Part shown: positions 1 through 64,000 of the stretch, in pieces
Numbering within the stretch: the first letter of the stretch is position 1
Layout of the letters: every line of letters begins with the position of its first letter
Source of the DNA: Desulfurococcales archaeon
GTDB lineage: Archaea > Thermoproteota > Thermoprotei_A > Sulfolobales > Desulfurococcaceae
Length of the DNA: 64,000 nucleotides
Assembly: GCA_027022365.1 (NCBI GenBank)
Contig: JALVYU010000026.1
Coordinates: 128,001-192,000, forward strand
Direction: 5' to 3'
Notes under the pieces: model-generated
Databases searched by the model: none
Told to the model about the DNA's origin: nothing
Seen by the model: only the letters and a program-made list of their open reading frames with translations
Program-made: the position numbers and the translations under genes

Positions 1-501
1 TACGATGATCCCTACAAGACGGTCTTGATAAATTCACATGAGAAAGCCCTTAGCGTATTGTATGAAGCCCCTCCGAGAGCGGTGATCATTGGAGCCGATA
101 CAATTATATATTCAAAACAATACGGTATCATAGGAAAGCCTCGGAGTATGAACGAGGCAGCCGAGATACTATTGAAACTACGGGGGAAATGGCACTCCGT
201 AATAACCGGCGTAACTATAATTGATGTTGATACCCTAGCAACAAGCAGTTTCACCACAGAAACCAGTGTTAAGCTAAGGGATTTCACGGAACAAGAACTA
301 CATGAGTATCTAGCAACAATGGAGCCCATGGGGAAAGCAGGCGCCTACGCGATACAGGGGATCGGTGCATTATTCGTTGAAATAATAGTTGGTGACTTCT
401 ACAACGTTGTTGGGCTACCTCTGTCCAGGCTCTACGTAGAGCTAAGGAAGTACGGTATAGACCTTCTGAACGAGTTCCTCAAGAAAAAAGTAGTTGGCTG
501 A
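1..501 (+). CDS. maf: Maf-family nucleoside triphosphate pyrophosphatase (5' end lies before the window)
   Basis: GADT, GKP, HSVITGV, GKAGAYAIQG and NVVGLP motifs; frame is open back to position 1. Confidence 0.92.
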   Translation, partial: YDDPYKTVLINSHEKALSVLYEAPPRAVIIGADTIIYSKQYGIIGKPRSMNEAAEILLKLRGKWHSVITGVTIIDVDTLATSSFTTETSVKLRDFTEQELHEYLATMEPMGKAGAYAIQGIGALFVEIIVGDFYNVVGLPLSRLYVELRKYGIDLLNEFLKKKVVG

Positions 502-506
502 TAATA

Positions 507-1631
507 TTGTTCGAGTACTTCTACCTAAGACCCGATGCCTTAAGCGTGTGGGCTGACCCCGATGTCAGGGAGAGGCTATCATGGTACTACAGCGTTATGA
601 AGAACGAAAAACCAGCTAAGTTCATCATAGCCCGTAGTCTAGAGATAGACCTAGACCCCTATGACCCTGAGATCACGGAGGAAGAGCTATGGAGAATACA
701 TGAGAAATACCGGGACACCTTCAGGAAGATATGGGTGGAAATTAGAGAAGGACATGTCGAATTAGAAAAACAGGATTCTTATCCAAAACATAGTTTTCTA
801 GACCTAAAAATATCGTTAGCCAAAAGACTCTATAGTCCCTGCCGACTATGTGCGAGAAGATGCGGAGCCGAGAGAAATATGGGTCAGAAAGGAGTATGCG
901 GTGTTAGCGGTCACTGCATTGTACACTCGTATTTCCACCACCTAGGCGAAGAAGCCCCACTTGTCCCAAGCGGCACAATATTCTATGGAGGATGCCCCCT
1001 AAAGTGTGTTTATTGCCAGAACTGGGATATCAGCCAGGTAGGTATAGAGGATGGAGCAAAGATAACGCCGTTCAGACTGGCTGAGATACAGAAAGAGTTG
1101 AGGCTGGGTGGGGCACGTAACATCAACCATGTCGGAGGAGATCCAATACCACACATACCATTTATTCTTGAGAGCTTAAAGTACTTGGACGTGAATGTTC
1201 CACAGCTATGGAATAGCAATATGTACATGACCAGGGAAGCGCTCACTCTGATCATTGATGTTATAGACATCTGGCTCCCCGATCTAAAGTACGGTAATAA
1301 TAAATGTGCCGAGAAATACTCGCTCGTCAAGAACTACTGGGAGATTGTTACCCATAACATAAGGATAGCTCATGATAATGGCGACATGATAATAAGGCAT
1401 CTAGTACTCCCTGGCCACATTAACTGCTGTACCGAGAAAATACTGAAATGGATCGCAGAGAACACGCCGAGAGCACTAGTCAATATCATGGATCAGTATA
1501 GGCCGGAATACCTTGTTAGAAAGTATCCGGAACGATATCCAGAAATAGCGAGACGTATAAAGAAAGAGGAACTCCTCGAAGCATATAGGTTGGCCGATGA
1601 GCTAGGAATAGTTTTTAGACCGGTATCCTGA
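507..1631 (+). CDS. Radical SAM protein, PflX-like
   Basis: CPLKCVYCQN radical-SAM motif, CRLCARRC, GEEAPLVPSGTIF, IIRHLVLPGH. Confidence 0.85.
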   Translation: MFEYFYLRPDALSVWADPDVRERLSWYYSVMKNEKPAKFIIARSLEIDLDPYDPEITEEELWRIHEKYRDTFRKIWVEIREGHVELEKQDSYPKHSFLDLKISLAKRLYSPCRLCARRCGAERNMGQKGVCGVSGHCIVHSYFHHLGEEAPLVPSGTIFYGGCPLKCVYCQNWDISQVGIEDGAKITPFRLAEIQKELRLGGARNINHVGGDPIPHIPFILESLKYLDVNVPQLWNSNMYMTREALTLIIDVIDIWLPDLKYGNNKCAEKYSLVKNYWEIVTHNIRIAHDNGDMIIRHLVLPGHINCCTEKILKWIAENTPRALVNIMDQYRPEYLVRKYPERYPEIARRIKKEELLEAYRLADELGIVFRPVS

Positions 1632-1645
1632 ATCCGCATAGATGT

Positions 1646-2062
1646 ATGGTGAACAACGTGTCAGCCATGGAAAATGTTAGCGAGTACTGGTTCCTAGACC
1701 ACTATAGAGTAATTGTGGCAAGGCTTGCCTCGGGAAAATATCTTTTGTCGGTGGATGTTTACAGGCGTAACTGGGTCTTTGAAGAACACGATCAAGTATG
1801 TATTAAGGACTACTGCCTCTTATATGCCGAGGTGGATCCCGGCAGATATGATCTCGCGGACAAGGGTGTCTCAAAAATAATAGTTACGGGTTTCAAATAC
1901 GATGGTCGTAAGGAGACAATAAACGTACGCTATATAATGGATCAACAACCAACATACCCCTTGATAGAAAGACTGTTCTATCAGTCATGGCGGATTATTG
2001 GTTGTGGACAACCTGTGTCCGCATGGGAAACTAGATGTCCCGAGGAGAAGAACCGGGTATAA
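1646..2062 (+). CDS. Hypothetical protein
   Basis: 138-aa ORF filling the gap between co-oriented genes; no recognised motif. Confidence 0.6.
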   Translation: MVNNVSAMENVSEYWFLDHYRVIVARLASGKYLLSVDVYRRNWVFEEHDQVCIKDYCLLYAEVDPGRYDLADKGVSKIIVTGFKYDGRKETINVRYIMDQQPTYPLIERLFYQSWRIIGCGQPVSAWETRCPEEKNRV

Positions 2063-2138
2063 CTTATTTTAATCACACATTGTATTATTAATTAGTTCAA
2101 TCTTTACGATACGAGAAAGATAGTACTAGGTGTGAGTA

Positions 2139-4589
2139 TTGGGGTTTAAGCCGAAGATAAAGGATAAGCGTTGGAGCATTGATAAAGAGAAGCAACTTTA
2201 CGAGAAATGGATGGAGGAAAAACTCTACGAGTTCAAATTTGATCCAAAAGATAAGAGGCCAATAATAGCGGTTGATACCCCCCCGCCATACGCGAGCGGG
2301 AAATGGCATGTCGGGGGGACAGCTCATTATGCACAGATCGACATGATTGCAAGGTACTTTAGAATGAAGGGATATAACGTACTCGTGCCATTCTATGCGG
2401 ACAGAAATGGTTTACCCGTAGAGGTACAGGTCGAGAAGGCATACGGTATAAACCCGCATGAAATATCACAGACCCCTGAAGGGAGAGAGCATTTCCTAAA
2501 ACTATGCAAGGAATTTCTCGATAAGGCCGAAGACGAGATAGTTAAGGTGTGGAGGAAGATAGGTTGTAGCTTCGACTACTGGAGAAACGGCACGGATAGC
2601 CCAGAGTATAGGAGGATAACCCAGGCAACGTTCATCGAGCTATTCAATAAGGGCCTAATATACGAGGATGAAAGACCCGTCAACTGGTGTCCCCGATGCA
2701 GGACAACGCTGGCGGACGCGGAGCTAGAGCACAAGGATGTCGAGGGATACCTCTACTACATCAAGTTCAAGATAAAGGAGACTGGAGAAGAAGTAGTAGT
2801 CGCTACAACTAGGCCCGAAATGCTCCGAGCATGTAAAGCCCTCGTCTATAACCCCGAGGATGAAAGGTATAAGAGGCTTAAGGGTCTTCACGCGATAAAC
2901 CCTGCTTATGGACACGAAATGATTATCACTGAGTATCCAGAAGTAGATCCTTCATTTGGCACAGGCCTTGTAATGGTATGTAGTTATGGTGACCAGACAG
3001 ATGTCAAGATGTTCCGGGACCTCTGCCTGGAGCCAACGATAATAATCGATAAAGACGGCAGGATGAGGGATATAACGGGGCCATTGGCCGGGCTAACAGT
3101 TGAGGAGGCCAGGAAGAAGATCGTCGAGATACTCGAGGAGAAGGGAGCCTTAGTCAAGAAGGAGAAGATCAAGCACAGCATCCCCATATGTTGGCGTTGC
3201 AAGACACCCATCCAAATAATACATACTAGGGAATGGTTCCTAAAACAACTAGACTTCAAAGACCAAATAAGAAGAATAGCTGAAGAGATAAGCTTCCACC
3301 CCGAAATGCATAGGAAAAAACTTCTAGACTGGATAGACAGTGTCTCAACTGACTGGCCCATAAGCAGGGACAGATACTACGCTACAGAGGTACCATTGTG
3401 GAGATGCCGTCGCTGTGGAGCCGTACTAGTGCCGGAGCCCGGCAAATACTATAGGCCGTGGATCGATGAGCCTCCATGGGATAAGTGTCCGAGATGTGGT
3501 GCACCCAAAGAAGAGCTTGAGGGAGAGAAAAAAGTATTTGATACATGGTTTGACTCAAGCATATCGGTTCTCTACGTAACCGGGTATAGGAGGAACGAGG
3601 AGTTATTCAAAAGAGCATTCAATAACACGCTCAGGCCTCAGGGACAAGACATTATCAGGACATGGCTATACTATAGCCTCCTAAGAGTATACCAGCTCAC
3701 AGGAAAACCGGCATTTAAATGGGTAAGAATAACAGGTATGGGGCTGGACGAGAAAGGAGAAGCTATGCATAAGTCAAAGGGCAACATCATCGACCCAGAG
3801 CCCTACATAGAAAAGTATGGCGCCGACGCGTTCCGCTACTGGGCTGCAGCGGCCTCAAAGCTCGGATATGACTATAGGTTCTCCGAACAAATGCTTAGAA
3901 CGGGCCTTCTTTTCGCCACCAAGCTATGGAATATAGCCAGATTCATATCGATGTTCCCGGAGCCGGACGATATTAGCGAGGATAAACTGGAGCCTATAGA
4001 TAAGGCAACGATCGCCCTGCTGCATAGGGAGCTGAAGGAAATAGATAGAGCATACAGCGATCTAGACGTGTACGAACCAGTAACCCGGATATACCAGTAT
4101 ACATGGAACTACTTCGCCTCCAACTACATGGAACTCATTAAATCCAGGGCCTATAACCGGGATAACTCCTTCACGGAGTCAGAGCAAAAAGCCGCGTGGT
4201 ACACCCTCCACTACGTGCTGAAGACGATATTAAGAGCACTCGCACCCATAATGCCCTTCGTAACAGATGCGATCTATAGGGAACTATACGGAAAGACAGT
4301 CCACCTCGAGCACTTCCCGGACCCCGAGGATAAATGGTTAGTAACGCCAGCTGATCTAGCGGAAATACTGGTTCAGGCAAACTCGGCTATATGGAGCTAC
4401 AAGAAGAAAAACAACATTAGATTTAAGAAGGCATTGCCAGGAACACTGCTACTGCCCGAGAAAATGCGGCCACTCGAGAAAGACTTCATAAGACTTCACC
4501 ATATAACAGATTACGTGTTCTATAAGGAGAACGAGAAGCCCGAGAAAGCAATAGAGATAGGGGCAGGCATATATCTAGTCCAGTCCTAG
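2139..4589 (+). CDS. valS: Valine--tRNA ligase
   Basis: DTPPPYASGKWHVG (HIGH-like), DWPISR, DTWFDSS, AMHKSKGN (KMSKS-like). Confidence 0.96.
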   Translation: MGFKPKIKDKRWSIDKEKQLYEKWMEEKLYEFKFDPKDKRPIIAVDTPPPYASGKWHVGGTAHYAQIDMIARYFRMKGYNVLVPFYADRNGLPVEVQVEKAYGINPHEISQTPEGREHFLKLCKEFLDKAEDEIVKVWRKIGCSFDYWRNGTDSPEYRRITQATFIELFNKGLIYEDERPVNWCPRCRTTLADAELEHKDVEGYLYYIKFKIKETGEEVVVATTRPEMLRACKALVYNPEDERYKRLKGLHAINPAYGHEMIITEYPEVDPSFGTGLVMVCSYGDQTDVKMFRDLCLEPTIIIDKDGRMRDITGPLAGLTVEEARKKIVEILEEKGALVKKEKIKHSIPICWRCKTPIQIIHTREWFLKQLDFKDQIRRIAEEISFHPEMHRKKLLDWIDSVSTDWPISRDRYYATEVPLWRCRRCGAVLVPEPGKYYRPWIDEPPWDKCPRCGAPKEELEGEKKVFDTWFDSSISVLYVTGYRRNEELFKRAFNNTLRPQGQDIIRTWLYYSLLRVYQLTGKPAFKWVRITGMGLDEKGEAMHKSKGNIIDPEPYIEKYGADAFRYWAAAASKLGYDYRFSEQMLRTGLLFATKLWNIARFISMFPEPDDISEDKLEPIDKATIALLHRELKEIDRAYSDLDVYEPVTRIYQYTWNYFASNYMELIKSRAYNRDNSFTESEQKAAWYTLHYVLKTILRALAPIMPFVTDAIYRELYGKTVHLEHFPDPEDKWLVTPADLAEILVQANSAIWSYKKKNNIRFKKALPGTLLLPEKMRPLEKDFIRLHHITDYVFYKENEKPEKAIEIGAGIYLVQS

Positions 4590-5237
4590 CCTTCTCCTAA
4601 TACTCCAACCAACTCTTTTAACAAACGCCCTAAAATCAGGATATCCATAGTGGGGCTGAACACGTCCTCTTTTAACAGCTTCCAGTACATTCTCAACGCT
4701 GGGTTCATCAACATCTATCACAGTGTACGCTACACCAATATATTCGGGAATATGAGCGTCGCTAGAAGCTATGCCGGGGAGACCCAGTATTTTAGCGGCT
4801 TTTATGGCCTCTTTATTCGCGTTTGGAGGCGCTGACGCATTCCATACTTCGACCGCATCCCATCCACGAATGCTATAAAGGTTTTCGCCAACCCCATGTC
4901 TTATGATATCGAAGGGATGAGCCGGAACAACTAAGCAATTGTTTTCATGCGCCCGATCTATTAGTTCCAAAGCATTTCTAGGGGGATCAAATGCCTCGAG
5001 ACAATATACCAGTATATCGCCCAGATCTGTTCTAACCTCGTTACCTATAATTACTAGGGGCGCGTCGGGTAGTTCCTTAGCATAACGGGAACCAATAATT
5101 GCACCCTGGAAACTATTATGGTCCGTAATACTGATGATCTCGATGCCTTTATTGATTGCTTCGAGAATAATATCCTTTGGCGTACAACGGCCATCACTGT
5201 ACGTGCTATGTATGTGGAGATCCGCTTTGAGCCTCAA
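4575..5237 (-). CDS. PHP-domain phosphoesterase
   Basis: DLHIHSTYSDG, ITDHN, AHPF, SDAH motifs. Confidence 0.9.
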   Translation of the reverse strand: MRLKADLHIHSTYSDGRCTPKDIILEAINKGIEIISITDHNSFQGAIIGSRYAKELPDAPLVIIGNEVRTDLGDILVYCLEAFDPPRNALELIDRAHENNCLVVPAHPFDIIRHGVGENLYSIRGWDAVEVWNASAPPNANKEAIKAAKILGLPGIASSDAHIPEYIGVAYTVIDVDEPSVENVLEAVKRGRVQPHYGYPDFRAFVKRVGWSIRRRLGLD

Positions 5238-5260
5238 AGCTCTATCACCGGTGGGATGTA

Positions 5261-5449
5261 TTGGTTAGTGTGATGGTTGATCGTGGTAGATGTAATATGT
5301 GTAAGCTATGCGTTGAATACTGTCCCGCACATGTATTTGTGATCATTGATGGAGAGCTCGTGGTTAAGCAGGAAAACTGTACAGAGTGCTATGCATGTAT
5401 TCCTTTATGTCCCGAAAAAGCGATCAATATAATCGATGATGATCCCTAG
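5261..5449 (+). CDS. 2x[4Fe-4S] ferredoxin
   Basis: Two CxxCxxCxxxCP motifs in 62 aa. Confidence 0.9.
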   Translation: MVSVMVDRGRCNMCKLCVEYCPAHVFVIIDGELVVKQENCTECYACIPLCPEKAINIIDDDP

Positions 5450-5700
5450 TAGTAGGGTTTTAGCTCGCTTCCGCAGAATGGGCATTTATAGTGTACGTTT
5501 CTTGCATGAGCTGCACAGAAATATGCTTCTCGACCAGCTTTTAAGCACTTCGGACAGTAGTATACGTCCCCGGTATCAACCGCTTTGAAGAGGTCTAGAT
5601 CTCTGTGGCAGATCACGCATTTGACGGTGGTCCATCCCTTATGTCCTGCCTTGTTGACGCCTTTTAGCAATCCGATCGTCATATTCTTTTCACCCAACAT
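5446..5700 (-). CDS. Small double zinc-finger protein
   Basis: CVIC, CPKC, CAAH, CPFC ligand pairs. Confidence 0.7.
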   Translation of the reverse strand: MLGEKNMTIGLLKGVNKAGHKGWTTVKCVICHRDLDLFKAVDTGDVYYCPKCLKAGREAYFCAAHARNVHYKCPFCGSELKPYY

Positions 5701-5761
5701 ATAATACTATACTCGAACTGTAGGATAGGGGAATATTTCCCTAATAACATTTATCTCGGCG

Positions 5762-6499
5762 ATGACAATGAAAATAGCTGCGACAGCAGATATCCATAGC
5801 CCTAAGTACTTGGCCCTGTTTATAAGATCACTTAGGAAACTTAAAGAAAAACCATCTCTCTTCATCCTAGCCGGGGATCTTGTCTACAAGAATAGAATCG
5901 AGATGCTGAAACCTGTTGTAGACGCCATACACAGGATGCTCGGAAACATAACAATTATCAGCGTATTTGGTAATGAGGAGTTCAGAGATCATGAAGAAGA
6001 ATATGTGAAGAAATACCCTGAGATTACCTGGCTTAATGACAACTACACAGTGGTTCAAGCGGATGATTTAAAAATAGGATTCATAGGCACAAGAGGAGCG
6101 CTCGACAAGCCAACTACATGGCAGCTCAAAAACATACCTGGAATTAAGAGATACTACGACACATTGCCCGATAAGATAGCGGAGATAGCCTCAACCCTCA
6201 AGAACCGCGTAGACAGGGTGGTCCTCGTAAGCCATTATGGTGTAACTTATCGAAACCTAAAAGGAGAACCAAGACATGTATGGCCACACTTAGCCTCTAC
6301 AAAATTCGAGAGGCTGATCGAGAAAGGATTGTTTGACATTGTTATCCATGGCCATGCACACAATGGATTGATCGAGAAAATAACTATTGGTGAAACACCG
6401 GTATACAATGTATCTCTCCCGGCGAGAAAAAAGATCGTAATGATAGATATAGATCAATATACCCCGCAAGGCCTAGAGAGATGGATATTTAGACGCTGA
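5762..6499 (+). CDS. Calcineurin-like metallophosphoesterase
   Basis: DIH, GDLV, GNEE, SH, HGHAH motifs. Confidence 0.88.
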   Translation: MTMKIAATADIHSPKYLALFIRSLRKLKEKPSLFILAGDLVYKNRIEMLKPVVDAIHRMLGNITIISVFGNEEFRDHEEEYVKKYPEITWLNDNYTVVQADDLKIGFIGTRGALDKPTTWQLKNIPGIKRYYDTLPDKIAEIASTLKNRVDRVVLVSHYGVTYRNLKGEPRHVWPHLASTKFERLIEKGLFDIVIHGHAHNGLIEKITIGETPVYNVSLPARKKIVMIDIDQYTPQGLERWIFRR

Positions 6500-6547
6500 G
6501 CACAATGAAATAGTATGCTAGAACATGCTTGTCCACGGTGTTAGTTA

Positions 6548-7342
6548 TTGGCAGGCATTCCGATCTGGCAGAGCGCTCCACATAGGAGACCAGTAGTCAC
6601 GCTCACAATAATCGCTTTAAATTTCATAATATTCATACTCATGTATGTTGATCCATCCCTCCTCGTCAACGGTGCCAAAACCTATTTTGATGTACAACGT
6701 GCTCTGGCAATGGTGCCCCTAGATATAGTGATGGGGCGCCGCCTATGGACTATATTCACCGCAATGTTTCTTCACGCCAACCTTATCCACATTCTCGGTA
6801 ACATGATATTCCTGTTTTTCTTCGGCGCTCCCGTAGAGAGCGTTATGGGTAAGAAGAGATACATCGTATTCTATTTTCTATGCGGTGTTCTAGCAGCATT
6901 TTTCCATATATTTAGTATCGCTATAACGCCCCAGGAAACACTGGCTGGCTCTTATTCAGGTATTAACCCCTGGATAGTGCCTACTCTGGGGGCCTCCGGC
7001 GCTATCAGCGGCGTTATGGGTGCTTACCTGGTATTCTATCCTAGATCGAAGATAACAATGGTTTACCCGATATGGTTTATACCATTGATATTCACGCTGC
7101 CGGCATGGGCTTATATAATCATGTGGTTCATATTCCAGTTGGTCATGGGAGTATATGTATTGATAGGATTTGCGTCCTCGGTAGCGTTTTGGGCTCATAT
7201 AGGAGGATTCCTCTCAGGCATAGCTTTCGCCCCGTTCTTCATGGATCCAAGGATTAAAGCACAGATAAAGGTATTTAGGAGCCTAGAAAAGCACATAGGA
7301 GAACCCATGAGCGAACTATACTATGACGACTTCATCTACTAA
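6548..7342 (+). CDS. Rhomboid family intramembrane serine protease
   Basis: HxxxxHILGNM, GASGA, AHIGG motifs; multiple TM segments. Confidence 0.93.
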   Translation: MAGIPIWQSAPHRRPVVTLTIIALNFIIFILMYVDPSLLVNGAKTYFDVQRALAMVPLDIVMGRRLWTIFTAMFLHANLIHILGNMIFLFFFGAPVESVMGKKRYIVFYFLCGVLAAFFHIFSIAITPQETLAGSYSGINPWIVPTLGASGAISGVMGAYLVFYPRSKITMVYPIWFIPLIFTLPAWAYIIMWFIFQLVMGVYVLIGFASSVAFWAHIGGFLSGIAFAPFFMDPRIKAQIKVFRSLEKHIGEPMSELYYDDFIY

Positions 7343-7347
7343 GAGCC

Positions 7348-8232
7348 TCATGGTCTTAGCCCCTCATATATTGCGAGGCTCGTTATTATCGCCACCAACC
7401 CGATATACTCTCTGAACAAGCGTTTCTCCTTCCTAAGCCGTAAATCTATGTTGAACAGCATCTTGCTTCCTTCTCTAGAAGTCATCAGTCCATTGTTTCT
7501 CGCTTCCTCGACCATTTTTTCAGCCCAGCTTGGAAGTCTCTTTTCTATTAGATCCAAGTATGTGGCGACGACTGCGGATTCTGGATCGCTATACTTCCTA
7601 TTATATTCAATTAGTCGTTTAACGTGGTCGAATAACTCAGTATATCTTGTGTCTAGCGACATGAAACCAGGCCATTTGCTCCCAAGAACTCTGAAGACGT
7701 CCTCAAGAGTCATGCCGCTCTCCAGCGCGTGCACATGGTCTATGCCCGACGTCCTGAGATGATCGACCATATCGTATCTATGAATGCTTCTAAGAGCATC
7801 TATGAACACCTTTATATCTCTCCAACCGGTGCCGTGGAGGAATATGTTCAGCGTTCTACGTATCTTCCCCGAATCCTTAACAATACTGTCTACGTCCGTG
7901 TATGCTAGCACGGAGGCATAGATTAGGTGGGGGACAATGATGTCTGGGAACACATGGTCGGGAATCCACCTATATGCTTCTCTCAGCGCTTTCCCTAATA
8001 GTGTTCCCCAGGAGGCGTGGGGGGCTGCTAGTTCTCCTCGCCTTATCTTCTCACCGATCATGCTTGCTTGGTCTAAGTAGTCGATCACTGATACAAGCGA
8101 TGATACCAGATACCTTGCGTCCTTATCGAGGCTTAGCCTATGATAACATCCAGGCTTTATCGACGAGTAGACGGCGAGATGTACGCCCTCCATAAAGGAT
8201 TTTACAATGAAGGTGTTCAAAGTTTTTAACAC
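7348..8232 (-). CDS. CitG-like (triphosphoribosyl-dephospho-CoA synthase-like) protein, divergent
   Basis: N-terminal KPGxxHR motif and helical CitG-like layout; typical NTxxG and NPGxxAD motifs are not conserved. Confidence 0.5.
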   Translation of the reverse strand: MLKTLNTFIVKSFMEGVHLAVYSSIKPGCYHRLSLDKDARYLVSSLVSVIDYLDQASMIGEKIRRGELAAPHASWGTLLGKALREAYRWIPDHVFPDIIVPHLIYASVLAYTDVDSIVKDSGKIRRTLNIFLHGTGWRDIKVFIDALRSIHRYDMVDHLRTSGIDHVHALESGMTLEDVFRVLGSKWPGFMSLDTRYTELFDHVKRLIEYNRKYSDPESAVVATYLDLIEKRLPSWAEKMVEEARNNGLMTSREGSKMLFNIDLRLRKEKRLFREYIGLVAIITSLAIYEGLRP

Positions 8233-8264
8233 CCGCTCAAAGATTATAAGCTGTTAGGCGAATC

Positions 8265-8897
8265 ATGATAGTTGCTGGTTGTTCTATATTGAGACACAGT
8301 GTTATAGGTATTATTGTTGCCGCTGTGTATTGGCTAGCCATATTTTCGTCGCTGTTAGTCCTAACTGATCATTTAACTGCTTTGTTTGAAAGCAGTATTG
8401 TTGTCGCAACTCTTTATTTTGGCTCCAAAATAGTGGTCAGATTATCTAGCCATATCTTCATTAATGTTGGGGGCTTCTTTGTGCCTATGATTATTTCCGC
8501 CGAAATGCTTGCCAGGACATATAATATTGTAGCATTATATCCGCAAGTGCTTGTTGTACCTGTTTTCATAAATATAGTCGTCGCATATCTTTCATCCTAT
8601 GTCGTTGTAGGTCACGGCGTCATAGTGCGTTTTCTGCCGCCTATAATAGGTGTTTCGTCAGCTACAGCGCTTGTACTGTCCATGTATAATATCTCGCCAT
8701 ATTATTCACTGCCGCTATCAATAGTCGTGGGATACGTCTCGACCTTGCTTGGGGCAGATATTCTCGGTTATAGGAGTTCAAGAGAAAAGCTTGTCTTCGG
8801 CGGAGGAGGGTTTTATGACGCATTAGTAGTAATTCCTTTGTTCTCGCCCGGGATCTCGTATGGTCTCACTATTTTGAGCCTGCTCGTGATGAAGTAA
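8265..8897 (+). CDS. DUF1614-like membrane protein
   Basis: INVGGFFVP, TLLGADI, FGGGGFYDAL motifs; hydrophobic. Confidence 0.7.
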   Translation: MIVAGCSILRHSVIGIIVAAVYWLAIFSSLLVLTDHLTALFESSIVVATLYFGSKIVVRLSSHIFINVGGFFVPMIISAEMLARTYNIVALYPQVLVVPVFINIVVAYLSSYVVVGHGVIVRFLPPIIGVSSATALVLSMYNISPYYSLPLSIVVGYVSTLLGADILGYRSSREKLVFGGGGFYDALVVIPLFSPGISYGLTILSLLVMK

Positions 8898-8902
8898 CAC
8901 AT

Positions 8903-8968
8903 GGATCAGGGTGAGAGCTCCTCTTCACGAGTATAAGCTGATCCGATGGTTTGCTATTCATCATCTCC
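8903..8968 (-). ncRNA. C/D-box methylation guide sRNA (candidate)
   Basis: Minus strand: C box ATGATGA, 12-nt guide, D' CGGA, C' GTGAAGA, 12-nt guide, D box CTGA, GGA/TCC terminal stem. Confidence 0.75.
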
Positions 8969-9851
8969 TAGTCTTCTCTACTAGGTAGGAGATAATAGAT
9001 TTAGCCGGATCGATCCCGGTTGCTTCTCTTAGGCCACGCCATAACGGGAAAGCATTTGCTTCTACCACATAGTGTTTCCCGGTATTCTTATCGATTATTA
9101 TGTCGACGCCTGTATAGTCTAGGCCAAGAACCTCGGCTGTTTTGATCGCCGTCTCGAATTCATCGGGGTAGTCTTTCTCGGAAACCCTTACTCCTCGTGC
9201 ACCCTGAGCTATATTTGTTTTCCAGCCACTACTTACAACTCTCTTCATTGCCCCTATGACTTTCCCCCCTACAATAAATATCCTCAGATCATAGCCTGGC
9301 TTCTCAATATATTCTTGGAGATAGCTTGGTAGACGCAGTGATAACAGGCTCCTCGATATATGATAGGCTAGATCAGGATCCGGTATAAGTGTGGAGCCCA
9401 GGCCTAGGCTCCCTATTAGGGGTTTAAATACGGCTTTACCATGTTTATCCACGAAATCCTTCGCAATATATGGGTTCTCGGTCATTATAGTTGTCGGGAC
9501 AGGGATTCCGTTGAAGGCTAGTCTTAGTAGGCTACGCCACTTATCTCTCGTGTCAATGATCGCTCTCGAGGAATTGATTATACATATATTATGTTCCAAT
9601 GCCTCGATAATGCCCAGCCTCTTAAAGAATAGCTCTAAGCTAGGCGTTAGTCCTAGGCTTCTTACCACTGCAGCGTCTACTTCTACATTGTTTCTTCTGC
9701 TGTAGACCCGTATTTCGCCCCTATCGATCTCGGCATCTAGCTCCTGTATCTTCATGTATACTGGTGTATGGCCAAGCCCGCTGGTCGCCCTTATGAGGTC
9801 TTGTGCGCTCCAAGGAGGCGTGGATCGGTAGTGGATAATGCCTATTTTCAT
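8961..9851 (-). CDS. RimK-family ATP-grasp alpha-L-glutamate ligase
   Basis: RDKW, KPLIGSLGLG, YLQEYI, DLRIF, WKTNIAQG, GVDII, EANAFP motifs. Confidence 0.9.
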   Translation of the reverse strand: MKIGIIHYRSTPPWSAQDLIRATSGLGHTPVYMKIQELDAEIDRGEIRVYSRRNNVEVDAAVVRSLGLTPSLELFFKRLGIIEALEHNICIINSSRAIIDTRDKWRSLLRLAFNGIPVPTTIMTENPYIAKDFVDKHGKAVFKPLIGSLGLGSTLIPDPDLAYHISRSLLSLRLPSYLQEYIEKPGYDLRIFIVGGKVIGAMKRVVSSGWKTNIAQGARGVRVSEKDYPDEFETAIKTAEVLGLDYTGVDIIIDKNTGKHYVVEANAFPLWRGLREATGIDPAKSIISYLVEKTRR

Positions 9852-9864
9852 AAGATGATGTACC

Positions 9865-10212
9865 TCAGATCCTTGATAACTTCGTCACAGTAAACAATAT
9901 TATGATTGATACAACCGTCATTGTTACCGTGTAGAATGCGGATCCTAGTGCAGGATTGATTACCGTACCGGTGATCGCGCCAAGGGACATAGAGAGCAGT
10001 ACGAATGTCAGGAGAGCAATACCTTCACGCTCGCTTCTGTGCTCCTTGGTATAGTATGCGTGGTAGAGTAGGGTTATCGCGGCTATTACTGTGCATGCTA
10101 TAATTGTCTCGAGCTTAAACGTCATGGTGAGATACAGAAGATCAATATAGAGGATTATGAATGTTAGAATCAAGAATTTCCGGGAGTATGAAAGACGTTC
10201 GAGGATACCCAT
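9865..10212 (-). CDS. Hypothetical 4-TM membrane protein
   Basis: Hydrophobic 115-aa ORF in an operon-like run. Confidence 0.6.
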   Translation of the reverse strand: MGILERLSYSRKFLILTFIILYIDLLYLTMTFKLETIIACTVIAAITLLYHAYYTKEHRSEREGIALLTFVLLSMSLGAITGTVINPALGSAFYTVTMTVVSIIILFTVTKLSRI

Positions 10213-10244
10213 TAGTGCTCACTTCTCTTCCCAGTTATCCGTGT

Positions 10245-11147
10245 TCACCGTTTTCTGGCTATATATAATCCAATTATTGAGGCATAAATATTGGTTTCTA
10301 GAGGATCTGTGTTGAACACTATCTGGTGTATTTTCGCCCTCATAAGCCTTAATTTGAAGATCTTTTCCTTCATATAGTGTTCCTCGACGGTAGATGATAT
10401 AATGAGAACATCGCCGGGGCCCGCGACGTATTCTAGGGGCTCATATCTTGATTTAATACCTCTACGTCTCAGCGCCTCTGAGATCAGGTATGCGGATGGC
10501 TCCAGTATCTTTGGTGACGTTACAATGATGTCCTCGGTACTGGCGACACTATCTATTACGTTGCTGTATTTTTCGATTAACTCTGCAGTCACTGGGTGGA
10601 ATCCTTCCTTCATATGTGTATCCAGACGCTCATGTCTTCGTCCAAGCCCCTTATAGATCTTTATCCCTGTGTTGAACGCCGCTATCCCCATGGTGATGGA
10701 AGTTTCTATCTCATCTTGTAGGTCGACGTATATTTTATCGTACGGGGCCAACATATCCGCTAGTATGTCGTTCTGCGGCCTCGTTGATATCATTAATATT
10801 TTGTTGCCCATGAGTCTCGCTGCTTGTAATATGTTGAGCGTTATATTTGATCCCGGATCAGTGGTGAAGAAAACTATTGTTGAAGGCTCAGTATATGCTG
10901 CGACATAGTATGAGTAGCTCATTGCATCTAGAAGACGGACATCGTTTTCCGGCGTCATTGTCGATATTATCCAGTAGAGTATGTTGGCTGGAAGATATCC
11001 TAGGCGTGAATAAACAATGTATAATCTGCCTCTCGAGGACTCGAGATACTGATTAAGATTATTTGAGATCTTCTTCGCAATATCTTCTAGGGCTTGGACC
11101 CTATTCGCCAGCAGCCTTATATCACTGCGTTCTCCAGTGCTCTGCAA
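10245..11147 (-). CDS. Hypothetical protein, possibly a degenerate double-SIS (sugar isomerase-like) fold
   Basis: 300-aa ORF in the operon with two alpha/beta halves; start probably a few codons downstream. Confidence 0.5.
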
Positions 11148-11938
11148 CAGCTACAATACCTCTCGTCCGGGTTTTCGGGTATCTTCTCAATTATCTTCGG
11201 CAACAGTCTTTTAGCCTTCTCTGTATTCTCCCTCATCACCCTTAGCACCTCATCCGCCGTAACGGGTTTCTCTGCCCATACATCATAGTCTGTTATCATA
11301 GCAACGGTGGCGTAGCATAGCTCTGCCTCACATGCAAGGACGACCTCTGGGACGAGTGTCATACCTATTATGTCGGCTTGGAACACGTTCTTCCATATAT
11401 TGCTCTCCGCCCTCGTGGAGAACCTTGGGCCCTCGATACAGATATATGTGCCTCTCTCATGGAGCCTTATTTCAGGGACGTCTTTAGCCGCCTCGATTAT
11501 TATTCTCCTGAGATGCTCGCAGAACGGGTCAGCCATACTTACATGTGCGACCACTCCGCCCTCGAAGAACGTCATTGGCCTCGCTCCCTTGGTCATGTCT
11601 ATAAATTGATCCGGCACTACGAAGTCTCCGGGCCTATAATCTTCCCTCAAGCTCCCGACGGCTGAGAATGATATAATCCATTTGGCGCCCAGTGCTTTGA
11701 GCGCCCATATATTCGCTCTATAATTGACGCGGTGGGGTGGTATTCGGTGTCCTCGGCCATGCCTTGGGAGGAACGCTATTTTCCGGCTCCTTAACCGCCC
11801 GATCACTATTTTGTCGCTGGGCTCACCGTACGGGGTGTATACTTTTATCTCGTCGATCTTCTCTAGCCCATCAATGCTGTAAAGCCCGCTACCACCAATA
11901 ACGCCTATTTCGACCCGTGTTTTGGGCCTGATCAGCAC
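11117..11938 (-). CDS. mtnP: S-methyl-5'-thioadenosine phosphorylase
   Basis: [39 protein letters not shown]-terminal CSC. Confidence 0.95.
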
Positions 11939-11958
11939 TCTATCCTACCCCGCACGTA

Positions 11959-12669
11959 TTAGGCGTTGAGCACGTATTTTCTCGTGGATTCATCGTATTT
12001 AATGAGGCCCTTCTCTTCAAGTATTCTTAGTGCATCGCGATAGTATCGTTCACCAACATCTATACCGTACCACTCCTTGAACCCGTTAATGATCTCCTGA
12101 TAAGTCCACTCCTTCTTCCCTGACTCCTTGTATGTCTCGAGCATCATTCGTTTAATGAACTGGTATGTGTCCTCTAGCCTTGTCCATGGGTATTGGAACC
12201 AGATCCACTCCTTGACCTCGATGTAGTAGTAGTCTGGTTTAAACCTGGCTACAGAGCTGATCCACTGGAGAGCTGCTGTGCGTGTCTCTGCAGGATTCCA
12301 GTTCTCCTCTACGAACTTCTTGGCGAGGCTGAGAGTATCACCAGTGTCAACGATATCGTCAACAAGCAGGGCCTTCATACTACTGAGATCTATCTTGTAC
12401 GGGAACTTGATGATAGCTCTCTCTTCTGCTTTAGCAGCCTCTGTCCAGTGCTGGCTCTGAATACTTAGTAGATTCTCAATATCAAGAAAATCACATATCA
12501 GCCTCGCCGGTACATAACCGCCGCGAGCAAGAGCCACAACAACATCGGGCTTATAGCCGGAAGAACGGATCTTATCTGCAAGACCCCAAGCCCAATCAAC
12601 AATATCCTCCCAAGACACAAGCCTAACATTAACGCGAGGCATAAAGCCCATCACCATAACAATAAACAA
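11959..12669 (-). CDS. Purine phosphoribosyltransferase
   Basis: ALARGG and LLVDDIVDTGDT PRPP-binding motif, WFQYPW; true start likely ~12651 or 12642. Confidence 0.9.
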   Translation of the reverse strand: MFIVMVMGFMPRVNVRLVSWEDIVDWAWGLADKIRSSGYKPDVVVALARGGYVPARLICDFLDIENLLSIQSQHWTEAAKAEERAIIKFPYKIDLSSMKALLVDDIVDTGDTLSLAKKFVEENWNPAETRTAALQWISSVARFKPDYYYIEVKEWIWFQYPWTRLEDTYQFIKRMMLETYKESGKKEWTYQEIINGFKEWYGIDVGERYYRDALRILEEKGLIKYDESTRKYVLNA

Positions 12670-12744
12670 GAAATATAAGATATAAGCTTTAACAAAAACC
12701 CAAAACCCATTAAAACCCCTCCAATAACTATCCCAATAATGGAT

Positions 12745-12832
12745 GCGGGGGTGCCCGAGCTAGGTCAAAGGGGTCGGGCTTAGGACCCGATGGCGTAGGC
12801 CTGCGTGGGTTCAAATCCCACCCCCCGCACCA
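12745..12832 (+). tRNA. tRNA-Leu(TAG)
   Basis: GCGGGGG/CCCCCGC acceptor stem, TCGGG-CTTAGGA-CCCGA anticodon arm, long variable arm, TTCAAAT T-loop, encoded CCA. Confidence 0.97.
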
Positions 12833-12955
12833 CTCTCCTAGAGATTTTCCTCAAAGAAGCAGATAACAGCTTCTTCGACAATACACTTGGTTATTTATTC
12901 ATCTCAACCTATCAACTTATTTCTCAAATTGAGGTCTCGGGGGAGCAGGAGAGGA

Positions 12956-13319
12956 CTTTTCAGTTTTCTTGTTTGTAACATGTAGACACCCACGATCCTG
13001 TTTACCGATACATATCTTGTAATATTGATCTTTCAGTTCTATCTGTCTGTTTGTAACAAGTTCTTGATGCTGGAGCCGTTCACGCTACTACAGCTACCCT
13101 TCATGGTGATAGCAATGTATGCGAGCTACGCCGTGGATCCCGATACGCTTTCAGTTCTATCTGTTTGTAACCTGATAACACTTGTAAGCGTGAACGCACC
13201 CGCAACACTACGCCCACCACTCTTTCAGTTCTATCTGTTTGTAACTGAGCCAGCACCACTATCTGTGTTGGTGTTACGAATACATCCCAGATAATCTTTC
13301 AGTTCTATCTGTTTGTAAC
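12956..13319 (-). CRISPR. Mini CRISPR array 1: 5 repeats (consensus GTTACAAACAGATAGAACTGAAAG on minus strand), 4 spacers of 50/90/50/50 nt
   Basis: Repeats at 12956-12979 (degenerate), 13030-13057 (4-nt insertion), 13148-13171, 13222-13245, 13296-13319; 3' GAAAG end; degeneration is distal to the leader. Confidence 0.95.
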
Positions 13320-13462
13320 CGTTTTTGTTTGTTTATTTGGTTGTTTTAATATTTTATGTTTTGCTCTGGGTGCCTCCCCCAACGATCCACTGGCCCGATG
13401 AGAGCATCCATAAACTGGTTGGTATAGATCAGCGATAAAGTGTTAAGCATAGGCTAACACAG
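13320..13462 (-). promoter_or_regulatory. CRISPR leader of array 1
   Basis: AT-rich repeat-proximal part with AAAACATAAAATATTAAA promoter-like tract; inverted near-copy of 60967-61109. Confidence 0.88.
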
Positions 13463-13509
13463 TGTAAGATTAAGTGTATTTTTTCTGATGCCGAACAATC
13501 TCATGTTAA

Positions 13510-14124
13510 CCCTACTCAAAGATAAGTTCCGCTACTGATAATGATGATGATAAGAAAATACTGCTCGAAATAGAGTTCCCAGTCCTTTTAGAGAAGATTA
13601 AGATCCCTTTTGAGAGGCTGCCCGGGCTCCTTAAACTTTTAGGAGAAACAGGGGAAAACCCTGAGTTTTTAATGAAAGAGCCTGAAAACCCCGAGCCATA
13701 TTAAAAGGAGATACCAGATATTAAGGTAGGCATCCAGCACTGGAGGGGCAGACACGTACGGCTTTATAGAGCACCAAGTAATCCCTGGATAGATATTGTT
13801 AGCAAGGTCTCAGGACTGGAGTTCAGCGGTGATGGTAAAAGGGTTTACTGCTCCAAGCATGGCTGGGTAAACTACATAGTTACCTCGGACGGACGCATAC
13901 TATGTGGCTACGACTACCATACACTATTTGACCCCAACAAGCCAAAGACCTACCCACCAAGTGAGATAAAGAAAATGAAGAAGGAACTCCAAGAAACAAT
14001 GAACGAGATAGAGGAGCTAAGAGATAAGGCTTCTATGTCTATCGAGTCGTCGCCTATGAGGGATATTAATGGTAGGGAGGAGGGTGTTGATGAAGAAGAG
14101 GGAGAAGACTATGAAGAGGAGTAA
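13510..14124 (+). pseudogene. Degraded gene: CxxH...C zinc-binding-like motif, coiled coil and acidic tail
   Basis: Frame open 13510-14124 except one TAA at 13702; YCSKHGWVNYIVTSDGRILCGYDYH ... EEGVDEEEGEDYEEE*; no clear start codon. Confidence 0.55.
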
Positions 14125-14527
14125 TGGTGAAAGAGAAGGGAAAAAGAGGAAAATATACATTCCACGCTCAACAACATTCTATAAGGCTATTAGTGTCCTT
14201 AAGACACTTTTCCCTAAGGACGACTTCACGTATTGAAGCCTGAAGCATTCAACACTATCATTGAACACTTAAAGTGGGAGCTACGCTTGCACGGGTTTAT
14301 TAGTTCGGCGGCTTCTCTATTCTATGATATAATAATGGATCATCCCCTAGTCGATGGGAATAAGAGATCGGCAGTATTGATGCTTAATGCCTATCTATTC
14401 AGGAACGGGTATAGTCTTAGGGGGATTGAGGAATTGTATGAATTAGCTATAAAGGTTGCTGAGAAGAAAATAGGTAAAAACAGGTGTATTGGAATGGCTA
14501 AGGAAAAGAGTCGTGGAAAGAAAATGA
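14124..14527 (+). pseudogene. Fic/Doc toxin, frameshifted
   Basis: HPLVDGNKR Fic motif; N-terminus (KIYIPRSTTFYKAISVLKTLFPKDDFT) and C-terminus (VLEWLRKRVVERK*) lie in other frames. Confidence 0.75.
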
Positions 14528-14619
14528 CATGGGAAGAAGCAATTAGAGAAGCTGCTGAAAAAACCTACCCAATACTTGTAAAGCTGAGGGAATATGACCT
14601 AAAACATGAAAGGTGCTAG
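14524..14619 (+). CDS. Putative small antitoxin (MTWEEAIREAAEKTYPILVKLREYDLKHERC)
   Basis: ATGA overlap with the reconstructed Doc stop codon; short amphipathic helix. Confidence 0.4.
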   Translation: MTWEEAIREAAEKTYPILVKLREYDLKHERC

Positions 14620-14947
14620 GGCCTCGTGCTCTGTAAAAATCTACCTAGTACCTTCACGTATTGTGGATAGTATTTATCGGCTGGGACGCTTAGTTTTAGG
14701 TAGTGTTAGGAGAGGATTTCCTAGGCAAGTACTCTAGGTAATTGTTAAGTAATTGATATATCACAAACAATGCTTTTTAAGCTGTGATCTTATCCGAACT
14801 CTATCTATCTCTTATGTATAGCACGGATATCTCTAGTTTCTATAGTCGCCGCCTGGCATGTCAGTCTACGATCATATGATAGTATATAATATATATAGTA
14901 TATAATATGTATTGTCTACCTATATAGTTGGTGAGCCGGGTGTTTAG

Positions 14948-16579
14948 TTGTTGAACAAGTGGGTCATGGCTGGACTATTACTGGCCATTGTATTGCTACA
15001 GCAACTCTGCCCGGTTGTTCATGAGGGCATAGTCCCGGTATGTAATAACTTTATATCCGCGATAATCAAGCCCATGGGCTATTCATATACCATGGCGCAT
15101 CTCAAATTGAGGTGCCCGGTAAAGAATGTTCTCCCCATCCCTCTACCACTATTTAATACACGGATTAACGGTACGTTATGTGCACATATAAATAATACCA
15201 TGATACGAAGCATATCAACGTTCAGCTTAAAAATGATCCCTGCCAACACGCCGATGACGAAGGTGATCTGGGGAAAAGGATCCCTGAGGCTAAATACAAC
15301 TATTAATAATTCTTCATTCGAGACAATTTATCTCGAGTATCACTATAGGGTCTACAACGTCTCAAGTATAATCTCTGGGACGGGATCGGGGATTGTAAGG
15401 ATAAATATTAGTGATAACAAGTCGATTATAGACGCTATAATTAAAGCAAATAATGCAACTATGAGCTTTGTGGAAAATGCAATAGAGACTTTCATAGTAA
15501 CACCGCTCCTAGGTAGACCATTAAGCCTCAGAGTGAGACATAATACAACACTATACTTGTTGAGAGTTGAGTATACAGGGATCCCCGCAATTATATGGGT
15601 CAATTTCACCGGCAACTACAATGCGGTTAGCTGGCAATATAATGGGCTCTCCTATCCATCTGCAAATGGAAGCTTCACCCTAAATTACAAGGTTAAGTAT
15701 GCTATAGGCCTAGATAGGATCATTAATATGACCATGAATATGAGTGACAATATCTACAGACTATCTGACCTACTTCACCCTATCGAGACATACAACATTT
15801 TCCCAATAACATGGGAGGCTCAGCATATCGTAGAAATACTAGTTTCCAATTCTCTAGCCATATGTAATTCATCATCAATAGACTTAACCATAAGAACAAT
15901 CAACGGAACCTATCTCTATACAGATATTAGAATACTATATCCACGGAGTAGAGTTGACGGGGGCAATGCAGCCCTACTCATAGGTCTAAGTATCAACGGC
16001 TACGGCGCCAACACGTACTTGAGGATCAGGAAGCAATCAGTATTGCTTGACAAGTACCTTGGCAGGAACAGGACATATACTGTTGATAAGCTTATAGGAT
16101 CCCCGCTAATGCCACCTACGGATATTCATGATCTTATAAGCCCTGACAGCTACATGAAAATATATATTGGTGCGTCAGCCTCATTTATACTCCGCTATAT
16201 CCTTGGGGGCAACTGTTTCAGGACACCAAACAAGAGATGGATAAACATTACTAGGGAGTGGATCGTCGTGAGGCCATTTCCAGACGCCATAAACACAGTC
16301 CTTGTCTATCTAACGTTAACAGGATTTACACCACTTTCTAACTATAGATTCTTATATGAAAACAATAGACACATACATGTAACAAGTCCGAACACTACAA
16401 CATCTACAAGCTCCTCGACATATACTACTCCATGTACTACTAGGCACACACTCTCACCATCAACTCATAGGACGGGTAATTCCATGTACACACATATGGC
16501 CGGGTTTATCATATTTGTCACTATCTCATTAATAGCATACGCTATATTACATAAGAGAAGGGGGACATACAGCAACTAA
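14948..16579 (+). CDS. Secreted, C-terminally membrane-anchored surface protein
   Basis: Signal peptide, many N-x-S/T sequons, Thr/Ser-rich linker, C-terminal TM followed by HKRR. Confidence 0.75.
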   Translation: MLNKWVMAGLLLAIVLLQQLCPVVHEGIVPVCNNFISAIIKPMGYSYTMAHLKLRCPVKNVLPIPLPLFNTRINGTLCAHINNTMIRSISTFSLKMIPANTPMTKVIWGKGSLRLNTTINNSSFETIYLEYHYRVYNVSSIISGTGSGIVRINISDNKSIIDAIIKANNATMSFVENAIETFIVTPLLGRPLSLRVRHNTTLYLLRVEYTGIPAIIWVNFTGNYNAVSWQYNGLSYPSANGSFTLNYKVKYAIGLDRIINMTMNMSDNIYRLSDLLHPIETYNIFPITWEAQHIVEILVSNSLAICNSSSIDLTIRTINGTYLYTDIRILYPRSRVDGGNAALLIGLSINGYGANTYLRIRKQSVLLDKYLGRNRTYTVDKLIGSPLMPPTDIHDLISPDSYMKIYIGASASFILRYILGGNCFRTPNKRWINITREWIVVRPFPDAINTVLVYLTLTGFTPLSNYRFLYENNRHIHVTSPNTTTSTSSSTYTTPCTTRHTLSPSTHRTGNSMYTHMAGFIIFVTISLIAYAILHKRRGTYSN

Positions 16580-16594
16580 AATGTTACTCGCCGA

Positions 16595-16872
16595 CAAGAT
16601 TGGTTTTCCTCTTGAGAGACCTAGTAGTAGGTCTGAAGTAAAGGTATCACTAGTGCCGGTTGTGTCTACGGCCTCGCTTACACTGAACGCTGGGAGCCCG
16701 ATTCCCTGCACTTCTAGTTATCCCGTAGATCACTATTTCTAGCCACGCTTAACATCCATAATCTCGGGATCATCTTCCATTGACTTCTCGGCTACATCCT
16801 TATAGTTTTCGAGATCGGTTAGACCTCATCGCCTTGCGTCTGTTTACTAGGGACAATATCCACTTTTCTCAG
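16595..16872 (-). pseudogene. PfkB/ribokinase-family kinase fragment
   Basis: Minus strand LPAFSVSEAVDTTGTSDTFTSDLLLGLSRG (decayed DTTGAGDxF signature) and upstream frameshifted LRKVDIV..NRRKAM..EIMDVKRG. Confidence 0.7.
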
Positions 16873-17079
16873 GTGTGTCTGAGGATGACGTTGTCATTAG
16901 AGTTTGGATGAGACCAAGCCTATGGAGGAGCATGTGGTCGTGACGCCCGAGATCAGCATTCGTTCCCTAGGGCATCGCCTCGAGGGCTTCCCCAAAGACC
17001 AATAATCATCATCCTAGACTCTTATTTTCCTGTTTAGCTGTTATTTATTCTTCCTAGTAGATGCTCCGGTGTTATTGGT

Positions 17080-18228
17080 ATGGACGAATATGTGTTGAGA
17101 AGCCTGTGTCGTGCACTAGGAAGTCTCTGTAGGAGTGTTGTCGATGCACTCTATACTCCTCCTAAGAGGCTCTACTTGAGGGTTAATACATTCTTGATTA
17201 AACGGGGCGAGCTTATTGATAGATTAAGGGAGAGGGGGATAAGGGCTTACCCGGATCCTTTCGTTGATGAAGCACTGTACATTGTTCTTGAAGGCCCCTT
17301 CAGAATCGAGGCGCTCCAGAAAAAGATAGTGGTTAACAGACACGCGGCAGAATCCATATTAATGGGGGCCAACACCTATGCCCCCGGCGTTGTCAGCTAT
17401 GATCCTTTCAGGCGTGGAGACACTGTCACGATCATGGCTCCGAATATGAGGCCTGTCGCCATAGGTATCACTGTTATTGATTCCGGCCAGCTCAAGAAGA
17501 TGAAGCACGGCCTTGTAGCCAGAACTATTAAGAGCGTGTACAGTGCGCCCCCGATAAGGGAGATGCCCGAGTACAGGACGGGTTATTTCTACCCACAGAG
17601 CCTCCCAGCCATGATGGTCTCTAAACTCATGGATCCCCGCCCCGGGCAACTCATAGTCGATATGAACTGCTCCCCGGGTGGCAAGACAAGCCATGTGGTG
17701 CAACTCACAAGGGGGAGTGCCAGAATACTTGGTTTCGATCGTAATCTGGGGAAGGTGGAACGAGTACGTGAAACCCTCACTAGGCTTAAACTATACCTGA
17801 ACACAGTACTTGCCCCGGCTGATACGAGGTATATCGATGTAGACCTGCTGGGGGAGAATAGAGCCGATGCAGTACTTATTGATCCGCCGTGCACAGGACT
17901 CGGTGTTAGGCCGAAGATAGAGATAAGGACGAGAAAACCTGATCTCGTGAACAGTTATCTCTATCAGAGACAGTTCTTCAGGCCCGCGAAGAAGATTGTC
18001 AAGCCGGGAGGCAGGATAGTATACTCCACCTGCACACTCACATACGAGGAGAATGAGGGCAACATACTATATGCTGTTAAAGAACATGGACTGGAATGCG
18101 TTGATCTGGGAAGAATACCGTATGCGGAAAAACTCGTTTTCAGAGACTGTACAGCCTACAGGTTTGGGCCGCACATAGATGATATGCCGGGCTTTTTCAT
18201 CTCGGTTCTTAGGAAGCCCTCTTCCTAA
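17080..18228 (+). CDS. PUA-containing RsmB/NOL1/NOP2 RNA m5C methyltransferase (NSUN6-like)
   Basis: PUA region, QSLPAM, SPGGKT, DPPC and YSTCT motifs. Confidence 0.9.
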   Translation: MDEYVLRSLCRALGSLCRSVVDALYTPPKRLYLRVNTFLIKRGELIDRLRERGIRAYPDPFVDEALYIVLEGPFRIEALQKKIVVNRHAAESILMGANTYAPGVVSYDPFRRGDTVTIMAPNMRPVAIGITVIDSGQLKKMKHGLVARTIKSVYSAPPIREMPEYRTGYFYPQSLPAMMVSKLMDPRPGQLIVDMNCSPGGKTSHVVQLTRGSARILGFDRNLGKVERVRETLTRLKLYLNTVLAPADTRYIDVDLLGENRADAVLIDPPCTGLGVRPKIEIRTRKPDLVNSYLYQRQFFRPAKKIVKPGGRIVYSTCTLTYEENEGNILYAVKEHGLECVDLGRIPYAEKLVFRDCTAYRFGPHIDDMPGFFISVLRKPSS

Positions 18229-18775
18229 TTATTGCCGAGCCGCATAGCGGGCATAGAGTCTCCTTGGGGCTTGAGGGCACGTAGCCGCAGACCGGACAGA
18301 AAGCACGATACTTCCTGGGCTTTTTGATCCCGGTGGTCCGGAGGGGCTTGAACCCTATTCCCATATGGTACAGGAGGTTCTGGAGACTATAGTCATCGGT
18401 TATAACTACTACTGCTCTACACTTCTTTCTGAGAGTGAGGGCTAGGGCAGCGACCACTATATCCGTACGCGATAATTTAGTTAGTTCGCCTACTTTTTTA
18501 GCAGTTCTCATAGCTTCATCTATGCTTGTCGATTCAGGCTCAACAACACTGATCCTGCCTATGTTAAGCCCTAGCTCTAGGGCTTCCCGGCTCTCCCTAT
18601 CCTTAACTTCATCGCACACCTCTGCCGGGACAAAGTAGTCCGCATTACCTATATTAGCTATTAAATGATACTTAGCTAGGAGAGCCCCTGTATCAAGCAC
18701 TATACAGATCTTTTTATTGGACGAAAAAGAGCCTCCTCCTATCGAATACTTTCTTAGCCACATCTCTACGTCCAC
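18209..18775 (-). CDS. nob1: Nob1 endoribonuclease (PIN + zinc ribbon)
   Basis: VLDTG, LSRTD, ITDDYSLQN, CPVC...CPLCGS. Confidence 0.9.
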   Translation of the reverse strand: MDVEMWLRKYSIGGGSFSSNKKICIVLDTGALLAKYHLIANIGNADYFVPAEVCDEVKDRESREALELGLNIGRISVVEPESTSIDEAMRTAKKVGELTKLSRTDIVVAALALTLRKKCRAVVVITDDYSLQNLLYHMGIGFKPLRTTGIKKPRKYRAFCPVCGYVPSSPKETLCPLCGSAIIRKRAS

Positions 18776-19583
18776 TCAGCCTTATTATTCTAAAACTACG
18801 GAAATCCATCTCGACGAGGAGCTCCGAGCCCTTACCCATGGATTCCATGTTTTCCCCATCAACGTATAGGTCGACGTGGCCGTGTATTCTAACAAGTAGC
18901 TTTGATAGTCTTGACACTATTATTGGTTTAATATTTAGTTCCATAGGATTTAGGGGAGCAACACTGATCCCGCTGACAGAATACTCCATTAGGCTGCCGC
19001 CCACAGACAAGTTATAGGCGGCAGAACCGGCAGGCGTCGAGATAATTATTCCATCTCCATAGAAGAAAAGATGAGATCTCATCCCGGGAGTCACTATTTC
19101 TAACTCGAACCTCAGTACTCTCCCGTGGTCAATGCTTATGAGAGCTGATTCGTTCAATGCATAGTAGCTAGCTCTAGGTGATAGGATGTGCAGCCTGTCG
19201 TAATCCTCGATCACGAAATCCCCGTTGATAACCCTGTCAATAACAGGCTCTATATCATCAGCTCCGATGTCCTCATAGAGAATTGTACGTCTACCACAAG
19301 GTATTGGTAGGATGAGCGGTGTATTCTCGGGATACACCCTCGATATTTTCAGGAGAGTACCATCACCACCAATCCCAACTATTAGGTCAACGTACTCCCT
19401 CGCCCCACGTATTATGTCGTCAACCCAGAACGTCTCGACATTAACACCCCTCGACATAAGGGCGCGACGCACAGTCCTTGCTAGCTCTATGCATTTCTCG
19501 CTCGGCCTGTAAACGATGTAGGCTTCCTTGAAATAACTATTCCTCTGCAACGCCGATCCGTACTCCGTCGGTAAGCATATCAT
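18714..19583 (-). CDS. nadK: NAD(+) kinase
   Basis: GGDGT, ALNE, GDGIIISTPAGSAAYNLSVGG motifs. Confidence 0.92.
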   Translation of the reverse strand: MICLPTEYGSALQRNSYFKEAYIVYRPSEKCIELARTVRRALMSRGVNVETFWVDDIIRGAREYVDLIVGIGGDGTLLKISRVYPENTPLILPIPCGRRTILYEDIGADDIEPVIDRVINGDFVIEDYDRLHILSPRASYYALNESALISIDHGRVLRFELEIVTPGMRSHLFFYGDGIIISTPAGSAAYNLSVGGSLMEYSVSGISVAPLNPMELNIKPIIVSRLSKLLVRIHGHVDLYVDGENMESMGKGSELLVEMDFRSFRIIRLSGRRDVAKKVFDRRRLFFVQ

Positions 19584-19666
19584 GTCTATGATTAATTAGT
19601 AGCAGGCCTATAGTTAAACAATTACATGGAGAGATAATAAAAACTAGGATAGGGAGAGAAAACGGC

Positions 19667-20632
19667 TTGAAATGCATCGAGGTACCTAAGAAGTACGCGG
19701 AAAGAACGATAAAACTGCTTCGTGCACTGCATATTATGGATAATGAACATATTATTACTAGGAAGAATGACTATGTGTTGATTCCCGTTAAGAAGGAGCC
19801 TCCTGTGAATAGTGAGTTAAGCTCTATCCCTATGAAGTTAATAATATGTAATCCTCCTGCGAAAAAGAAGAAAGAAGTTAAGGTTCCAGCCCACGATATT
19901 GTAGGAGACATAGCAGTTGTAAGGGAGAATGTTCTCGAATACATGAGTATAGAAGAGATCGTGGAAGCACTCCGTACAACCTATCCGAGAATTAGGACGA
20001 TATATCTTAAGAAAGGAACGGAGGGCGAGTTCAGGGTTGCAGAACTTGAGCTATTATGGGGTGTCGATGATCCTTTAACTATCCATAAAGAGTATGGCTT
20101 GAGACTAAAGGTTGATCTTAAGAGAGCATATTATAATCCACGATTATCCGAAGAGCATAAAAGGATCGCTGAGAACGCTGAGGACGGGGAAACCATATTC
20201 GATCTTTTCTCCGGAATAGGAGGATTTGCAATACATATTGCTTCACTACATAAAGCCACTGTTCTGATGAATGATCTGAACCCGTACGCGGTGAGACTAG
20301 GTGTCGAGAATATACTGCTTAACAAGAGGAGGATCAGGGGGACAATAATACCTCTCCACATGGACGCTATTCTTGCTCCCAAATACTTTAGGGCTGAGAG
20401 TTTTGATAGAGTTATAGCCAATATACCGCGTTCTAGCCATTTGTTCGAGGAGATCTACTGGTATTTACTTAGGAGCAAAGGCATACTTCACCTTTACTTC
20501 CTATCCAGTATTAGCGAGCGGGACGAATTCATAAAACGATATTTCGCACGCTGGAAATTAACCGGCATTAGGAAAGTCATTGATTATGCTCCCTACGTTT
20601 TTATATGGAGAGCGGATCTCGTCAAGCCCTAG
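19667..20632 (+). CDS. trm5: Trm5/Tyw2-family tRNA methyltransferase
   Basis: DIVGDIAV, HKEYG, YYNPRLSEEH, DLFSGIGGF, DLNP motifs. Confidence 0.82.
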   Translation: MKCIEVPKKYAERTIKLLRALHIMDNEHIITRKNDYVLIPVKKEPPVNSELSSIPMKLIICNPPAKKKKEVKVPAHDIVGDIAVVRENVLEYMSIEEIVEALRTTYPRIRTIYLKKGTEGEFRVAELELLWGVDDPLTIHKEYGLRLKVDLKRAYYNPRLSEEHKRIAENAEDGETIFDLFSGIGGFAIHIASLHKATVLMNDLNPYAVRLGVENILLNKRRIRGTIIPLHMDAILAPKYFRAESFDRVIANIPRSSHLFEEIYWYLLRSKGILHLYFLSSISERDEFIKRYFARWKLTGIRKVIDYAPYVFIWRADLVKP

Positions 20633-21049
20633 GACGTATATATCCAAGACTAGCTCCTCTTCTTCTCTAAGCATATCAACGAGGACTCTATTGATATCCC
20701 TAGCAGCCTTGTTGGCTCTTATAGCTAGCGTTGCCGGCTCGACATAGGCGCTCTTCCTAACTACTATTCTGCGCTGGTCGCTTAACTGGAGCTTTGCTGA
20801 CCCCTGCGCTAAAACTATGTCTTGCACATGACCGGCCCTCAATACTATGATTATGATAGCATCATCTCTCCTTATCGCATCCTTCACTCGGGGATCCAGA
20901 TCGTCAGCGGACTTATCGGCATTCACACCTATAATACAGTCGCCTCTAGGAGTGAGATAGGGGTCCTTGGTTATCTCAAATGTCGTTCTATGCGTAGCTC
21001 TTATCATTGGATGGCCATACGCCCTAATAGTCTCATGGAGCACCAGCAC
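20558..21049 (-). CDS. DUF371 protein
   Basis: GHPxIRATHRTTFEITKD, LTPRGDCIIG, VVRKS, ANKAA. Confidence 0.88.
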   Translation of the reverse strand: MLVLHETIRAYGHPMIRATHRTTFEITKDPYLTPRGDCIIGVNADKSADDLDPRVKDAIRRDDAIIIIVLRAGHVQDIVLAQGSAKLQLSDQRRIVVRKSAYVEPATLAIRANKAARDINRVLVDMLREEEELVLDIYVLGLDEIRSPYKNVGSIINDFPNAG

Positions 21050-21099
21050 TGTTCACCCATATTAGCATTATAGAGGGCTACTATATACTATATTCATGG

Positions 21100-21777
21100 T
21101 TGAGGGTTATGAACGAAAAACGGTTTGACGAAGAAAGAAGGCGTGTAGTCAAGTACTTGGAGAGCCTGGGATATATTAAGAGCGAGAAGGTCAAAAAAGC
21201 ACTGCTCCGTGTACCTAGGGAAGAGTTTGTACCCGCGCCCTATAGAGATCTAGCCTACGTTGATCGCCCACTACCCATAGGGTACGGACAGACAATAAGC
21301 GCTATCCACATGGTCGCCATTATGACCGAGGCCCTGGATCCCCGGCCTGGAGACAAGGTGCTCGAGATAGGTACAGGGTCGGGTTATCAAGCAGCAGTAT
21401 TGGCCGAGATAGTTTGTAGAGATGGATATGGACACGTGTATTCTATCGAGAGAATACCTGAGCTCGCCGAATACGCGCGCAGGAACCTTGAGAGAACAGG
21501 GTATAGTGATTGTGTCACTGTGATAACCGGGGATGGGTCACGCGGCTATCCCGAGGAGGCGCCCTATGATAGAATAATCGTGACGGCGGCCGCACCCGAT
21601 GTACCAAAACCTCTGATTGAACAGCTAAAGGATGGTGGGCGGATGGTTATCCCTGTGGGTGATAGATGGATACAGAGACTCTACATTATTGATAAGAAGA
21701 ATGGTAAAACCGTTATCAGGCGTTCGATCGAGTGCCTCTTCGTCCCGTTGATCGGCGAGTTTGGATGGAAATACTAG
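21100..21777 (+). CDS. pcm: Protein-L-isoaspartate O-methyltransferase
   Basis: [32 protein letters not shown]. Confidence 0.95.
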
Positions 21778-22826
21778 CGTTTGAACCAAGCCTCGAGACC
21801 CATTTGTCTGCCCTTGATATGCTCCCTGTACGCTTTCATTAGTCTCTGGACAGCGTTCTTCACTCGCTCCGGATTAAAATCGTGCTCCTCGACGAGTATC
21901 TCGTAGATCGCCTTCTCATCGGGCTCTCTCCATTCAAGCTTATAATCCGATGTAACGGGAGGGTTTAGGAAGTACTGCTTAATCTTTTCTGGCGGTACCG
22001 GGAATTCCGCCTTGTATAGTTTTATGATCTTTTCTATTGTTCCGTAGGCTTTTATAAGTTGCAACGCTTTCTTGGGCCCTATACCCTTTATTCCATCAGG
22101 GTTATAATCTGTTCCAAGCATTATCGCGATATCTATTAGTTGTTCACGAGTTATACCAAGTGCTTCCAGTAGTTTCTTAAGCTCTATTACCTCAGGCTTT
22201 ATCTCGATGTAGACATTCTTCCTCGGAAGCTTCCTCCGACCAGTAATGGTCAGATTCCTTACAAGCCTAGGCGAACCGAACAATAAGCTATCATAGTCCT
22301 GCGATGCACTAGCCCACGCATCCCCTCTGCTCGCAATATATGCTGCCTGCGCCTCTCCTTCTGCTGGTGCTTGAACCCATGGTACACCCATTGCATCTAA
22401 GAGCTTCTTAGCATCAGCTACCATTTCATCCGTTAGTTTCGCAGCCATCATAGCGTATCGTCTGGCCGCCTCCAGGTCACCCTTTCTAATAGCCTCCTCA
22501 TACTTCTTCGTCGCATCCTCCTTGATCTTCTTTCTCCTCTCTATCTCCTTGGCCTTCATCTCAGGTGGTTTGCCATCGAAAACATATGCAGGCTTGATCC
22601 CATGCTCCATGATGTTTATCGTCCTATAGAAAAGGCCGCTGAGATGACTTGTTATTCTACCCTGACTATCCATTAGCGGCGTCCCATCGGGCTGCCTAAT
22701 CGCCGTTAGGAACTGGTAGAGAGCATTGTATCCGTCTATAACAATCACTTTACCCCGTAAAGCCCTTAAGTCCTCAATTATTATCTTAGCCTTGTCAGGG
22801 ATCAAATCCCTAAGATTAACACCCAT
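21774..22826 (-). CDS. fen: Flap endonuclease 1
   Basis: MGV start, [28 protein letters not shown]-terminal PIP box QMGLEAWF. Confidence 0.97.
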
Positions 22827-22893
22827 AAGGGAACACCTCCCTAGCTATCATTATTTTATTTATATCTATAGCAAAATAAGCAGTGAACATAAT

Positions 22894-23151
22894 TCAAGAA
22901 AGAATCTTTATGATATTGGGTGATACTTTAATTATTAGATCCCTACCGACACGGGTGACAACAATAAATCCTCTCAGCTCGAGCTTCATTAATTCCTCGT
23001 AGAACTCTGATCTCGATACATCTACACCATGCTCTTTCTTCAGTGTTTCAAGCAGGTCTTTCTCGCTGACACCAGATGTATGGTTCAGTACTTCTTCTAG
23101 TATTAGTCTGAATAATGGCTGATTTCTCCATATCTCGGAGAACCGCGGCAT
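22894..23151 (-). CDS. Small winged-helix protein
   Basis: 85 aa, wHTH-like pattern (LMKLELRGFIVV); co-oriented between cdc48 and fen. Confidence 0.7.
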   Translation of the reverse strand: MPRFSEIWRNQPLFRLILEEVLNHTSGVSEKDLLETLKKEHGVDVSRSEFYEELMKLELRGFIVVTRVGRDLIIKVSPNIIKILS

Positions 23152-23252
23152 GACTATCTACCCTGTTCTGCATCGTTATTGTAATTGGTCATGTATGGGT
23201 TATTGTTCCGAGTTATATAAGCATTAACAAGTAGAATAACTATGAGCGGAAG

Positions 23253-25493
23253 CTAGGAATAAACAGACGGCTTGAGATACTCTCTTGGAAGCCTCTGCCT
23301 TGCTCTCGTCGCCCATTCCTCGTATATCCTTACTATCTCCGGGGTTATCGATGGCTTTACCTTCTCCATCGCCTCTAGGAAGTGCCTCATATGTATCTGT
23401 GTGATATTTATGTCTTCCTTAAGCGCTCTCATGGCTGCTTCACGAACAAGTGCCTCTAGATCAGCACCGCTATAACCTTCAGTTCTCTGTGCAAGCTCGT
23501 AGAGGTCCACGTCGGGCGCCAAAGGCATGTTACGCGTATGTATCTTTAGTATTTCGAGCCTCGAGTTGACATCGGGTGGCGGCACATAGATGAGTTTATC
23601 GAATCTCCCTGGCCTCAGTAGGGCTGGGTCTAGTATATCGGGCCTATTGGTCGCCGCTATCACTACTACGTTCTCAAGACCGGATATCCCGTCCATTTCT
23701 GTTAGTAGCTGGCTAACTATTCTCTCGGTAACTCTTGTATCGGCAGCATATCCTCTAGCTGGCGCAATTGCATCGATCTCGTCGAAGAAGATCACTACGG
23801 GCGCGTACATTCTCGCCTTACGGAATATCTCCCTAACAGCCTTCTCTGATTCTCCTACCCATTTGCTTAGGATTTCGGGCCCTCTTACTGCTATGAAGTT
23901 GGCGCCGCTCTCGGTGGCGACAGCCTTAGCCAACAAAGTCTTACCAGTACCCGGGGGGCCATAGAGTAGTATACCCTTTGGAGGCCTTATGCCGAGGCGC
24001 TTGAACACCTCGGGATATTTCATGGGCCATTCAACAGCTTGTTTTAGCTCCTGTTTAGCCTCCTCTAGGCCTCCGATATCGTTCCAGGAGACCTCAGGGA
24101 CTTCAACATAGATCTCTCTTAGGCCGCTCGGCACTATTTCTTTATATGCCGCCATGAAATCCTCCATTCTCACCTCCATTTTCTCGAGTACTTCCGGCGG
24201 TATCGTGTCGCTGTCCAGATCTATTTCGGGCAGGTATCTGCGTAGCGCGTTTAAGGCGGCCTCTCTTACGAGTGCAGCTATGTCGGCGCCAGTGTACCCA
24301 TGTGTTATCTCGGCGAGCTTCTTCAAGTCAACATTGTCTGCCAGAGGCATTCCTCTGGTATGGATCTGTAGTATTTCTAGTCTTCCCTGCTTATCTGGCA
24401 GCGGTATCTCGATTTCACGGTCGAATCTGCCCGGTCTTCTCAGCGCGGGGTCAAGAGCGTTGGGTCTGTTAGTCGCCGCTATCACTATTACGTCTCCACG
24501 GCTCTCTAGACCATCCATAAGGGCTAGTAGCTGTGCTACTACCCTCCTTTCTACTTCGCCCATTACTTCATCTCTCTTCGGCGCAATTGCATCGATCTCG
24601 TCGATGAAGATTATCGCTGGAGCGTTCTTCTTTGCTTGCTCAAATATTTCTCTTAGCCTCTGCTCTGACTCACCATAGAACTTGCTCATTATCTCTGGTC
24701 CGTTTATCGCGATGAAGTAAGCCTCTGACTCATTAGCAACTGCTTTGGCAAGCAATGTCTTGCCCGTGCCCGGCGGGCCGTATAGGAGTATGCCTTTAGG
24801 CGGATCTATTCCTAAGCGCTTGAACAGCTCCGGATGCCTCAGTGGAAGTTCAACCATTTCGCGTATCTTCCTGATGATATGCTTCATGCCTCCGATATCC
24901 TCGTAAGTTACGCGCGGCACTTTGTAGGCATCCATGGGTTTTTCTAGAAGGACGACGTTAGTTGTTCTCTTGATTATGACAGGCCCCTTCGGCTTCGTGA
25001 AGACTACTTTGAGGGGCAGGCTCTGGCCAAGTATTGGTATCATGACAATATCTTCTTCCATAACAGGCCTGTCGAGGAGCTTGTTCTTTACATAATTAGC
25101 CAGCCTATGGTCTGCCGGGGCGAAGTACTTAGCGGGAGCTAGTTTTACAACGACAGCTGGTGGCACGTTTATTTTCTCGATAACCACCTTGTCACCGATC
25201 TTAACGCCGGCGTTCTGCCGGGTTATATTGTCGAGCCTGATAATGCCTAGTCCGCGGTCCTGAGGCCTCCCCTGTATTACCCTTACAACAGTCCTCCTTT
25301 TCCCCTCGACCGCTATTATGTCGCCGTTCTCTAGCCCCAGTTTCTCCATGACCTCCGGATCTATGCGTGCAATACCCTTACCCACGTCCTTAGGCTCTGC
25401 TTCTAGAACCCTCAATGTGATCTTGTTCTTATCCTTCTTGGAAGAGGCTGATATGTTCACCGACCCCCACACCTTAAACAGTGGTAAACACAT
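23253..25493 (-). CDS. cdc48: CDC48/VAT AAA+ ATPase
   Basis: Two AAA domains (GPPGTGKT x2, DEID x2, RPGRFD x2) plus N-domain; start probably GTG ~25460. Confidence 0.97.
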
Positions 25494-25601
25494 ATGAATT
25501 AGTGATAGGCATCATCCTACGGTTAGAGAATCGTATAATCCCCTTAAATACTATTGTTAACAAAAGAGTTCATGCTATTGTTACAGGAGGGATAAAAACC
25601 G

Positions 25602-25877
25602 TTACTCGCTAATCCTGTGTACGGCTTCTACCTCTACCTGGCTTACCCCCTCAACACCCATGACGGCTTTCTCCAGCGGCTCTGTGCCTCCTTCAGTCTC
25701 CTCGGGCATGAATACGTATAGCCTGAGAGCTTTCAGGCCGAACGCGATGGGCTCAATATCGTATCCCTTGATCTCGTAGCCCTTCGGTAAAGCCTCAGCG
25801 ATCTTGTTCTTGAGCTCTTCTAGGTCAATATTTATATCTTCAGGTAGAACCTTTAGAAGTACGAGCACCTTAGCCAT
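25602..25877 (-). CDS. ef1b: Translation elongation factor 1-beta
   Basis: EPIAFGLKAL, EGGTE motifs, 91 aa. Confidence 0.95.
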   Translation of the reverse strand: MAKVLVLLKVLPEDINIDLEELKNKIAEALPKGYEIKGYDIEPIAFGLKALRLYVFMPEETEGGTEPLEKAVMGVEGVSQVEVEAVHRISE

Positions 25878-25896
25878 ACATGTACACCTCTCCTAG

Positions 25897-26115
25897 TTAT
25901 GGGCCCCTGAACCCGCAGTTGGGGCATACATATGGTACGGATAGCTTTCTACACTTCTTACATCTTCTTATAATTACCTGTCCACAGTTTGGGCAGATAA
26001 ACGCTGTACCGTGCTCGTGGGGCGGGATTATTCGGTGACAACTACTGCATACTGGCGGCGAAGCAGCCTCCAGCAGCGATATGTTCTCCGTCTCCAAAGT
26101 GTATTTCGCACCCAT
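25897..26115 (-). CDS. Zinc-ribbon protein (DUF1610/HVO_2753-like)
   Basis: CSSC, FxCPNCG, RCKKCR, YxCPNCGFxGP; conserved position upstream of EF-1beta. Confidence 0.9.
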
Positions 26116-26232
26116 TTCCAGTCACTCCCACAATGCACTTCTACTATGCTATCCGATAATCTTTTAGGGAGACTTAAAAAAGTATTCCAAACTACTCCCG
26201 AGTAATGTATTCTGAGCATTCGGTGATTAGGG

Positions 26233-26595
26233 ATGATCGATGGTGATTATAAGCAGGTAATAGTCGTACGTACAGATATACGTATGAGTAAGGGCAAATT
26301 AGCAGTTCAAGTGGCGCATGCCTCCGTGATAGCAGCGTTCACAGCCTATAGAGAATATAGAAAATGGTTCGATAAATGGTGGTCTACTGGCCAGAAAAAA
26401 GTTGCGTTAAAAGGAGGTGATGAGAAAGAACTCTTAGCGATAGCTGACCAGGCCATACGCTCTGATCTACCAGTAGGTATAGTTAGGGATGCCGGCCTCA
26501 CAGAGCTTCCCCCCGGGACTCTCACGGCAGTCGCGATCGGGCCTGCTCCAGCGGATAAAATAGACCGTATAACGGGGAGGCTAAAACTATTATGA
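26233..26595 (+). CDS. pth2: Peptidyl-tRNA hydrolase Pth2
   Basis: KQVIVVRTD, GKLAVQVAHA, DAGLTE, TGRLKLL. Confidence 0.96.
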   Translation: MIDGDYKQVIVVRTDIRMSKGKLAVQVAHASVIAAFTAYREYRKWFDKWWSTGQKKVALKGGDEKELLAIADQAIRSDLPVGIVRDAGLTELPPGTLTAVAIGPAPADKIDRITGRLKLL

Positions 26596-27680
26596 TTAGA
26601 TCTAATAGGCTTATAGACCATATCACTGGGATCAAATACTATTTATTCAATAAGTATATTGATTATCCATTCAGACATACTGAAAAAACCTTCTACGTTG
26701 AAGAGATCGTTGACCTCAAGGGCCTAGGATTTACGGAAGAGAAAACAGACTACACGGTATTTTTGATGACTAAGAGGAATATCGAGACAATAAAAGCGAT
26801 AGAGATCATTGCACGAGTGCTCGGCATACCTTCCTCGAACATATACTATCTCGGCCTAAAGGACAAGCATGCTACATCGAAACAATATATCTTCATAAAA
26901 ACATCTATTCTAAGGAGAAAACCTCCCGAAAGCCTCCACAATGATATGATAGAGCTTCGACTCATCGGCTATGTTAGGCGCAAGCCTTCGAGAAAGTTTC
27001 TCTTAGGGAATAAATTCAAGATCGTTATTGAAAACAAAGACGTTGTTGAAGACTTGGAATCAATGATGAGAGAAATTAATTCCCGTGGTTTACCCAATTA
27101 TTATGGCTACCAGAGATTCGGTGCAAGAAGGCCAAATTCACATATTCTCGGAAAATTTCTTCTCCTTAACCTATACGATCTCTTTACAGGAGAGCTCTTG
27201 AACACTATTTACTCTTATGAGGACGACAAGGAAATAGTTGCTAGGTGTACGAAAAGGTTTTCTGGAAAACGTTTTATCTATGAGGAATTATTTTCTTCAG
27301 TGTACAAGCTTTTCAAGACGAGTACATCAAGAAAGCGTATCCTAACATTATTACTGGAAGCATATCTATCATATCTGTTTAACGCACTACTGAATAAGAT
27401 AATTGAGGAACATGGATGGAGCGCACTAAACAGAGTTTACCCGGTAGCGTCTTGTAGGGATTCCCAGAAATATTATGGTGAAATACTTGTTTCTGAGGAC
27501 ATACCATATGATCTCCTCAAGGGCATTCCATGCTGGTTTAGAACAGGGATCCTTATTCCAAAGAATGTATCAATCTATAATCTCGATGATAGGACTTTCC
27601 TCGAGTTCGAGCTAGGAGTAGGAGAGTATGCTTCAGTAGTTCTCAGAGAGATCTTTAAGAATAAATATATGTTATATTAG
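26592..27680 (+). CDS. truD: tRNA pseudouridine(13) synthase TruD
   Basis: FYVEE, GLKDKHA, GNKF, PNYYGYQRFG, GEYASVVLREI. Confidence 0.9.
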   Translation: MIRSNRLIDHITGIKYYLFNKYIDYPFRHTEKTFYVEEIVDLKGLGFTEEKTDYTVFLMTKRNIETIKAIEIIARVLGIPSSNIYYLGLKDKHATSKQYIFIKTSILRRKPPESLHNDMIELRLIGYVRRKPSRKFLLGNKFKIVIENKDVVEDLESMMREINSRGLPNYYGYQRFGARRPNSHILGKFLLLNLYDLFTGELLNTIYSYEDDKEIVARCTKRFSGKRFIYEELFSSVYKLFKTSTSRKRILTLLLEAYLSYLFNALLNKIIEEHGWSALNRVYPVASCRDSQKYYGEILVSEDIPYDLLKGIPCWFRTGILIPKNVSIYNLDDRTFLEFELGVGEYASVVLREIFKNKYMLY

Positions 27681-27688
27681 GACTCATA

Positions 27689-28189
27689 TTACTCGAACCT
27701 TATCCTTACAGGACGCCCAAGGAGCTCTGACAATATTTCCTCCAGATATTTCCTCTTGCCAGCCAAAAATCTCTGGTCTTGTCTAGAGATCCTTATGACC
27801 GTCTGCTCCGATCCATCCGGTAGCCATAGAGTGTTTATGCCTAGGAGACTTGCAGGATAGATTAACTGCTCAACAATCCTCTTCTTCTCCGGAGAATAAT
27901 TGACAACTCTGACCCTTGCTCTAAGCTTGCTTGACAACTTCTTGCTTAACCGTTCGAGTATCTCCATATTGTCTATTCCGCGTATCAGTATCACTATGAA
28001 GCTATCATACTTGTATGAGCGAACATATTCTCCTTGATCTCTTAGCTCCTTGATCTGCTCCTCGATCTCCATTAGTGATTTCATTATCGGTATTTCGTAC
28101 TCCTTAACGATCCCCGTGTCTACTTTGCGCTGGCAGCTGGGACAGAGTATACCGCTACGTACACATATTCTATCGAGCGGGTACCTCAA
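27689..28189 (-). CDS. NusA-like KH-domain transcription factor with N-terminal zinc motif
   Basis: PLDRICVRSGILCPSC N-terminus and KH-like C-terminus. Confidence 0.8.
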   Translation of the reverse strand: MRYPLDRICVRSGILCPSCQRKVDTGIVKEYEIPIMKSLMEIEEQIKELRDQGEYVRSYKYDSFIVILIRGIDNMEILERLSKKLSSKLRARVRVVNYSPEKKRIVEQLIYPASLLGINTLWLPDGSEQTVIRISRQDQRFLAGKRKYLEEILSELLGRPVRIRFE

Positions 28190-28317
28190 TGTTTCTTCCT
28201 CACCGTCCGCCCATTACTCTGTTTCATTCACAGTTAGGACTAGATAAGTCAGTAGAGTATATTAATGGTATCCCTAGGTATCCCTGCAAAGCATGCATGA
28301 AGGAAGAGGTGACATTT

Positions 28318-28367
28318 TGTCTCCTCGGTAACCGGCGCATCAATCATCCCGGCCCGGTCTCGAGGAG
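28318..28367 (-). ncRNA. H/ACA-like hairpin RNA (candidate)
   Basis: Minus strand CTCCTCG...CGAGGAG stem directly followed by ACA, internal loop, apical GATGA/TGA K-loop-like motif. Confidence 0.4.
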
Positions 28368-28527
28368 AAGGTACCTCATTGGAACATTGCACTAACAATG
28401 GATTGAAGGCCGGGAACCCCCGAGTCATCCCATGCCTGTTCGGCAGATGTCGCTCGGGGAGCGGGGGTCATTCTCCACTATTGTTCTCTTCTGATAAATA
28501 TTTTTGACCCCAGTACAAATCCTCGTT

Positions 28528-28581
28528 ATGATGAGGTGTTCCGGCGGAACTGAGCCCCGGCGATGATGTACTCTTCGCTGA
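28528..28581 (+). ncRNA. C/D-box guide sRNA (candidate)
   Basis: ATGATGA (28528), D' CTGA (28550), C' GCGATGA (28560), D CTGA (28578). Confidence 0.65.
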
Positions 28582-28588
28582 CCCGACG

Positions 28589-29143
28589 CTACTTGATCTT
28601 CAGACCGATACTGGCTAGCCTGTTCTTTATGAGTATTTGTTCTTCCCGCGGGAATAGCTTAATAGTCCTCTCAATCAGTTTTAGATCAATCTTTTTCAGC
28701 TTCTTTATATAATTGGAGAGTTTCTCTAAATCAATGCCCTGCCTGGCTTTCAGTACAAAATATTCTTCTTGCTTGATGAGCTTGACCTTGTATCCTTCAA
28801 GCTTAATACTTCTAGCAGATTCTAGTATCTCTAGAGGAATATTGAAATCCATGAAATTCTCATATATCTCAATTATGATCTCTTTATCGCCCACCGACGC
28901 TATGAACCTGGGCGTACCTATATCGGTAGTAGTATAGCCCCACCCCTCCTTCTCGGCTATTTCTCCATAGAACTCCTGCTCAATAAGGGGACTCGGCTCC
29001 AAGGCATATAAATCCACGTCTCCACGAAACGTCCGGGTTTTTAATGCCAATTGCACGACTGTATCTCCTATAATCACATAGTCTACACCGTGATCAATAA
29101 GTCTACCTAGGACAAACGCTAGTTCTTTCAAACCATAACCCAT
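28589..29143 (-). CDS. Nucleotidyltransferase-fold protein
   Basis: YVIIGD...GDVDLY nucleotidyltransferase motif. Confidence 0.75.
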   Translation of the reverse strand: MGYGLKELAFVLGRLIDHGVDYVIIGDTVVQLALKTRTFRGDVDLYALEPSPLIEQEFYGEIAEKEGWGYTTTDIGTPRFIASVGDKEIIIEIYENFMDFNIPLEILESARSIKLEGYKVKLIKQEEYFVLKARQGIDLEKLSNYIKKLKKIDLKLIERTIKLFPREEQILIKNRLASIGLKIK

Positions 29144-29258
29144 TACCCGTCACCCTCACGAGTCATGATAGTATTTCATCAATGCTAATTTAAAGTATAG
29201 GTGTCCCTTAGGGAGAAAACTATATAGAGACAACTACCTAGGAGAACAATTATTGGAT

Positions 29259-29355
29259 GGGCCCGTAGCCTAGCCAGGATAGGGCGCCGGCCTCCTAAGC
29301 ACATCTCGACTGCAGGGCCAGCCGGAGACCCGGGGTTCGAATCCCCGCGGGCCCG
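29259..29355 (+). tRNA. tRNA-Arg(CCT) with ~22-nt intron (29298-29319) at position 37/38
   Basis: GGGCCCG/CGGGCCC stem, CCGGC-CTCCTA[intron]A-GCCGG, GTTCGAATC T-loop. Confidence 0.92.
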
Positions 29356-29379
29356 CATAACTCATTCTCCTACAACAGC

Positions 29380-29739
29380 TCAGATACATTGTTCCGCCTT
29401 CAGACCAGTCACGTATGCTCCAGCTATTACTGCGATAAACCATAATTCTAGGAACAAGTAGCCAAGGTATAGTGGCCCGATACTGGTTAGTATGAGCCAT
29501 AGAACTCCTATAAAATACGCGATCAGGGTCACTACACCGTGAAAGATCCCGGCTCTCCTTATGCGTTGATCGTTACCACCTATTTTCATCCATCCAGTTG
29601 GTAGTGGCAACCAGTCGAAGAAGGCTGCTATGAGGAACAAGAATTTAATATTATAGATGACCGCTGTTATGAAGAATACACCTGCTATAGCTACGCATAG
29701 TAGTGTTTTTGACATGTTGGATATCAATATTTTCTTCAT
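29380..29739 (-). CDS. Hypothetical membrane protein
   Basis: 119-aa hydrophobic ORF with FFDWLPLPTGW. Confidence 0.6.
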   Translation of the reverse strand: MKKILISNMSKTLLCVAIAGVFFITAVIYNIKFLFLIAAFFDWLPLPTGWMKIGGNDQRIRRAGIFHGVVTLIAYFIGVLWLILTSIGPLYLGYLFLELWFIAVIAGAYVTGLKAEQCI

Positions 29740-29806
29740 CTCCCACGAAACTTTTTTGTTTAAAAATAGGAAGAGATAGCCTAAAACTTTTTAGATATAT
29801 TCATAC

Positions 29807-30985
29807 CTAGGAGAACATCGTATGTATATCGTAGTATATCTGCCACGCCTTATTCCTAATTCGATTGCTAAAGCCTATGGCTTCATAGCCTATCGGTGTC
29901 CGTTCTTGAAGCACAGTACAACTGGCATAACTAGATGTTTCTTCGCACTTTATAGTCGGTGAGAGGCCGAGAGATTCAGCTTCCTTCAAGCTCAGCCCTA
30001 CCCTGATTATATGTGCTCCACCGATATTCTCATAGATTGTTGGCACGATCCCTCTTGTCTCCTTCCTAGTCCCCGTAATGTTCCTCGCTATGATCCTAGC
30101 ATAATGGGCGGCAATAAAGCCGAGGGGCCTATACACTTCTTTCCCGGTTATCAGGTCATGGCTTAATGAACAGTCTCCAGCGGCATAGATGCCGTCAATG
30201 CTCGTCATGCCGTTTCTCCGTATCCTTATCACTCCACGCAGCATCTCAATACCTGTTCCTTTAACTAGCTCGGTGTTCGGCCTTACACCCGTGGCAAACA
30301 CAACTATGTCTACTGGCTCGATTTTCCCAGAGGCTTTTATTTCTCTAGCAGATTTATCGCCTACGATCTCCTCGACCCTTGACCTCGTACGTATCCTAAT
30401 ACCTTTGCTCATCAGGTATTTCTCCAGTTTAGTAGATAACGGGTGATCTATCACTCCCGGCAAAATATCTTCCATAAGCTCGTAGACAGTAACTCGTACG
30501 CCAAGCTTATTGAGTGCCGTTGCCGCTGAGAGACCAACTAGTCCCGCACCGATCACCGCCACTCTTGCTGTTCTAGGTATTCTAGATAATTTCTTCAAGT
30601 CCTCGAGATCATAGAATGTCATAACGTTTTTCAGCTCGGTCCCCTTTAATGGGGGTATGAACGGCTTCCCACCGGTGGCGATCACGAGGTTATCATATGT
30701 GATCTCACCGTTACGTCTTAGTACAACTGTCTTATTACCAATGTTGAGTCTCGTGGCTACATCTTGCAGGATTTTCACTCCTTTATCTAGGAGCATGTTG
30801 TATATCCCTATGTAGGCGTAATCGATCGATAATTTCTCGCCGAGGATTTCTGCAAGTCTATGTTTTGAGTAAGGCGGCCACTCCGCGGCAACCAGTACTA
30901 TATTGCTTGGCTTATAACCATATTTTACTAGATAATATGCAGTATATAATCCCCCTATTCCTCCCCCTATAATAACTGTCTTCAC
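29807..30985 (-). CDS. FAD/NAD(P)-dependent oxidoreductase
   Basis: GGGIGG, ATGG, GAGLVG and IYAAGD motifs. Confidence 0.9.
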   Translation of the reverse strand: MKTVIIGGGIGGLYTAYYLVKYGYKPSNIVLVAAEWPPYSKHRLAEILGEKLSIDYAYIGIYNMLLDKGVKILQDVATRLNIGNKTVVLRRNGEITYDNLVIATGGKPFIPPLKGTELKNVMTFYDLEDLKKLSRIPRTARVAVIGAGLVGLSAATALNKLGVRVTVYELMEDILPGVIDHPLSTKLEKYLMSKGIRIRTRSRVEEIVGDKSAREIKASGKIEPVDIVVFATGVRPNTELVKGTGIEMLRGVIRIRRNGMTSIDGIYAAGDCSLSHDLITGKEVYRPLGFIAAHYARIIARNITGTRKETRGIVPTIYENIGGAHIIRVGLSLKEAESLGLSPTIKCEETSSYASCTVLQERTPIGYEAIGFSNRIRNKAWQIYYDIHTMFS

Positions 30986-30992
30986 GGCCCGC

Positions 30993-31469
30993 TCACCCTC
31001 TATTTATTATGTTTAGGTACTCGTACACTGTTCTTGTAGCGCCTCCTATACGCCTCATCTTCACCTGGTGTGCTGGCAAATACATTATGGCACCAGTGGG
31101 ACAAACGCGAACACAGGCTGGATCCCCGCCGCAGAGATCACATTTGACCAGCTCACCGCCGTAGGATTCCCTGATCGCGCCGAAGGGGCAGACGGATATA
31201 CATGCTTTACATGTGGTGCATTTCGACTGATCTAGTATAACGCGTCCGTTCTCAACATGGAGGGCATCGAATTCGCAGACATTGACACACGGTGCTGGTT
31301 CACAATGTCTACACACAGCTATATCTACGACTACTCCTTTCTCCACCACTATTGTTATCATGGCCTGTCTTTCATCGATTACACCGCTTCTGGCAAGAGA
31401 ACAGGCAAACACACATCTCATGCACGCGTTACATTTTTCCAGATCTATATCGAGCACGTGCTTGACCAA
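30993..31469 (-). CDS. 4x[4Fe-4S] electron-transfer subunit (DmsB/HydN-like)
   Basis: CNACMRC, CRHC..PC..VC, CTTCKAC..CPFG, KCDLC..PAC..CP. Confidence 0.92.
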   Translation of the reverse strand: MVKHVLDIDLEKCNACMRCVFACSLARSGVIDERQAMITIVVEKGVVVDIAVCRHCEPAPCVNVCEFDALHVENGRVILDQSKCTTCKACISVCPFGAIRESYGGELVKCDLCGGDPACVRVCPTGAIMYLPAHQVKMRRIGGATRTVYEYLNIINRG

Positions 31470-31575
31470 TACCGATCATCTCTCTCCCTTATACAAACAA
31501 ACCCCTATGCTCCATCCTCCAACAATATCTAACTAGAGGGTTAATTAGAAGGGAAGAGAAAAAATAGTGTTAAGG

Positions 31576-32151
31576 TTAGATATTGAGCTTCTTCCTCTCC
31601 TCCCAGATCCTATACAGGGTCTTGACGGCCTCTTCGGCCTCCTTTACCCTATTGCCAGCAGGTACCTCAACGCCTTTCTCGAGAACCTCATAGACTATTC
31701 CAACAGACTTGCCTTTCTTCAGCTTTCTTACAACCTCGTATTCTGGACCGTAGAATATTGCTCCGTGCGGACATACTTTTACACATTCTGGGTCTCCGCC
31801 GCAGAGATCACATTTGATCGGCTCGGCTTTCACAGTCAATGATATGGCTCCGAACGGGCAGGCGTACACACACTCGCGGCAACCTATACACTTGTTATAA
31901 TCTATAAGCCATGCACCAGCCTTCTCGTCAAAGTATATCGCGTTAGCGGGGCATGCACGTGCACATAATGCGTCGTTGCACTGCAGGCAGAATACTGGTG
32001 TTGATGCCTGTATCTCGGGCTTCGTGATAATCGTTATTCTTGACAGGTACGGGTTAACAACGCCGTAGTGTTTGATACTGCATGCTAGTTCGCATAGATG
32101 GCATCCAGTACATTTCTCATAATCTACGGCTAGGATATACCTATGGGCCAT
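31576..32151 (-). CDS. 4x[4Fe-4S] electron-transfer subunit of the AOR cluster
   Basis: Four-cluster Cys pattern; start reset to MAHRY just after the aor stop. Confidence 0.92.
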   Translation of the reverse strand: MAHRYILAVDYEKCTGCHLCELACSIKHYGVVNPYLSRITIITKPEIQASTPVFCLQCNDALCARACPANAIYFDEKAGAWLIDYNKCIGCRECVYACPFGAISLTVKAEPIKCDLCGGDPECVKVCPHGAIFYGPEYEVVRKLKKGKSVGIVYEVLEKGVEVPAGNRVKEAEEAVKTLYRIWEERKKLNI

Positions 32152-32156
32152 CACGA

Positions 32157-34100
32157 TCACCTCCCACGCGGATACTTGTCCAGAGGCCATAGGGGTGGGC
32201 CATCCCATTCTGGGAACTCCTTGTTCTCGATCTCGTCGGCAACCCACTCGATCCCCAGGTTTCTCAGCGTCTCTCTCTTCGGCACCGCGGTCTCTACGTC
32301 ACACCCTCTCCTTTTAAGATACTCGTCGACCATCTCCCAGTGCCTCTTTATCTCGGCCTGTACCTTCGGCGTATTGATTATTTCTGGCGGGAACGGCACT
32401 GCGTAGTGCTTCTTCTTGATGCCCTGCTTGACGTTGAACGCCATCTCGATCAGGTATATCCTGTCGGCAATCTCTACTAGCTTCTCCTCGGTGAACTCGT
32501 AGCCTGTGGCGGCTGTCAGTAGCTTGGCTAGCCCCTTGAATAACGGGTACTTCCATACTAGTGGTACGGCCTGTGGCCAAGAGTTGATTGAGCCCTTACA
32601 CCTACCGATGCTGTCGGCGAGTGTACAGGCGCGTTCGCTGACGATCAACGCTCCTACAGGGTCTTTCCTATAGTCTGGGAGGCCGCCCTCAAGGAGCTTT
32701 AGGGGCAGCTCTGGATCCATGTTTCTGTCGTTCTCCCAGTATGCCCAGCTTCTTCCGCGCAGGTGGTCTGCTCCTCTCGTTGAGGTTGCATGTGCTAGTG
32801 TGAAGATGCCGTTGAGAAAGTCTACGTGGTACCATCCTCTGCTTAGTCCTTTGACATCATAACTGTATTTGAGCGCTTCTGGGCCTATGATCTTGGCGAA
32901 GTTCCTGTATCCTTCAGCCAGCTTGTTTCCGAAGCCCTCCCTGTATGCTATCATCTCTATGAGCTTGATCTGGGTCTCAGCATCGCCCCATTTCAGCGGT
33001 ATTCCGCCGGTGTCCGTGTCTGTTATTATTCCTTTCTCGTAAAGGAACTTGGCCATTGCAAGGGTGTCTCCGAGCGTGATCACATCCATGCCGTACTCGT
33101 CGGCCATCTGCTCCATCTTCAGTATAGCCTCAGTATCGGTTATCGCGTTGTTTGCTCCGAGCGCGTAGATCGACTCATACTCGCTCGATACTCCGTACTC
33201 GTTCCACCTAGGAAGCTTATAGACGTCCTTGCACGATACTGGGCAGCTGAAACACTGTGTCCTGCCTACCTCGTACTTGGCGAGGTCAACGGGCCTTATG
33301 CCCTCGGGCAGTTCTTCGGGGCCCAGGTATTTCTCGAAGTATTTCCAGCCGGGATACCATGCTAGTAGTCCGTAATGGGTCCCTATCACACTGTATATTT
33401 TCTTTACGAACTCGTTTTTCTTGAACCATTCTTCGTCCTCCTTGGCCAGCTTGAAGAAGGTCTCGGGATCAGCGATCTCGACGCCCTTGGTTCCCCTCAC
33501 TGCTATGGCTTTGAGGTTCTTAGAGCCCCAGACAGCGCCTGTTCCACGGGCTCCACTGTGGTACTTATCGATCATGGTGGTGGCGAATCTTACGAGGTGC
33601 TCGCCCGCCGGGCCTATGCCGGCCACAGCTATGTCGTCGCCATGGATGTCTCTCAGCGTGTCAACCATTTCGCTGACCTTTAATCCCCACAGATCACTTG
33701 CGTCCCTGATCTCCACCGTGTCGTCCTCGATCCAAATGTATTTAGGCTTGCTAGCTCTCCCGGTAATGACTATCTGGTCGTAGCCGGCATGCTTTAGGAT
33801 CGCTGAGAACTCGCCGCCAGCACTGCCGTCGCCTAGTATTCCTGATAAAGGCGATAGACTGCTTATCTCGGTCCTGCTTGTCATCGATAAGGCTGTGCCA
33901 GCCAACGCACCGTTAGCTAGACACAACACGTTCTCCGGGCTCAGCGGGTCTATTCCCGGCTTAACCATCTTGAATAACCTGTAGGAGTTAAGGCCTCTCC
34001 CGCCAAGATACATCTTGGCCTCTGTCTCGCTGAGAGGCTGTACTACGACTTTTTCCCTGGTTAAGTCGACATAGATTACTCTGCCTCCCCAACCATACAA
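32157..34100 (-). CDS. aor: Tungsten aldehyde:ferredoxin oxidoreductase family (WOR) catalytic subunit
   Basis: YLGGRG, SPLSG, IGPAGE, GAVWGSKNLKAI, CFSCPVSC, EYES, RGADH, DSIGRC. Confidence 0.93.
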   Translation of the reverse strand: MYGWGGRVIYVDLTREKVVVQPLSETEAKMYLGGRGLNSYRLFKMVKPGIDPLSPENVLCLANGALAGTALSMTSRTEISSLSPLSGILGDGSAGGEFSAILKHAGYDQIVITGRASKPKYIWIEDDTVEIRDASDLWGLKVSEMVDTLRDIHGDDIAVAGIGPAGEHLVRFATTMIDKYHSGARGTGAVWGSKNLKAIAVRGTKGVEIADPETFFKLAKEDEEWFKKNEFVKKIYSVIGTHYGLLAWYPGWKYFEKYLGPEELPEGIRPVDLAKYEVGRTQCFSCPVSCKDVYKLPRWNEYGVSSEYESIYALGANNAITDTEAILKMEQMADEYGMDVITLGDTLAMAKFLYEKGIITDTDTGGIPLKWGDAETQIKLIEMIAYREGFGNKLAEGYRNFAKIIGPEALKYSYDVKGLSRGWYHVDFLNGIFTLAHATSTRGADHLRGRSWAYWENDRNMDPELPLKLLEGGLPDYRKDPVGALIVSERACTLADSIGRCKGSINSWPQAVPLVWKYPLFKGLAKLLTAATGYEFTEEKLVEIADRIYLIEMAFNVKQGIKKKHYAVPFPPEIINTPKVQAEIKRHWEMVDEYLKRRGCDVETAVPKRETLRNLGIEWVADEIENKEFPEWDGPPLWPLDKYPRGR

Positions 34101-34299
34101 TTAGATCACCAGGACATGTTGTTCAAATAGAAAATGTAGGGTCCACGACGGATAATAAGCATTCCCCAATATTCTATCACAGAGTGTTTACTCTTCATAT
34201 AAGCAAAGCATTCCTTCCAACAAATAATATGTACAGCAAAAACAAACAAGATAGAATACTCTAATAAACACCGAGACAAAAACAAGATAAAATGAAGCA

Positions 34300-34351
34300 A
34301 TGACGAAGGAGTCACGAGACTGAACAAATGATGACCGGGCTATCAAGCCGA
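34300..34351 (+). ncRNA. C/D-box guide sRNA (candidate)
   Basis: ATGACGA, 13-nt guide, CTGA, ATGATGA, 13-nt guide, CCGA in an A-rich intergenic region. Confidence 0.6.
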
Positions 34352-34402
34352 GCAAAAACACAGAAATAGGCAACAATACTATCACAAAATACACGGACAA
34401 CA

Positions 34403-34481
34403 GGGCCCGTAGCCTAGCCAGGACCAAGGCGCCGGCCTTCGGAGCCGGAGACCCCGGGTTCAAATCCCGGCGGGCCCGCCA
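34403..34481 (+). tRNA. tRNA-Arg(TCG)
   Basis: Full cloverleaf, CCGGC-CTTCGGA-GCCGG anticodon arm, encoded CCA. Confidence 0.96.
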
Positions 34482-34510
34482 CTTATGAACTCACTATATA
34501 AGTCTTTCCT
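34470..34510 (+). repeat. 41-bp direct repeat copy 1 (tRNA-Arg 3' end plus 29 nt flank), att-like
   Basis: GCGGGCCCGCCACTTATGAACTCACTATATAAGTCTTTCCT identical to 35450-35490. Confidence 0.92.
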
Positions 34511-34606
34511 TTTTATCCAAGATAAGGCCGTAGCTTCTAGTTCAGATAAGAACTAAATTAGTTCCTAGCTTCATCGTTGATAACCTCGGCAGATAATCTT
34601 GACGAT

Positions 34607-35059
34607 CTAGGGCGCAACTTTTAGCCAGGGAACTCTCTTAAAGTCTTCATCGAATGTTATGATAGTGTCTATGTTATTGTGTTTACATGTTAGGGCTATG
34701 ATTGCGTCGCTTGGAAGGAGTTTTAGTTGGCTAGCTGTTTCTATCATGTCTTGGTATTCCACGTTTTCTACTAGGACTTCTACCTCAAGGTCTTCCAGTA
34801 ACTTCCTTATACCATTAACTATGAACTCTGGATATCCCTTGTTCACTATTAGTTTTCTTAGGCTGTACGGCCCTTTAAGTTCCTCCATGGTCTTGTAGCA
34901 TTTTCTTGTGGATATGTAGAGTAATTCGTTTATCACTGTTAGACTAGTATAGAACTTGTTTTCTTCGTAATCCTCTAGCAACTTTCGGGCTTTACGTGTG
35001 AGGTTTGTCTCAAATAATACATTATAAAATATATTCGTGTCTATGAAGACCTTATTCAC
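34607..35059 (-). CDS. vapC: VapC PIN-domain toxin
   Basis: VFIDTNI, VINE, LLPSDAIIA, TFDEDF. Confidence 0.92.
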   Translation of the reverse strand: MNKVFIDTNIFYNVLFETNLTRKARKLLEDYEENKFYTSLTVINELLYISTRKCYKTMEELKGPYSLRKLIVNKGYPEFIVNGIRKLLEDLEVEVLVENVEYQDMIETASQLKLLPSDAIIALTCKHNNIDTIITFDEDFKRVPWLKVAP

Positions 35060-35271
35060 TGAGCTTGAGCCTCCTCCTCATACTCCTTGAGCTCCTCTAC
35101 AGAAGCCTTACCGAATAACCCAACATATTTGTCGAGTACTTCGCTCACTCTATGCTTACGTATGAAGACTACTAGCTCCTCTCCCTCCTGTAACTCTACC
35201 GGCTCCAACGGCTTTAATACTCCCTTCTCATATCGGACACGTATAGCCTTAGACAAGACCCTATCCACCAC
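35056..35271 (-). CDS. AF2212/DUF104-family antitoxin
   Basis: IRVRYEKGVLKPLEPVELQEGE motif; 4-nt overlap with vapC. Confidence 0.9.
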   Translation of the reverse strand: MVDRVLSKAIRVRYEKGVLKPLEPVELQEGEELVVFIRKHRVSEVLDKYVGLFGKASVEELKEYEEEAQAQ

Positions 35272-35412
35272 TTATAAGTAGTACTCCTCAAGGCAATTAG
35301 CCTTTCTAGTCTAGGCGTTTCCGGATCATCAGTAACAATATTTATGGGCGATAATCATTTTTGAAGTTTGTTTCCAGTTCATGGTTTCCTCTGGAAACTC
35401 CACTTATATTTC

Positions 35413-35490
35413 CCGGGTTTTCGGAGCGGAGATCCTGGCTCTAATCCCTGCGGGCCCGCCACTTATGAACTCACTATATAAGTCTTTCCT
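35413..35490 (+). repeat. Degenerate tRNA-Arg 3' half plus 41-bp direct repeat copy 2
   Basis: CCGGGTTTTCGGAGCGGAGATCCTGGCTCTAATCCCT aligns to the anticodon and T arms; 35450-35490 identical to copy 1. Confidence 0.9.
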
Positions 35491-35540
35491 GACTGTTCCC
35501 GATAAGTTTTTATACCCTTGGGATTGTCCCATTTCTCCTC

Positions 35541-35760
35541 ATGAGATTTGGGACACTTGCATTGTATCTTGGAGGAGTGGCAGGCAAAGGAAGTTCTCCA
35601 GCACCTCTATTGCCAGCACAAGAGTATTAGAGAGCTGGCTAGCCTGTTAAGTGTTAGTAAGAGTACTCCCCATAGATGATTGAAGGGGGAGCAGCCAATC
35701 CCAGCTCTGCTAAGGGTAAGGCTCTGCGAATTACTGCCAGAGGAAGAACTCTTACATATT
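35541..35760 (+). pseudogene. HTH fragment resembling the N-terminus of pNOB8-type archaeal tyrosine integrases
   Basis: QAKEVLQHLY..SIRELASLLSVSKSTPHR*LKGEQPIP..RLCELLPEEELL with in-frame TGA at 35677; next to the att copy. Confidence 0.55.
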
Positions 35761-36211
35761 CAGAGCTTCCAAAGTACCTCGAAGACTATTTCAGAAAATT
35801 TCCAGAAAGTGTGTTATAATCTATAATCATAGAAACATTACTAAAATACGCCATATTCTTACTATGATAATTGTGGTTTTGGGCTGGAAAACAGCCATAG
35901 ACAAAGGTATTAACTATAAAGCATAAATGCTTCCAAATGAGATAATAGAATATCTATAAATATCTGTTTAGGTCATAAGGAATTAAGATGATCTTGGGGT
36001 ATTTCCTACTGCTTCTACGTATATCTGCTTTTATAAATTACGTCTTGTATTAAAATTGTGCCATACAAAAGGATATGACCAATGAAGGGTCAATATCTTT
36101 TATAAGTTTCTCTCTATTGCTTCTTTTTTGGTTCTCTTTATCGTGTCATCAAAGCAAGTAATAGACTTTATTTAGTAGAGATATGCTAGAGATTGCCGGA
36201 GGTTAATTATA

Positions 36212-37066
36212 ATGGATCTTGCTATATTAAGAAAGAATGTGGAGCTATGTTTCTCTTCTGCTATTAAGGATTCAGAAAAAAGAAAAGTGGCTGTTTCTCG
36301 AAGGGCAACTGGAAGTGCAAGTGGACTACCTTTTGAGCCTTGGGCTAGAGACATACTACAAGAATGTGGATTCTCTGTATTTCTTCAAGAAGAGTTCATT
36401 GGTACAGTTGTAAGAGAGATGAGAAAAAGAGGTTATACCAATGACAAAATATCGTATATTATCAGGGAGAGAACTTGGTGGGGTATGAAGGATTACATGG
36501 TTTCAAGAAAACAACTAGAGGCAGCTCTTAAAAATACCGATATACCTACATATCAACAGAGTATTGCAGATATTGTACTATTTTATGGAAATGATATAGT
36601 CAGCGAACTCAATAACATAGTTATTATCAATGTCAAATCACATGATATTGATAGAAAAAGTAGGGATCCTAATATTATATCAGCTAAAAGAGTTTTGGAG
36701 TTTTTCAAGGATCTCTTGGAAAAGGCTGTCACCTATCCGGAATTCATCGATAAGGCTAATTTATGGTTTATAGGTTTCTACTATAAGAGATATCGAAGCT
36801 ATAGTGAAATAAAAGAAATATATGTAAAAGATTTATTCAAACTTGATGTTACAAGAATACCTGTTATAAACTTCGATGCTGCAATTCAGATACAGTGGCA
36901 TGTTAAAAATATGATTGAGAAAGAGGATATGGACAAGCTAAAATTCATTGAAAGTCTTGCAGAGGAGTATCTTAAAAGATGGCAGGAATTCGTGCAGAAG
37001 CGTACCCAAAAACTAGAGGAAACAATTCAAGAATTGAAGTCGTTAATTAAGAAGGTAAAAAGCTAA
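36212..37066 (+). CDS. Type II restriction endonuclease, HincII-like
   Basis: GSASGLPFE, IADIVL, INVK, PNIISA, INFDAAIQIQWHV parallel recalled HincII motifs (AGEPFE, TADILL, DVK, PNIISA, INWAAAMQIQFHV). Confidence 0.8.
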   Translation: MDLAILRKNVELCFSSAIKDSEKRKVAVSRRATGSASGLPFEPWARDILQECGFSVFLQEEFIGTVVREMRKRGYTNDKISYIIRERTWWGMKDYMVSRKQLEAALKNTDIPTYQQSIADIVLFYGNDIVSELNNIVIINVKSHDIDRKSRDPNIISAKRVLEFFKDLLEKAVTYPEFIDKANLWFIGFYYKRYRSYSEIKEIYVKDLFKLDVTRIPVINFDAAIQIQWHVKNMIEKEDMDKLKFIESLAEEYLKRWQEFVQKRTQKLEETIQELKSLIKKVKS

Positions 37067-37077
37067 AGAAGGCTTTT

Positions 37078-38685
37078 CTAATGAAGGGTGATTCGTAGAA
37101 GTTTAGAAACTAGTCTGTTAATTTCATCGATATACGTTCTCCACGATTTCTTACTAATTATTTCATTTGTTAAATTAACTATTTCTTCATATAGTTTCTT
37201 TTCTTCACTATTATTCCAGTCTATTCTAATAATGGGTATAGTTGCTAAAGGTTTCTCTGAGAAATCATAAACTCCTCCACGGGTAAATCCCTTATATATT
37301 ATATATTGTTGATAAGGCTCGGAATTTAACAGGGCCAATAAATACTTTGCGCCTTCGCGAAATTCAGCCTTAGGACAGATTACGGTTACATCTTGAGTAG
37401 CATAGTATAAGCCCTTTATATAAGCAAACCTGAAGTAACCCCGGGTATCGTACCGCTCCTTGCTTGGTACAAGTATTTTTTCTTCATATCTTTCAAAAAG
37501 ATGCTTATTCCGGGGGAACACCCAATGCCACCACGGTATGTATCTCCCGTAGTTATATCTCTTGAGTAGCCTGTCTTTGTACTGGGTAAGCTTTTGATAA
37601 AAATATGGATAGTCTTTCCTTAGCTCATCTTCCCTCTCGACATCATTTATATAAATATAAGGTATGGGGTTTTTTATAGGGTAAAATCTATCTAGAGTGC
37701 TTGCTTTATATACGTATATCACATGATTCTTTTCTTTTGAATTTAGTTTTTGTATTTCATTTTCGTTTAACTGGAAAACTTTATCGAGGCCACTGACCAT
37801 TCCGTTGCCTATCTCAGCTATATTACCGAGAAGCGATATTCTCCTGAAATGTATTAATGGTGAGAATTGGAAAGATAACAGGGGGTTTAAAGTTGATATA
37901 TTATCAGGAACAGGTCTCCACGGCTCTCCGTCTTTGAATTGTTCGTGAAGAAAAGCTTCGTAGATGCCATCACGGATATATTTTTCCCCGTTATCTAGTC
38001 TAAGGAGTAATTTCTTTATCCTATCAAGATGAGTAGGCGTGAGACGCTCCTTTGTATGTAAATTAACTATTTTTATTTGTTTCAAGGATTTTCTTTTCAC
38101 ATATTTAAATATAATAATAGTAGAGGACACTTCCTCAAATATACGCATCTCATTAAAATTAATCAGTAATTCTAAATGACCCCTCTTGATAAGGTAATTT
38201 CTCAGTTTCCTTCCATGAACAGTTTCTGTCCAGAAAATTGGTGTAATAAAGATGAGTTCTCCTCCGGGCTTTAACATATTAACACTATGATAAATAAATG
38301 CGTAGGTTAAATCCGATAAACCGTTCATTATAGAACTCCAATAATTATCGCTTCTAAATTTATCCCTCCATTTTTTAGGTATATTTTTCCATCTAACATA
38401 GGGTGGATTTCCAATAACTACATCATACTTTTCTTCAGGTTTCACTTCTAAGAAATCCTTGTACACTATTTTTACGGGCGAGTAGTTTGGTAGGTTTTGG
38501 TCTATTTCATAAGCATGTATATTCGTGTATCCAGCCTCAACAAGAGCAGAAAGGAACACGCCAGTACCAGCACACGGATCTAAAATCAATGCATTTTTAG
38601 GCTTAGTTATAAGAGAAACCATAAACTTGGCAACAAATTTTGGCGTGAAATATTGCCCTAGCTCCTTAGTCTTCTTCTCCCTCAT
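37078..38685 (-). CDS. N6-adenine DNA methyltransferase, gamma class (TaqI/Eco57I-like)
   Basis: GQYFTP, DPCAGTGVF (motif I), GNPPY (motif IV), TaqI_C-like C-terminus. Confidence 0.93.
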   Translation of the reverse strand: MREKKTKELGQYFTPKFVAKFMVSLITKPKNALILDPCAGTGVFLSALVEAGYTNIHAYEIDQNLPNYSPVKIVYKDFLEVKPEEKYDVVIGNPPYVRWKNIPKKWRDKFRSDNYWSSIMNGLSDLTYAFIYHSVNMLKPGGELIFITPIFWTETVHGRKLRNYLIKRGHLELLINFNEMRIFEEVSSTIIIFKYVKRKSLKQIKIVNLHTKERLTPTHLDRIKKLLLRLDNGEKYIRDGIYEAFLHEQFKDGEPWRPVPDNISTLNPLLSFQFSPLIHFRRISLLGNIAEIGNGMVSGLDKVFQLNENEIQKLNSKEKNHVIYVYKASTLDRFYPIKNPIPYIYINDVEREDELRKDYPYFYQKLTQYKDRLLKRYNYGRYIPWWHWVFPRNKHLFERYEEKILVPSKERYDTRGYFRFAYIKGLYYATQDVTVICPKAEFREGAKYLLALLNSEPYQQYIIYKGFTRGGVYDFSEKPLATIPIIRIDWNNSEEKKLYEEIVNLTNEIISKKSWRTYIDEINRLVSKLLRITLH

Positions 38686-38878
38686 ATTTATTCACCTCTT
38701 TAATCAAATTATAAATGATTATATTATGGACTTCTCTGCCAACCATGACAAAACTATTACTTTAACAGTTTCAGAATCGCTATTAAGTCCAAGTTTTTTC
38801 CTTATCATTTTAATTATTTCATATTGCTTTTTAGAAAAAAGGACTTGTACCCGCTTATACCGTTGCTCCGTAGACATT

Positions 38879-38928
38879 ATACTCGTACCCGAGTATAATA
38901 ATACTCGATTTTGAGTATATTTGAGTAT
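38879..38928. repeat. Five phased GAGTAT/ATACTC motifs (11/11/11/10-bp spacing)
   Basis: ATACTCG 38879, CGAGTAT 38890, ATACTCG 38901, TGAGTAT 38912, TGAGTAT 38922. Confidence 0.75.
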
Positions 38929-39240
38929 ATATGTTATGCACTTAGTAGATCTAGATCTTCAAGTGGAATTCATATGCTATTCATTCTTTTTCATAAAGCC
39001 TATATTCATAATATTCATACCCGAGCTCAAGTTTATAGAAGGTAGATCTTGAATATACTCTAGAACGCTAGTTAGTTTAAGAAGACCAATATAAAGACAA
39101 GGCGCCAAGCCCATTATAGAATAGGAAGGGCGAGATGAGCTTTTGTCTCGAGATCCTGGAATCCCCTAGTATTATGGCTTAGACCTACACTTTTCTCTTC
39201 GATATATAGATGTTGTGCTGAGAGTTATAGGCTTCTTCCT

Positions 39241-39810
39241 GTGGATGTAAGAAGGGTTTTGGAGGATAAGAAGCTTGGATATTTCGGTGATGTTCGGCGT
39301 TCGCTAGATCTGCTTCTATGTATGCATGCTTATTGGGATCTCCAGTATGGGCCTAAAAGGGTTAAGAATGCTCCGGAGCTGAGAAGGCGTGTAAAGTTGG
39401 GTTGGATAGCTTATAGCATGAATGCTGCTCAAAAACTTCTTGATCAATGGAGCCAGTTAGAAGAAGAGTTATGGAAATGGTATGAAGATGAGGGCAACAA
39501 ATACAGGGATAAGAAGACGTTTAAGGATTCCATAGACTTCCTGCACGGCTACATACAGACAACAATTGCCGAACTGGCAGATATCACGCTGTTTAACATA
39601 CGGTTTCAGAGTCCACTTCACTTCATCGTACCACGTTTCTTAAGTTTGGTTGAGATAAACAAGTACAAACACTTTAATGAAGAGAAGTACTTCTTCGTCA
39701 GTGACCTCATAGCTATCCGTCTCGTACTCTACAAACCAACAAACCCGTCCGTCGATGATTTCTTGACTGTGAGTCTTGAACCCTTGAGAAAAAAGAATAT
39801 TGTTATGTGA
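39241..39810 (+). CDS. Hypothetical protein (island orphan)
   Basis: 189-aa ORF; no recognised motif. Confidence 0.5.
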   Translation: MDVRRVLEDKKLGYFGDVRRSLDLLLCMHAYWDLQYGPKRVKNAPELRRRVKLGWIAYSMNAAQKLLDQWSQLEEELWKWYEDEGNKYRDKKTFKDSIDFLHGYIQTTIAELADITLFNIRFQSPLHFIVPRFLSLVEINKYKHFNEEKYFFVSDLIAIRLVLYKPTNPSVDDFLTVSLEPLRKKNIVM

Positions 39811-40028
39811 TATTATGGCTAGCTGTGGAGAAGAATTAACATGGAAGAGGATATGAAACTCACTTACTGAAGAAAGCCGAGAAGTATGCCTGCATTAGAG
39901 GGAAGTATACCCTCACCGCTAAGACTTACGGAGGAGGGACTACGAACCCTATATTAAAAACATTGAAACTCTACAAGAATGAAGGGTTCAAAGTATATGA
40001 GACAATAGATCAATACAAAATCCTTTGA
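39810..40028 (+). pseudogene. GNAT acetyltransferase C-terminal fragment
   Basis: ILWLAVEKN*HGRGYETHLLKKAEKYA...LKLYKNEGFKV; internal TAA at 39837. Confidence 0.65.
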
Positions 40029-40096
40029 CGGCAATCAGCCACTATCCTAATGGAAAAATTACCAGAATATTGAAAATCTTAATGATTAATTCGTTA

Positions 40097-40543
40097 TTAA
40101 GATGGTGTTTGTTCTTGCTCGTTATTTTCCTCTATGATTTTAAGTATTTTTTCTGCAAGTATTTCGAATCTCTTTAGATCTCTCAAAAGTTCGTTCAGAT
40201 TATCTGAGTGTTTAACTGTTACTTCTTTCTCAAGGATATTTCTCAGGGGGATCAAATATTCCTTGAGTATTCTTCTAGGGAATAGAAGTAGCTGATTCAG
40301 AGCGCTTTTTGCTTTGTATAGTTTCATTTTGCCTAGTTTAACATGATACACTAGGCCGTCATGCTCGAGCAGTCTTAGTGCTGTCGATGCTGTTGACTTA
40401 CCTATTCCTGCTTTCTCGGCTAGCTCTGTAATAGACATTTCCTTACCAGTATACAGGAGTATAGCGTATACCCTTGCCGCTGCAGGTGGATAACCAAAAT
40501 GTTCCAGTATTTTGGATATATAGAAGATAGGTGATTCCCTCAC
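40097..40543 (-). CDS. GbsR/TrmB/MarR-type wHTH transcriptional regulator
   Basis: FGYPPAAARVYAILL, SITELAEKAGIGKSTASTALRLL. Confidence 0.85.
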   Translation of the reverse strand: MRESPIFYISKILEHFGYPPAAARVYAILLYTGKEMSITELAEKAGIGKSTASTALRLLEHDGLVYHVKLGKMKLYKAKSALNQLLLFPRRILKEYLIPLRNILEKEVTVKHSDNLNELLRDLKRFEILAEKILKIIEENNEQEQTPS

Positions 40544-40609
40544 AGTCTACACCTTTGATTACTGTTTATTCTACCGGTACTAACGATTGTATCACTACTA
40601 TTTATTTTA

Positions 40610-40633
40610 TTTGTTCAGTTAAAACCGAACAAA
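40610..40633. promoter_or_regulatory. Palindromic operator candidate TTTGTTCAGTT-AA-AACCGAACAAA
   Basis: Near-perfect inverted repeat (one mismatch) in the divergent promoter region, upstream of a TATA-like AAAAGTATAAAA. Confidence 0.6.
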
Positions 40634-40700
40634 CGAAATAAACAAAAAGTATAAAAATAACTACACACTATACTATTTCAAAACAAAATCTTATCCGGAA

Positions 40701-40919
40701 GTGATGGAATTGGCTAAAATGTCCGCGAATATGACTGTTGAAATAGCCGATGAGGTTCTCGGAAAAATTGCCGAGAGCCTTGGACTAGGCAAAAGCAAAG
40801 CGCCTCAAAAAGTAGTCATAGAAGTAAAGGACATAGGCGGAAAAATAGTAATAACAGCTGAGCCCACCAAGGAATCGGTGGCCGAAGGCGGTTTAAAGCT
40901 AGAAGCCGAGAAAGAGTAA
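40701..40919 (+). CDS. Small hypothetical protein
   Basis: 72-aa ORF downstream of the TATA-like box. Confidence 0.65.
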   Translation: MMELAKMSANMTVEIADEVLGKIAESLGLGKSKAPQKVVIEVKDIGGKIVITAEPTKESVAEGGLKLEAEKE

Positions 40920-40939
40920 CAGCAACATAGTGACTTAAT

Positions 40940-41116
40940 GTGGTTAAGCTGAACATTAAGTTCGACATCGAAATTGATGACGATAAAATAATAAACACTA
41001 TTAGGAAATATGGTAAAGCAACTATTATCATAGCACAAGAGAAAAGTAACACCATAACTATAGTCCTCGAAGAAACAGGACAAATAATCGGATATGCCGA
41101 GCTAGTCTTTTTATAG
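40940..41116 (+). CDS. Small hypothetical protein (58 aa, below track cutoff), possible paralog of the upstream gene
   Basis: GTG start; MVKLNIKFDIEIDDDKIINTIRKYGKATIIIAQEKSNTITIVLEETGQIIGYAELVFL*. Confidence 0.55.
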   Translation: MVKLNIKFDIEIDDDKIINTIRKYGKATIIIAQEKSNTITIVLEETGQIIGYAELVFL

Positions 41117-41265
41117 CATACTCCAGTAGGATCCCAACACCCAGTCAGTATTGGGATCCTACTGGATCTATACCTTGCTGTTGTGCTATTTTTACAAAGG
41201 TCTTTTGATGTTTGGATATCAAGCACTATAGTTTATATATTACTTTATTCAATTTGTTAGGTTAG

Positions 41266-42837
41266 GTGAACCTAATGCTCGACTCTACGGGGCCAGGTTT
41301 GCTGGCGCCTTTGTCTGCTTTTTTGTTGATTGGCGGCGCGTTTTCAGTAATATTGCTTAAGGCTTTAAAAACTCCCAAGGTAGTGACCAGGATTTATTCT
41401 TATATTTTTGTTCTTGTTTCCCTAGCTTTTTCGCTTTGGCTTTACATCGAAACAAGCGGGGGCAATGTATTTGTATATACTGTTGGAGGCTTCCCTCCTC
41501 CTATCGGGATTGTTTACCAGGTTGACGGTTTCTCCGCCCTTCTTGGTTTGGTCATTGCGGTACTTTTTGCTGTCTTCTATCCCCTGATCGGCGTGTTATC
41601 TGATGCTAATGAGTATTTCTATGCATTGTTCTTGGGCCTGGAGGCTGGTATGCTTGGAGCGGTCTATACTGGTGACTTGTTTAATTCTTTCGTTATGCTT
41701 GAAGTACTCACGATCTCGGCTCTCGGCCTGATCGCTATGTCTAAAACCAGGGATTCCTATGTAGCGGTTTATCGCTATGGTATTCTAATGTTTATCACCG
41801 GCATCCTATACTTCTTCGCGGCTGCTTTGATGTATTTCGCGACAGGATCTTTATCTATAGGATATATTGCGGCATGGAACTATGCTCCCAGAATATTGGC
41901 TGGAAAATCAGTATATATCGGAGCAAGTATGGGTGCTGTTATAGGATTTATACTATTATTGCTAACATGGAGCCTGATAGCCGAGGAGGCCCTCGCCCCA
42001 TTGCACTTCTGGCTACCCGACGCATACAGCTCAGCACCCCCAGTTATTGCTGGTTTACTGGCTGGTGTAGGCGAGGCTGTAGGCTATTATCTCATGCTTA
42101 GATTCTACTACACAATATACGCAGGCGTGCCTTGGAGCATAGCCGTTCTCCTCAGGGTACTCGGCATAATAACCATAATCATAGGAGGGTTCGGCATCGT
42201 TTATTCTGACAGGCTACTCAAAATGATATCATATAGCGTTGTCTTGGATACAGGATATATCGCATTAGCAGTATCCATCGGTCCTCAGGGAGTGCCCGTT
42301 GTGTTATCCTATGTCATTGCACACGCTATTGTGAAGCCGCTCTTATTCATTTCCGCGGGATGGGCTAGGCAAGTTTCAGGCACAGATAAGCTTGACGGAT
42401 TATCAGGAGTGTTCAGATCGAGTAGGTTAATGCAAGTAGGATTCGTATCAGGGGCATTAGCAGTTATAGGTATTCCACCAACTATCTTGTTTGCCGCAAA
42501 ACTCGAACTATATATCAACATGTTCAACAGCCTATTGGGAGACCCGCTAATGATTATCGCAATAATAGCTGCTTTTATAGGTTCAGGCCTAGCCGCCGCC
42601 GGGTTTATCAAGGCGATATCGGCGACTATTCTATCGCCGAATAAACAGTCATTTAGCGTTAAGCCCGGTATAAAGGCATATGTACTACTGCTAACACTAG
42701 CCGTTTTCGCTTTCGGACTACTTTACCCAGCATTTCATAGCCAAGTGATAGTTCCAGCATCAAATACTCTAATCGAGCACAGAGACGCTTACATCAACGA
42801 AATATTAAAGCTCATACCACAATTAGCGGGTGGATGA
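41266..42837 (+). CDS. MrpD/MbhH-like antiporter subunit
   Basis: GGFPPPIGI, GDLFNSFVMLE, PLHFWLPDAY, HAIVK, GIPP. Confidence 0.9.
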   Translation: MNLMLDSTGPGLLAPLSAFLLIGGAFSVILLKALKTPKVVTRIYSYIFVLVSLAFSLWLYIETSGGNVFVYTVGGFPPPIGIVYQVDGFSALLGLVIAVLFAVFYPLIGVLSDANEYFYALFLGLEAGMLGAVYTGDLFNSFVMLEVLTISALGLIAMSKTRDSYVAVYRYGILMFITGILYFFAAALMYFATGSLSIGYIAAWNYAPRILAGKSVYIGASMGAVIGFILLLLTWSLIAEEALAPLHFWLPDAYSSAPPVIAGLLAGVGEAVGYYLMLRFYYTIYAGVPWSIAVLLRVLGIITIIIGGFGIVYSDRLLKMISYSVVLDTGYIALAVSIGPQGVPVVLSYVIAHAIVKPLLFISAGWARQVSGTDKLDGLSGVFRSSRLMQVGFVSGALAVIGIPPTILFAAKLELYINMFNSLLGDPLMIIAIIAAFIGSGLAAAGFIKAISATILSPNKQSFSVKPGIKAYVLLLTLAVFAFGLLYPAFHSQVIVPASNTLIEHRDAYINEILKLIPQLAGG

Positions 42838-43858
42838 CATGGGTATCCTAGAGAAGATATTCAAGTGGTCCTTCAGTAGGAGTTTGTGGATGATACACTA
42901 CTGCTCTGCATGCGGAGCCGTGGAATTCCCACCCTTAGTAATGTCCCCGGTGGACTGGGAGAGATACGGGTACATGCCCGCCCCCAGCCCGAGACAGAGT
43001 GACATCTATATTGGAATGGGGTACCTGACCAAGAAAACCGTGAAATTCTTCCTTAATATGTATAGGCAGATGCCAGAACCAAAGTTTGTAGCTGCTGGAT
43101 GCAATTGTACGGCTACAGGAGGATTATACTGGGATAGCTATGCAACATACAAGAGGCTTGATGACTTCGTCGAGGTAGAGGGATGGGTTCCTGGATGCAT
43201 GCCTATGCCTGACGACTACACTGCATTCATCGAGTACTTCAGAAGAAATCTAAAGGAGAGAGAGATCGAAAAATATGTTTCCAGAATAAAGCCCGAAGCG
43301 TTCAAGAAGATTATGGAGTGGGAAAAACTAGAGCGTGAATGGCTTAAGGAATACGAGGAAAAAATGAAGAAAGAATCTAATACACCTATTCAATACGATT
43401 TCGCCGAAACCTATCCCAAATGCTTTGAGAAGGATGAAGCCAAGGGAATATGCAAGACAAGTATCAGCTCGACTAAAGTTAGAAAGGCGCTTAAAGAATT
43501 AAAAGACAAGGGATACGTGTTATTTATCAATATTAATACCATTGATTGGCCCAAGAAAGGAGTGATTGAGATATTCTATATCGTCGAGAATCCTTCCAGC
43601 GGCGAACAAGTCTGGGTGAAAACATTTGTTCCAAGGGCTAATCCCGTGATCGATAGTGTACACGACATATATCCGATAGCCTATTACATCGAACGAGAAG
43701 TCTATGAGATGATGGGCGTAGTGTTCAGTGGGCACCCTAATCTGAAGAAATGGATACTTGAAGGAAACTGGGATGGCCCGCCACCGCTTAGGAAAGATGT
43801 AGATACTCCTAGTTTTGTCGTAAAAACGATGTATGGGGGCTACAGGTATGGGAGATAA
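42830..43858 (+). CDS. Fused NuoB/MbsJ (FeS) and NuoC/MbsK-like subunit
   Basis: CSAC, SPRQSD, GNC-like CNC, VPGCMP in the N-half; EREVYEMMGVVFSGHP, PLRKD in the C-half. Confidence 0.88.
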   Translation: MDDMGILEKIFKWSFSRSLWMIHYCSACGAVEFPPLVMSPVDWERYGYMPAPSPRQSDIYIGMGYLTKKTVKFFLNMYRQMPEPKFVAAGCNCTATGGLYWDSYATYKRLDDFVEVEGWVPGCMPMPDDYTAFIEYFRRNLKEREIEKYVSRIKPEAFKKIMEWEKLEREWLKEYEEKMKKESNTPIQYDFAETYPKCFEKDEAKGICKTSISSTKVRKALKELKDKGYVLFININTIDWPKKGVIEIFYIVENPSSGEQVWVKTFVPRANPVIDSVHDIYPIAYYIEREVYEMMGVVFSGHPNLKKWILEGNWDGPPPLRKDVDTPSFVVKTMYGGYRYGR

Positions 43859-44954
43859 GGGGAAGCTAGTACAGGTTTATTTCGGGCCGCAACATCCGGG
43901 AGCTCCCGGCAATATAGGTTACAAGCTGTGGCTAGACGGAGAAAGAATTGTTAGAGCGGAAGTTATACCTGGTTTTCTGCATCGTGGATTTGAGAAAATG
44001 ATGGAAAATCGAACGTGGGAAATGAGTATCACGCTCAGCTATAGGTTTTGTGTAGAAGATCCTGATCCCTTGGAAATAGCGTATGCCTTAGCAGTTGAGG
44101 ACTTATTTAGTGCAGAAATACCTGAAAACGCCAAGTATATTAGAATGATCCAGGCAGAGTTCTCCAGAATAGCCTCCCATATGTTCTGGATTCATTTCAT
44201 AGGTGGAAGCACAGGTCTCAGAACACCAGCATACTGGGCAGTAACTGCACGTGAGGAGATTTTAAAGTGGTTCGGATGGTATGCCGGGCATAGAGTATAC
44301 CACAATATAAGCGTTCCTGGAGGGGTAAGGTACACTCTTCCGGAGGGATTCATCGAAAGAACACTTAAAGTTCTAGACTTCGTTGAGAAAACAGTTAAGG
44401 ATGTAGAGAAAGCATTAATGCGGAACAGTATATTCAAGGCCAGAACCATTGGTATGGGTAAACTTTCCACCAAGGAAGCATTAGAACTAGGTGTAACCGG
44501 GCCCGTTCTAAGAGCTACTGGTATGCCGTATGACATAAGGAAGGCTAGGCCTTATCTAAATTATGATAAGGTAAACTTTGAAGTCCCGACAGGCTCTGCT
44601 GGAGATTCTTATGATAGATGTCGTGTAAGGTTTCAGGAGATATACCAGAGCATAAGGATCATCAGAGAAAGTTTGTCGAAACTCGACCCTAGCGAACCTT
44701 TCAGGATAAAGCTACCAATAGTTGCGCCTGCAGGTGAAGGGATCGCTAGGGTCGAGACAGCCAGGGGAGAATACTTAGTTCATATTGTTAGTACTCGTGG
44801 TAGACAACCGTATCGTGTGAGGCTTAGGAGCACATCAATGCCGTTACTCACAACTGTTGTTAACTATATCATAGAAAACGAGGAGATCACTATAGCTGAT
44901 TTCCCGGTATTACTTGCCTCGCTAGATCCATGTGCACCCGACTTAGACAGGTGA
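43848..44954 (+). CDS. NuoD/MbsL-like catalytic subunit without a complete NiFe ligand set
   Basis: FGPQHP, HRGFEK, RFCVED and DPCAPDLDR: one Cys per motif as in MbsL. Confidence 0.88.
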   Translation: MGDKGKLVQVYFGPQHPGAPGNIGYKLWLDGERIVRAEVIPGFLHRGFEKMMENRTWEMSITLSYRFCVEDPDPLEIAYALAVEDLFSAEIPENAKYIRMIQAEFSRIASHMFWIHFIGGSTGLRTPAYWAVTAREEILKWFGWYAGHRVYHNISVPGGVRYTLPEGFIERTLKVLDFVEKTVKDVEKALMRNSIFKARTIGMGKLSTKEALELGVTGPVLRATGMPYDIRKARPYLNYDKVNFEVPTGSAGDSYDRCRVRFQEIYQSIRIIRESLSKLDPSEPFRIKLPIVAPAGEGIARVETARGEYLVHIVSTRGRQPYRVRLRSTSMPLLTTVVNYIIENEEITIADFPVLLASLDPCAPDLDR

Positions 44955-44960
44955 TCTATT

Positions 44961-45458
44961 ATGGTGCTTTCAACTATAAAGAACGCAATAAAATACATGG
45001 TTAAAAAACCGTACACAAGGCAAGTGCCCCGGAAAGACGACAAGTACAGGAGCGAGAACCTGAGAGGGGCACATATCTTATACATGGATAGGTGTACTGG
45101 TTGTTCAATGTGTCAGCGGGTATGCCCGGCAGCATGTATTGATATGGTGGTCGTCGAGGGTGATTGGCCCCGTAACCATAGGAAAAGGTTTCCAAGGATA
45201 GATCATAGCAAGTGTACTTTCTGCGCGCTATGTGTCGAATACTGCCCGTTCAATGCCTTGTCAATGACTGATGCGACGGGGTTTGAATTGTTTACTACAG
45301 ATAAATCGAGGACGCTTAAGATGCCACAGGACCTAAAACCGATCGGGAAAGAAACGCTGACCAAACAGAAGCTATTAAGCAGTTACGCGCCCTCCTATGC
45401 TCTCAAGAAGTTCGTGGAGACACTGGAGGGATCTAGGAAGGTGAGCCCAAATGGTTAG
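44961..45458 (+). CDS. NuoI/MbsN-like 2x[4Fe-4S] subunit
   Basis: RGAH, CTGCSMCQRVCP, CTFCALCVEYCP. Confidence 0.92.
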   Translation: MVLSTIKNAIKYMVKKPYTRQVPRKDDKYRSENLRGAHILYMDRCTGCSMCQRVCPAACIDMVVVEGDWPRNHRKRFPRIDHSKCTFCALCVEYCPFNALSMTDATGFELFTTDKSRTLKMPQDLKPIGKETLTKQKLLSSYAPSYALKKFVETLEGSRKVSPNG

Positions 45459-45732
45459 CTATAGTGTTCTCGAAGGAGTTTTACCACTACTTTTCGGCTT
45501 GTTTACGCTAGCTATGATTATCTATTCTTTAAGAGTATTTACATCAAAGTCTGTATCGGATATGGTTTTAGCTGTTGATGCTCTAACAATTGATTTAATC
45601 ATAATATTTGTTCTCATAGGATTGTATTATAAGTCTCCGTACCTACTCATAGGCGTGATACCTCTTGCCGCATGGATTCTAATACTAGACATAGTTGTGT
45701 CTAGGTATCTTTCTAAGGGTGATAGGAAATGA
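45451..45732 (+). CDS. MrpF/MbhB-like subunit
   Basis: 3 TM, DMVLAVD motif. Confidence 0.82.
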   Translation: MVSYSVLEGVLPLLFGLFTLAMIIYSLRVFTSKSVSDMVLAVDALTIDLIIIFVLIGLYYKSPYLLIGVIPLAAWILILDIVVSRYLSKGDRK

Positions 45733-46106
45733 TTGACTGGATATTGTTTTATATAGGCTTAGCGCTCACACTGTTAGGTGGCGTAATGGATTTAATAGCC
45801 TCCATAGGATTCTTCAGGTTCAAGGATTTCTATATGAGGCTTCATGCAGCAACTATAGGAGCCATCGGCGGAGGATTTTATCCTTTGATAGGCTTAGCGT
45901 TAATAGCCCTCTCACTAGATCTTGACATCTACATTAAAGCTTACATTTCGGGCGTATGCGTTATAGCTGCGGCCCTGATAGCTTTAACTGCCCCGGCGGG
46001 CTCCCATATACTTGCGAGAGCAACTCATAGAAGCGGGGAGGTCGTGCCGAAGGTAGTTGTTGATAGAATTAAAGAAGACATGGATAAAGGTGATGGTGAG
46101 CAATGA
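45729..46106 (+). CDS. MrpG/MbhC-like subunit
   Basis: RFKDFYMRLHAA, TAPAGSHILARA. Confidence 0.9.
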   Translation: MIDWILFYIGLALTLLGGVMDLIASIGFFRFKDFYMRLHAATIGAIGGGFYPLIGLALIALSLDLDIYIKAYISGVCVIAAALIALTAPAGSHILARATHRSGEVVPKVVVDRIKEDMDKGDGEQ

Positions 46107-46351
46107 TCACACTTATAATGGGAGCTATAGCTGTAACACTAGCACTTGTTTCAGCGATACTTATTGTTAATGAAAAAGATGTTTTAAAGGCGATAGTCCT
46201 AGCCGGTGTGGAGTCGGTGTTCTTTGCTATTGCTCTAGCGATATTTCTAGCACCGGATCTACTGATAGCCTATATTGCAATAGGCCTTGGTTTGAACAGT
46301 TTACTGTTTATATATGCGCTGAAGAGGGGTGAAAGATATGAGGAGGAGTAA
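46103..46351 (+). CDS. MbhD/DUF4040-like subunit
   Basis: 3 TM, LAPDL motif. Confidence 0.82.
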   Translation: MITLIMGAIAVTLALVSAILIVNEKDVLKAIVLAGVESVFFAIALAIFLAPDLLIAYIAIGLGLNSLLFIYALKRGERYEEE

Positions 46352-47150
46352 GTCCTTCCTGGCGATCTGCCTAATAACGGCGATCTCGATTGTTCTCATA
46401 TTAGCATTTCTGTTAAATATATCTGGGCTTACAACATACGGGGTCAACGAATTAACGGGGCTAGCCAAACTATTCGTTCTAAACATCCCCGATCCTACTA
46501 AGCCCTGGTCATCGCACGCATTTGAAATAGTTACAGCTATTTTGTGGGATCAAAGAGGCCTCGACACGTACTTTGAGACAAGCGTATTATTTCTTGCGAT
46601 AGTTGCATCTGTTGCCTTACTGTCTTACTATGGAAGAAGACACGTACATGAAGGTACTGGCGACGGATACACTACTATGATTGTAAAAGTCGTAACAAAA
46701 CTTGTTGTACCAATAATCGCTGTTGTAAGCGCCTCTATAGCTATTCATGGTCATCTGACCCCTGGAGGAGGTTTTCAGGGCGGTAGCGTTTTCGTTGTTG
46801 CACCAGTTTTGATGCTCCTGGCCTACGGGAGCAGATTTTTATCGTCTAGAGGCTTCAATGAGCTAAGGCTATTAGCCATCAGAGCTTTAAGCGTGACCCT
46901 GATATTTGTTGTGGGCTTACTACCTGTTCTGTATCTCCTAACACATGGTACAGCGTATCTGTTCCAGAACACGTATAAGCCGGACTCAGCTTTTACGTAC
47001 CCGTACCTTATACCGACACCTATAGGAATGATACTGACTGCAGGCTCGATAATGATATACAATATACTCGAGTTCTTTGCTGTAGCCGCAGGCTTTACCC
47101 TAGCCATACTATTATTGACGAGGGAGTTCGAAAGAGGTGATAAGAAGTGA
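46329..47150 (+). CDS. MrpB/MbhEF-like subunit
   Basis: DQRGLDTYFE, HGHLTPGGGFQGG. Confidence 0.9.
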   Translation: MKDMRRSKSFLAICLITAISIVLILAFLLNISGLTTYGVNELTGLAKLFVLNIPDPTKPWSSHAFEIVTAILWDQRGLDTYFETSVLFLAIVASVALLSYYGRRHVHEGTGDGYTTMIVKVVTKLVVPIIAVVSASIAIHGHLTPGGGFQGGSVFVVAPVLMLLAYGSRFLSSRGFNELRLLAIRALSVTLIFVVGLLPVLYLLTHGTAYLFQNTYKPDSAFTYPYLIPTPIGMILTAGSIMIYNILEFFAVAAGFTLAILLLTREFERGDKK

Positions 47151-47557
47151 TGTCACTGGATGGTTTTCTTTGGTACTATATAGTTGTCGCGATATTGTTC
47201 ACGATTACTTGTGCGCTCTACGGCATAGCTACGAAACCACATATTATTAAGAAGCTCGTCCTACTAACCATAGTCTCTGATGCTGTCTACGTGTTGCTTG
47301 TTCTTATGGGTTACAGGATAGGGGCAACGAATCCACCAGTTGTTCCCGGCGGAGTACTCGAAAACCCGGTTTTTCCGTCCCATAAAACAATCGTGGAGTT
47401 TATGCATAAAGTAGTTGATCCTGTTCCTCAAGTACTGATCGTAACAGCTATAGTTATAGGACTCGCACAATTCGTTTTCCTCGTAACTATATCGATGCAC
47501 TTGGTGAAATCAACTGGCTCATTCGATATTAGGAGGATCGAAGGTGAAAAAGAATGA
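47147..47557 (+). CDS. MrpC/MbhG-like subunit
   Basis: VDPVPQVLIVTAIVIG. Confidence 0.9.
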   Translation: MMSLDGFLWYYIVVAILFTITCALYGIATKPHIIKKLVLLTIVSDAVYVLLVLMGYRIGATNPPVVPGGVLENPVFPSHKTIVEFMHKVVDPVPQVLIVTAIVIGLAQFVFLVTISMHLVKSTGSFDIRRIEGEKE

Positions 47558-48057
47558 GAAAAGCCGTATCGATCATAATATATGGCTTGCTAATGGCTAT
47601 TGTATATCTAGTATATACTGGAGTGTTTTCTCTAGTAGAGATCATACTATCAATAGCAATAGGATTAATTGTTGCATATATATTTGCGGGAGACATTATA
47701 ACTTATCCTTCAAAGTTCTCGCTATCAAGGATCTACCACGCTATAGCATATCTAATTAAGTACTTCACTGTCATAGAAGCCAGGGCTCACTGGAGCGTTA
47801 TGAAAATCATCCTGTCAAGAAATACGAGCCTCAAACCAGCAATTGTAAGGGTACCATTCAAAGCTAATAATCCTTACACTATAGTATTCGTCGCCAACAG
47901 CATCACTAATACCCCTGGAACAGTTGTCGTAGATATGGATGAGAATAAAAAAGCATACTATGTTCACTGGCTCACGCCGACCAGTCTAACTGATGATGAC
48001 GCATATAGGAATATTTCACTGGAATTCGAGAAGCACCTTACAAAGGTTTTCGAGTAG
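47554..48057 (+). CDS. MrpE/MbhA-like subunit
   Basis: PAIVRVP, ANSITNTPGT, YVHW. Confidence 0.9.
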   Translation: MRKAVSIIIYGLLMAIVYLVYTGVFSLVEIILSIAIGLIVAYIFAGDIITYPSKFSLSRIYHAIAYLIKYFTVIEARAHWSVMKIILSRNTSLKPAIVRVPFKANNPYTIVFVANSITNTPGTVVVDMDENKKAYYVHWLTPTSLTDDDAYRNISLEFEKHLTKVFE

Positions 48058-48066
48058 GTGGTATAA

Positions 48067-48411
48067 ATGATGAGCGTGTTCGGGTTCCTGAGCACTATAA
48101 TAGGTTTGACTGTGCTGATAGGCTTCATTATTTATATTGTCTTCTACGAGTTTTTCCAGAGGCTAATTGCGGTTAAAATACCTGCTTTGAGAGACGATGT
48201 TTCAGAAAAACCCGTCATGTGCGGCTTCGTTGTCGATGAAATAGATAGTCCGCCGGTTACGAAAATAGTTAAGGAGATCTTATATAGGGCTTGGAGGCAG
48301 GGAGCAAAGTTTGTAGAAAGGAGCGTGTCATCATATCTGAGTGACTGGTATTTTGTCTCAATAGTCTTGTTGCTCATACTGGTATTGTTATCATTCATTA
48401 TGGGGTGGTAG
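48067..48411 (+). CDS. MbhI-like two-TM subunit
   Basis: 114 aa: N-terminal TM, KPVMCG loop, amphipathic helix, SDWY plus C-terminal TM. Confidence 0.6.
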   Translation: MMSVFGFLSTIIGLTVLIGFIIYIVFYEFFQRLIAVKIPALRDDVSEKPVMCGFVVDEIDSPPVTKIVKEILYRAWRQGAKFVERSVSSYLSDWYFVSIVLLLILVLLSFIMGW

Positions 48412-49394
48412 GAATGACTGGGCAGGCAGTTACATTGTTTATTGAAGCCCTGCTTTATCCCGGCTTACTATTCACAATATTCCTCATTATATTCACACAG
48501 TGGCTTGCAAGAAAGCTTGTTGCGAGAATACAGTTTAGGCGCGGACCCATATATGCTGGTCCGGCAGGCTTTCTCCAGCCAATGGCCGATCTATTGAAGC
48601 TCGTGATGAAGAAGGACTTGATAAACAAGTACAGTATGAAGATCAGTCCTTTAATAGCGGTTGCTATCGGGATAGGTGCATTAATATCAATAACTGTAGC
48701 AACTCCAATAGCGTTTCAGCCCATATATGGAGATTACGACTTTATAGTAATACTTTATCTATTATTGATGGTTCCATTTACGCTAGCGTACTTAGCTGTC
48801 GCCCATCCAAACCCCTACACGGCTATTGGTGCCGGTAGGTTTATAGCGCAGTTGTTTTCAAGCGAGCCGGCATTCGCACTATCTCTTCTCGTACCAGTAA
48901 TAATCGCATCAAAAGAGTTCAGTGCTTCCTATTCTCTATACATGACAAGCATATATTCTGCTTACTTATGGGGTATAAGCTTCTCGAAAACACTAGCTAT
49001 GATACTCGCGGCTATTGCGGGGTTTCTCGGATTACTTGCCGTGCTGATGGTAAAGCCCTTCGATACGCCCGAAGCAGAATCAGAGCTTTATTGGGGCATA
49101 TTTACTGAGCTCGGTGGTCCTAGGCTTGCACTGGCCTTTTTCCTAAAATTTGCGGAGAAGATAGTTTATCCGTTGATCTACTCGCTTTTATTCTTGGGTG
49201 GAATATGGCCAGCGTCTCCTGACAACTGGTTGGCAGGTACAGTTGCTGTGTTATTTAAGACAATCATAGTGTTCATTGCGATAACAGTAATTGATGCTTC
49301 TCTACCTAGGTATAGGCCTGACCAAGCTGTCAAGTTTATGTGGAAATACCTATATCCCATCTCTATAATTGCAATACTACTATCGATTATTTAG
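48405..49394 (+). CDS. NuoH/MbsM-like membrane subunit
   Basis: RKLVARIQFRRGP, QPMADLLKL, PFDTPEAESEL, PRYRPDQ. Confidence 0.92.
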   Translation: MVGMTGQAVTLFIEALLYPGLLFTIFLIIFTQWLARKLVARIQFRRGPIYAGPAGFLQPMADLLKLVMKKDLINKYSMKISPLIAVAIGIGALISITVATPIAFQPIYGDYDFIVILYLLLMVPFTLAYLAVAHPNPYTAIGAGRFIAQLFSSEPAFALSLLVPVIIASKEFSASYSLYMTSIYSAYLWGISFSKTLAMILAAIAGFLGLLAVLMVKPFDTPEAESELYWGIFTELGGPRLALAFFLKFAEKIVYPLIYSLLFLGGIWPASPDNWLAGTVAVLFKTIIVFIAITVIDASLPRYRPDQAVKFMWKYLYPISIIAILLSII

Positions 49395-49867
49395 GAAGAA
49401 TCTTTTCATCAGTAAATTCGGCCTGTACCTAGTATCGACATAGTTAGTTATAGCCATGACGGCTACATGGCATGCTCTGCAATGATAACGTAATCCAGGC
49501 TACGGAAAGCACGGAAAACTGGGGTTTATAATAGAATAGTATGTTTTTGTCAACACATTGTTTCTGAAATTCATCGAATGTATATCAACAGGACTTTTTT
49601 AGGGAAAACCATATAAGCTATGCAATTTATCCAGACGATTTTATCTATACACCAAGAAGGATATACAAGAACGTTGTTAAAGTTTTTATGATAATGTTTG
49701 CGACAATGTTCTAAGCTTATATTTATCCGGGTCTAGGACGTATGCTGACAAGCACCGATAATATCCTCGAATACACTATACCTATGCTTGTTTTTCCTTA
49801 AAAACACTGGAGAGGGCAGAGGAGACGAAAGATAGCAGAAAAGATTAACAACTGAAGGGAATAAGAG

Positions 49868-51073
49868 TTGATACAGCGAAAACTAGCGGCAATGTTATTC
49901 ATAGTCACGGCCTACACTGGTACAGTTGCTTTTAGGTTGAGTATGCCAGCCATAGCTTTTTATGCAAAAAACGTTCTCGAAGCATCAATGTTAGGTATAG
50001 GTCTTCTTACTTCATCCTTCTTTATTGCCCGCGGAATCACGGCAATAATTGCGGGTGGTCTAACGGATAAGCTCGGATCAAAGGTGCTGGTTGCATCGGC
50101 AGCGGGTTTCCTATTGAATGCTCTCGTGGTACAGCTTTACCCCGCTGTACCCAACATATACTGGTTGCTCCTTCTGAGATTTGTACAAGGAGTACTAAAC
50201 GGCTTTGCATGGGTGCCTATACAGGCTCTCCTCGGATTTATAACTAGTAAGAACATACGTGGAAGAATATACTCGATCTACTTTATACTTGGAGCGCTTG
50301 GAGCCCTATCAGGTAATCTCTTATATTCGGTGCTCTCATCAGCGCCGCTAACACGTATACTTATGATCTCATCAATATTCTTCATTATCTCGGGCATCGA
50401 GATAGTACTCGCTAAATCAATGATCGGCGAGAACGTATCGATAGACGGTAGATTCGAGAAGCGCGGCGAGCCAAGCGCAAGACATGCTGTCCAAACAACC
50501 ATCCTGACAATCGTGCCGTTGATACTTGTTGTGCTTTCAAGCAGTATGTTCAGCTCGATACTGAAGGGTGATCTTATATATGTTTACCTCAACGTATACC
50601 TAGGACTATCCAGATCTGCTGCTTCCCTCATAATCGGGTTTGCAGGAGTGATCGTTCTCCCCGTGAACTATATGATCAGTTGGATAGCTGATAAGAAAAG
50701 CAGCAAAATAGCGCTAGAAATAGCATTGACTATGGGCATTCTAGGGGGATTGTTACTATCAACTAGAAATCCCCTACTAGCAGTACCCGGGCTCATCCTT
50801 GCAATGATAGGTGGATCAAGTATTGTACCTGTAACAAGGAAACTAGCCGTTTCGATTAGATCTTATGGTGGAACGAGTATCGGCCTAATAAATACTTCTG
50901 GAAACATCGGCAGCATGGCCGGATCAGCTATCGCAGGCTTATTATTTGATCGTCTAGGCAACATCTATCTCGCCGGAGAACTAGTATTACCTATGATACT
51001 AATGATTCTGCCCCTAGTTATCGCGATTGCCCTTGTCACATTAGCGTTAAAGGAGAATTTCTCTGAGAACTAA
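49868..51073 (+). CDS. MFS transporter
   Basis: ~12 TM, GGLTDKLG motif A, LRFVQG. Confidence 0.88.
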   Translation: MIQRKLAAMLFIVTAYTGTVAFRLSMPAIAFYAKNVLEASMLGIGLLTSSFFIARGITAIIAGGLTDKLGSKVLVASAAGFLLNALVVQLYPAVPNIYWLLLLRFVQGVLNGFAWVPIQALLGFITSKNIRGRIYSIYFILGALGALSGNLLYSVLSSAPLTRILMISSIFFIISGIEIVLAKSMIGENVSIDGRFEKRGEPSARHAVQTTILTIVPLILVVLSSSMFSSILKGDLIYVYLNVYLGLSRSAASLIIGFAGVIVLPVNYMISWIADKKSSKIALEIALTMGILGGLLLSTRNPLLAVPGLILAMIGGSSIVPVTRKLAVSIRSYGGTSIGLINTSGNIGSMAGSAIAGLLFDRLGNIYLAGELVLPMILMILPLVIAIALVTLALKENFSEN

Positions 51074-51337
51074 CCATAATTTTTCTCGTCTTACTGAGGA
51101 GCAGGCCTTACTGTTCGGTAAACGTAATATTTTCCTTCTCTAGTCAAATGCATCCCGAATCCCTATATCCTCTAATAAAAAGAAGTGAATCAATTATGGT
51201 TCGCTAGCTACTTCTATGATCTCATAATGTTGCGGTCATGCAATAAACATGCATTCTCACACAAACTAAGGTGGTGCTAGCATATTTTATCTTATTGAGC
51301 ATAATATAGGTACATGATAGAGATCAAGGTGTTATGA

Positions 51338-52954
51338 TTGACGAATAGAGAATCCATTGGGTTCACCGAGGCTTTTAGTATAGGAGTAGGCGGCATGATT
51401 GGCGGAGGAATATTCGCTGTCCTTGGTCTCAGCCTTCAACTAGCAGGCGCTGCTGCGCCAATAGCCTTTCTTATTGCTGGCCTTATAGCATTAGCAACGG
51501 CTTACTCATATTCAAAACTATCTATTAGATACCCCAGCGAGGGAGGAACGATAGAGTACCTGGTAAGGGCTTATGGGAACGGCGTCTTCTCGGGCGGCCT
51601 CAACATAATGTTGCTTGCAAGCTACATCGTTATGATATCGCTCTATAGCTATGCCTTTGGAAGCTATGGAGCAAGCATACTTGGGGGCTCCATACTAGCT
51701 AAACACTTACTGGCAACACTGGCTATAGTCATATTCACAATAATCAATGCCTTGGGGGCGGTGATAACCGGGAGGACCGAGGACGCCCTTGTCTTGTTCA
51801 AGGTGGCGATACTCGTTCTAGTTGTTGGTGCTGGTTTCTCCTTCGTGGACTGGGGGCGGATGTCTCCCTCAAACTGGCCAGGTCCTGTTAACATCATAAC
51901 TGGTGGGATGATCATATTTCTAGCCTATGAGGGCTTCGAACTAATAGCCAACACTGCAAAGGATGTCAGTGACATAAAGGTTTTGCCCAAAGCATTCATA
52001 TCAGCCGTGGTATTCGTAACAACAATTTACGTCCTAGTAGCGATCGTCACGGCCGGTACACTGACCCCACAACAAGTCGCTGTCGCCAGAGACTATGCAC
52101 TAGCCATGGCGGCTAAACCGGCCCTCGGCGAGCTAGGCTTTCTACTCATAGTTGTAGCAGCTCTTGCATCAACTAGTAGCGCCATCAATGCTACGCTTTA
52201 CGGCACAGCAAGGGCTAGCTATATTGTCGCTAAATATGGCCAGCTACCAAAGATCGTTGAGAAGAGAGTATGGAGAAACGCCTACGAGGGACTAATACTG
52301 ATCAGTATCCTCAGCGTCATAATGGTTAACACTACAAGCCTAGAAGCAATAAGTGCGGCTGGTAGTGGAGGCTTCCTAACGATCTTCATGATGGTTAATT
52401 TCGCTGCCTATAAGCTCCGTAGAGAAACAGGCGCAAATAAATACATAACGTTGCTTGGAGGCTTCGCAACACTATTTGCTCTGGCCCTGCTCGTCCTTAG
52501 GATGATCCAGCTTGCCCCGACGAAACTATCCGTGTTCATAACGCTCCTCGTTCTCTCGTTCCTCATAGAATACATCATACGCCGCACGACAGGCAGGGAG
52601 ATATCGAAATACATAGACCCGGATCTCGAGAAGCGCGAGAAACACATAAGGAGCTGGCACGAGTGGATACACAGGGTTATCAAGGAGATCCTCGAGGAAT
52701 TCAGAGATGCGGAGATATATATTGTCGGAAGCATTGCTAGGGGAGAAATACATAGATCCCACGATGTCGACGTAATGATTGTTAGTAGTAAGGTCCCGGC
52801 AGACAAGAATGAGAGGCTAAAGAAGAAGCTAGAGCTCATGACTATTAAACCCCATCTTAGAGAGTACCCTGTCGACATACATTTGGTGAGGCCAGAAGAA
52901 AAAGAGGAGTGGCTCAAGAAACAACACAAAAAACTAGAATCAAAGGAAGCATAG
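51338..52954 (+). CDS. APC-family amino acid permease with C-terminal nucleotidyltransferase domain
   Basis: GGMIGGGIF and FLAYEGFE APC motifs; C-terminal IVGSIARGE..SHDVDVMIV..VDIHLV. Confidence 0.88.
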   Translation: MTNRESIGFTEAFSIGVGGMIGGGIFAVLGLSLQLAGAAAPIAFLIAGLIALATAYSYSKLSIRYPSEGGTIEYLVRAYGNGVFSGGLNIMLLASYIVMISLYSYAFGSYGASILGGSILAKHLLATLAIVIFTIINALGAVITGRTEDALVLFKVAILVLVVGAGFSFVDWGRMSPSNWPGPVNIITGGMIIFLAYEGFELIANTAKDVSDIKVLPKAFISAVVFVTTIYVLVAIVTAGTLTPQQVAVARDYALAMAAKPALGELGFLLIVVAALASTSSAINATLYGTARASYIVAKYGQLPKIVEKRVWRNAYEGLILISILSVIMVNTTSLEAISAAGSGGFLTIFMMVNFAAYKLRRETGANKYITLLGGFATLFALALLVLRMIQLAPTKLSVFITLLVLSFLIEYIIRRTTGREISKYIDPDLEKREKHIRSWHEWIHRVIKEILEEFRDAEIYIVGSIARGEIHRSHDVDVMIVSSKVPADKNERLKKKLELMTIKPHLREYPVDIHLVRPEEKEEWLKKQHKKLESKEA

Positions 52955-53065
52955 TGAGTAGGCATTCCATCAAGAATTTATTTGTTATCCTTCAATTAAT
53001 TCGTATCCGGAGAAACATATGCATGTATCTATGATATAGGATAAATAGGGTAAGGTTGATGAGAT

Positions 53066-54277
53066 ATGGCAAAGCCCAGGGGACTAGTTGTAGGCCTGGA
53101 CTTGCTGTTCATGAGCGTTAACTTCAGCGCACTAACACTGTTTGCCGCACTCAGTACGTATATATCAAGCTCTATCGGTATCGATAAGTTCACCGAGTGG
53201 CTGGCGTCAGCCGTTTATAGCGCTGGTATATTCGCCGCGTTTTTCATCGGCCACTCGAGATACACGGAAGAACATCCCAGGAAGACAGTGTTCATCGCAG
53301 CCATACTGGCGTCAATACCCCAGTTCCTCATACCATACTCCATAAATCCATGGGAAGTGGTCATCTTGAGATTCATACAGGGAATGGTTATGATGGCGTT
53401 GCCGATATTCTCATCACAGGTCGGACTATTGTTTGCTGAGGCTCGACCATTAGCGCTGGGCATAATATTGTCGGGAATATTCGTCGGAGGCCTAATAGGC
53501 TCCAGTGTAGGCCCTCTACTGGCAACAAGCATAGGCTGGAGAGCCACCTACATATTGTTCGGTATCGCAATGTTAATAGCGGCATTCATATGGATCGGAC
53601 TGACGCCGTGTGACGCACTACCGGTTCACAAAGAAGTTAAGACCGAGAAACGCGTTAGTGTATGGAAAGACCCGTTCACAATCCTCTGGGGCTTCTCGTT
53701 CTTCCCAGCAATATGGATAATCTTCACACTGGCACCACTGATCTCATTCATAGTTGAGAGTATGGGTGCCCCTTGCAGCGTTAATAAGCTGTCCTCAACG
53801 GTGCTTGAAGCATCCTATCTCAGCTGGTCTATAATCATAGGCGGAGTAGCATATGCCTTAGCCCGTCGCAAAACCGGGACGCCGCACAACATGTTCAATA
53901 CGTTTGCATCAGTACAGCTGTTCTGCTTCATAGTAACGTTCGTAGGAGTACTGATCGTTATGAACTCCCGTAACGTCGCTATGTTATTGGCGGGACTAGT
54001 ACTTGTAGCAATGATTCAGGGAACAGGCCCTACATTCTGGTCGGCGCCATCAACGGCGTACCCTGAAGACCTAGCGATAAGAGCAGGATATGCTCTCGGT
54101 TTGATCTCCAACTCTGCCGCATTGGTCGGCCCTATGACATCTGTCGCAGTGCACAGCGTCACTGCTGTTTGGGGTATAATACTGTTCATGGCGATACTCG
54201 GTGCGGTACTGACATTCATTGGTATGAAGATGAAACTACCCATCGAGAAATACGGTTCTGAAAACCGAGTAGAATGA
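53066..54277 (+). CDS. MFS transporter
   Basis: ~12 TM, LRFIQG, GWRATY. Confidence 0.85.
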   Translation: MAKPRGLVVGLDLLFMSVNFSALTLFAALSTYISSSIGIDKFTEWLASAVYSAGIFAAFFIGHSRYTEEHPRKTVFIAAILASIPQFLIPYSINPWEVVILRFIQGMVMMALPIFSSQVGLLFAEARPLALGIILSGIFVGGLIGSSVGPLLATSIGWRATYILFGIAMLIAAFIWIGLTPCDALPVHKEVKTEKRVSVWKDPFTILWGFSFFPAIWIIFTLAPLISFIVESMGAPCSVNKLSSTVLEASYLSWSIIIGGVAYALARRKTGTPHNMFNTFASVQLFCFIVTFVGVLIVMNSRNVAMLLAGLVLVAMIQGTGPTFWSAPSTAYPEDLAIRAGYALGLISNSAALVGPMTSVAVHSVTAVWGIILFMAILGAVLTFIGMKMKLPIEKYGSENRVE

Positions 54278-54316
54278 ATAAGATCTACATAAACATAACA
54301 TAAACGTTTTTATCAA

Positions 54317-54880
54317 TTATTTCTCGGTCTTCATTGTTTCACGTAGGAAGAATGGGATAAATGATATACTTGAAAGTATCTCTGGAATAGCGGCGCCGGG
54401 CGGAAGATGATATGCGAAGTGAAGCATCCATATTACGACATCTATAATAGCAATAATAAACGCTGGCAAGGAAACATGGATGTAGCCATAGGATGTCAGG
54501 TAAGCAATTATCGCTAGGAAAAACGCGACCGATACGATGAAATGAATGTATCCATACGATTCATTCAGGACACCTATGAGGATTAATGTGAACCCGGCAA
54601 TACACAATATGAGCCTATTTACTGCTCTGATGCCCTGGGATAATGCGGTTGCCAAACCGAGTAGATATCCTCCGAGCGCTAGTCCCGAATTGAAGATTGG
54701 TGCTGAACATATATGCTCCATCTCGCCTAGGTCGCTGAGAGCATTTGACCATATACTAAACCAAGGTGCACGTATTACAGCCAGTATTATCGCTATGTAT
54801 GGAGCCAATATTGAGGATATTGCGATGACTTTGAAAACATTGTCTCGTGTGATGAGAAGGTGTTCGGTGGGATTGTTCAT
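54317..54880 (-). CDS. DUF998-family membrane protein
   Basis: PWFSIWSNALSDLG, IFN, HF, AIPE. Confidence 0.82.
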   Translation of the reverse strand: MNNPTEHLLITRDNVFKVIAISSILAPYIAIILAVIRAPWFSIWSNALSDLGEMEHICSAPIFNSGLALGGYLLGLATALSQGIRAVNRLILCIAGFTLILIGVLNESYGYIHFIVSVAFFLAIIAYLTSYGYIHVSLPAFIIAIIDVVIWMLHFAYHLPPGAAIPEILSSISFIPFFLRETMKTEK

Positions 54881-54892
54881 AGTTTATACCCG

Positions 54893-56113
54893 TCATATTT
54901 TTTCTATTAATAACGTTATAAGGTATGCCATCAGCACAATTGCTACTACTAGTGCAATATTGATTATTATTATTTGAAATGCTGTGGCTGGCCCCGTCTT
55001 TTTATGCACTATGAATGTTATGTCCAAGTTCTTGACAAGCTTAACCCTTGTATCGCTACTCGGTGTCTGGATGAGTATATGCTTTATTTCCTTCATAGGT
55101 ATTGGTTTCGATATCAGGACATAGTAGTTTGACGAAAAAATTTTCTTCCCATAAATTGGCGACGCGGTTGTGCCGTTCTTGTATATAATTACTAATCTGT
55201 AGCTTTGTTTTACGGGAGCGGGGCCACTAATATTCTCTTCTTCGATCACAATACGTAAAGGAGATGTAGAAGAGCCTACTAGGTTTACCCTTATTTGCTT
55301 GTCCTGATGCTGTAGGGAGACATTGATAGGTGCTGAAGATATAAATGCTATTTTCCCAATTATCTCGGGTTTTCTACGTTCTATGAGTAATCCAGTAGAG
55401 TAATGTGCTCCGAAACCCGGGTTATCAGTGGTTATCTCGACTTCCGATTCAACGAGTAAATTGGTATTATTCTTGTTATCTTTTTGGTAATACATGTAGT
55501 ATTCGTATAGTGGTGTGCCTGTTAGCATGTCGCTGTACGAAGCATAAATGAATCTCTCAACAACTTTATCGTGGCGGTAAGTGTAGGAGTATCTTGTTTC
55601 GAGGCAGTATGTGTTCTTATAATATGCTACAACCGTTGCGTTGGGCTTCGTAACCCATTTAGGCCATATGAAGGGCTTAGACGCAAGTTTTATCTGTACA
55701 TTACCTGTTATATTGGTTAGCTGTAGGATCAATGGGATCATGGTTCTGTTCTTAGTAGTGATGTATTCATGTAGATGTGCTATCTGAGCGTTTACGGTTA
55801 TACTTGGTATTCCAGCTATTTTCGTTATACTTATATTGATCAGCGATACTGATACCGGTGTAACCATATTTTTTCCTAGAGGACCTACAAGGAGCTTGTA
55901 TTTCATGATTATTTCAAATCCTTTAGGTGATACAAGCCCGAGTAGTACGGGGACAAGTGGCTTGCCCGAATATATTATTCTGAAATACCCCCGATACAGG
56001 TAGTAGCCAATGTATAGTGTACTCTTATCCGTGCCTCCATACACTAACAAATTCGTGAGACTTCCGAGAATGATCAGGGCAAGCAATAATATGGTTAAAA
56101 TGTTTTTGGACAA
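54893..56113 (-). CDS. Hypothetical secreted/membrane-anchored protein
   Basis: N-terminal signal/TM and C-terminal TM around a beta-rich domain. Confidence 0.65.
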   Translation of the reverse strand: MSKNILTILLLALIILGSLTNLLVYGGTDKSTLYIGYYLYRGYFRIIYSGKPLVPVLLGLVSPKGFEIIMKYKLLVGPLGKNMVTPVSVSLINISITKIAGIPSITVNAQIAHLHEYITTKNRTMIPLILQLTNITGNVQIKLASKPFIWPKWVTKPNATVVAYYKNTYCLETRYSYTYRHDKVVERFIYASYSDMLTGTPLYEYYMYYQKDNKNNTNLLVESEVEITTDNPGFGAHYSTGLLIERRKPEIIGKIAFISSAPINVSLQHQDKQIRVNLVGSSTSPLRIVIEEENISGPAPVKQSYRLVIIYKNGTTASPIYGKKIFSSNYYVLISKPIPMKEIKHILIQTPSSDTRVKLVKNLDITFIVHKKTGPATAFQIIIINIALVVAIVLMAYLITLLIEKI

Positions 56114-56248
56114 ATTATTCCCCTTAACTAATGGTTATTCGGTTAAGGGCCCACCTCCTCACAGCCGTCCACGGCTCGGCTATGCGGGCAAACATTCATC
56201 AATAATATTATCAATAATACTAACAATTTATTAGTGTAGGGGGACCAG

Positions 56249-57046
56249 GTGGTATCCGTGTTTAATATAGAAGGATTAAGAGTGATAATTACTGCATCAA
56301 GTAGAGGTATAGGCTTCGGTATTGCCAAGGTATTAGTCAGGGAAGGGGCCAGGGTAGTGATCTCTTCTAGGAATAAGGAGAGGCTGTATAGGGCGCTACA
56401 TGAGCTTAACAATATAGGCTCTGGAGAGGCCTATGCTGTACAGGCTGATCTCACTCGCCGAGAAGATATTGAGAGATTAGTCGAAGAATCCCTGGATAAG
56501 CTTGGCGGGCTAGATGCCATAGTCTATGTTACTGGGCCCCCTAGGCCAGGGAGATTCCAAGACCTTGGACTCGATGATTGGGAATACGGTGTCAGACTGC
56601 TGGTAATGAGCGCGGTCTGGCTTACTTATTACTCCCTGCCCTACATACTGGAGTCGGCTAATCCTTCTATAGTATATGTCACGAGCGTCGCTGTAAGGGA
56701 GCCTATCGAGACCATTGCTTTGTCTAATACGCTGAGAATAAGTGTTCATGGTCTCGTAAAGACACTTGCAAGAGAACTTGGAAGGAAAGGTGTGAGAGTC
56801 AACGCGGTGCTCCCTGGGTACATATACACGGATAGGATCAGGGAGATCGCGTCCGATAAGGCTGTGAGAACCGGGAAATCTGAAGAAGAAATAATCAATG
56901 ATATGATCAAAGAAGTGCCTCTCGGCAGGATAGGTAGACCCGAAGAAGTGGGTTATCTTGTCGCTTTCCTGCTGAGCAATTACGCATCTTATATCAATGG
57001 TGCATCTATACCTATAGATGGAGGGCTCCTTAAGTCGGTGTTTTGA
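56249..57046 (+). CDS. Short-chain dehydrogenase/reductase
   Basis: TASSRGIG, VRVNAVLPG, PLGRIGRPEE, YING..IDGG. Confidence 0.92.
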   Translation: MVSVFNIEGLRVIITASSRGIGFGIAKVLVREGARVVISSRNKERLYRALHELNNIGSGEAYAVQADLTRREDIERLVEESLDKLGGLDAIVYVTGPPRPGRFQDLGLDDWEYGVRLLVMSAVWLTYYSLPYILESANPSIVYVTSVAVREPIETIALSNTLRISVHGLVKTLARELGRKGVRVNAVLPGYIYTDRIREIASDKAVRTGKSEEEIINDMIKEVPLGRIGRPEEVGYLVAFLLSNYASYINGASIPIDGGLLKSVF

Positions 57047-57102
57047 TCGGACAATACCAGCCTAAACATTATGAGACTTGATCGGAAAACATATTTTGTC
57101 GG

Positions 57103-57152
57103 GTGCTGAGCGGCTGGTACCTGATTCTAATGATGAACAACACCTAGGCTAA
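57103..57152 (+). ncRNA. C/D-box guide sRNA (candidate, degenerate C and D boxes)
   Basis: GTGCTGA, guide GCGGCTGGTAC, CTGA, ATGATGA, 12-nt guide, CTAA. Confidence 0.5.
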
Positions 57153-57156
57153 GCAT

Positions 57157-57213
57157 GGGATGATGAGGCCGGCCTGTCCCTAGTGATGGGGAGGGCCTTG
57201 GCCTCTGCTGACC
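57157..57213 (+). ncRNA. C/D-box guide sRNA (candidate)
   Basis: GGG-ATGATGA ... CTGA-CCC with terminal stem; 51 nt from C box to D box. Confidence 0.65.
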
Positions 57214-57215
57214 CT

Positions 57216-58574
57216 TTATTTCTTCTTTCTCAGCAACGCGTAGTAAAAGCCGATGGTCCCGTGAATGTGGGGATACGCTCTCATAGTTCCGGGGAGTAGT
57301 GGTGATGGCTTGAAGGGTTTTGTTAGATGTATTAGTTCTGCATCGTCGTGGCTCTCAGTGAATTCTTTTATGATTTTTTCTCCCTCCTCGACTAGGACAC
57401 TACATACTGTGTATAGGAGTCTCCCACTTGGCCTTAACAGCCTCCATCCAGCCTCGAGAAGCTCGCGTTGAAGCCTCGTTATCTCTCTTATATCCTCGTC
57501 TCTGTACCTCCATCTCACATCAGGGTTCCTGGCCAGTGCACCGGTAGAGCTACAAGGGGGGTCTACGAGTACATAGTCCATGGTCTCTTCTCCGAGTATC
57601 TCGGGGGCTTTCCTGGCGTCTTCAACATGTATTGTTACCGCCTTCAGCGTGCCTGTTCGTTCGAGAAGCGCTCTCAACCTTTTAGCTCTATCACTGTATA
57701 TTTCAAAGCTGTGGATCTCTGATTTTAGTCCCGTGTACTCGGCCAAGTAGCTTGTCTTTCCCCCCGGCGCCGAGCATAGATCAGCAATACGTGTGCCCGG
57801 TTTTGGATCCAGCAGTTCGACCGCCACCATGCTCGACTCGTCCTGCGGAGTCAGTATCCCTGTCTCTATCAGCTTCACAGCATCTTTGCCGAGAGGGCCA
57901 CGTATTATGACCGCGTTTCTACTATATCTTCCCGGCTCGACGCTGTATCCTGCTTTTTTCAGGAATACGAGAATCGCTTTTCGGCTTGCCTTTAAAGTGT
58001 TTACTCTAAATGTCTTTGTATACTGCTTATATGTTAGAGCCAAGAATGCCTCGAGGTCTTCTCCTAGGAGATCGAAGCTATTCCTCAACGCGTAGTAGAG
58101 GCTAGGTGAAACACGGTATTCTAGAAGTATCTTCTCCTCCGGGCTTTTAGGCCTCCATTTAGTCTCCGCTATTTTATTGATATATTCTATGTTATCGGTT
58201 CTCGCACGGAGTGCCAGATACTTTTTAGCATATCTTGTCACGGTGTGTTTCAGGCTATGTCCGGCTCTTGGGTCAAGCTGTAAGACGTATGTAACAAGTC
58301 TCAGCACCGATCTCGTGATGCTATCTAACTCGTATGGTTTCTTCCCTGTAATCTCCTCTATGATCTTATCTACTATACCGAGGTTTCTGAAGACACTATA
58401 TATTATGCCCGATGCCCGCCTATCCAGAGGTGTCCCCTGGAGCTTGTACTTGATCATGGCTCTCCTGATCGGTTCCTGCACGGGTTTAATTTTCTCTCCC
58501 TGCCTTACAGCCTCGATGACAGCATATATCATTCTCTCATAGTCTTTCGCTGAAACCATTCTTTCCTCCCACAT
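57216..58574 (-). CDS. RsmB/Fmu-family RNA m5C methyltransferase with NusB-like N-domain
   Basis: FRVNTLK, QDESS, DLCSAPGGKT, DPPCS, YTVCS. Confidence 0.92.
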   Translation of the reverse strand: MWEERMVSAKDYERMIYAVIEAVRQGEKIKPVQEPIRRAMIKYKLQGTPLDRRASGIIYSVFRNLGIVDKIIEEITGKKPYELDSITRSVLRLVTYVLQLDPRAGHSLKHTVTRYAKKYLALRARTDNIEYINKIAETKWRPKSPEEKILLEYRVSPSLYYALRNSFDLLGEDLEAFLALTYKQYTKTFRVNTLKASRKAILVFLKKAGYSVEPGRYSRNAVIIRGPLGKDAVKLIETGILTPQDESSMVAVELLDPKPGTRIADLCSAPGGKTSYLAEYTGLKSEIHSFEIYSDRAKRLRALLERTGTLKAVTIHVEDARKAPEILGEETMDYVLVDPPCSSTGALARNPDVRWRYRDEDIREITRLQRELLEAGWRLLRPSGRLLYTVCSVLVEEGEKIIKEFTESHDDAELIHLTKPFKPSPLLPGTMRAYPHIHGTIGFYYALLRKKK

Positions 58575-58645
58575 ACCTATGGTCGACTATACTGTATTTG
58601 TACCTCGTCCACCACTATCTATTATGTGGAGAGGTGGTGGTTTGA

Positions 58646-59815
58646 TTGGTGTTTAAACTTGGTTTTGCGACAACATACCCCCCCACTCACTGTGGCATTG
58701 CCGAGTACTCTCGCATGCTTTTAATGGCTATGAAATCCATTATGCCCTCTATCGAGGCATATGTTTTCGCGGACAGGCTCGGCGGTGACAAGAGATTCGA
58801 CGAGTTCGCCCGTGTAAAGGTTTATCCGTCCTTTACTCATCAGGAGAGGGGTTACGGCGGATTACTCGATAAGCTTACGGAACTCGGCGGAGTCGATGTT
58901 CTTCATGTACAGCACGAGTACGGTATCTTTGGCCTGCACAACGGGTTGATCCATGCTGTTGAGGAAGCTGTCAGGGAGAGGCTTGCAAAGAAGATAGTTA
59001 TAACCATGCACACAGTTGATCACCCGAACTCGCCGAGAAAGGCGGCGATAGAGTTCCAGTCCTATCTAAATGTTTTCGATGCCGTCATCGTGCACAGCGT
59101 CCTCCAGGAATTTGAACTACAACACCAGGATATCCACCCACTAAAAATATATAGGATCCCCCATGGAACCATGTTGAACCCATACCTCTGGATGCCGAGA
59201 TTCAAGTTAATGGAGGAGCTCGGCCTCAAATCAGAGCAGCTACGGGGCTTCATAGTTGTTGTCCCGGGTTTTCTCAGGAAGGATAAGGGTTTCGACATAC
59301 TTGTCAGGGCCGTCAAGCCATTGTTGAAGGAGAGGGGTTTTACTCTTATCGTTGCAGGGGAGACGAAGGATCCTGTTCTTAGGCGGGAGCTCGAGGAGAT
59401 GATCAGGAACGGGCCCAATACGATCTTCATAGAGCGGTATCTGGCCAATGAAGAAATACTCAAACTCGTGGCCCTGGCCGACGCCGTCGTGCTACCATAT
59501 AGAGATAGGCCTAAATCCTATAGCGTGTCCGGCATACTTCATCTCTCCATGGGCGGGTTGAAGCCGATCATAGGTACTAGGACGCCTAGGCTGATCGAGC
59601 TATACCAGCACGCCCCACGCCTCACAGTCCCGCCGAAATCACCGAGGGAATTAACAAAGAAGATCAGGTGGCTGTCGAAGAACTATGACCTCGCAATAGC
59701 GTATATGGGGTCGCTATACAGCTATGCTGTGAGAACTCAGTGGCTGAGAATGGCCCGCAGGCACTTGTCCCTCTACGCCTACCTCTTGGGAGTCGACCGT
59801 GTGACCGATATCTAG
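58646..59815 (+). CDS. GT4-family glycosyltransferase
   Basis: TYPPTHCGIAEY, HVQHEYG, IPHG, DKG, LPY. Confidence 0.88.
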   Translation: MVFKLGFATTYPPTHCGIAEYSRMLLMAMKSIMPSIEAYVFADRLGGDKRFDEFARVKVYPSFTHQERGYGGLLDKLTELGGVDVLHVQHEYGIFGLHNGLIHAVEEAVRERLAKKIVITMHTVDHPNSPRKAAIEFQSYLNVFDAVIVHSVLQEFELQHQDIHPLKIYRIPHGTMLNPYLWMPRFKLMEELGLKSEQLRGFIVVVPGFLRKDKGFDILVRAVKPLLKERGFTLIVAGETKDPVLRRELEEMIRNGPNTIFIERYLANEEILKLVALADAVVLPYRDRPKSYSVSGILHLSMGGLKPIIGTRTPRLIELYQHAPRLTVPPKSPRELTKKIRWLSKNYDLAIAYMGSLYSYAVRTQWLRMARRHLSLYAYLLGVDRVTDI

Positions 59816-59838
59816 ATAACGATAAGGCGACCGGTATA

Positions 59839-60381
59839 GTGGATAAGATCATCTGTAGGACGATGTATCGCAACACCGAGATCATAGGTTTGAGGGGCGA
59901 TATTACCCGCCTAAAAGTCGATGCTATTGTGAATCCGGCGAACAGCCTGATGATCATGGGCGGCGGTGTTGCCGGAGCTATAAAGAGGCGTGGAGGAAAG
60001 ATGATCGAGGAGGAAGCGAAGAGGCACGCCCCCGTACCCGTTGGGAGAGCAGTGGTTACCCGTGCTGGCAGACTTCCAGCGAAGTACGTCATACACGCCC
60101 CGACTATGGAGAGACCGGCCATGATGATACCGGTTGAGAACGCCTATAAGGCGACCAGAGCAGCCTTGATCAAAGCACTGGATCTATCCCTCGAATCAAT
60201 AGCGTTGCCAGGTATGGGTACAGGCGTCGGAGGCTTATCGCCGAGAGAAGCAGGTAAGGCTATGGCCAGAGCGATCAAGGAGATACTCGACCTAGGGACG
60301 AAACTTAGGAAGATATATGTTGTCGACCTAAACGAAGAGATACCTCTAGAAGTATGCAGGAACATAGAGGCGGAGCCGTAG
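59839..60381 (+). CDS. Macro-domain ADP-ribose-binding protein/hydrolase
   Basis: GDIT, AIVNPANS, GGGVAGAI, VIHA, GTGVGG; start reset to GTG 59839. Confidence 0.92.
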   Translation: MDKIICRTMYRNTEIIGLRGDITRLKVDAIVNPANSLMIMGGGVAGAIKRRGGKMIEEEAKRHAPVPVGRAVVTRAGRLPAKYVIHAPTMERPAMMIPVENAYKATRAALIKALDLSLESIALPGMGTGVGGLSPREAGKAMARAIKEILDLGTKLRKIYVVDLNEEIPLEVCRNIEAEP

Positions 60382-60383
60382 AG

Positions 60384-60650
60384 ATGCGGGTGGTTGTCAA
60401 GTACTTGTTGTGGATGCGGGAAAAAGCAGGGACGAACAAGGAGGAGTATATCTTAGAGGAGAACAGCACAATCGAAGACCTGCTCGAGAAAATAATCAGT
60501 AAGCACGAGAACCTAAGAAAACACCTCGCTAACCCATTTACACGAGAAAACCCAGTTCTAATAACAATTAACGGCCGCACAGCCCGGCCAGGAGCTAGAC
60601 TAAGAGAAAACGATACAGTAACGATAATGCCGCCAGTATCAGGAGGATAA
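60384..60650 (+). CDS. moaD: MoaD/ThiS ubiquitin-like sulfur carrier
   Basis: beta-grasp pattern, ING, C-terminal PPVSGG. Confidence 0.88.
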   Translation: MRVVVKYLLWMREKAGTNKEEYILEENSTIEDLLEKIISKHENLRKHLANPFTRENPVLITINGRTARPGARLRENDTVTIMPPVSGG

Positions 60651-60655
60651 AATAA

Positions 60656-60761
60656 TGGAGCCGCCGGCGGGATTTGAACCCGCGACCACCGGCTATCCCG
60701 ACGGGCCTGATACGCCGAACCGCTTACAAGGCCGGCGCTCTACCGGCTGAGCTACGGCGGC
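60656..60761 (-). tRNA. tRNA-Thr(TGT) with 30-nt intron (60695-60724)
   Basis: GCCGCCG stem, CCGGC-CTTGTA[intron]A-GCCGG, TTCAAAT, encoded CCA; 76 nt after splicing. Confidence 0.94.
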
Positions 60762-60966
60762 ACAAACCATTAAAAACAAAATCCGGAAACACCTTTAAAG
60801 AATTTTTCCACAAGAACAAAGATGCCCGCCCACCTAAAACATTAATTACCTAAACAAACTCCTCTTCCACAAAGGTACTAGACAAATCACTACTGTCGGT
60901 AATGGATTATTTCCGGGATGTGTTTTGTGCTTGTTTATTTCTGGGAATATGTGATTGTTCTTGATT

Positions 60967-61109
60967 CTGTGTTAGCCTATGCTTAACACTTTATCGCTGA
61001 TCTATACCAACCGGTTTATGGTGGCTCTCACCGGGCCAGTGGATCGTTAGTGGAAGCACTCAGAGCAAAACATAAAATATTAAAACAACCAAATAAACAA
61101 CAAAGAACA
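60967..61109 (+). promoter_or_regulatory. CRISPR leader of array 2
   Basis: Inverted near-copy of 13320-13462, directly 5' of the first repeat. Confidence 0.88.
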
Positions 61110-61432
61110 GTTACAAACACAAAGAACTGAAAGCAATACATATTGGGTCGTATAACCCACGACGGTGAAGACATTCACAATACTTGTTACAAACACAAAG
61201 AACTGAAAGTGTATGGGTACCACTTCGGATTGATTGGCTTCTCCCCTCTGATCCTTGCCTTCGTTACAAACAAAAGAACTGAAAGTTATTCATGAAACAC
61301 CCAGAACTAGACACAATCACAAAATGAAGAAGGTGTTACAAACAGGTAGAACTGAAAGTAGAATCGCCGACGCCGAGACCAGCATACTCGAGGACAAAGC
61401 CGTGGCTAAGTTACAAACAGATAAACTGAAAG
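61110..61432 (+). CRISPR. Mini CRISPR array 2: 5 variant repeats (GTTACAAACA-var-AACTGAAAG), 4 spacers of 52/53/49/51 nt
   Basis: Repeats at 61110-61133, 61186-61209, 61263-61285, 61335-61358, 61410-61432. Confidence 0.95.
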
Positions 61433-61603
61433 ATGAATGCTTGATGTAATAATTCAAATAGTTTTATGTTATTCTATGAACTCTAAACTCTAGGTAACAA
61501 TTATCTCTGAGGTACTTTTCTACGTAGAATTTGAGAAATAAGGGATAACCAAGTGTATTGTCGGAAAAGTAGTTGTCTTCTTGTAGGAGAGAGGATTTGC
61601 TCG

Positions 61604-61691
61604 TGGTGCGGGGGGTGGGATTTGAACCCACGCAGGCCTACGCCATCGGGTCCTGAGCCCGACCCCTTTGACCAGGCTCGGGCACCCCCGC
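61604..61691 (-). tRNA. tRNA-Leu(CAG)
   Basis: Differs from the tRNA-Leu at 12745 at only 3 of 88 positions; anticodon CAG; encoded CCA. Confidence 0.97.
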
Positions 61692-61698
61692 GTCTGTT

Positions 61699-63129
61699 TT
61701 ATTGGATTTGGGCGTTGGGGTTATAAATGTGGTTTTCGGGTTTTTCTCTGATTTTTCGGGCTGTTTCGCGGGCTTTTCTGGCTAGTTTTTCCGGTATTAC
61801 TCCTTGTTCTAAGAGTTGTTCTAGTTCTTCTTCGTCTATTATCTGTGTTTTTGTCCTTGTTATGACTATGTCTATTGCTAGGTCGTGGTATTTTATTTCT
61901 CGGGGCAGTATTTCTGGCGGCGTGTTTATGTTTACGTATGTTCCTAGCCATTCTTCTCCTCTGTAGTAGTTGTGGCTTATCCACCACTCTCCAGTTTTTA
62001 TGAACATGTAGTCTATGTCTCCCGGTTTTTTCTCCATGTTTAGCCCGTCGTATACTCCCTTGGAGCGCATTGTTCTTTTAACAATGAGTGTTGCACCTTT
62101 TTTGCCTATCTTTATCTCGTGTACTGTTCCTGGTGTTAGATGTAGTTTTTCACCTGTGGGCTTTATGTGTGTGATCCCTATTCTGGTCTCCTTGTTTTTC
62201 TCTAGAATATAGTCTCTGATACTATGTGAGGCATGCTCTCTCGTGAATACTTGTTTCTGGACCAGGTATTCCGTATAGTCTACTAGCTCGCTGAGGCTTT
62301 GGTCGTGCGTTGATTTTAGGCTGTGATGCCCGGTTATCGTCGGGACTACCTGGTTGCGTATCTCGTCTAGTCTCTCCTTGGCTCTACTTGTGAGACCTAT
62401 TAGGCCGAGGTATTCTCCGGGATAGATTATTGTCGGTTTTTCAGGCGGCTCCATAACTAGGATCTCGTCCAGTTTTTCCAATAGTTCGTCTATCTCTCTC
62501 ATTATGTCTTCGTCCGAGGCATACATGCTACTGCTTCTTAGATGCACGCCGACTCCTTTTCCGAAGACCTTGGATGCGGCAAGGGCTAGTAGGTAGTCTC
62601 TCCTAGCCTTATCCCTTATGTGCTCTGATGCTGTAAGTTTGGGCACGCCATGGATTAGCGCGACGTATTTTCCAATGATCCTGATATTTGTTGTAAGCCT
62701 GATCTTCTCCCCTGGCTTGACAGGGGGTCTCGCCACGGCCAGAATGACTTTTTCTCCAGGCCTCCTCCCGCAGTTGAATAGTTCTCCTTCAAGGCCGAGT
62801 GGTAGTTTGACCCGGCACACTCTATCGTTACTCTCGATGATTACTCCGGAGACTATGCTCCATAGGCCGAGCCTCGAGCGCCACGTGAACACGTCTTCGA
62901 GCGTCTCTACAAGTAGCTCGTAGACCTGTCTGGCTGGCTCCGGGAAGCCGATCACTAGTATCTCGTCGTTGTCCGCGTCCTTCACAGTCACTTCTGCCGG
63001 GCTTGTATTGAAGCCTATACCTAGTCTTTCCTGTATAGGCTTGCTGGCCTGAACAATAGTGTAGCCATGATCAAAAAGAATTTTGGATACAGCTGTAGCT
63101 ATGATTCCACGCACACGTACATTCGCCAA
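61699..63129 (-). CDS. fau-1: FAU-1 RNA-binding ribonuclease (RNase E/G-like plus DUF402)
   Basis: VRVRGIIATA, GHH, GVYDGL, YVNINTPPEI, YHDLAIDIV. Confidence 0.9.
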   Translation of the reverse strand: MANVRVRGIIATAVSKILFDHGYTIVQASKPIQERLGIGFNTSPAEVTVKDADNDEILVIGFPEPARQVYELLVETLEDVFTWRSRLGLWSIVSGVIIESNDRVCRVKLPLGLEGELFNCGRRPGEKVILAVARPPVKPGEKIRLTTNIRIIGKYVALIHGVPKLTASEHIRDKARRDYLLALAASKVFGKGVGVHLRSSSMYASDEDIMREIDELLEKLDEILVMEPPEKPTIIYPGEYLGLIGLTSRAKERLDEIRNQVVPTITGHHSLKSTHDQSLSELVDYTEYLVQKQVFTREHASHSIRDYILEKNKETRIGITHIKPTGEKLHLTPGTVHEIKIGKKGATLIVKRTMRSKGVYDGLNMEKKPGDIDYMFIKTGEWWISHNYYRGEEWLGTYVNINTPPEILPREIKYHDLAIDIVITRTKTQIIDEEELEQLLEQGVIPEKLARKARETARKIREKPENHIYNPNAQIQ

Positions 63130-63141
63130 GCCGAGACCACG

Positions 63142-63420
63142 CTAGTCTCTAACTGTCTCGAGTATAGCGATGATCTGCCATATTTTTGTCCTAGTGTTTA
63201 TGGGCATGTTCGGGTCCTGGCTTATGGAGTCCAGGATGCTTATAGCGTTGGCGGCTCTGACGCCTGGACTATACTTCGTATTACGTAGCTGGTTAAGAGC
63301 CTCTGTAGCGGCTCTACGAATGTTTCGTGGTACACCGGTATCGTTAATAATACTCATAAGCATGAACATGGCGTTCCTTATTTTTGTCTCATTATCGATT
63401 ATCGTGGCCATAACGCTCAC
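63142..63420 (-). CDS. UPF0147 family protein
   Basis: [25 protein letters not shown]. Confidence 0.92.
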
Positions 63421-63587
63421 CCCTACAGCTTATCTTATAAGCGGAGCGTCTCCCTATTTTTCCATAACAGGTATTTGGTATTAAATAATAATCTTTATTT
63501 AAACTTGTACTTCACATACTAATAATAATTATTTTCATAAATATAGTGTCCGGCTATAGAGCCAGGCATTATTGTAGGTGGTGAAGA

Positions 63588-63962
63588 ATGAGTAGAATCA
63601 GCCGAGACAAGGTTGTCAGGAAAATGGCTGAGCTCATGAAAGCAGGGGCCGTGATGCTTTCTGATACATGCCCTGTTCAGGGATGTAATCTACCATTATT
63701 CAAGCTCAGATCAGGAGAGATAGTATGCCCTGTTCATGGAAGAGTAGTTGTTGTTCGGAGCGAGGAGGAAGCTGTTGAGGTCACTAAGAAGTATGGCTTG
63801 GCCGGTGTACTGGATAAGTTAGAAGACTATGCGATTAAGACGATTGATTCTATGGTGGGTGAAGCTTCTGATCCGTCGCTTATCATTGAGTGGCTAGAAG
63901 TGATTGAGAGGGTTGAGAGGATCAAGAAGATGATTAGGGCGACCCCTAGAAGTCAATCCTAA
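63588..63962 (+). CDS. UPF0148 / SSSCA1-like zinc-ribbon protein
   Basis: KMAELMKAGAVML..CP...C..PLFK...GEIVCPVH. Confidence 0.9.
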   Translation: MSRISRDKVVRKMAELMKAGAVMLSDTCPVQGCNLPLFKLRSGEIVCPVHGRVVVVRSEEEAVEVTKKYGLAGVLDKLEDYAIKTIDSMVGEASDPSLIIEWLEVIERVERIKKMIRATPRSQS

Positions 63963-64000
63963 GCTTCTCAGCAACTAGTTCCTTAACATCCCGATAAACC

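Follow-up and report, generated by a model that had tools for sequence, protein, structure and literature searches.

Genomes with multiple CRISPR loci are well exemplified by S. solfataricus and its loci A-F. In Sulfolobales, as outlined in PMC4390879, dispersed chromosomal CRISPR loci share a common leader family, and a single set of cas cassettes serves them in trans. The same account describes small CRISPR loci on the conjugative plasmids pNOB8 and pKEF9 of Sulfolobales, and degenerate plasmids integrated at tRNA genes. Mini-CRISPR arrays are also borne by viruses such as SPV1 and SPV2 (Medvedeva et al. 2019, as described in PMC11656645), the latter source defining viral mini-arrays as 1-2 spacers inside a viral genome. 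Finally, casposons and CRISPR-associated transposons, as presented in PMC5137440, PMC4779613 and PMC11656645, home beside tRNA genes and place CRISPR-related DNA downstream of them, at a short and constant distance.

Here we analysed a window of 64,000 nucleotides (C26:128001-192000) of a Desulfurococcales genome (G000), in which two small CRISPR cassettes lie at a pair of tRNA-Leu genes. They echo the dispersed crenarchaeal loci: the genome carries several arrays in leader/repeat families, some far from cas genes, and encodes type III effectors; an 8-nt ...GAAAG tag closes the repeats, and arrays occupy variable regions with toxin-antitoxin genes. Unlike those loci, however, all four arrays of the family are tiny (4-5 repeats; 8 in the metagenome contig L025), two of them are symmetric at inverted tRNA-Leu paralogs bounding an invertible segment, and the linked type I-D operon is decayed. 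With pNOB8 and pKEF9 they share small arrays and virus-matching spacers and, as for the degenerate plasmids, cassette 1 stands beside a tRNA with degenerate foreign genes, but here there is no plasmid backbone, integrase or att duplication, the native flank is kept and cassette 2 is geneless. Host-matching repeats, reliance on host Cas and spacers against mobile elements recall what is described for SPV1 and SPV2, whereas the present cassettes are chromosomal, with full leaders and four spacers (seven in L025). The position downstream of a tRNA resembles that of casposons and CRISPR-associated transposons as those sources present them, yet the unit is devoid of Cas1, transposase, terminal inverted repeats, target-site duplication and site-matching guide. 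Since each array points toward the tRNA, the latter is not in the leader position, unlike in casposon or transposon homing.

Results

Anatomy of the two cassettes

Both cassettes are genuine small CRISPR arrays beside mirror-image tRNA-Leu genes (Table 1). The twin modules proposed in the initial annotation (tRNA-Leu, trailer, five repeats with four spacers, 143-nt leader) are both real and are found again on independent metagenome contigs. With up to 3 mismatches allowed, the 24-nt repeat GTTACAAACAGATAGAACTGAAAG is matched 6 times, and none of 100 shuffles contains a match. Spacers measure 50, 50, 90 and 50 nt in array 1 and 52, 53, 49 and 51 nt in array 2; as first claimed, the cassettes have none in common, all eight being distinct. 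The leaders deserve their description as near-identical (93.5% over 139 nt); compared over 165 positions, those of the two cassettes differ at 14 (91.5% alike). The two tRNA genes differ at 3 of 88 positions, in the anticodon and at two sites in the D-loop (96.6% identity). Their identical 3' halves, to which attention had been drawn, do include 51 identical nucleotides at the 3' end, but this is mere isoacceptor similarity, the same pair being cassette-free in the congeners G004 and G005.

Table 1. Features of the two cassettes and of their surroundings (positions in the 64,000-nt window)
Feature	Position	Strand	Remarks
tRNA-Leu(TAG)	12745..12832	+	outer boundary of cassette 1; ARAGORN; Rfam 57.8 bits
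Native 3' flank ('X-side'), tRNA to cassette 1	12833..12869	.	homologous to cassette-free sites of congeners
Trailer 1	12874..12930	.	blocks 12874-12894 and 12917-12930
CRISPR array 1	12956..13319	-	5 repeats and 4 spacers; reads toward tRNA
Array 1 repeats	13296-13319, 13222-13245, 13148-13171, 13030-13057, 12956-12979		fourth 28 nt; fifth degenerate
Leader 1	13320..13462	-	143 nt
Gene remnant	13510..14124	+	single frame without start codon; in-frame TAA 13702-13704
Doc-family toxin gene	14218..14619	+	intact-looking; TIGR01550 E 1.1e-10; Pfam Fic; phrog_577
Intron-bearing tRNA	60659..60761	-	inner neighbour of cassette 2; Rfam 65.1 bits; missed by ARAGORN
G000-specific 144-nt stretch	60823..60966	.	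between native tRNA-Thr flank and leader 2
Leader 2	60967..61109	+	143 nt
CRISPR array 2	61110..61432	+	5 repeats (4 sequence variants) and 4 spacers; reads toward tRNA
Array 2 repeats	61110-61133, 61186-61209, 61263-61285, 61335-61358, 61410-61432		third and fifth 23 nt
Trailer 2	61433..61603	.	shared blocks 61528-61541 and 61545-61565
tRNA-Leu(CAG)	61604..61691	-	outer boundary of cassette 2; ARAGORN; Rfam

The trailer, described at first as conserved, is so only in two short blocks, 12874-12894 with 61545-61565 (20 of 21 positions identical) and 12917-12930 with 61528-61541. In a whole-genome search the shared trailer block was private to the two cassettes. The inner boundary is sharp and the same in both, CTGTGTTAGCC. 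Toward the tRNA, the unit starts at +42 and +39 nt at the two sites, and likeness over the ~40 nt nearest the tRNA is only ~63%.

Contig L025 carries cassette 1 again (98.95% over 1620 nt), and cassette 2 is covered by contigs from 4 runs of 4 studies, one X1 contig covering 61071-61629 with 0 differences. Both junction types are thus covered by independent assemblies. L025 corresponds to a sibling-strain allele of cassette 1 with eight repeats and seven spacers, i.e. three extra; the units by which it differs from G000 are internal, a sign of loss. In cassette 2, an X2 contig is without the first repeat and spacer S1, exactly 76 nt, which either G000 has gained or X2 has lost. Loss of repeat-spacer units can account for all population differences seen.

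On its inner side, cassette 1 is followed by a gene remnant whose sole homolog lies in an element of G003 integrated in tRNA-Leu(TAG) (76% over 250 nt, L022 6947-7195), and the in-frame stop of this remnant is also present in L025. The G000-specific block at this site measures 1.86 kb and ends with the Doc gene, the native flank being found again from ~14718. The genes after cassette 1 had been taken for decayed and mobile-element-like. This holds for the 5'-truncated frame with its in-frame stop, but the Doc gene looks intact and the 543-aa membrane protein gene further on is native, being present in G004 and G005 too. Cassette 2 is indeed set between tRNA-Thr and tRNA-Leu with zero gene cargo, as originally described; the Thr identity of its inner neighbour comes from an anticodon loop TGT read by eye, and no homologs of the adjacent 144-nt stretch were found.

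Junctions and cassette-free sites

The closest congeners, G004 and G005, display short cassette-free flanks at both tRNA-Leu sites and so provide the empty-site alleles that the initial annotation had suggested looking for. G004 keeps the gene order of G000, with the 543-aa gene 300 bp after tRNA-Leu(TAG) and a 142-bp private stretch joining tRNA-Thr and tRNA-Leu(CAG). G005 has the same cassette-free flanks with the interior inverted. With respect to G000 and G004, this ~48-kb segment between the tRNA-Leu genes has the opposite orientation in G005, G002 and G003, and the breakpoints fall within the tRNAs, somewhere from the anticodon to the 3' end. In G003, tRNA-Leu(TAG) contains a 3.6-kb element with a partial tRNA copy, which encodes a serine recombinase (PF00239, E 2.6e-31) and has an integrase N-terminal fragment over the tRNA. 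The tRNA-Leu pair is a recombination-prone hot spot, both bounding an invertible segment and serving as attachment site for integrase-bearing elements. The full-length leader was found in 0 of 40 relatives searched and an array at 0 of the 29 other tRNA-Leu loci of the family. By this comparison, both cassettes appear as recent, lineage-specific gains.

The cassettes had been thought to dock directly at the tRNA 3' end, as at an att site. This does not fit cassette 1, which is set off from tRNA-Leu(TAG) by 27-37 nt of native flank. BLAST homology of this flank to G005 extends to 12859, and none of 500 shuffles reaches the score of the alignment (z 7.5); the flank of cassette 2 is ambiguous (z 0.8-3.2). 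Native intergenic DNA at the sites has been replaced, not cleanly interrupted. BLAST with tRNA-Leu gave whole tRNA genes only and no partial copy in the window, and the three matches of the genome to the integrase family PF16795 (C26:537533, 525380 and 17419) all lie outside it. These results speak against insertion by a tRNA att-site integrase. Neither terminal inverted repeats nor flanking direct repeats (target-site duplication) were found at the unit borders, nor any mobility gene defining a discrete element. A search for TniQ gave no match, its control likewise matching in no genome. A casposon was discarded as well, the sole cas1 being on contig C39, without terminal inverted repeats or target-site duplication. 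The phage, plasmid and IMG/VR collections searched gave no match to leader-flank DNA, to the arrays or to the trailer block. The cassettes are not virus- or plasmid-borne mini-arrays either: they are outside any identifiable virus or plasmid genome, and hold four spacers each (seven in L025) against the 1-2 of the definition.

Other leader copies and the cas loci

The genome has four leader copies of 89-95% identity, those of the cassettes (C26 141320-141462 and 188967-189109) and two on contig C31 (433001-433145 and 436673-436818). All 15 repeat matches in the genome at up to 5 mismatches fall within the four corresponding arrays. Only two of the four copies are at a tRNA; the others flank cas6 and type I-D remnants, and Rfam detects no tRNA in the 20 kb around them. 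The initial annotation had itself counted leader copies at non-tRNA loci against a tRNA-Leu-targeting cassette, and half of the copies are of this kind. Among public contigs, a leader 33-mer retrieved a single further one, an allele of cassette 1. At diagnostic sites, leader 1 pairs with C31b and leader 2 with C31a, each pair with 12 differences in 165 positions. Compared with 14 in 165 between the cassettes, this fits ill with a simple cassette-to-cassette copy.

Between the C31 arrays lie three genes. One encodes Cas6, with two Pfam matches below cut-off, the best 10 family-bearing Atlas matches all of one Cas6 family and a top structural match of TM 0.92. The others encode a Csc1/Cas5 of type I-D (TIGR03159, E 2.5e-12) and a fusion of a Cas3' fragment with Csc2 (TIGR03157, E 9.8e-32). 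Adjoining are genes for Cas10/Csm1 (E 1.2e-65), RAMPs, Csx1 and a ring-nuclease-like protein, a type III-A-like locus beside a decayed type I-D operon. At the DNA level, neither G004 nor G005 has a homolog of this cas island. The genes cas1, cas2 and cas4, on C39, and cas7, on C31, are beside a second repeat family of four arrays (family B), whose leaders have the last ~30 nt in common with the cassette leaders. In the cassette-type arrays (family A), 13 of 15 intervals between repeats are 49-53 nt long, the other two 90 and 10 nt, whereas all 66 family B spacers measure 37-49 nt. Given this gap and the single cas1 of the genome, the resident adaptation module may not serve family A arrays. 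Those of G000 all have 4-5 heterogeneous repeats, and such small arrays fit with a family now mainly losing units.

Searches with five Cas families gave zero matches within the 64-kb window. The name 'cas-less' is therefore right for the window and wrong for the system, a matching leader and repeat being associated with cas6, type I-D and type III genes on C31. The cas locus with the same repeat, which the initial annotation had advised locating, is that of C31, with cas1-cas2-cas4 on C39. Its idea of Cas proteins acting in trans also stands, since the arrays must rely on Cas encoded elsewhere. The cassettes are probably outlying arrays of the host's own CRISPR-Cas system.

Spacer targets

As immune memories, the spacers record viruses and integrated elements, in line with the targets first envisaged. 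One L025 spacer matches C26:521252-521300 at 49 of 49 positions. This target belongs to a 14.5-kb insertion at tRNA-Ala, resident in G000, with genes for an integrase and for DnaA-like replication; the insertion site is empty in G004 and G002. G000 is without the spacer against its own element. At this perfect match, protospacer and ORF run in the same sense, and that mRNA would be invisible to a type III complex. Two window spacers match element-like genes at 81-86%: the 90-nt S3 of cassette 1 in G001:C117 (84% over 89 nt), and S4 of cassette 2, with two copies matched in G050 within an ORF with a viral/archaeal nuclease domain. The remaining six have no match in the collections searched, and no spacer matches the tRNA-Leu region.

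Discussion

Our results suggest that the two cassettes are lineage-specific host arrays, served in trans, which were gained by recombination at a tRNA-Leu hot spot, a reading to which we give a probability of roughly 65%. One leader-plus-array module is dispersed over the genome in four copies, and the cassettes are two of them. Within its last ~45 nt each leader has an AT-rich, TATA-like stretch, from which the array is probably transcribed toward tRNA-Leu; the transcript would be cut by the Cas6 of C31, and crRNAs with the 8-nt ACUGAAAG tag could then join the type III complex, which is encoded in trans. We suppose that the cassettes entered the lineage after its split from the sequenced congeners, by recombination at the two inverted tRNA-Leu paralogs, in whose 3' flanks it replaced 142-267 nt of native intergenic DNA, and presumably not by tRNA-att integrase events. 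The second copy could derive from the first, or each could have been captured separately.

Plain recombination does not explain the common offset (+42 and +39), the private trailer blocks, or tRNA-proximal flanks ~63% alike next to leaders 91.5% alike. Part of this would be accommodated if the cassettes were relics of two related integrated plasmids or viruses with their own small CRISPR loci, which entered at tRNA-Leu and were then whittled down. The trailer blocks could be element backbone, and the low likeness of the proximal flanks fits two separate arrivals. In addition, leader 1 abuts the truncated gene related to the G003 element in tRNA-Leu(TAG), followed by Doc, and according to PMC4390879 integration at tRNA genes is frequent among CRISPR-bearing plasmids, whether intact or degenerate. 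We nevertheless hold this origin for unlikely: cassette 1 is separated from its tRNA by native flank, cassette 2 is without any gene cargo, and the leaders are near-copies of those of the chromosomal cas locus. Neither a partial tRNA-Leu copy nor any of the three archaeal-integrase matches of the genome lies in the window, and the phage, plasmid and IMG/VR collections searched hold no match for leader-flank DNA, arrays or trailer block.

The nearly equal offset and the private trailer motif, left unexplained, give a small chance to a homing cassette, namely a non-autonomous trailer-array-leader unit inserted ~40 nt downstream of tRNA-Leu by a trans-acting Cas1(-Cas2), an integrase, another recombinase or an RNA-guided system. 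Two copies at paralogous sites, both sites being cassette-free in the nearest congeners, and the sharp common inner boundary speak in this sense, and casposons and CRISPR-associated transposons do home beside tRNA genes in the accounts of PMC5137440, PMC4779613 and PMC11656645. Yet two of the four leader copies are at the cas locus, far from any tRNA found by Rfam, no array occurs at the 29 other tRNA-Leu loci, and the one further public contig with the leader 33-mer is again an allele of cassette 1. Native DNA was replaced instead of cleanly interrupted, no terminal inverted repeat, target-site duplication or mobility gene was found, no spacer matches the tRNA-Leu region and the sole cas1 is on C39. 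The tRNA-Leu-targeting mobile cassette put forward initially is thus quite improbable. As for an assembly artefact or chance similarity behind the twin arrangement, the genome is indeed a 44-contig draft including one probably foreign contig (C1). However, the cassettes differ at 14 leader positions and in every spacer, no shuffle reproduced a repeat match, and independent metagenome contigs of both cassettes span both junction types and contradict an artefact, so that such an explanation is hardly credible.

Should the mobile cassette prove true, it would be the first demonstration that a CRISPR array can relocate as a unit to tRNA flanks, as a mobile immune-memory module whose homing would be mechanistically akin to that of casposons and transposons, and it would bear on how new loci are seeded. 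A targeted insertion mechanism could lie behind the symmetric offset and the private trailer motif, though this is unlikely on present evidence. Returning to host arrays gained by recombination, the locus offers a well-documented example of the spread of a CRISPR array within a small archaeal genome, the module having been copied to four places. Two of these places adjoin the paired tRNA-Leu genes, which also mediate the ~48-kb inversion and take up integrating elements. Together with the L025 allele, it also provides a clean natural case of spacer loss accompanying carriage of the matching integrated element.

Two CRISPR arrays facing tRNA-Leu genes

The two cassettes form a mirror-image pair, each ending at a tRNA-Leu gene. 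The three differences between these genes, out of 88 positions, concern the anticodon plus two bases of the D-loop, which leaves their 3′ halves identical. The 24-nt repeat GTTACAAACAGATAGAACTGAAAG (family A) gave six matches at ≤3 mismatches, 100 shuffles gave none, and looser parsing recovers five repeats and four spacers per cassette. Since these repeats end in ...CTGAAAG, both arrays run from the leader towards the tRNA. The leaders are 93.5% identical over 139 nt, and all eight spacers are distinct, with no second copy anywhere in the genome. Two blocks are common to the trailers, the first matching at 20 of 21 positions, and beyond these the trailers share nothing. In cassette 1 a 90-nt spacer precedes a 28-nt repeat in which GACA (4 nt) is duplicated; cassette 2 has four repeat variants among its five repeats.

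Independent contigs confirm this arrangement. The metagenome contig L025 reproduces cassette 1 plus the adjoining 1.3 kb (98.95%, 1620 nt), long spacer and long repeat included. Cassette 2 is covered by contigs from four runs of four studies, and a single contig of run X1 reads from the leader end through array and trailer to the tRNA start with zero differences. An assembly artefact is thereby ruled out. With the tRNA calls, the shuffled controls and the leader identity, the twin modules described in the initial annotation are genuine, and the identical tRNA 3′ halves, near-identical leaders and all-different spacers that it reported were each seen on comparison.

The same contigs reveal population variants. 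L025 carries the two leader-proximal and the two distal spacers of our genome with three additional ones in between, from which we infer that three internal units were lost from the latter. At cassette 2, a contig of run X2 has the leader fused straight to repeat 2, so that repeat 1 and spacer 1 (exactly 76 nt) are missing, and one of run X9 skips 74 nt spanning the repeat 4/spacer 4 unit. Both could be losses; alternatively, the X2 variant could reflect a recent gain of spacer 1. Other joints, from 60761 to 61604 in X1 (26-nt side) and from 61133 in X4 and X9 (unknown letters between), were left out as ambiguous because other organisms are a possible source. An exact scan with a leader 33-mer matched no genome contig, no viral contig and one metagenome contig, L025. 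A trailer 19-mer was absent from viral contigs and matched two unrelated bacteria, an Algicola MAG and a Psychroserpens record, matches that we take as chance given 596 billion bases (own arithmetic).

Coordinates of the cassettes and of related loci (unprefixed, window positions; C, contigs of the study genome unless another genome is named; L, retrieved sequence pieces)
Feature	Location	Strand	Called by
tRNA-Leu(TAG)	12745-12832	+	ARAGORN, Rfam
tRNA-Leu(CAG)	61604-61691	-	ARAGORN, Rfam
Leaders of cassettes 1 and 2	13320-13462; 60967-61109		
First shared trailer block	12874-12894; 61545-61565		
Second shared trailer block	12917-12930; 61528-61541		
90-nt spacer and 28-nt repeat	13030-13147		
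Frame beside leader 1	13510-14124		
Gene of the 543-aa protein	14948-16579		
Replaced flank, site 1	12860-14717		
Replaced flank, site 2	60823-61602		
Interior between tRNA-Leu genes	12832-61604 (C26:140832-189604)		
Same interior in G005	C5:124201-167767		
Leaders on C31	C31:433001-433145; C31:436673-436818		
Core between C31 arrays	C31:433146-436652 (L001 11146-14652)		
cas7	C31:459460		
Family B array	C26:578559-579641		
Family B array	C31:456405-457151		
Family B array	C31:492673-494288		
Family B array	C39:1462-2422		
Element at tRNA-Ala	C26:511756-526293 (L026 1756-16293)		
Target of the L025 spacer	C26:521252-521300		
GC-rich repeat	C1:540-4201		
Insert in G003	L022 ~6614-10364 (G003:C23)		
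Array locus in G010	L007 1545-2512 (G010:C4)		
Array locus in G010	L011 1-794 (G010:C8)		

Related leaders and Cas genes elsewhere in the genome

The window corresponds to C26:128001-192000 of a 1.74-Mb assembly (44 contigs). This assembly contains four leader copies, two in the window and two on contig C31, and all 15 matches to the family A repeat at ≤5 mismatches lie within these four small arrays. The expectation that every copy would sit at a tRNA-Leu did not survive: two of the four abut one, and Rfam found no tRNA in the 20 kb around the C31 arrays, an outcome that the initial annotation had itself named as contrary to its proposal.

The C31 arrays, C31a and C31b, diverge from a 3.5-kb core encoding three proteins, both leaders reaching ~25 nt into the first codons of the flanking genes. 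One protein is a Cas6: its Pfam matches are sub-cut-off and a sequence search against PDB returned no match; its best structural match has a TM of 0.92, and all ten of its best family-bearing Atlas matches belong to a Cas6 family. The others are a type I-D Cas5/Csc1 and a 610-aa protein that fuses a Cas3′ helicase fragment to Cas7/Csc2. Neither Cas10d nor cas1 occurs in this core, which looks like a decayed type I-D operon. Cas10/Csm1, three RAMP proteins, Csx1 and a ring-nuclease-like protein are encoded next to it. The cas locus carrying the cassettes' repeat, which had been sought, thus comprises cas6 and type III genes on C31, and the repeat/leader family to which the arrays belong has its Cas6 and effector genes in this genome.

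A second repeat family (B, GAAACAATAAACAAAAATTGAAAG) forms four arrays of 13-25 repeats each and adjoins cas1, cas2 and cas4 on the 6.3-kb contig C39, as well as cas7 on C31; this cas1 is the single one in the whole assembly. The leaders of both families are alike in their last ~30 nt, and spacers measure 49-53 nt in family A versus 37-49 nt in family B, the one linked to the sole cas1. The description ‘cas-less’ therefore holds for the window but not for the genome, where family A leaders and repeats flank cas6 on C31 and cas1-cas2-cas4 is present on C39. Separately, contig C1 is GC-rich (62.5%), carries ~60 copies of another, GC-rich repeat and probably belongs to a different member of the bin.

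Cassette-free sites and an inversion in relatives

The congener G004 (~90% DNA identity) has the gene order of our genome and lacks cassettes at both sites: 300 bp lead from tRNA-Leu(TAG) to the homolog of the 543-aa protein gene, and 142 bp join the tRNA-Thr flank and tRNA-Leu(CAG). Flanks are similarly short in G005 (~92-94% identity), and the empty-site alleles looked for are found in both congeners at both tRNA-Leu. Our genome has 1.86 kb in place of 267 nt of native flank at site 1 and 780 nt in place of 142 nt at site 2, and the displaced native stretches are absent from its entire sequence. Both cassettes are recent in this lineage. A full-length leader was found in none of the 40 relatives searched, and neither G004 nor G005 holds a DNA homolog of the C31 cas island. 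Among the best 30 tRNA-Leu loci across 63 family genomes, an array lies within 1.5 kb at our genome's own locus and at none of the other 29.

Relative to our genome and G004, the whole interior between the tRNA-Leu genes, ~48 kb of housekeeping genes, is inverted against the outer flanks in G005, G002 and the congener G003 (43.6 kb in G005 versus 48.8 kb here). The outer flank keeps its anticodon and the 3′ flank travels with the interior, which places the breakpoints in the identical tRNA 3′ parts. The 543-aa protein has many N-x-S/T sites and a C-terminal membrane anchor. Its gene stands at the tRNA-Leu flank in our genome, G004 and G005, and is thus outside the cassette 1 insertion; being absent from G002 and the comparison genome G001, it records an older insertion at this flank. 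In G003, tRNA-Leu(TAG) carries a 3.6-kb insert, the remnant of an element, with a partial tRNA copy, a serine recombinase of the resolvase/invertase type and, overlapping the tRNA, the N-terminal fragment of an integrase. This insert holds the sole homolog found for the frame beside leader 1 (76%, 250 nt).

Origin of the placement

The initial annotation saw in these modules a mobile cassette targeting tRNA-Leu, or remnants of proviruses. Cassette 1 did not arise by tRNA-att integration. Directly downstream of tRNA-Leu(TAG), 27-37 nt of native flank persist (z 7.5 versus G005, none of 500 shuffles scoring as high; z 0.8-3.2 for the corresponding flank at tRNA-Leu(CAG)). No partial tRNA-Leu copy occurs in the window, none of the three archaeal integrase matches of the genome falls there, and the borders of the unit show neither inverted nor flanking direct repeats. 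The decayed mobile-element-like genes reported past cassette 1 are confirmed for the truncated frame beside the leader, which has no start codon and an in-frame TAA also present in L025, but the downstream Doc toxin gene looks intact and the 543-aa gene is shared with congeners. The 139-aa frame and its 64-aa upstream part belong to no Pfam, PHROG or NCBIfam family, and the former has no relative in phages (tblastn) or IMG/VR. Plasmid searches with the DNA beside leader 1 and with the tRNA-Thr-to-leader-2 stretch returned no match. A TniQ search, for the idea of a CRISPR-associated transposon, found nothing, its control matching in no genome either. The cassettes lack the defining features tested for viral mini-arrays, for tRNA-att integrated elements and for casposons, and we regard mobility of the trailer-array-leader unit as very unlikely.

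Counted from the respective tRNA end, the shared unit starts at 42 nt in cassette 1 and at 39 nt in cassette 2, and its trailer blocks are private to the two cassettes within this genome; the tRNA-proximal ~40 nt are ~63% alike versus 91.5% for the leaders, which disfavours a recent or simple tRNA-anchored duplication. At the diagnostic positions of leader and repeats, cassette 1 goes with C31b and cassette 2 with C31a, a pattern that gene conversion among copies could blur. One double-array module split by the 48-kb inversion was rejected on paper, since such a split would put the leader and not the trailer beside tRNA-Leu(CAG). Spacer S2 and the 3′ end of the tRNA show a weak similarity (14/18), judged to be chance. 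In another genus of the family (G010), one array has tRNA-Leu(GAG) ~430 nt upstream of its leader, and another, of ~14 repeats (own count), stops 35 nt short of the tRNA-Ser(TGA) 3′ end, also convergently. The chance of at least two cases of the latter kind among 11 independent arrays is ~1e-4, a crude figure from a model that ignores scarce intergenic space. Array trailers beside tRNA 3′ ends may thus be a mild trend here, which would fit the picture of Sulfolobales tRNA flanks as dumping grounds for foreign DNA sketched in PMC4390879.

We file the cassettes as ordinary remote arrays with an unusual symmetric placement. Crenarchaea offer their closest known counterpart, a multi-locus CRISPR organisation in which remote arrays are served in trans, followed by the small CRISPR loci of plasmids integrating at tRNA genes (both in PMC4390879).

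Spacer targets and proposed working

The spacers originate from mobile elements, and searching them, as the initial annotation had advised, returned mobile-element genes. One L025 spacer deleted in our genome matches (49/49) an ORF within a 14.5-kb insertion at tRNA-Ala, which encodes an archaeal integrase, a DnaA-like replication gene and many ORFs without family match; this site is empty in G004 and G002, and a ~52-bp overlap there suggests an att site. The carrier of the element thus lacks the matching spacer. The 90-nt spacer of cassette 1 aligns with one contiguous stretch of G001 (84% over 89 nt; 71/83 in a second alignment) and is accordingly a genuine double-length spacer; its target is an ORF beside a weak Zot-like ATPase match. 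Spacer S4 of cassette 2 has two copies in the comparison genome G050 (81% over 59 nt), in an ORF with a viral/archaeal nuclease domain. A phage collection searched with both arrays gave no match.

A putative promoter, an AT-rich and TATA-like stretch within the final ~45 nt of the leader, would drive transcription of each array, and the transcript would probably be cleaved by the Cas6 of the C31 locus. Predicted crRNAs of ~70-80 nt, with an 8-nt ACUGAAAG 5′ tag, would be loaded by the neighbouring type III complex, since the type I-D operon is decayed. Several traits fit arrays in which loss of units now prevails: all four family A arrays are small, their repeats are heterogeneous, some repeats have odd lengths (23 nt and 28 nt), and C31a contains a 10-nt stub. 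The value of this case lies in a lost spacer paired with its resident matching element, and in a clean comparison of cassette-free sites and inversion among relatives.
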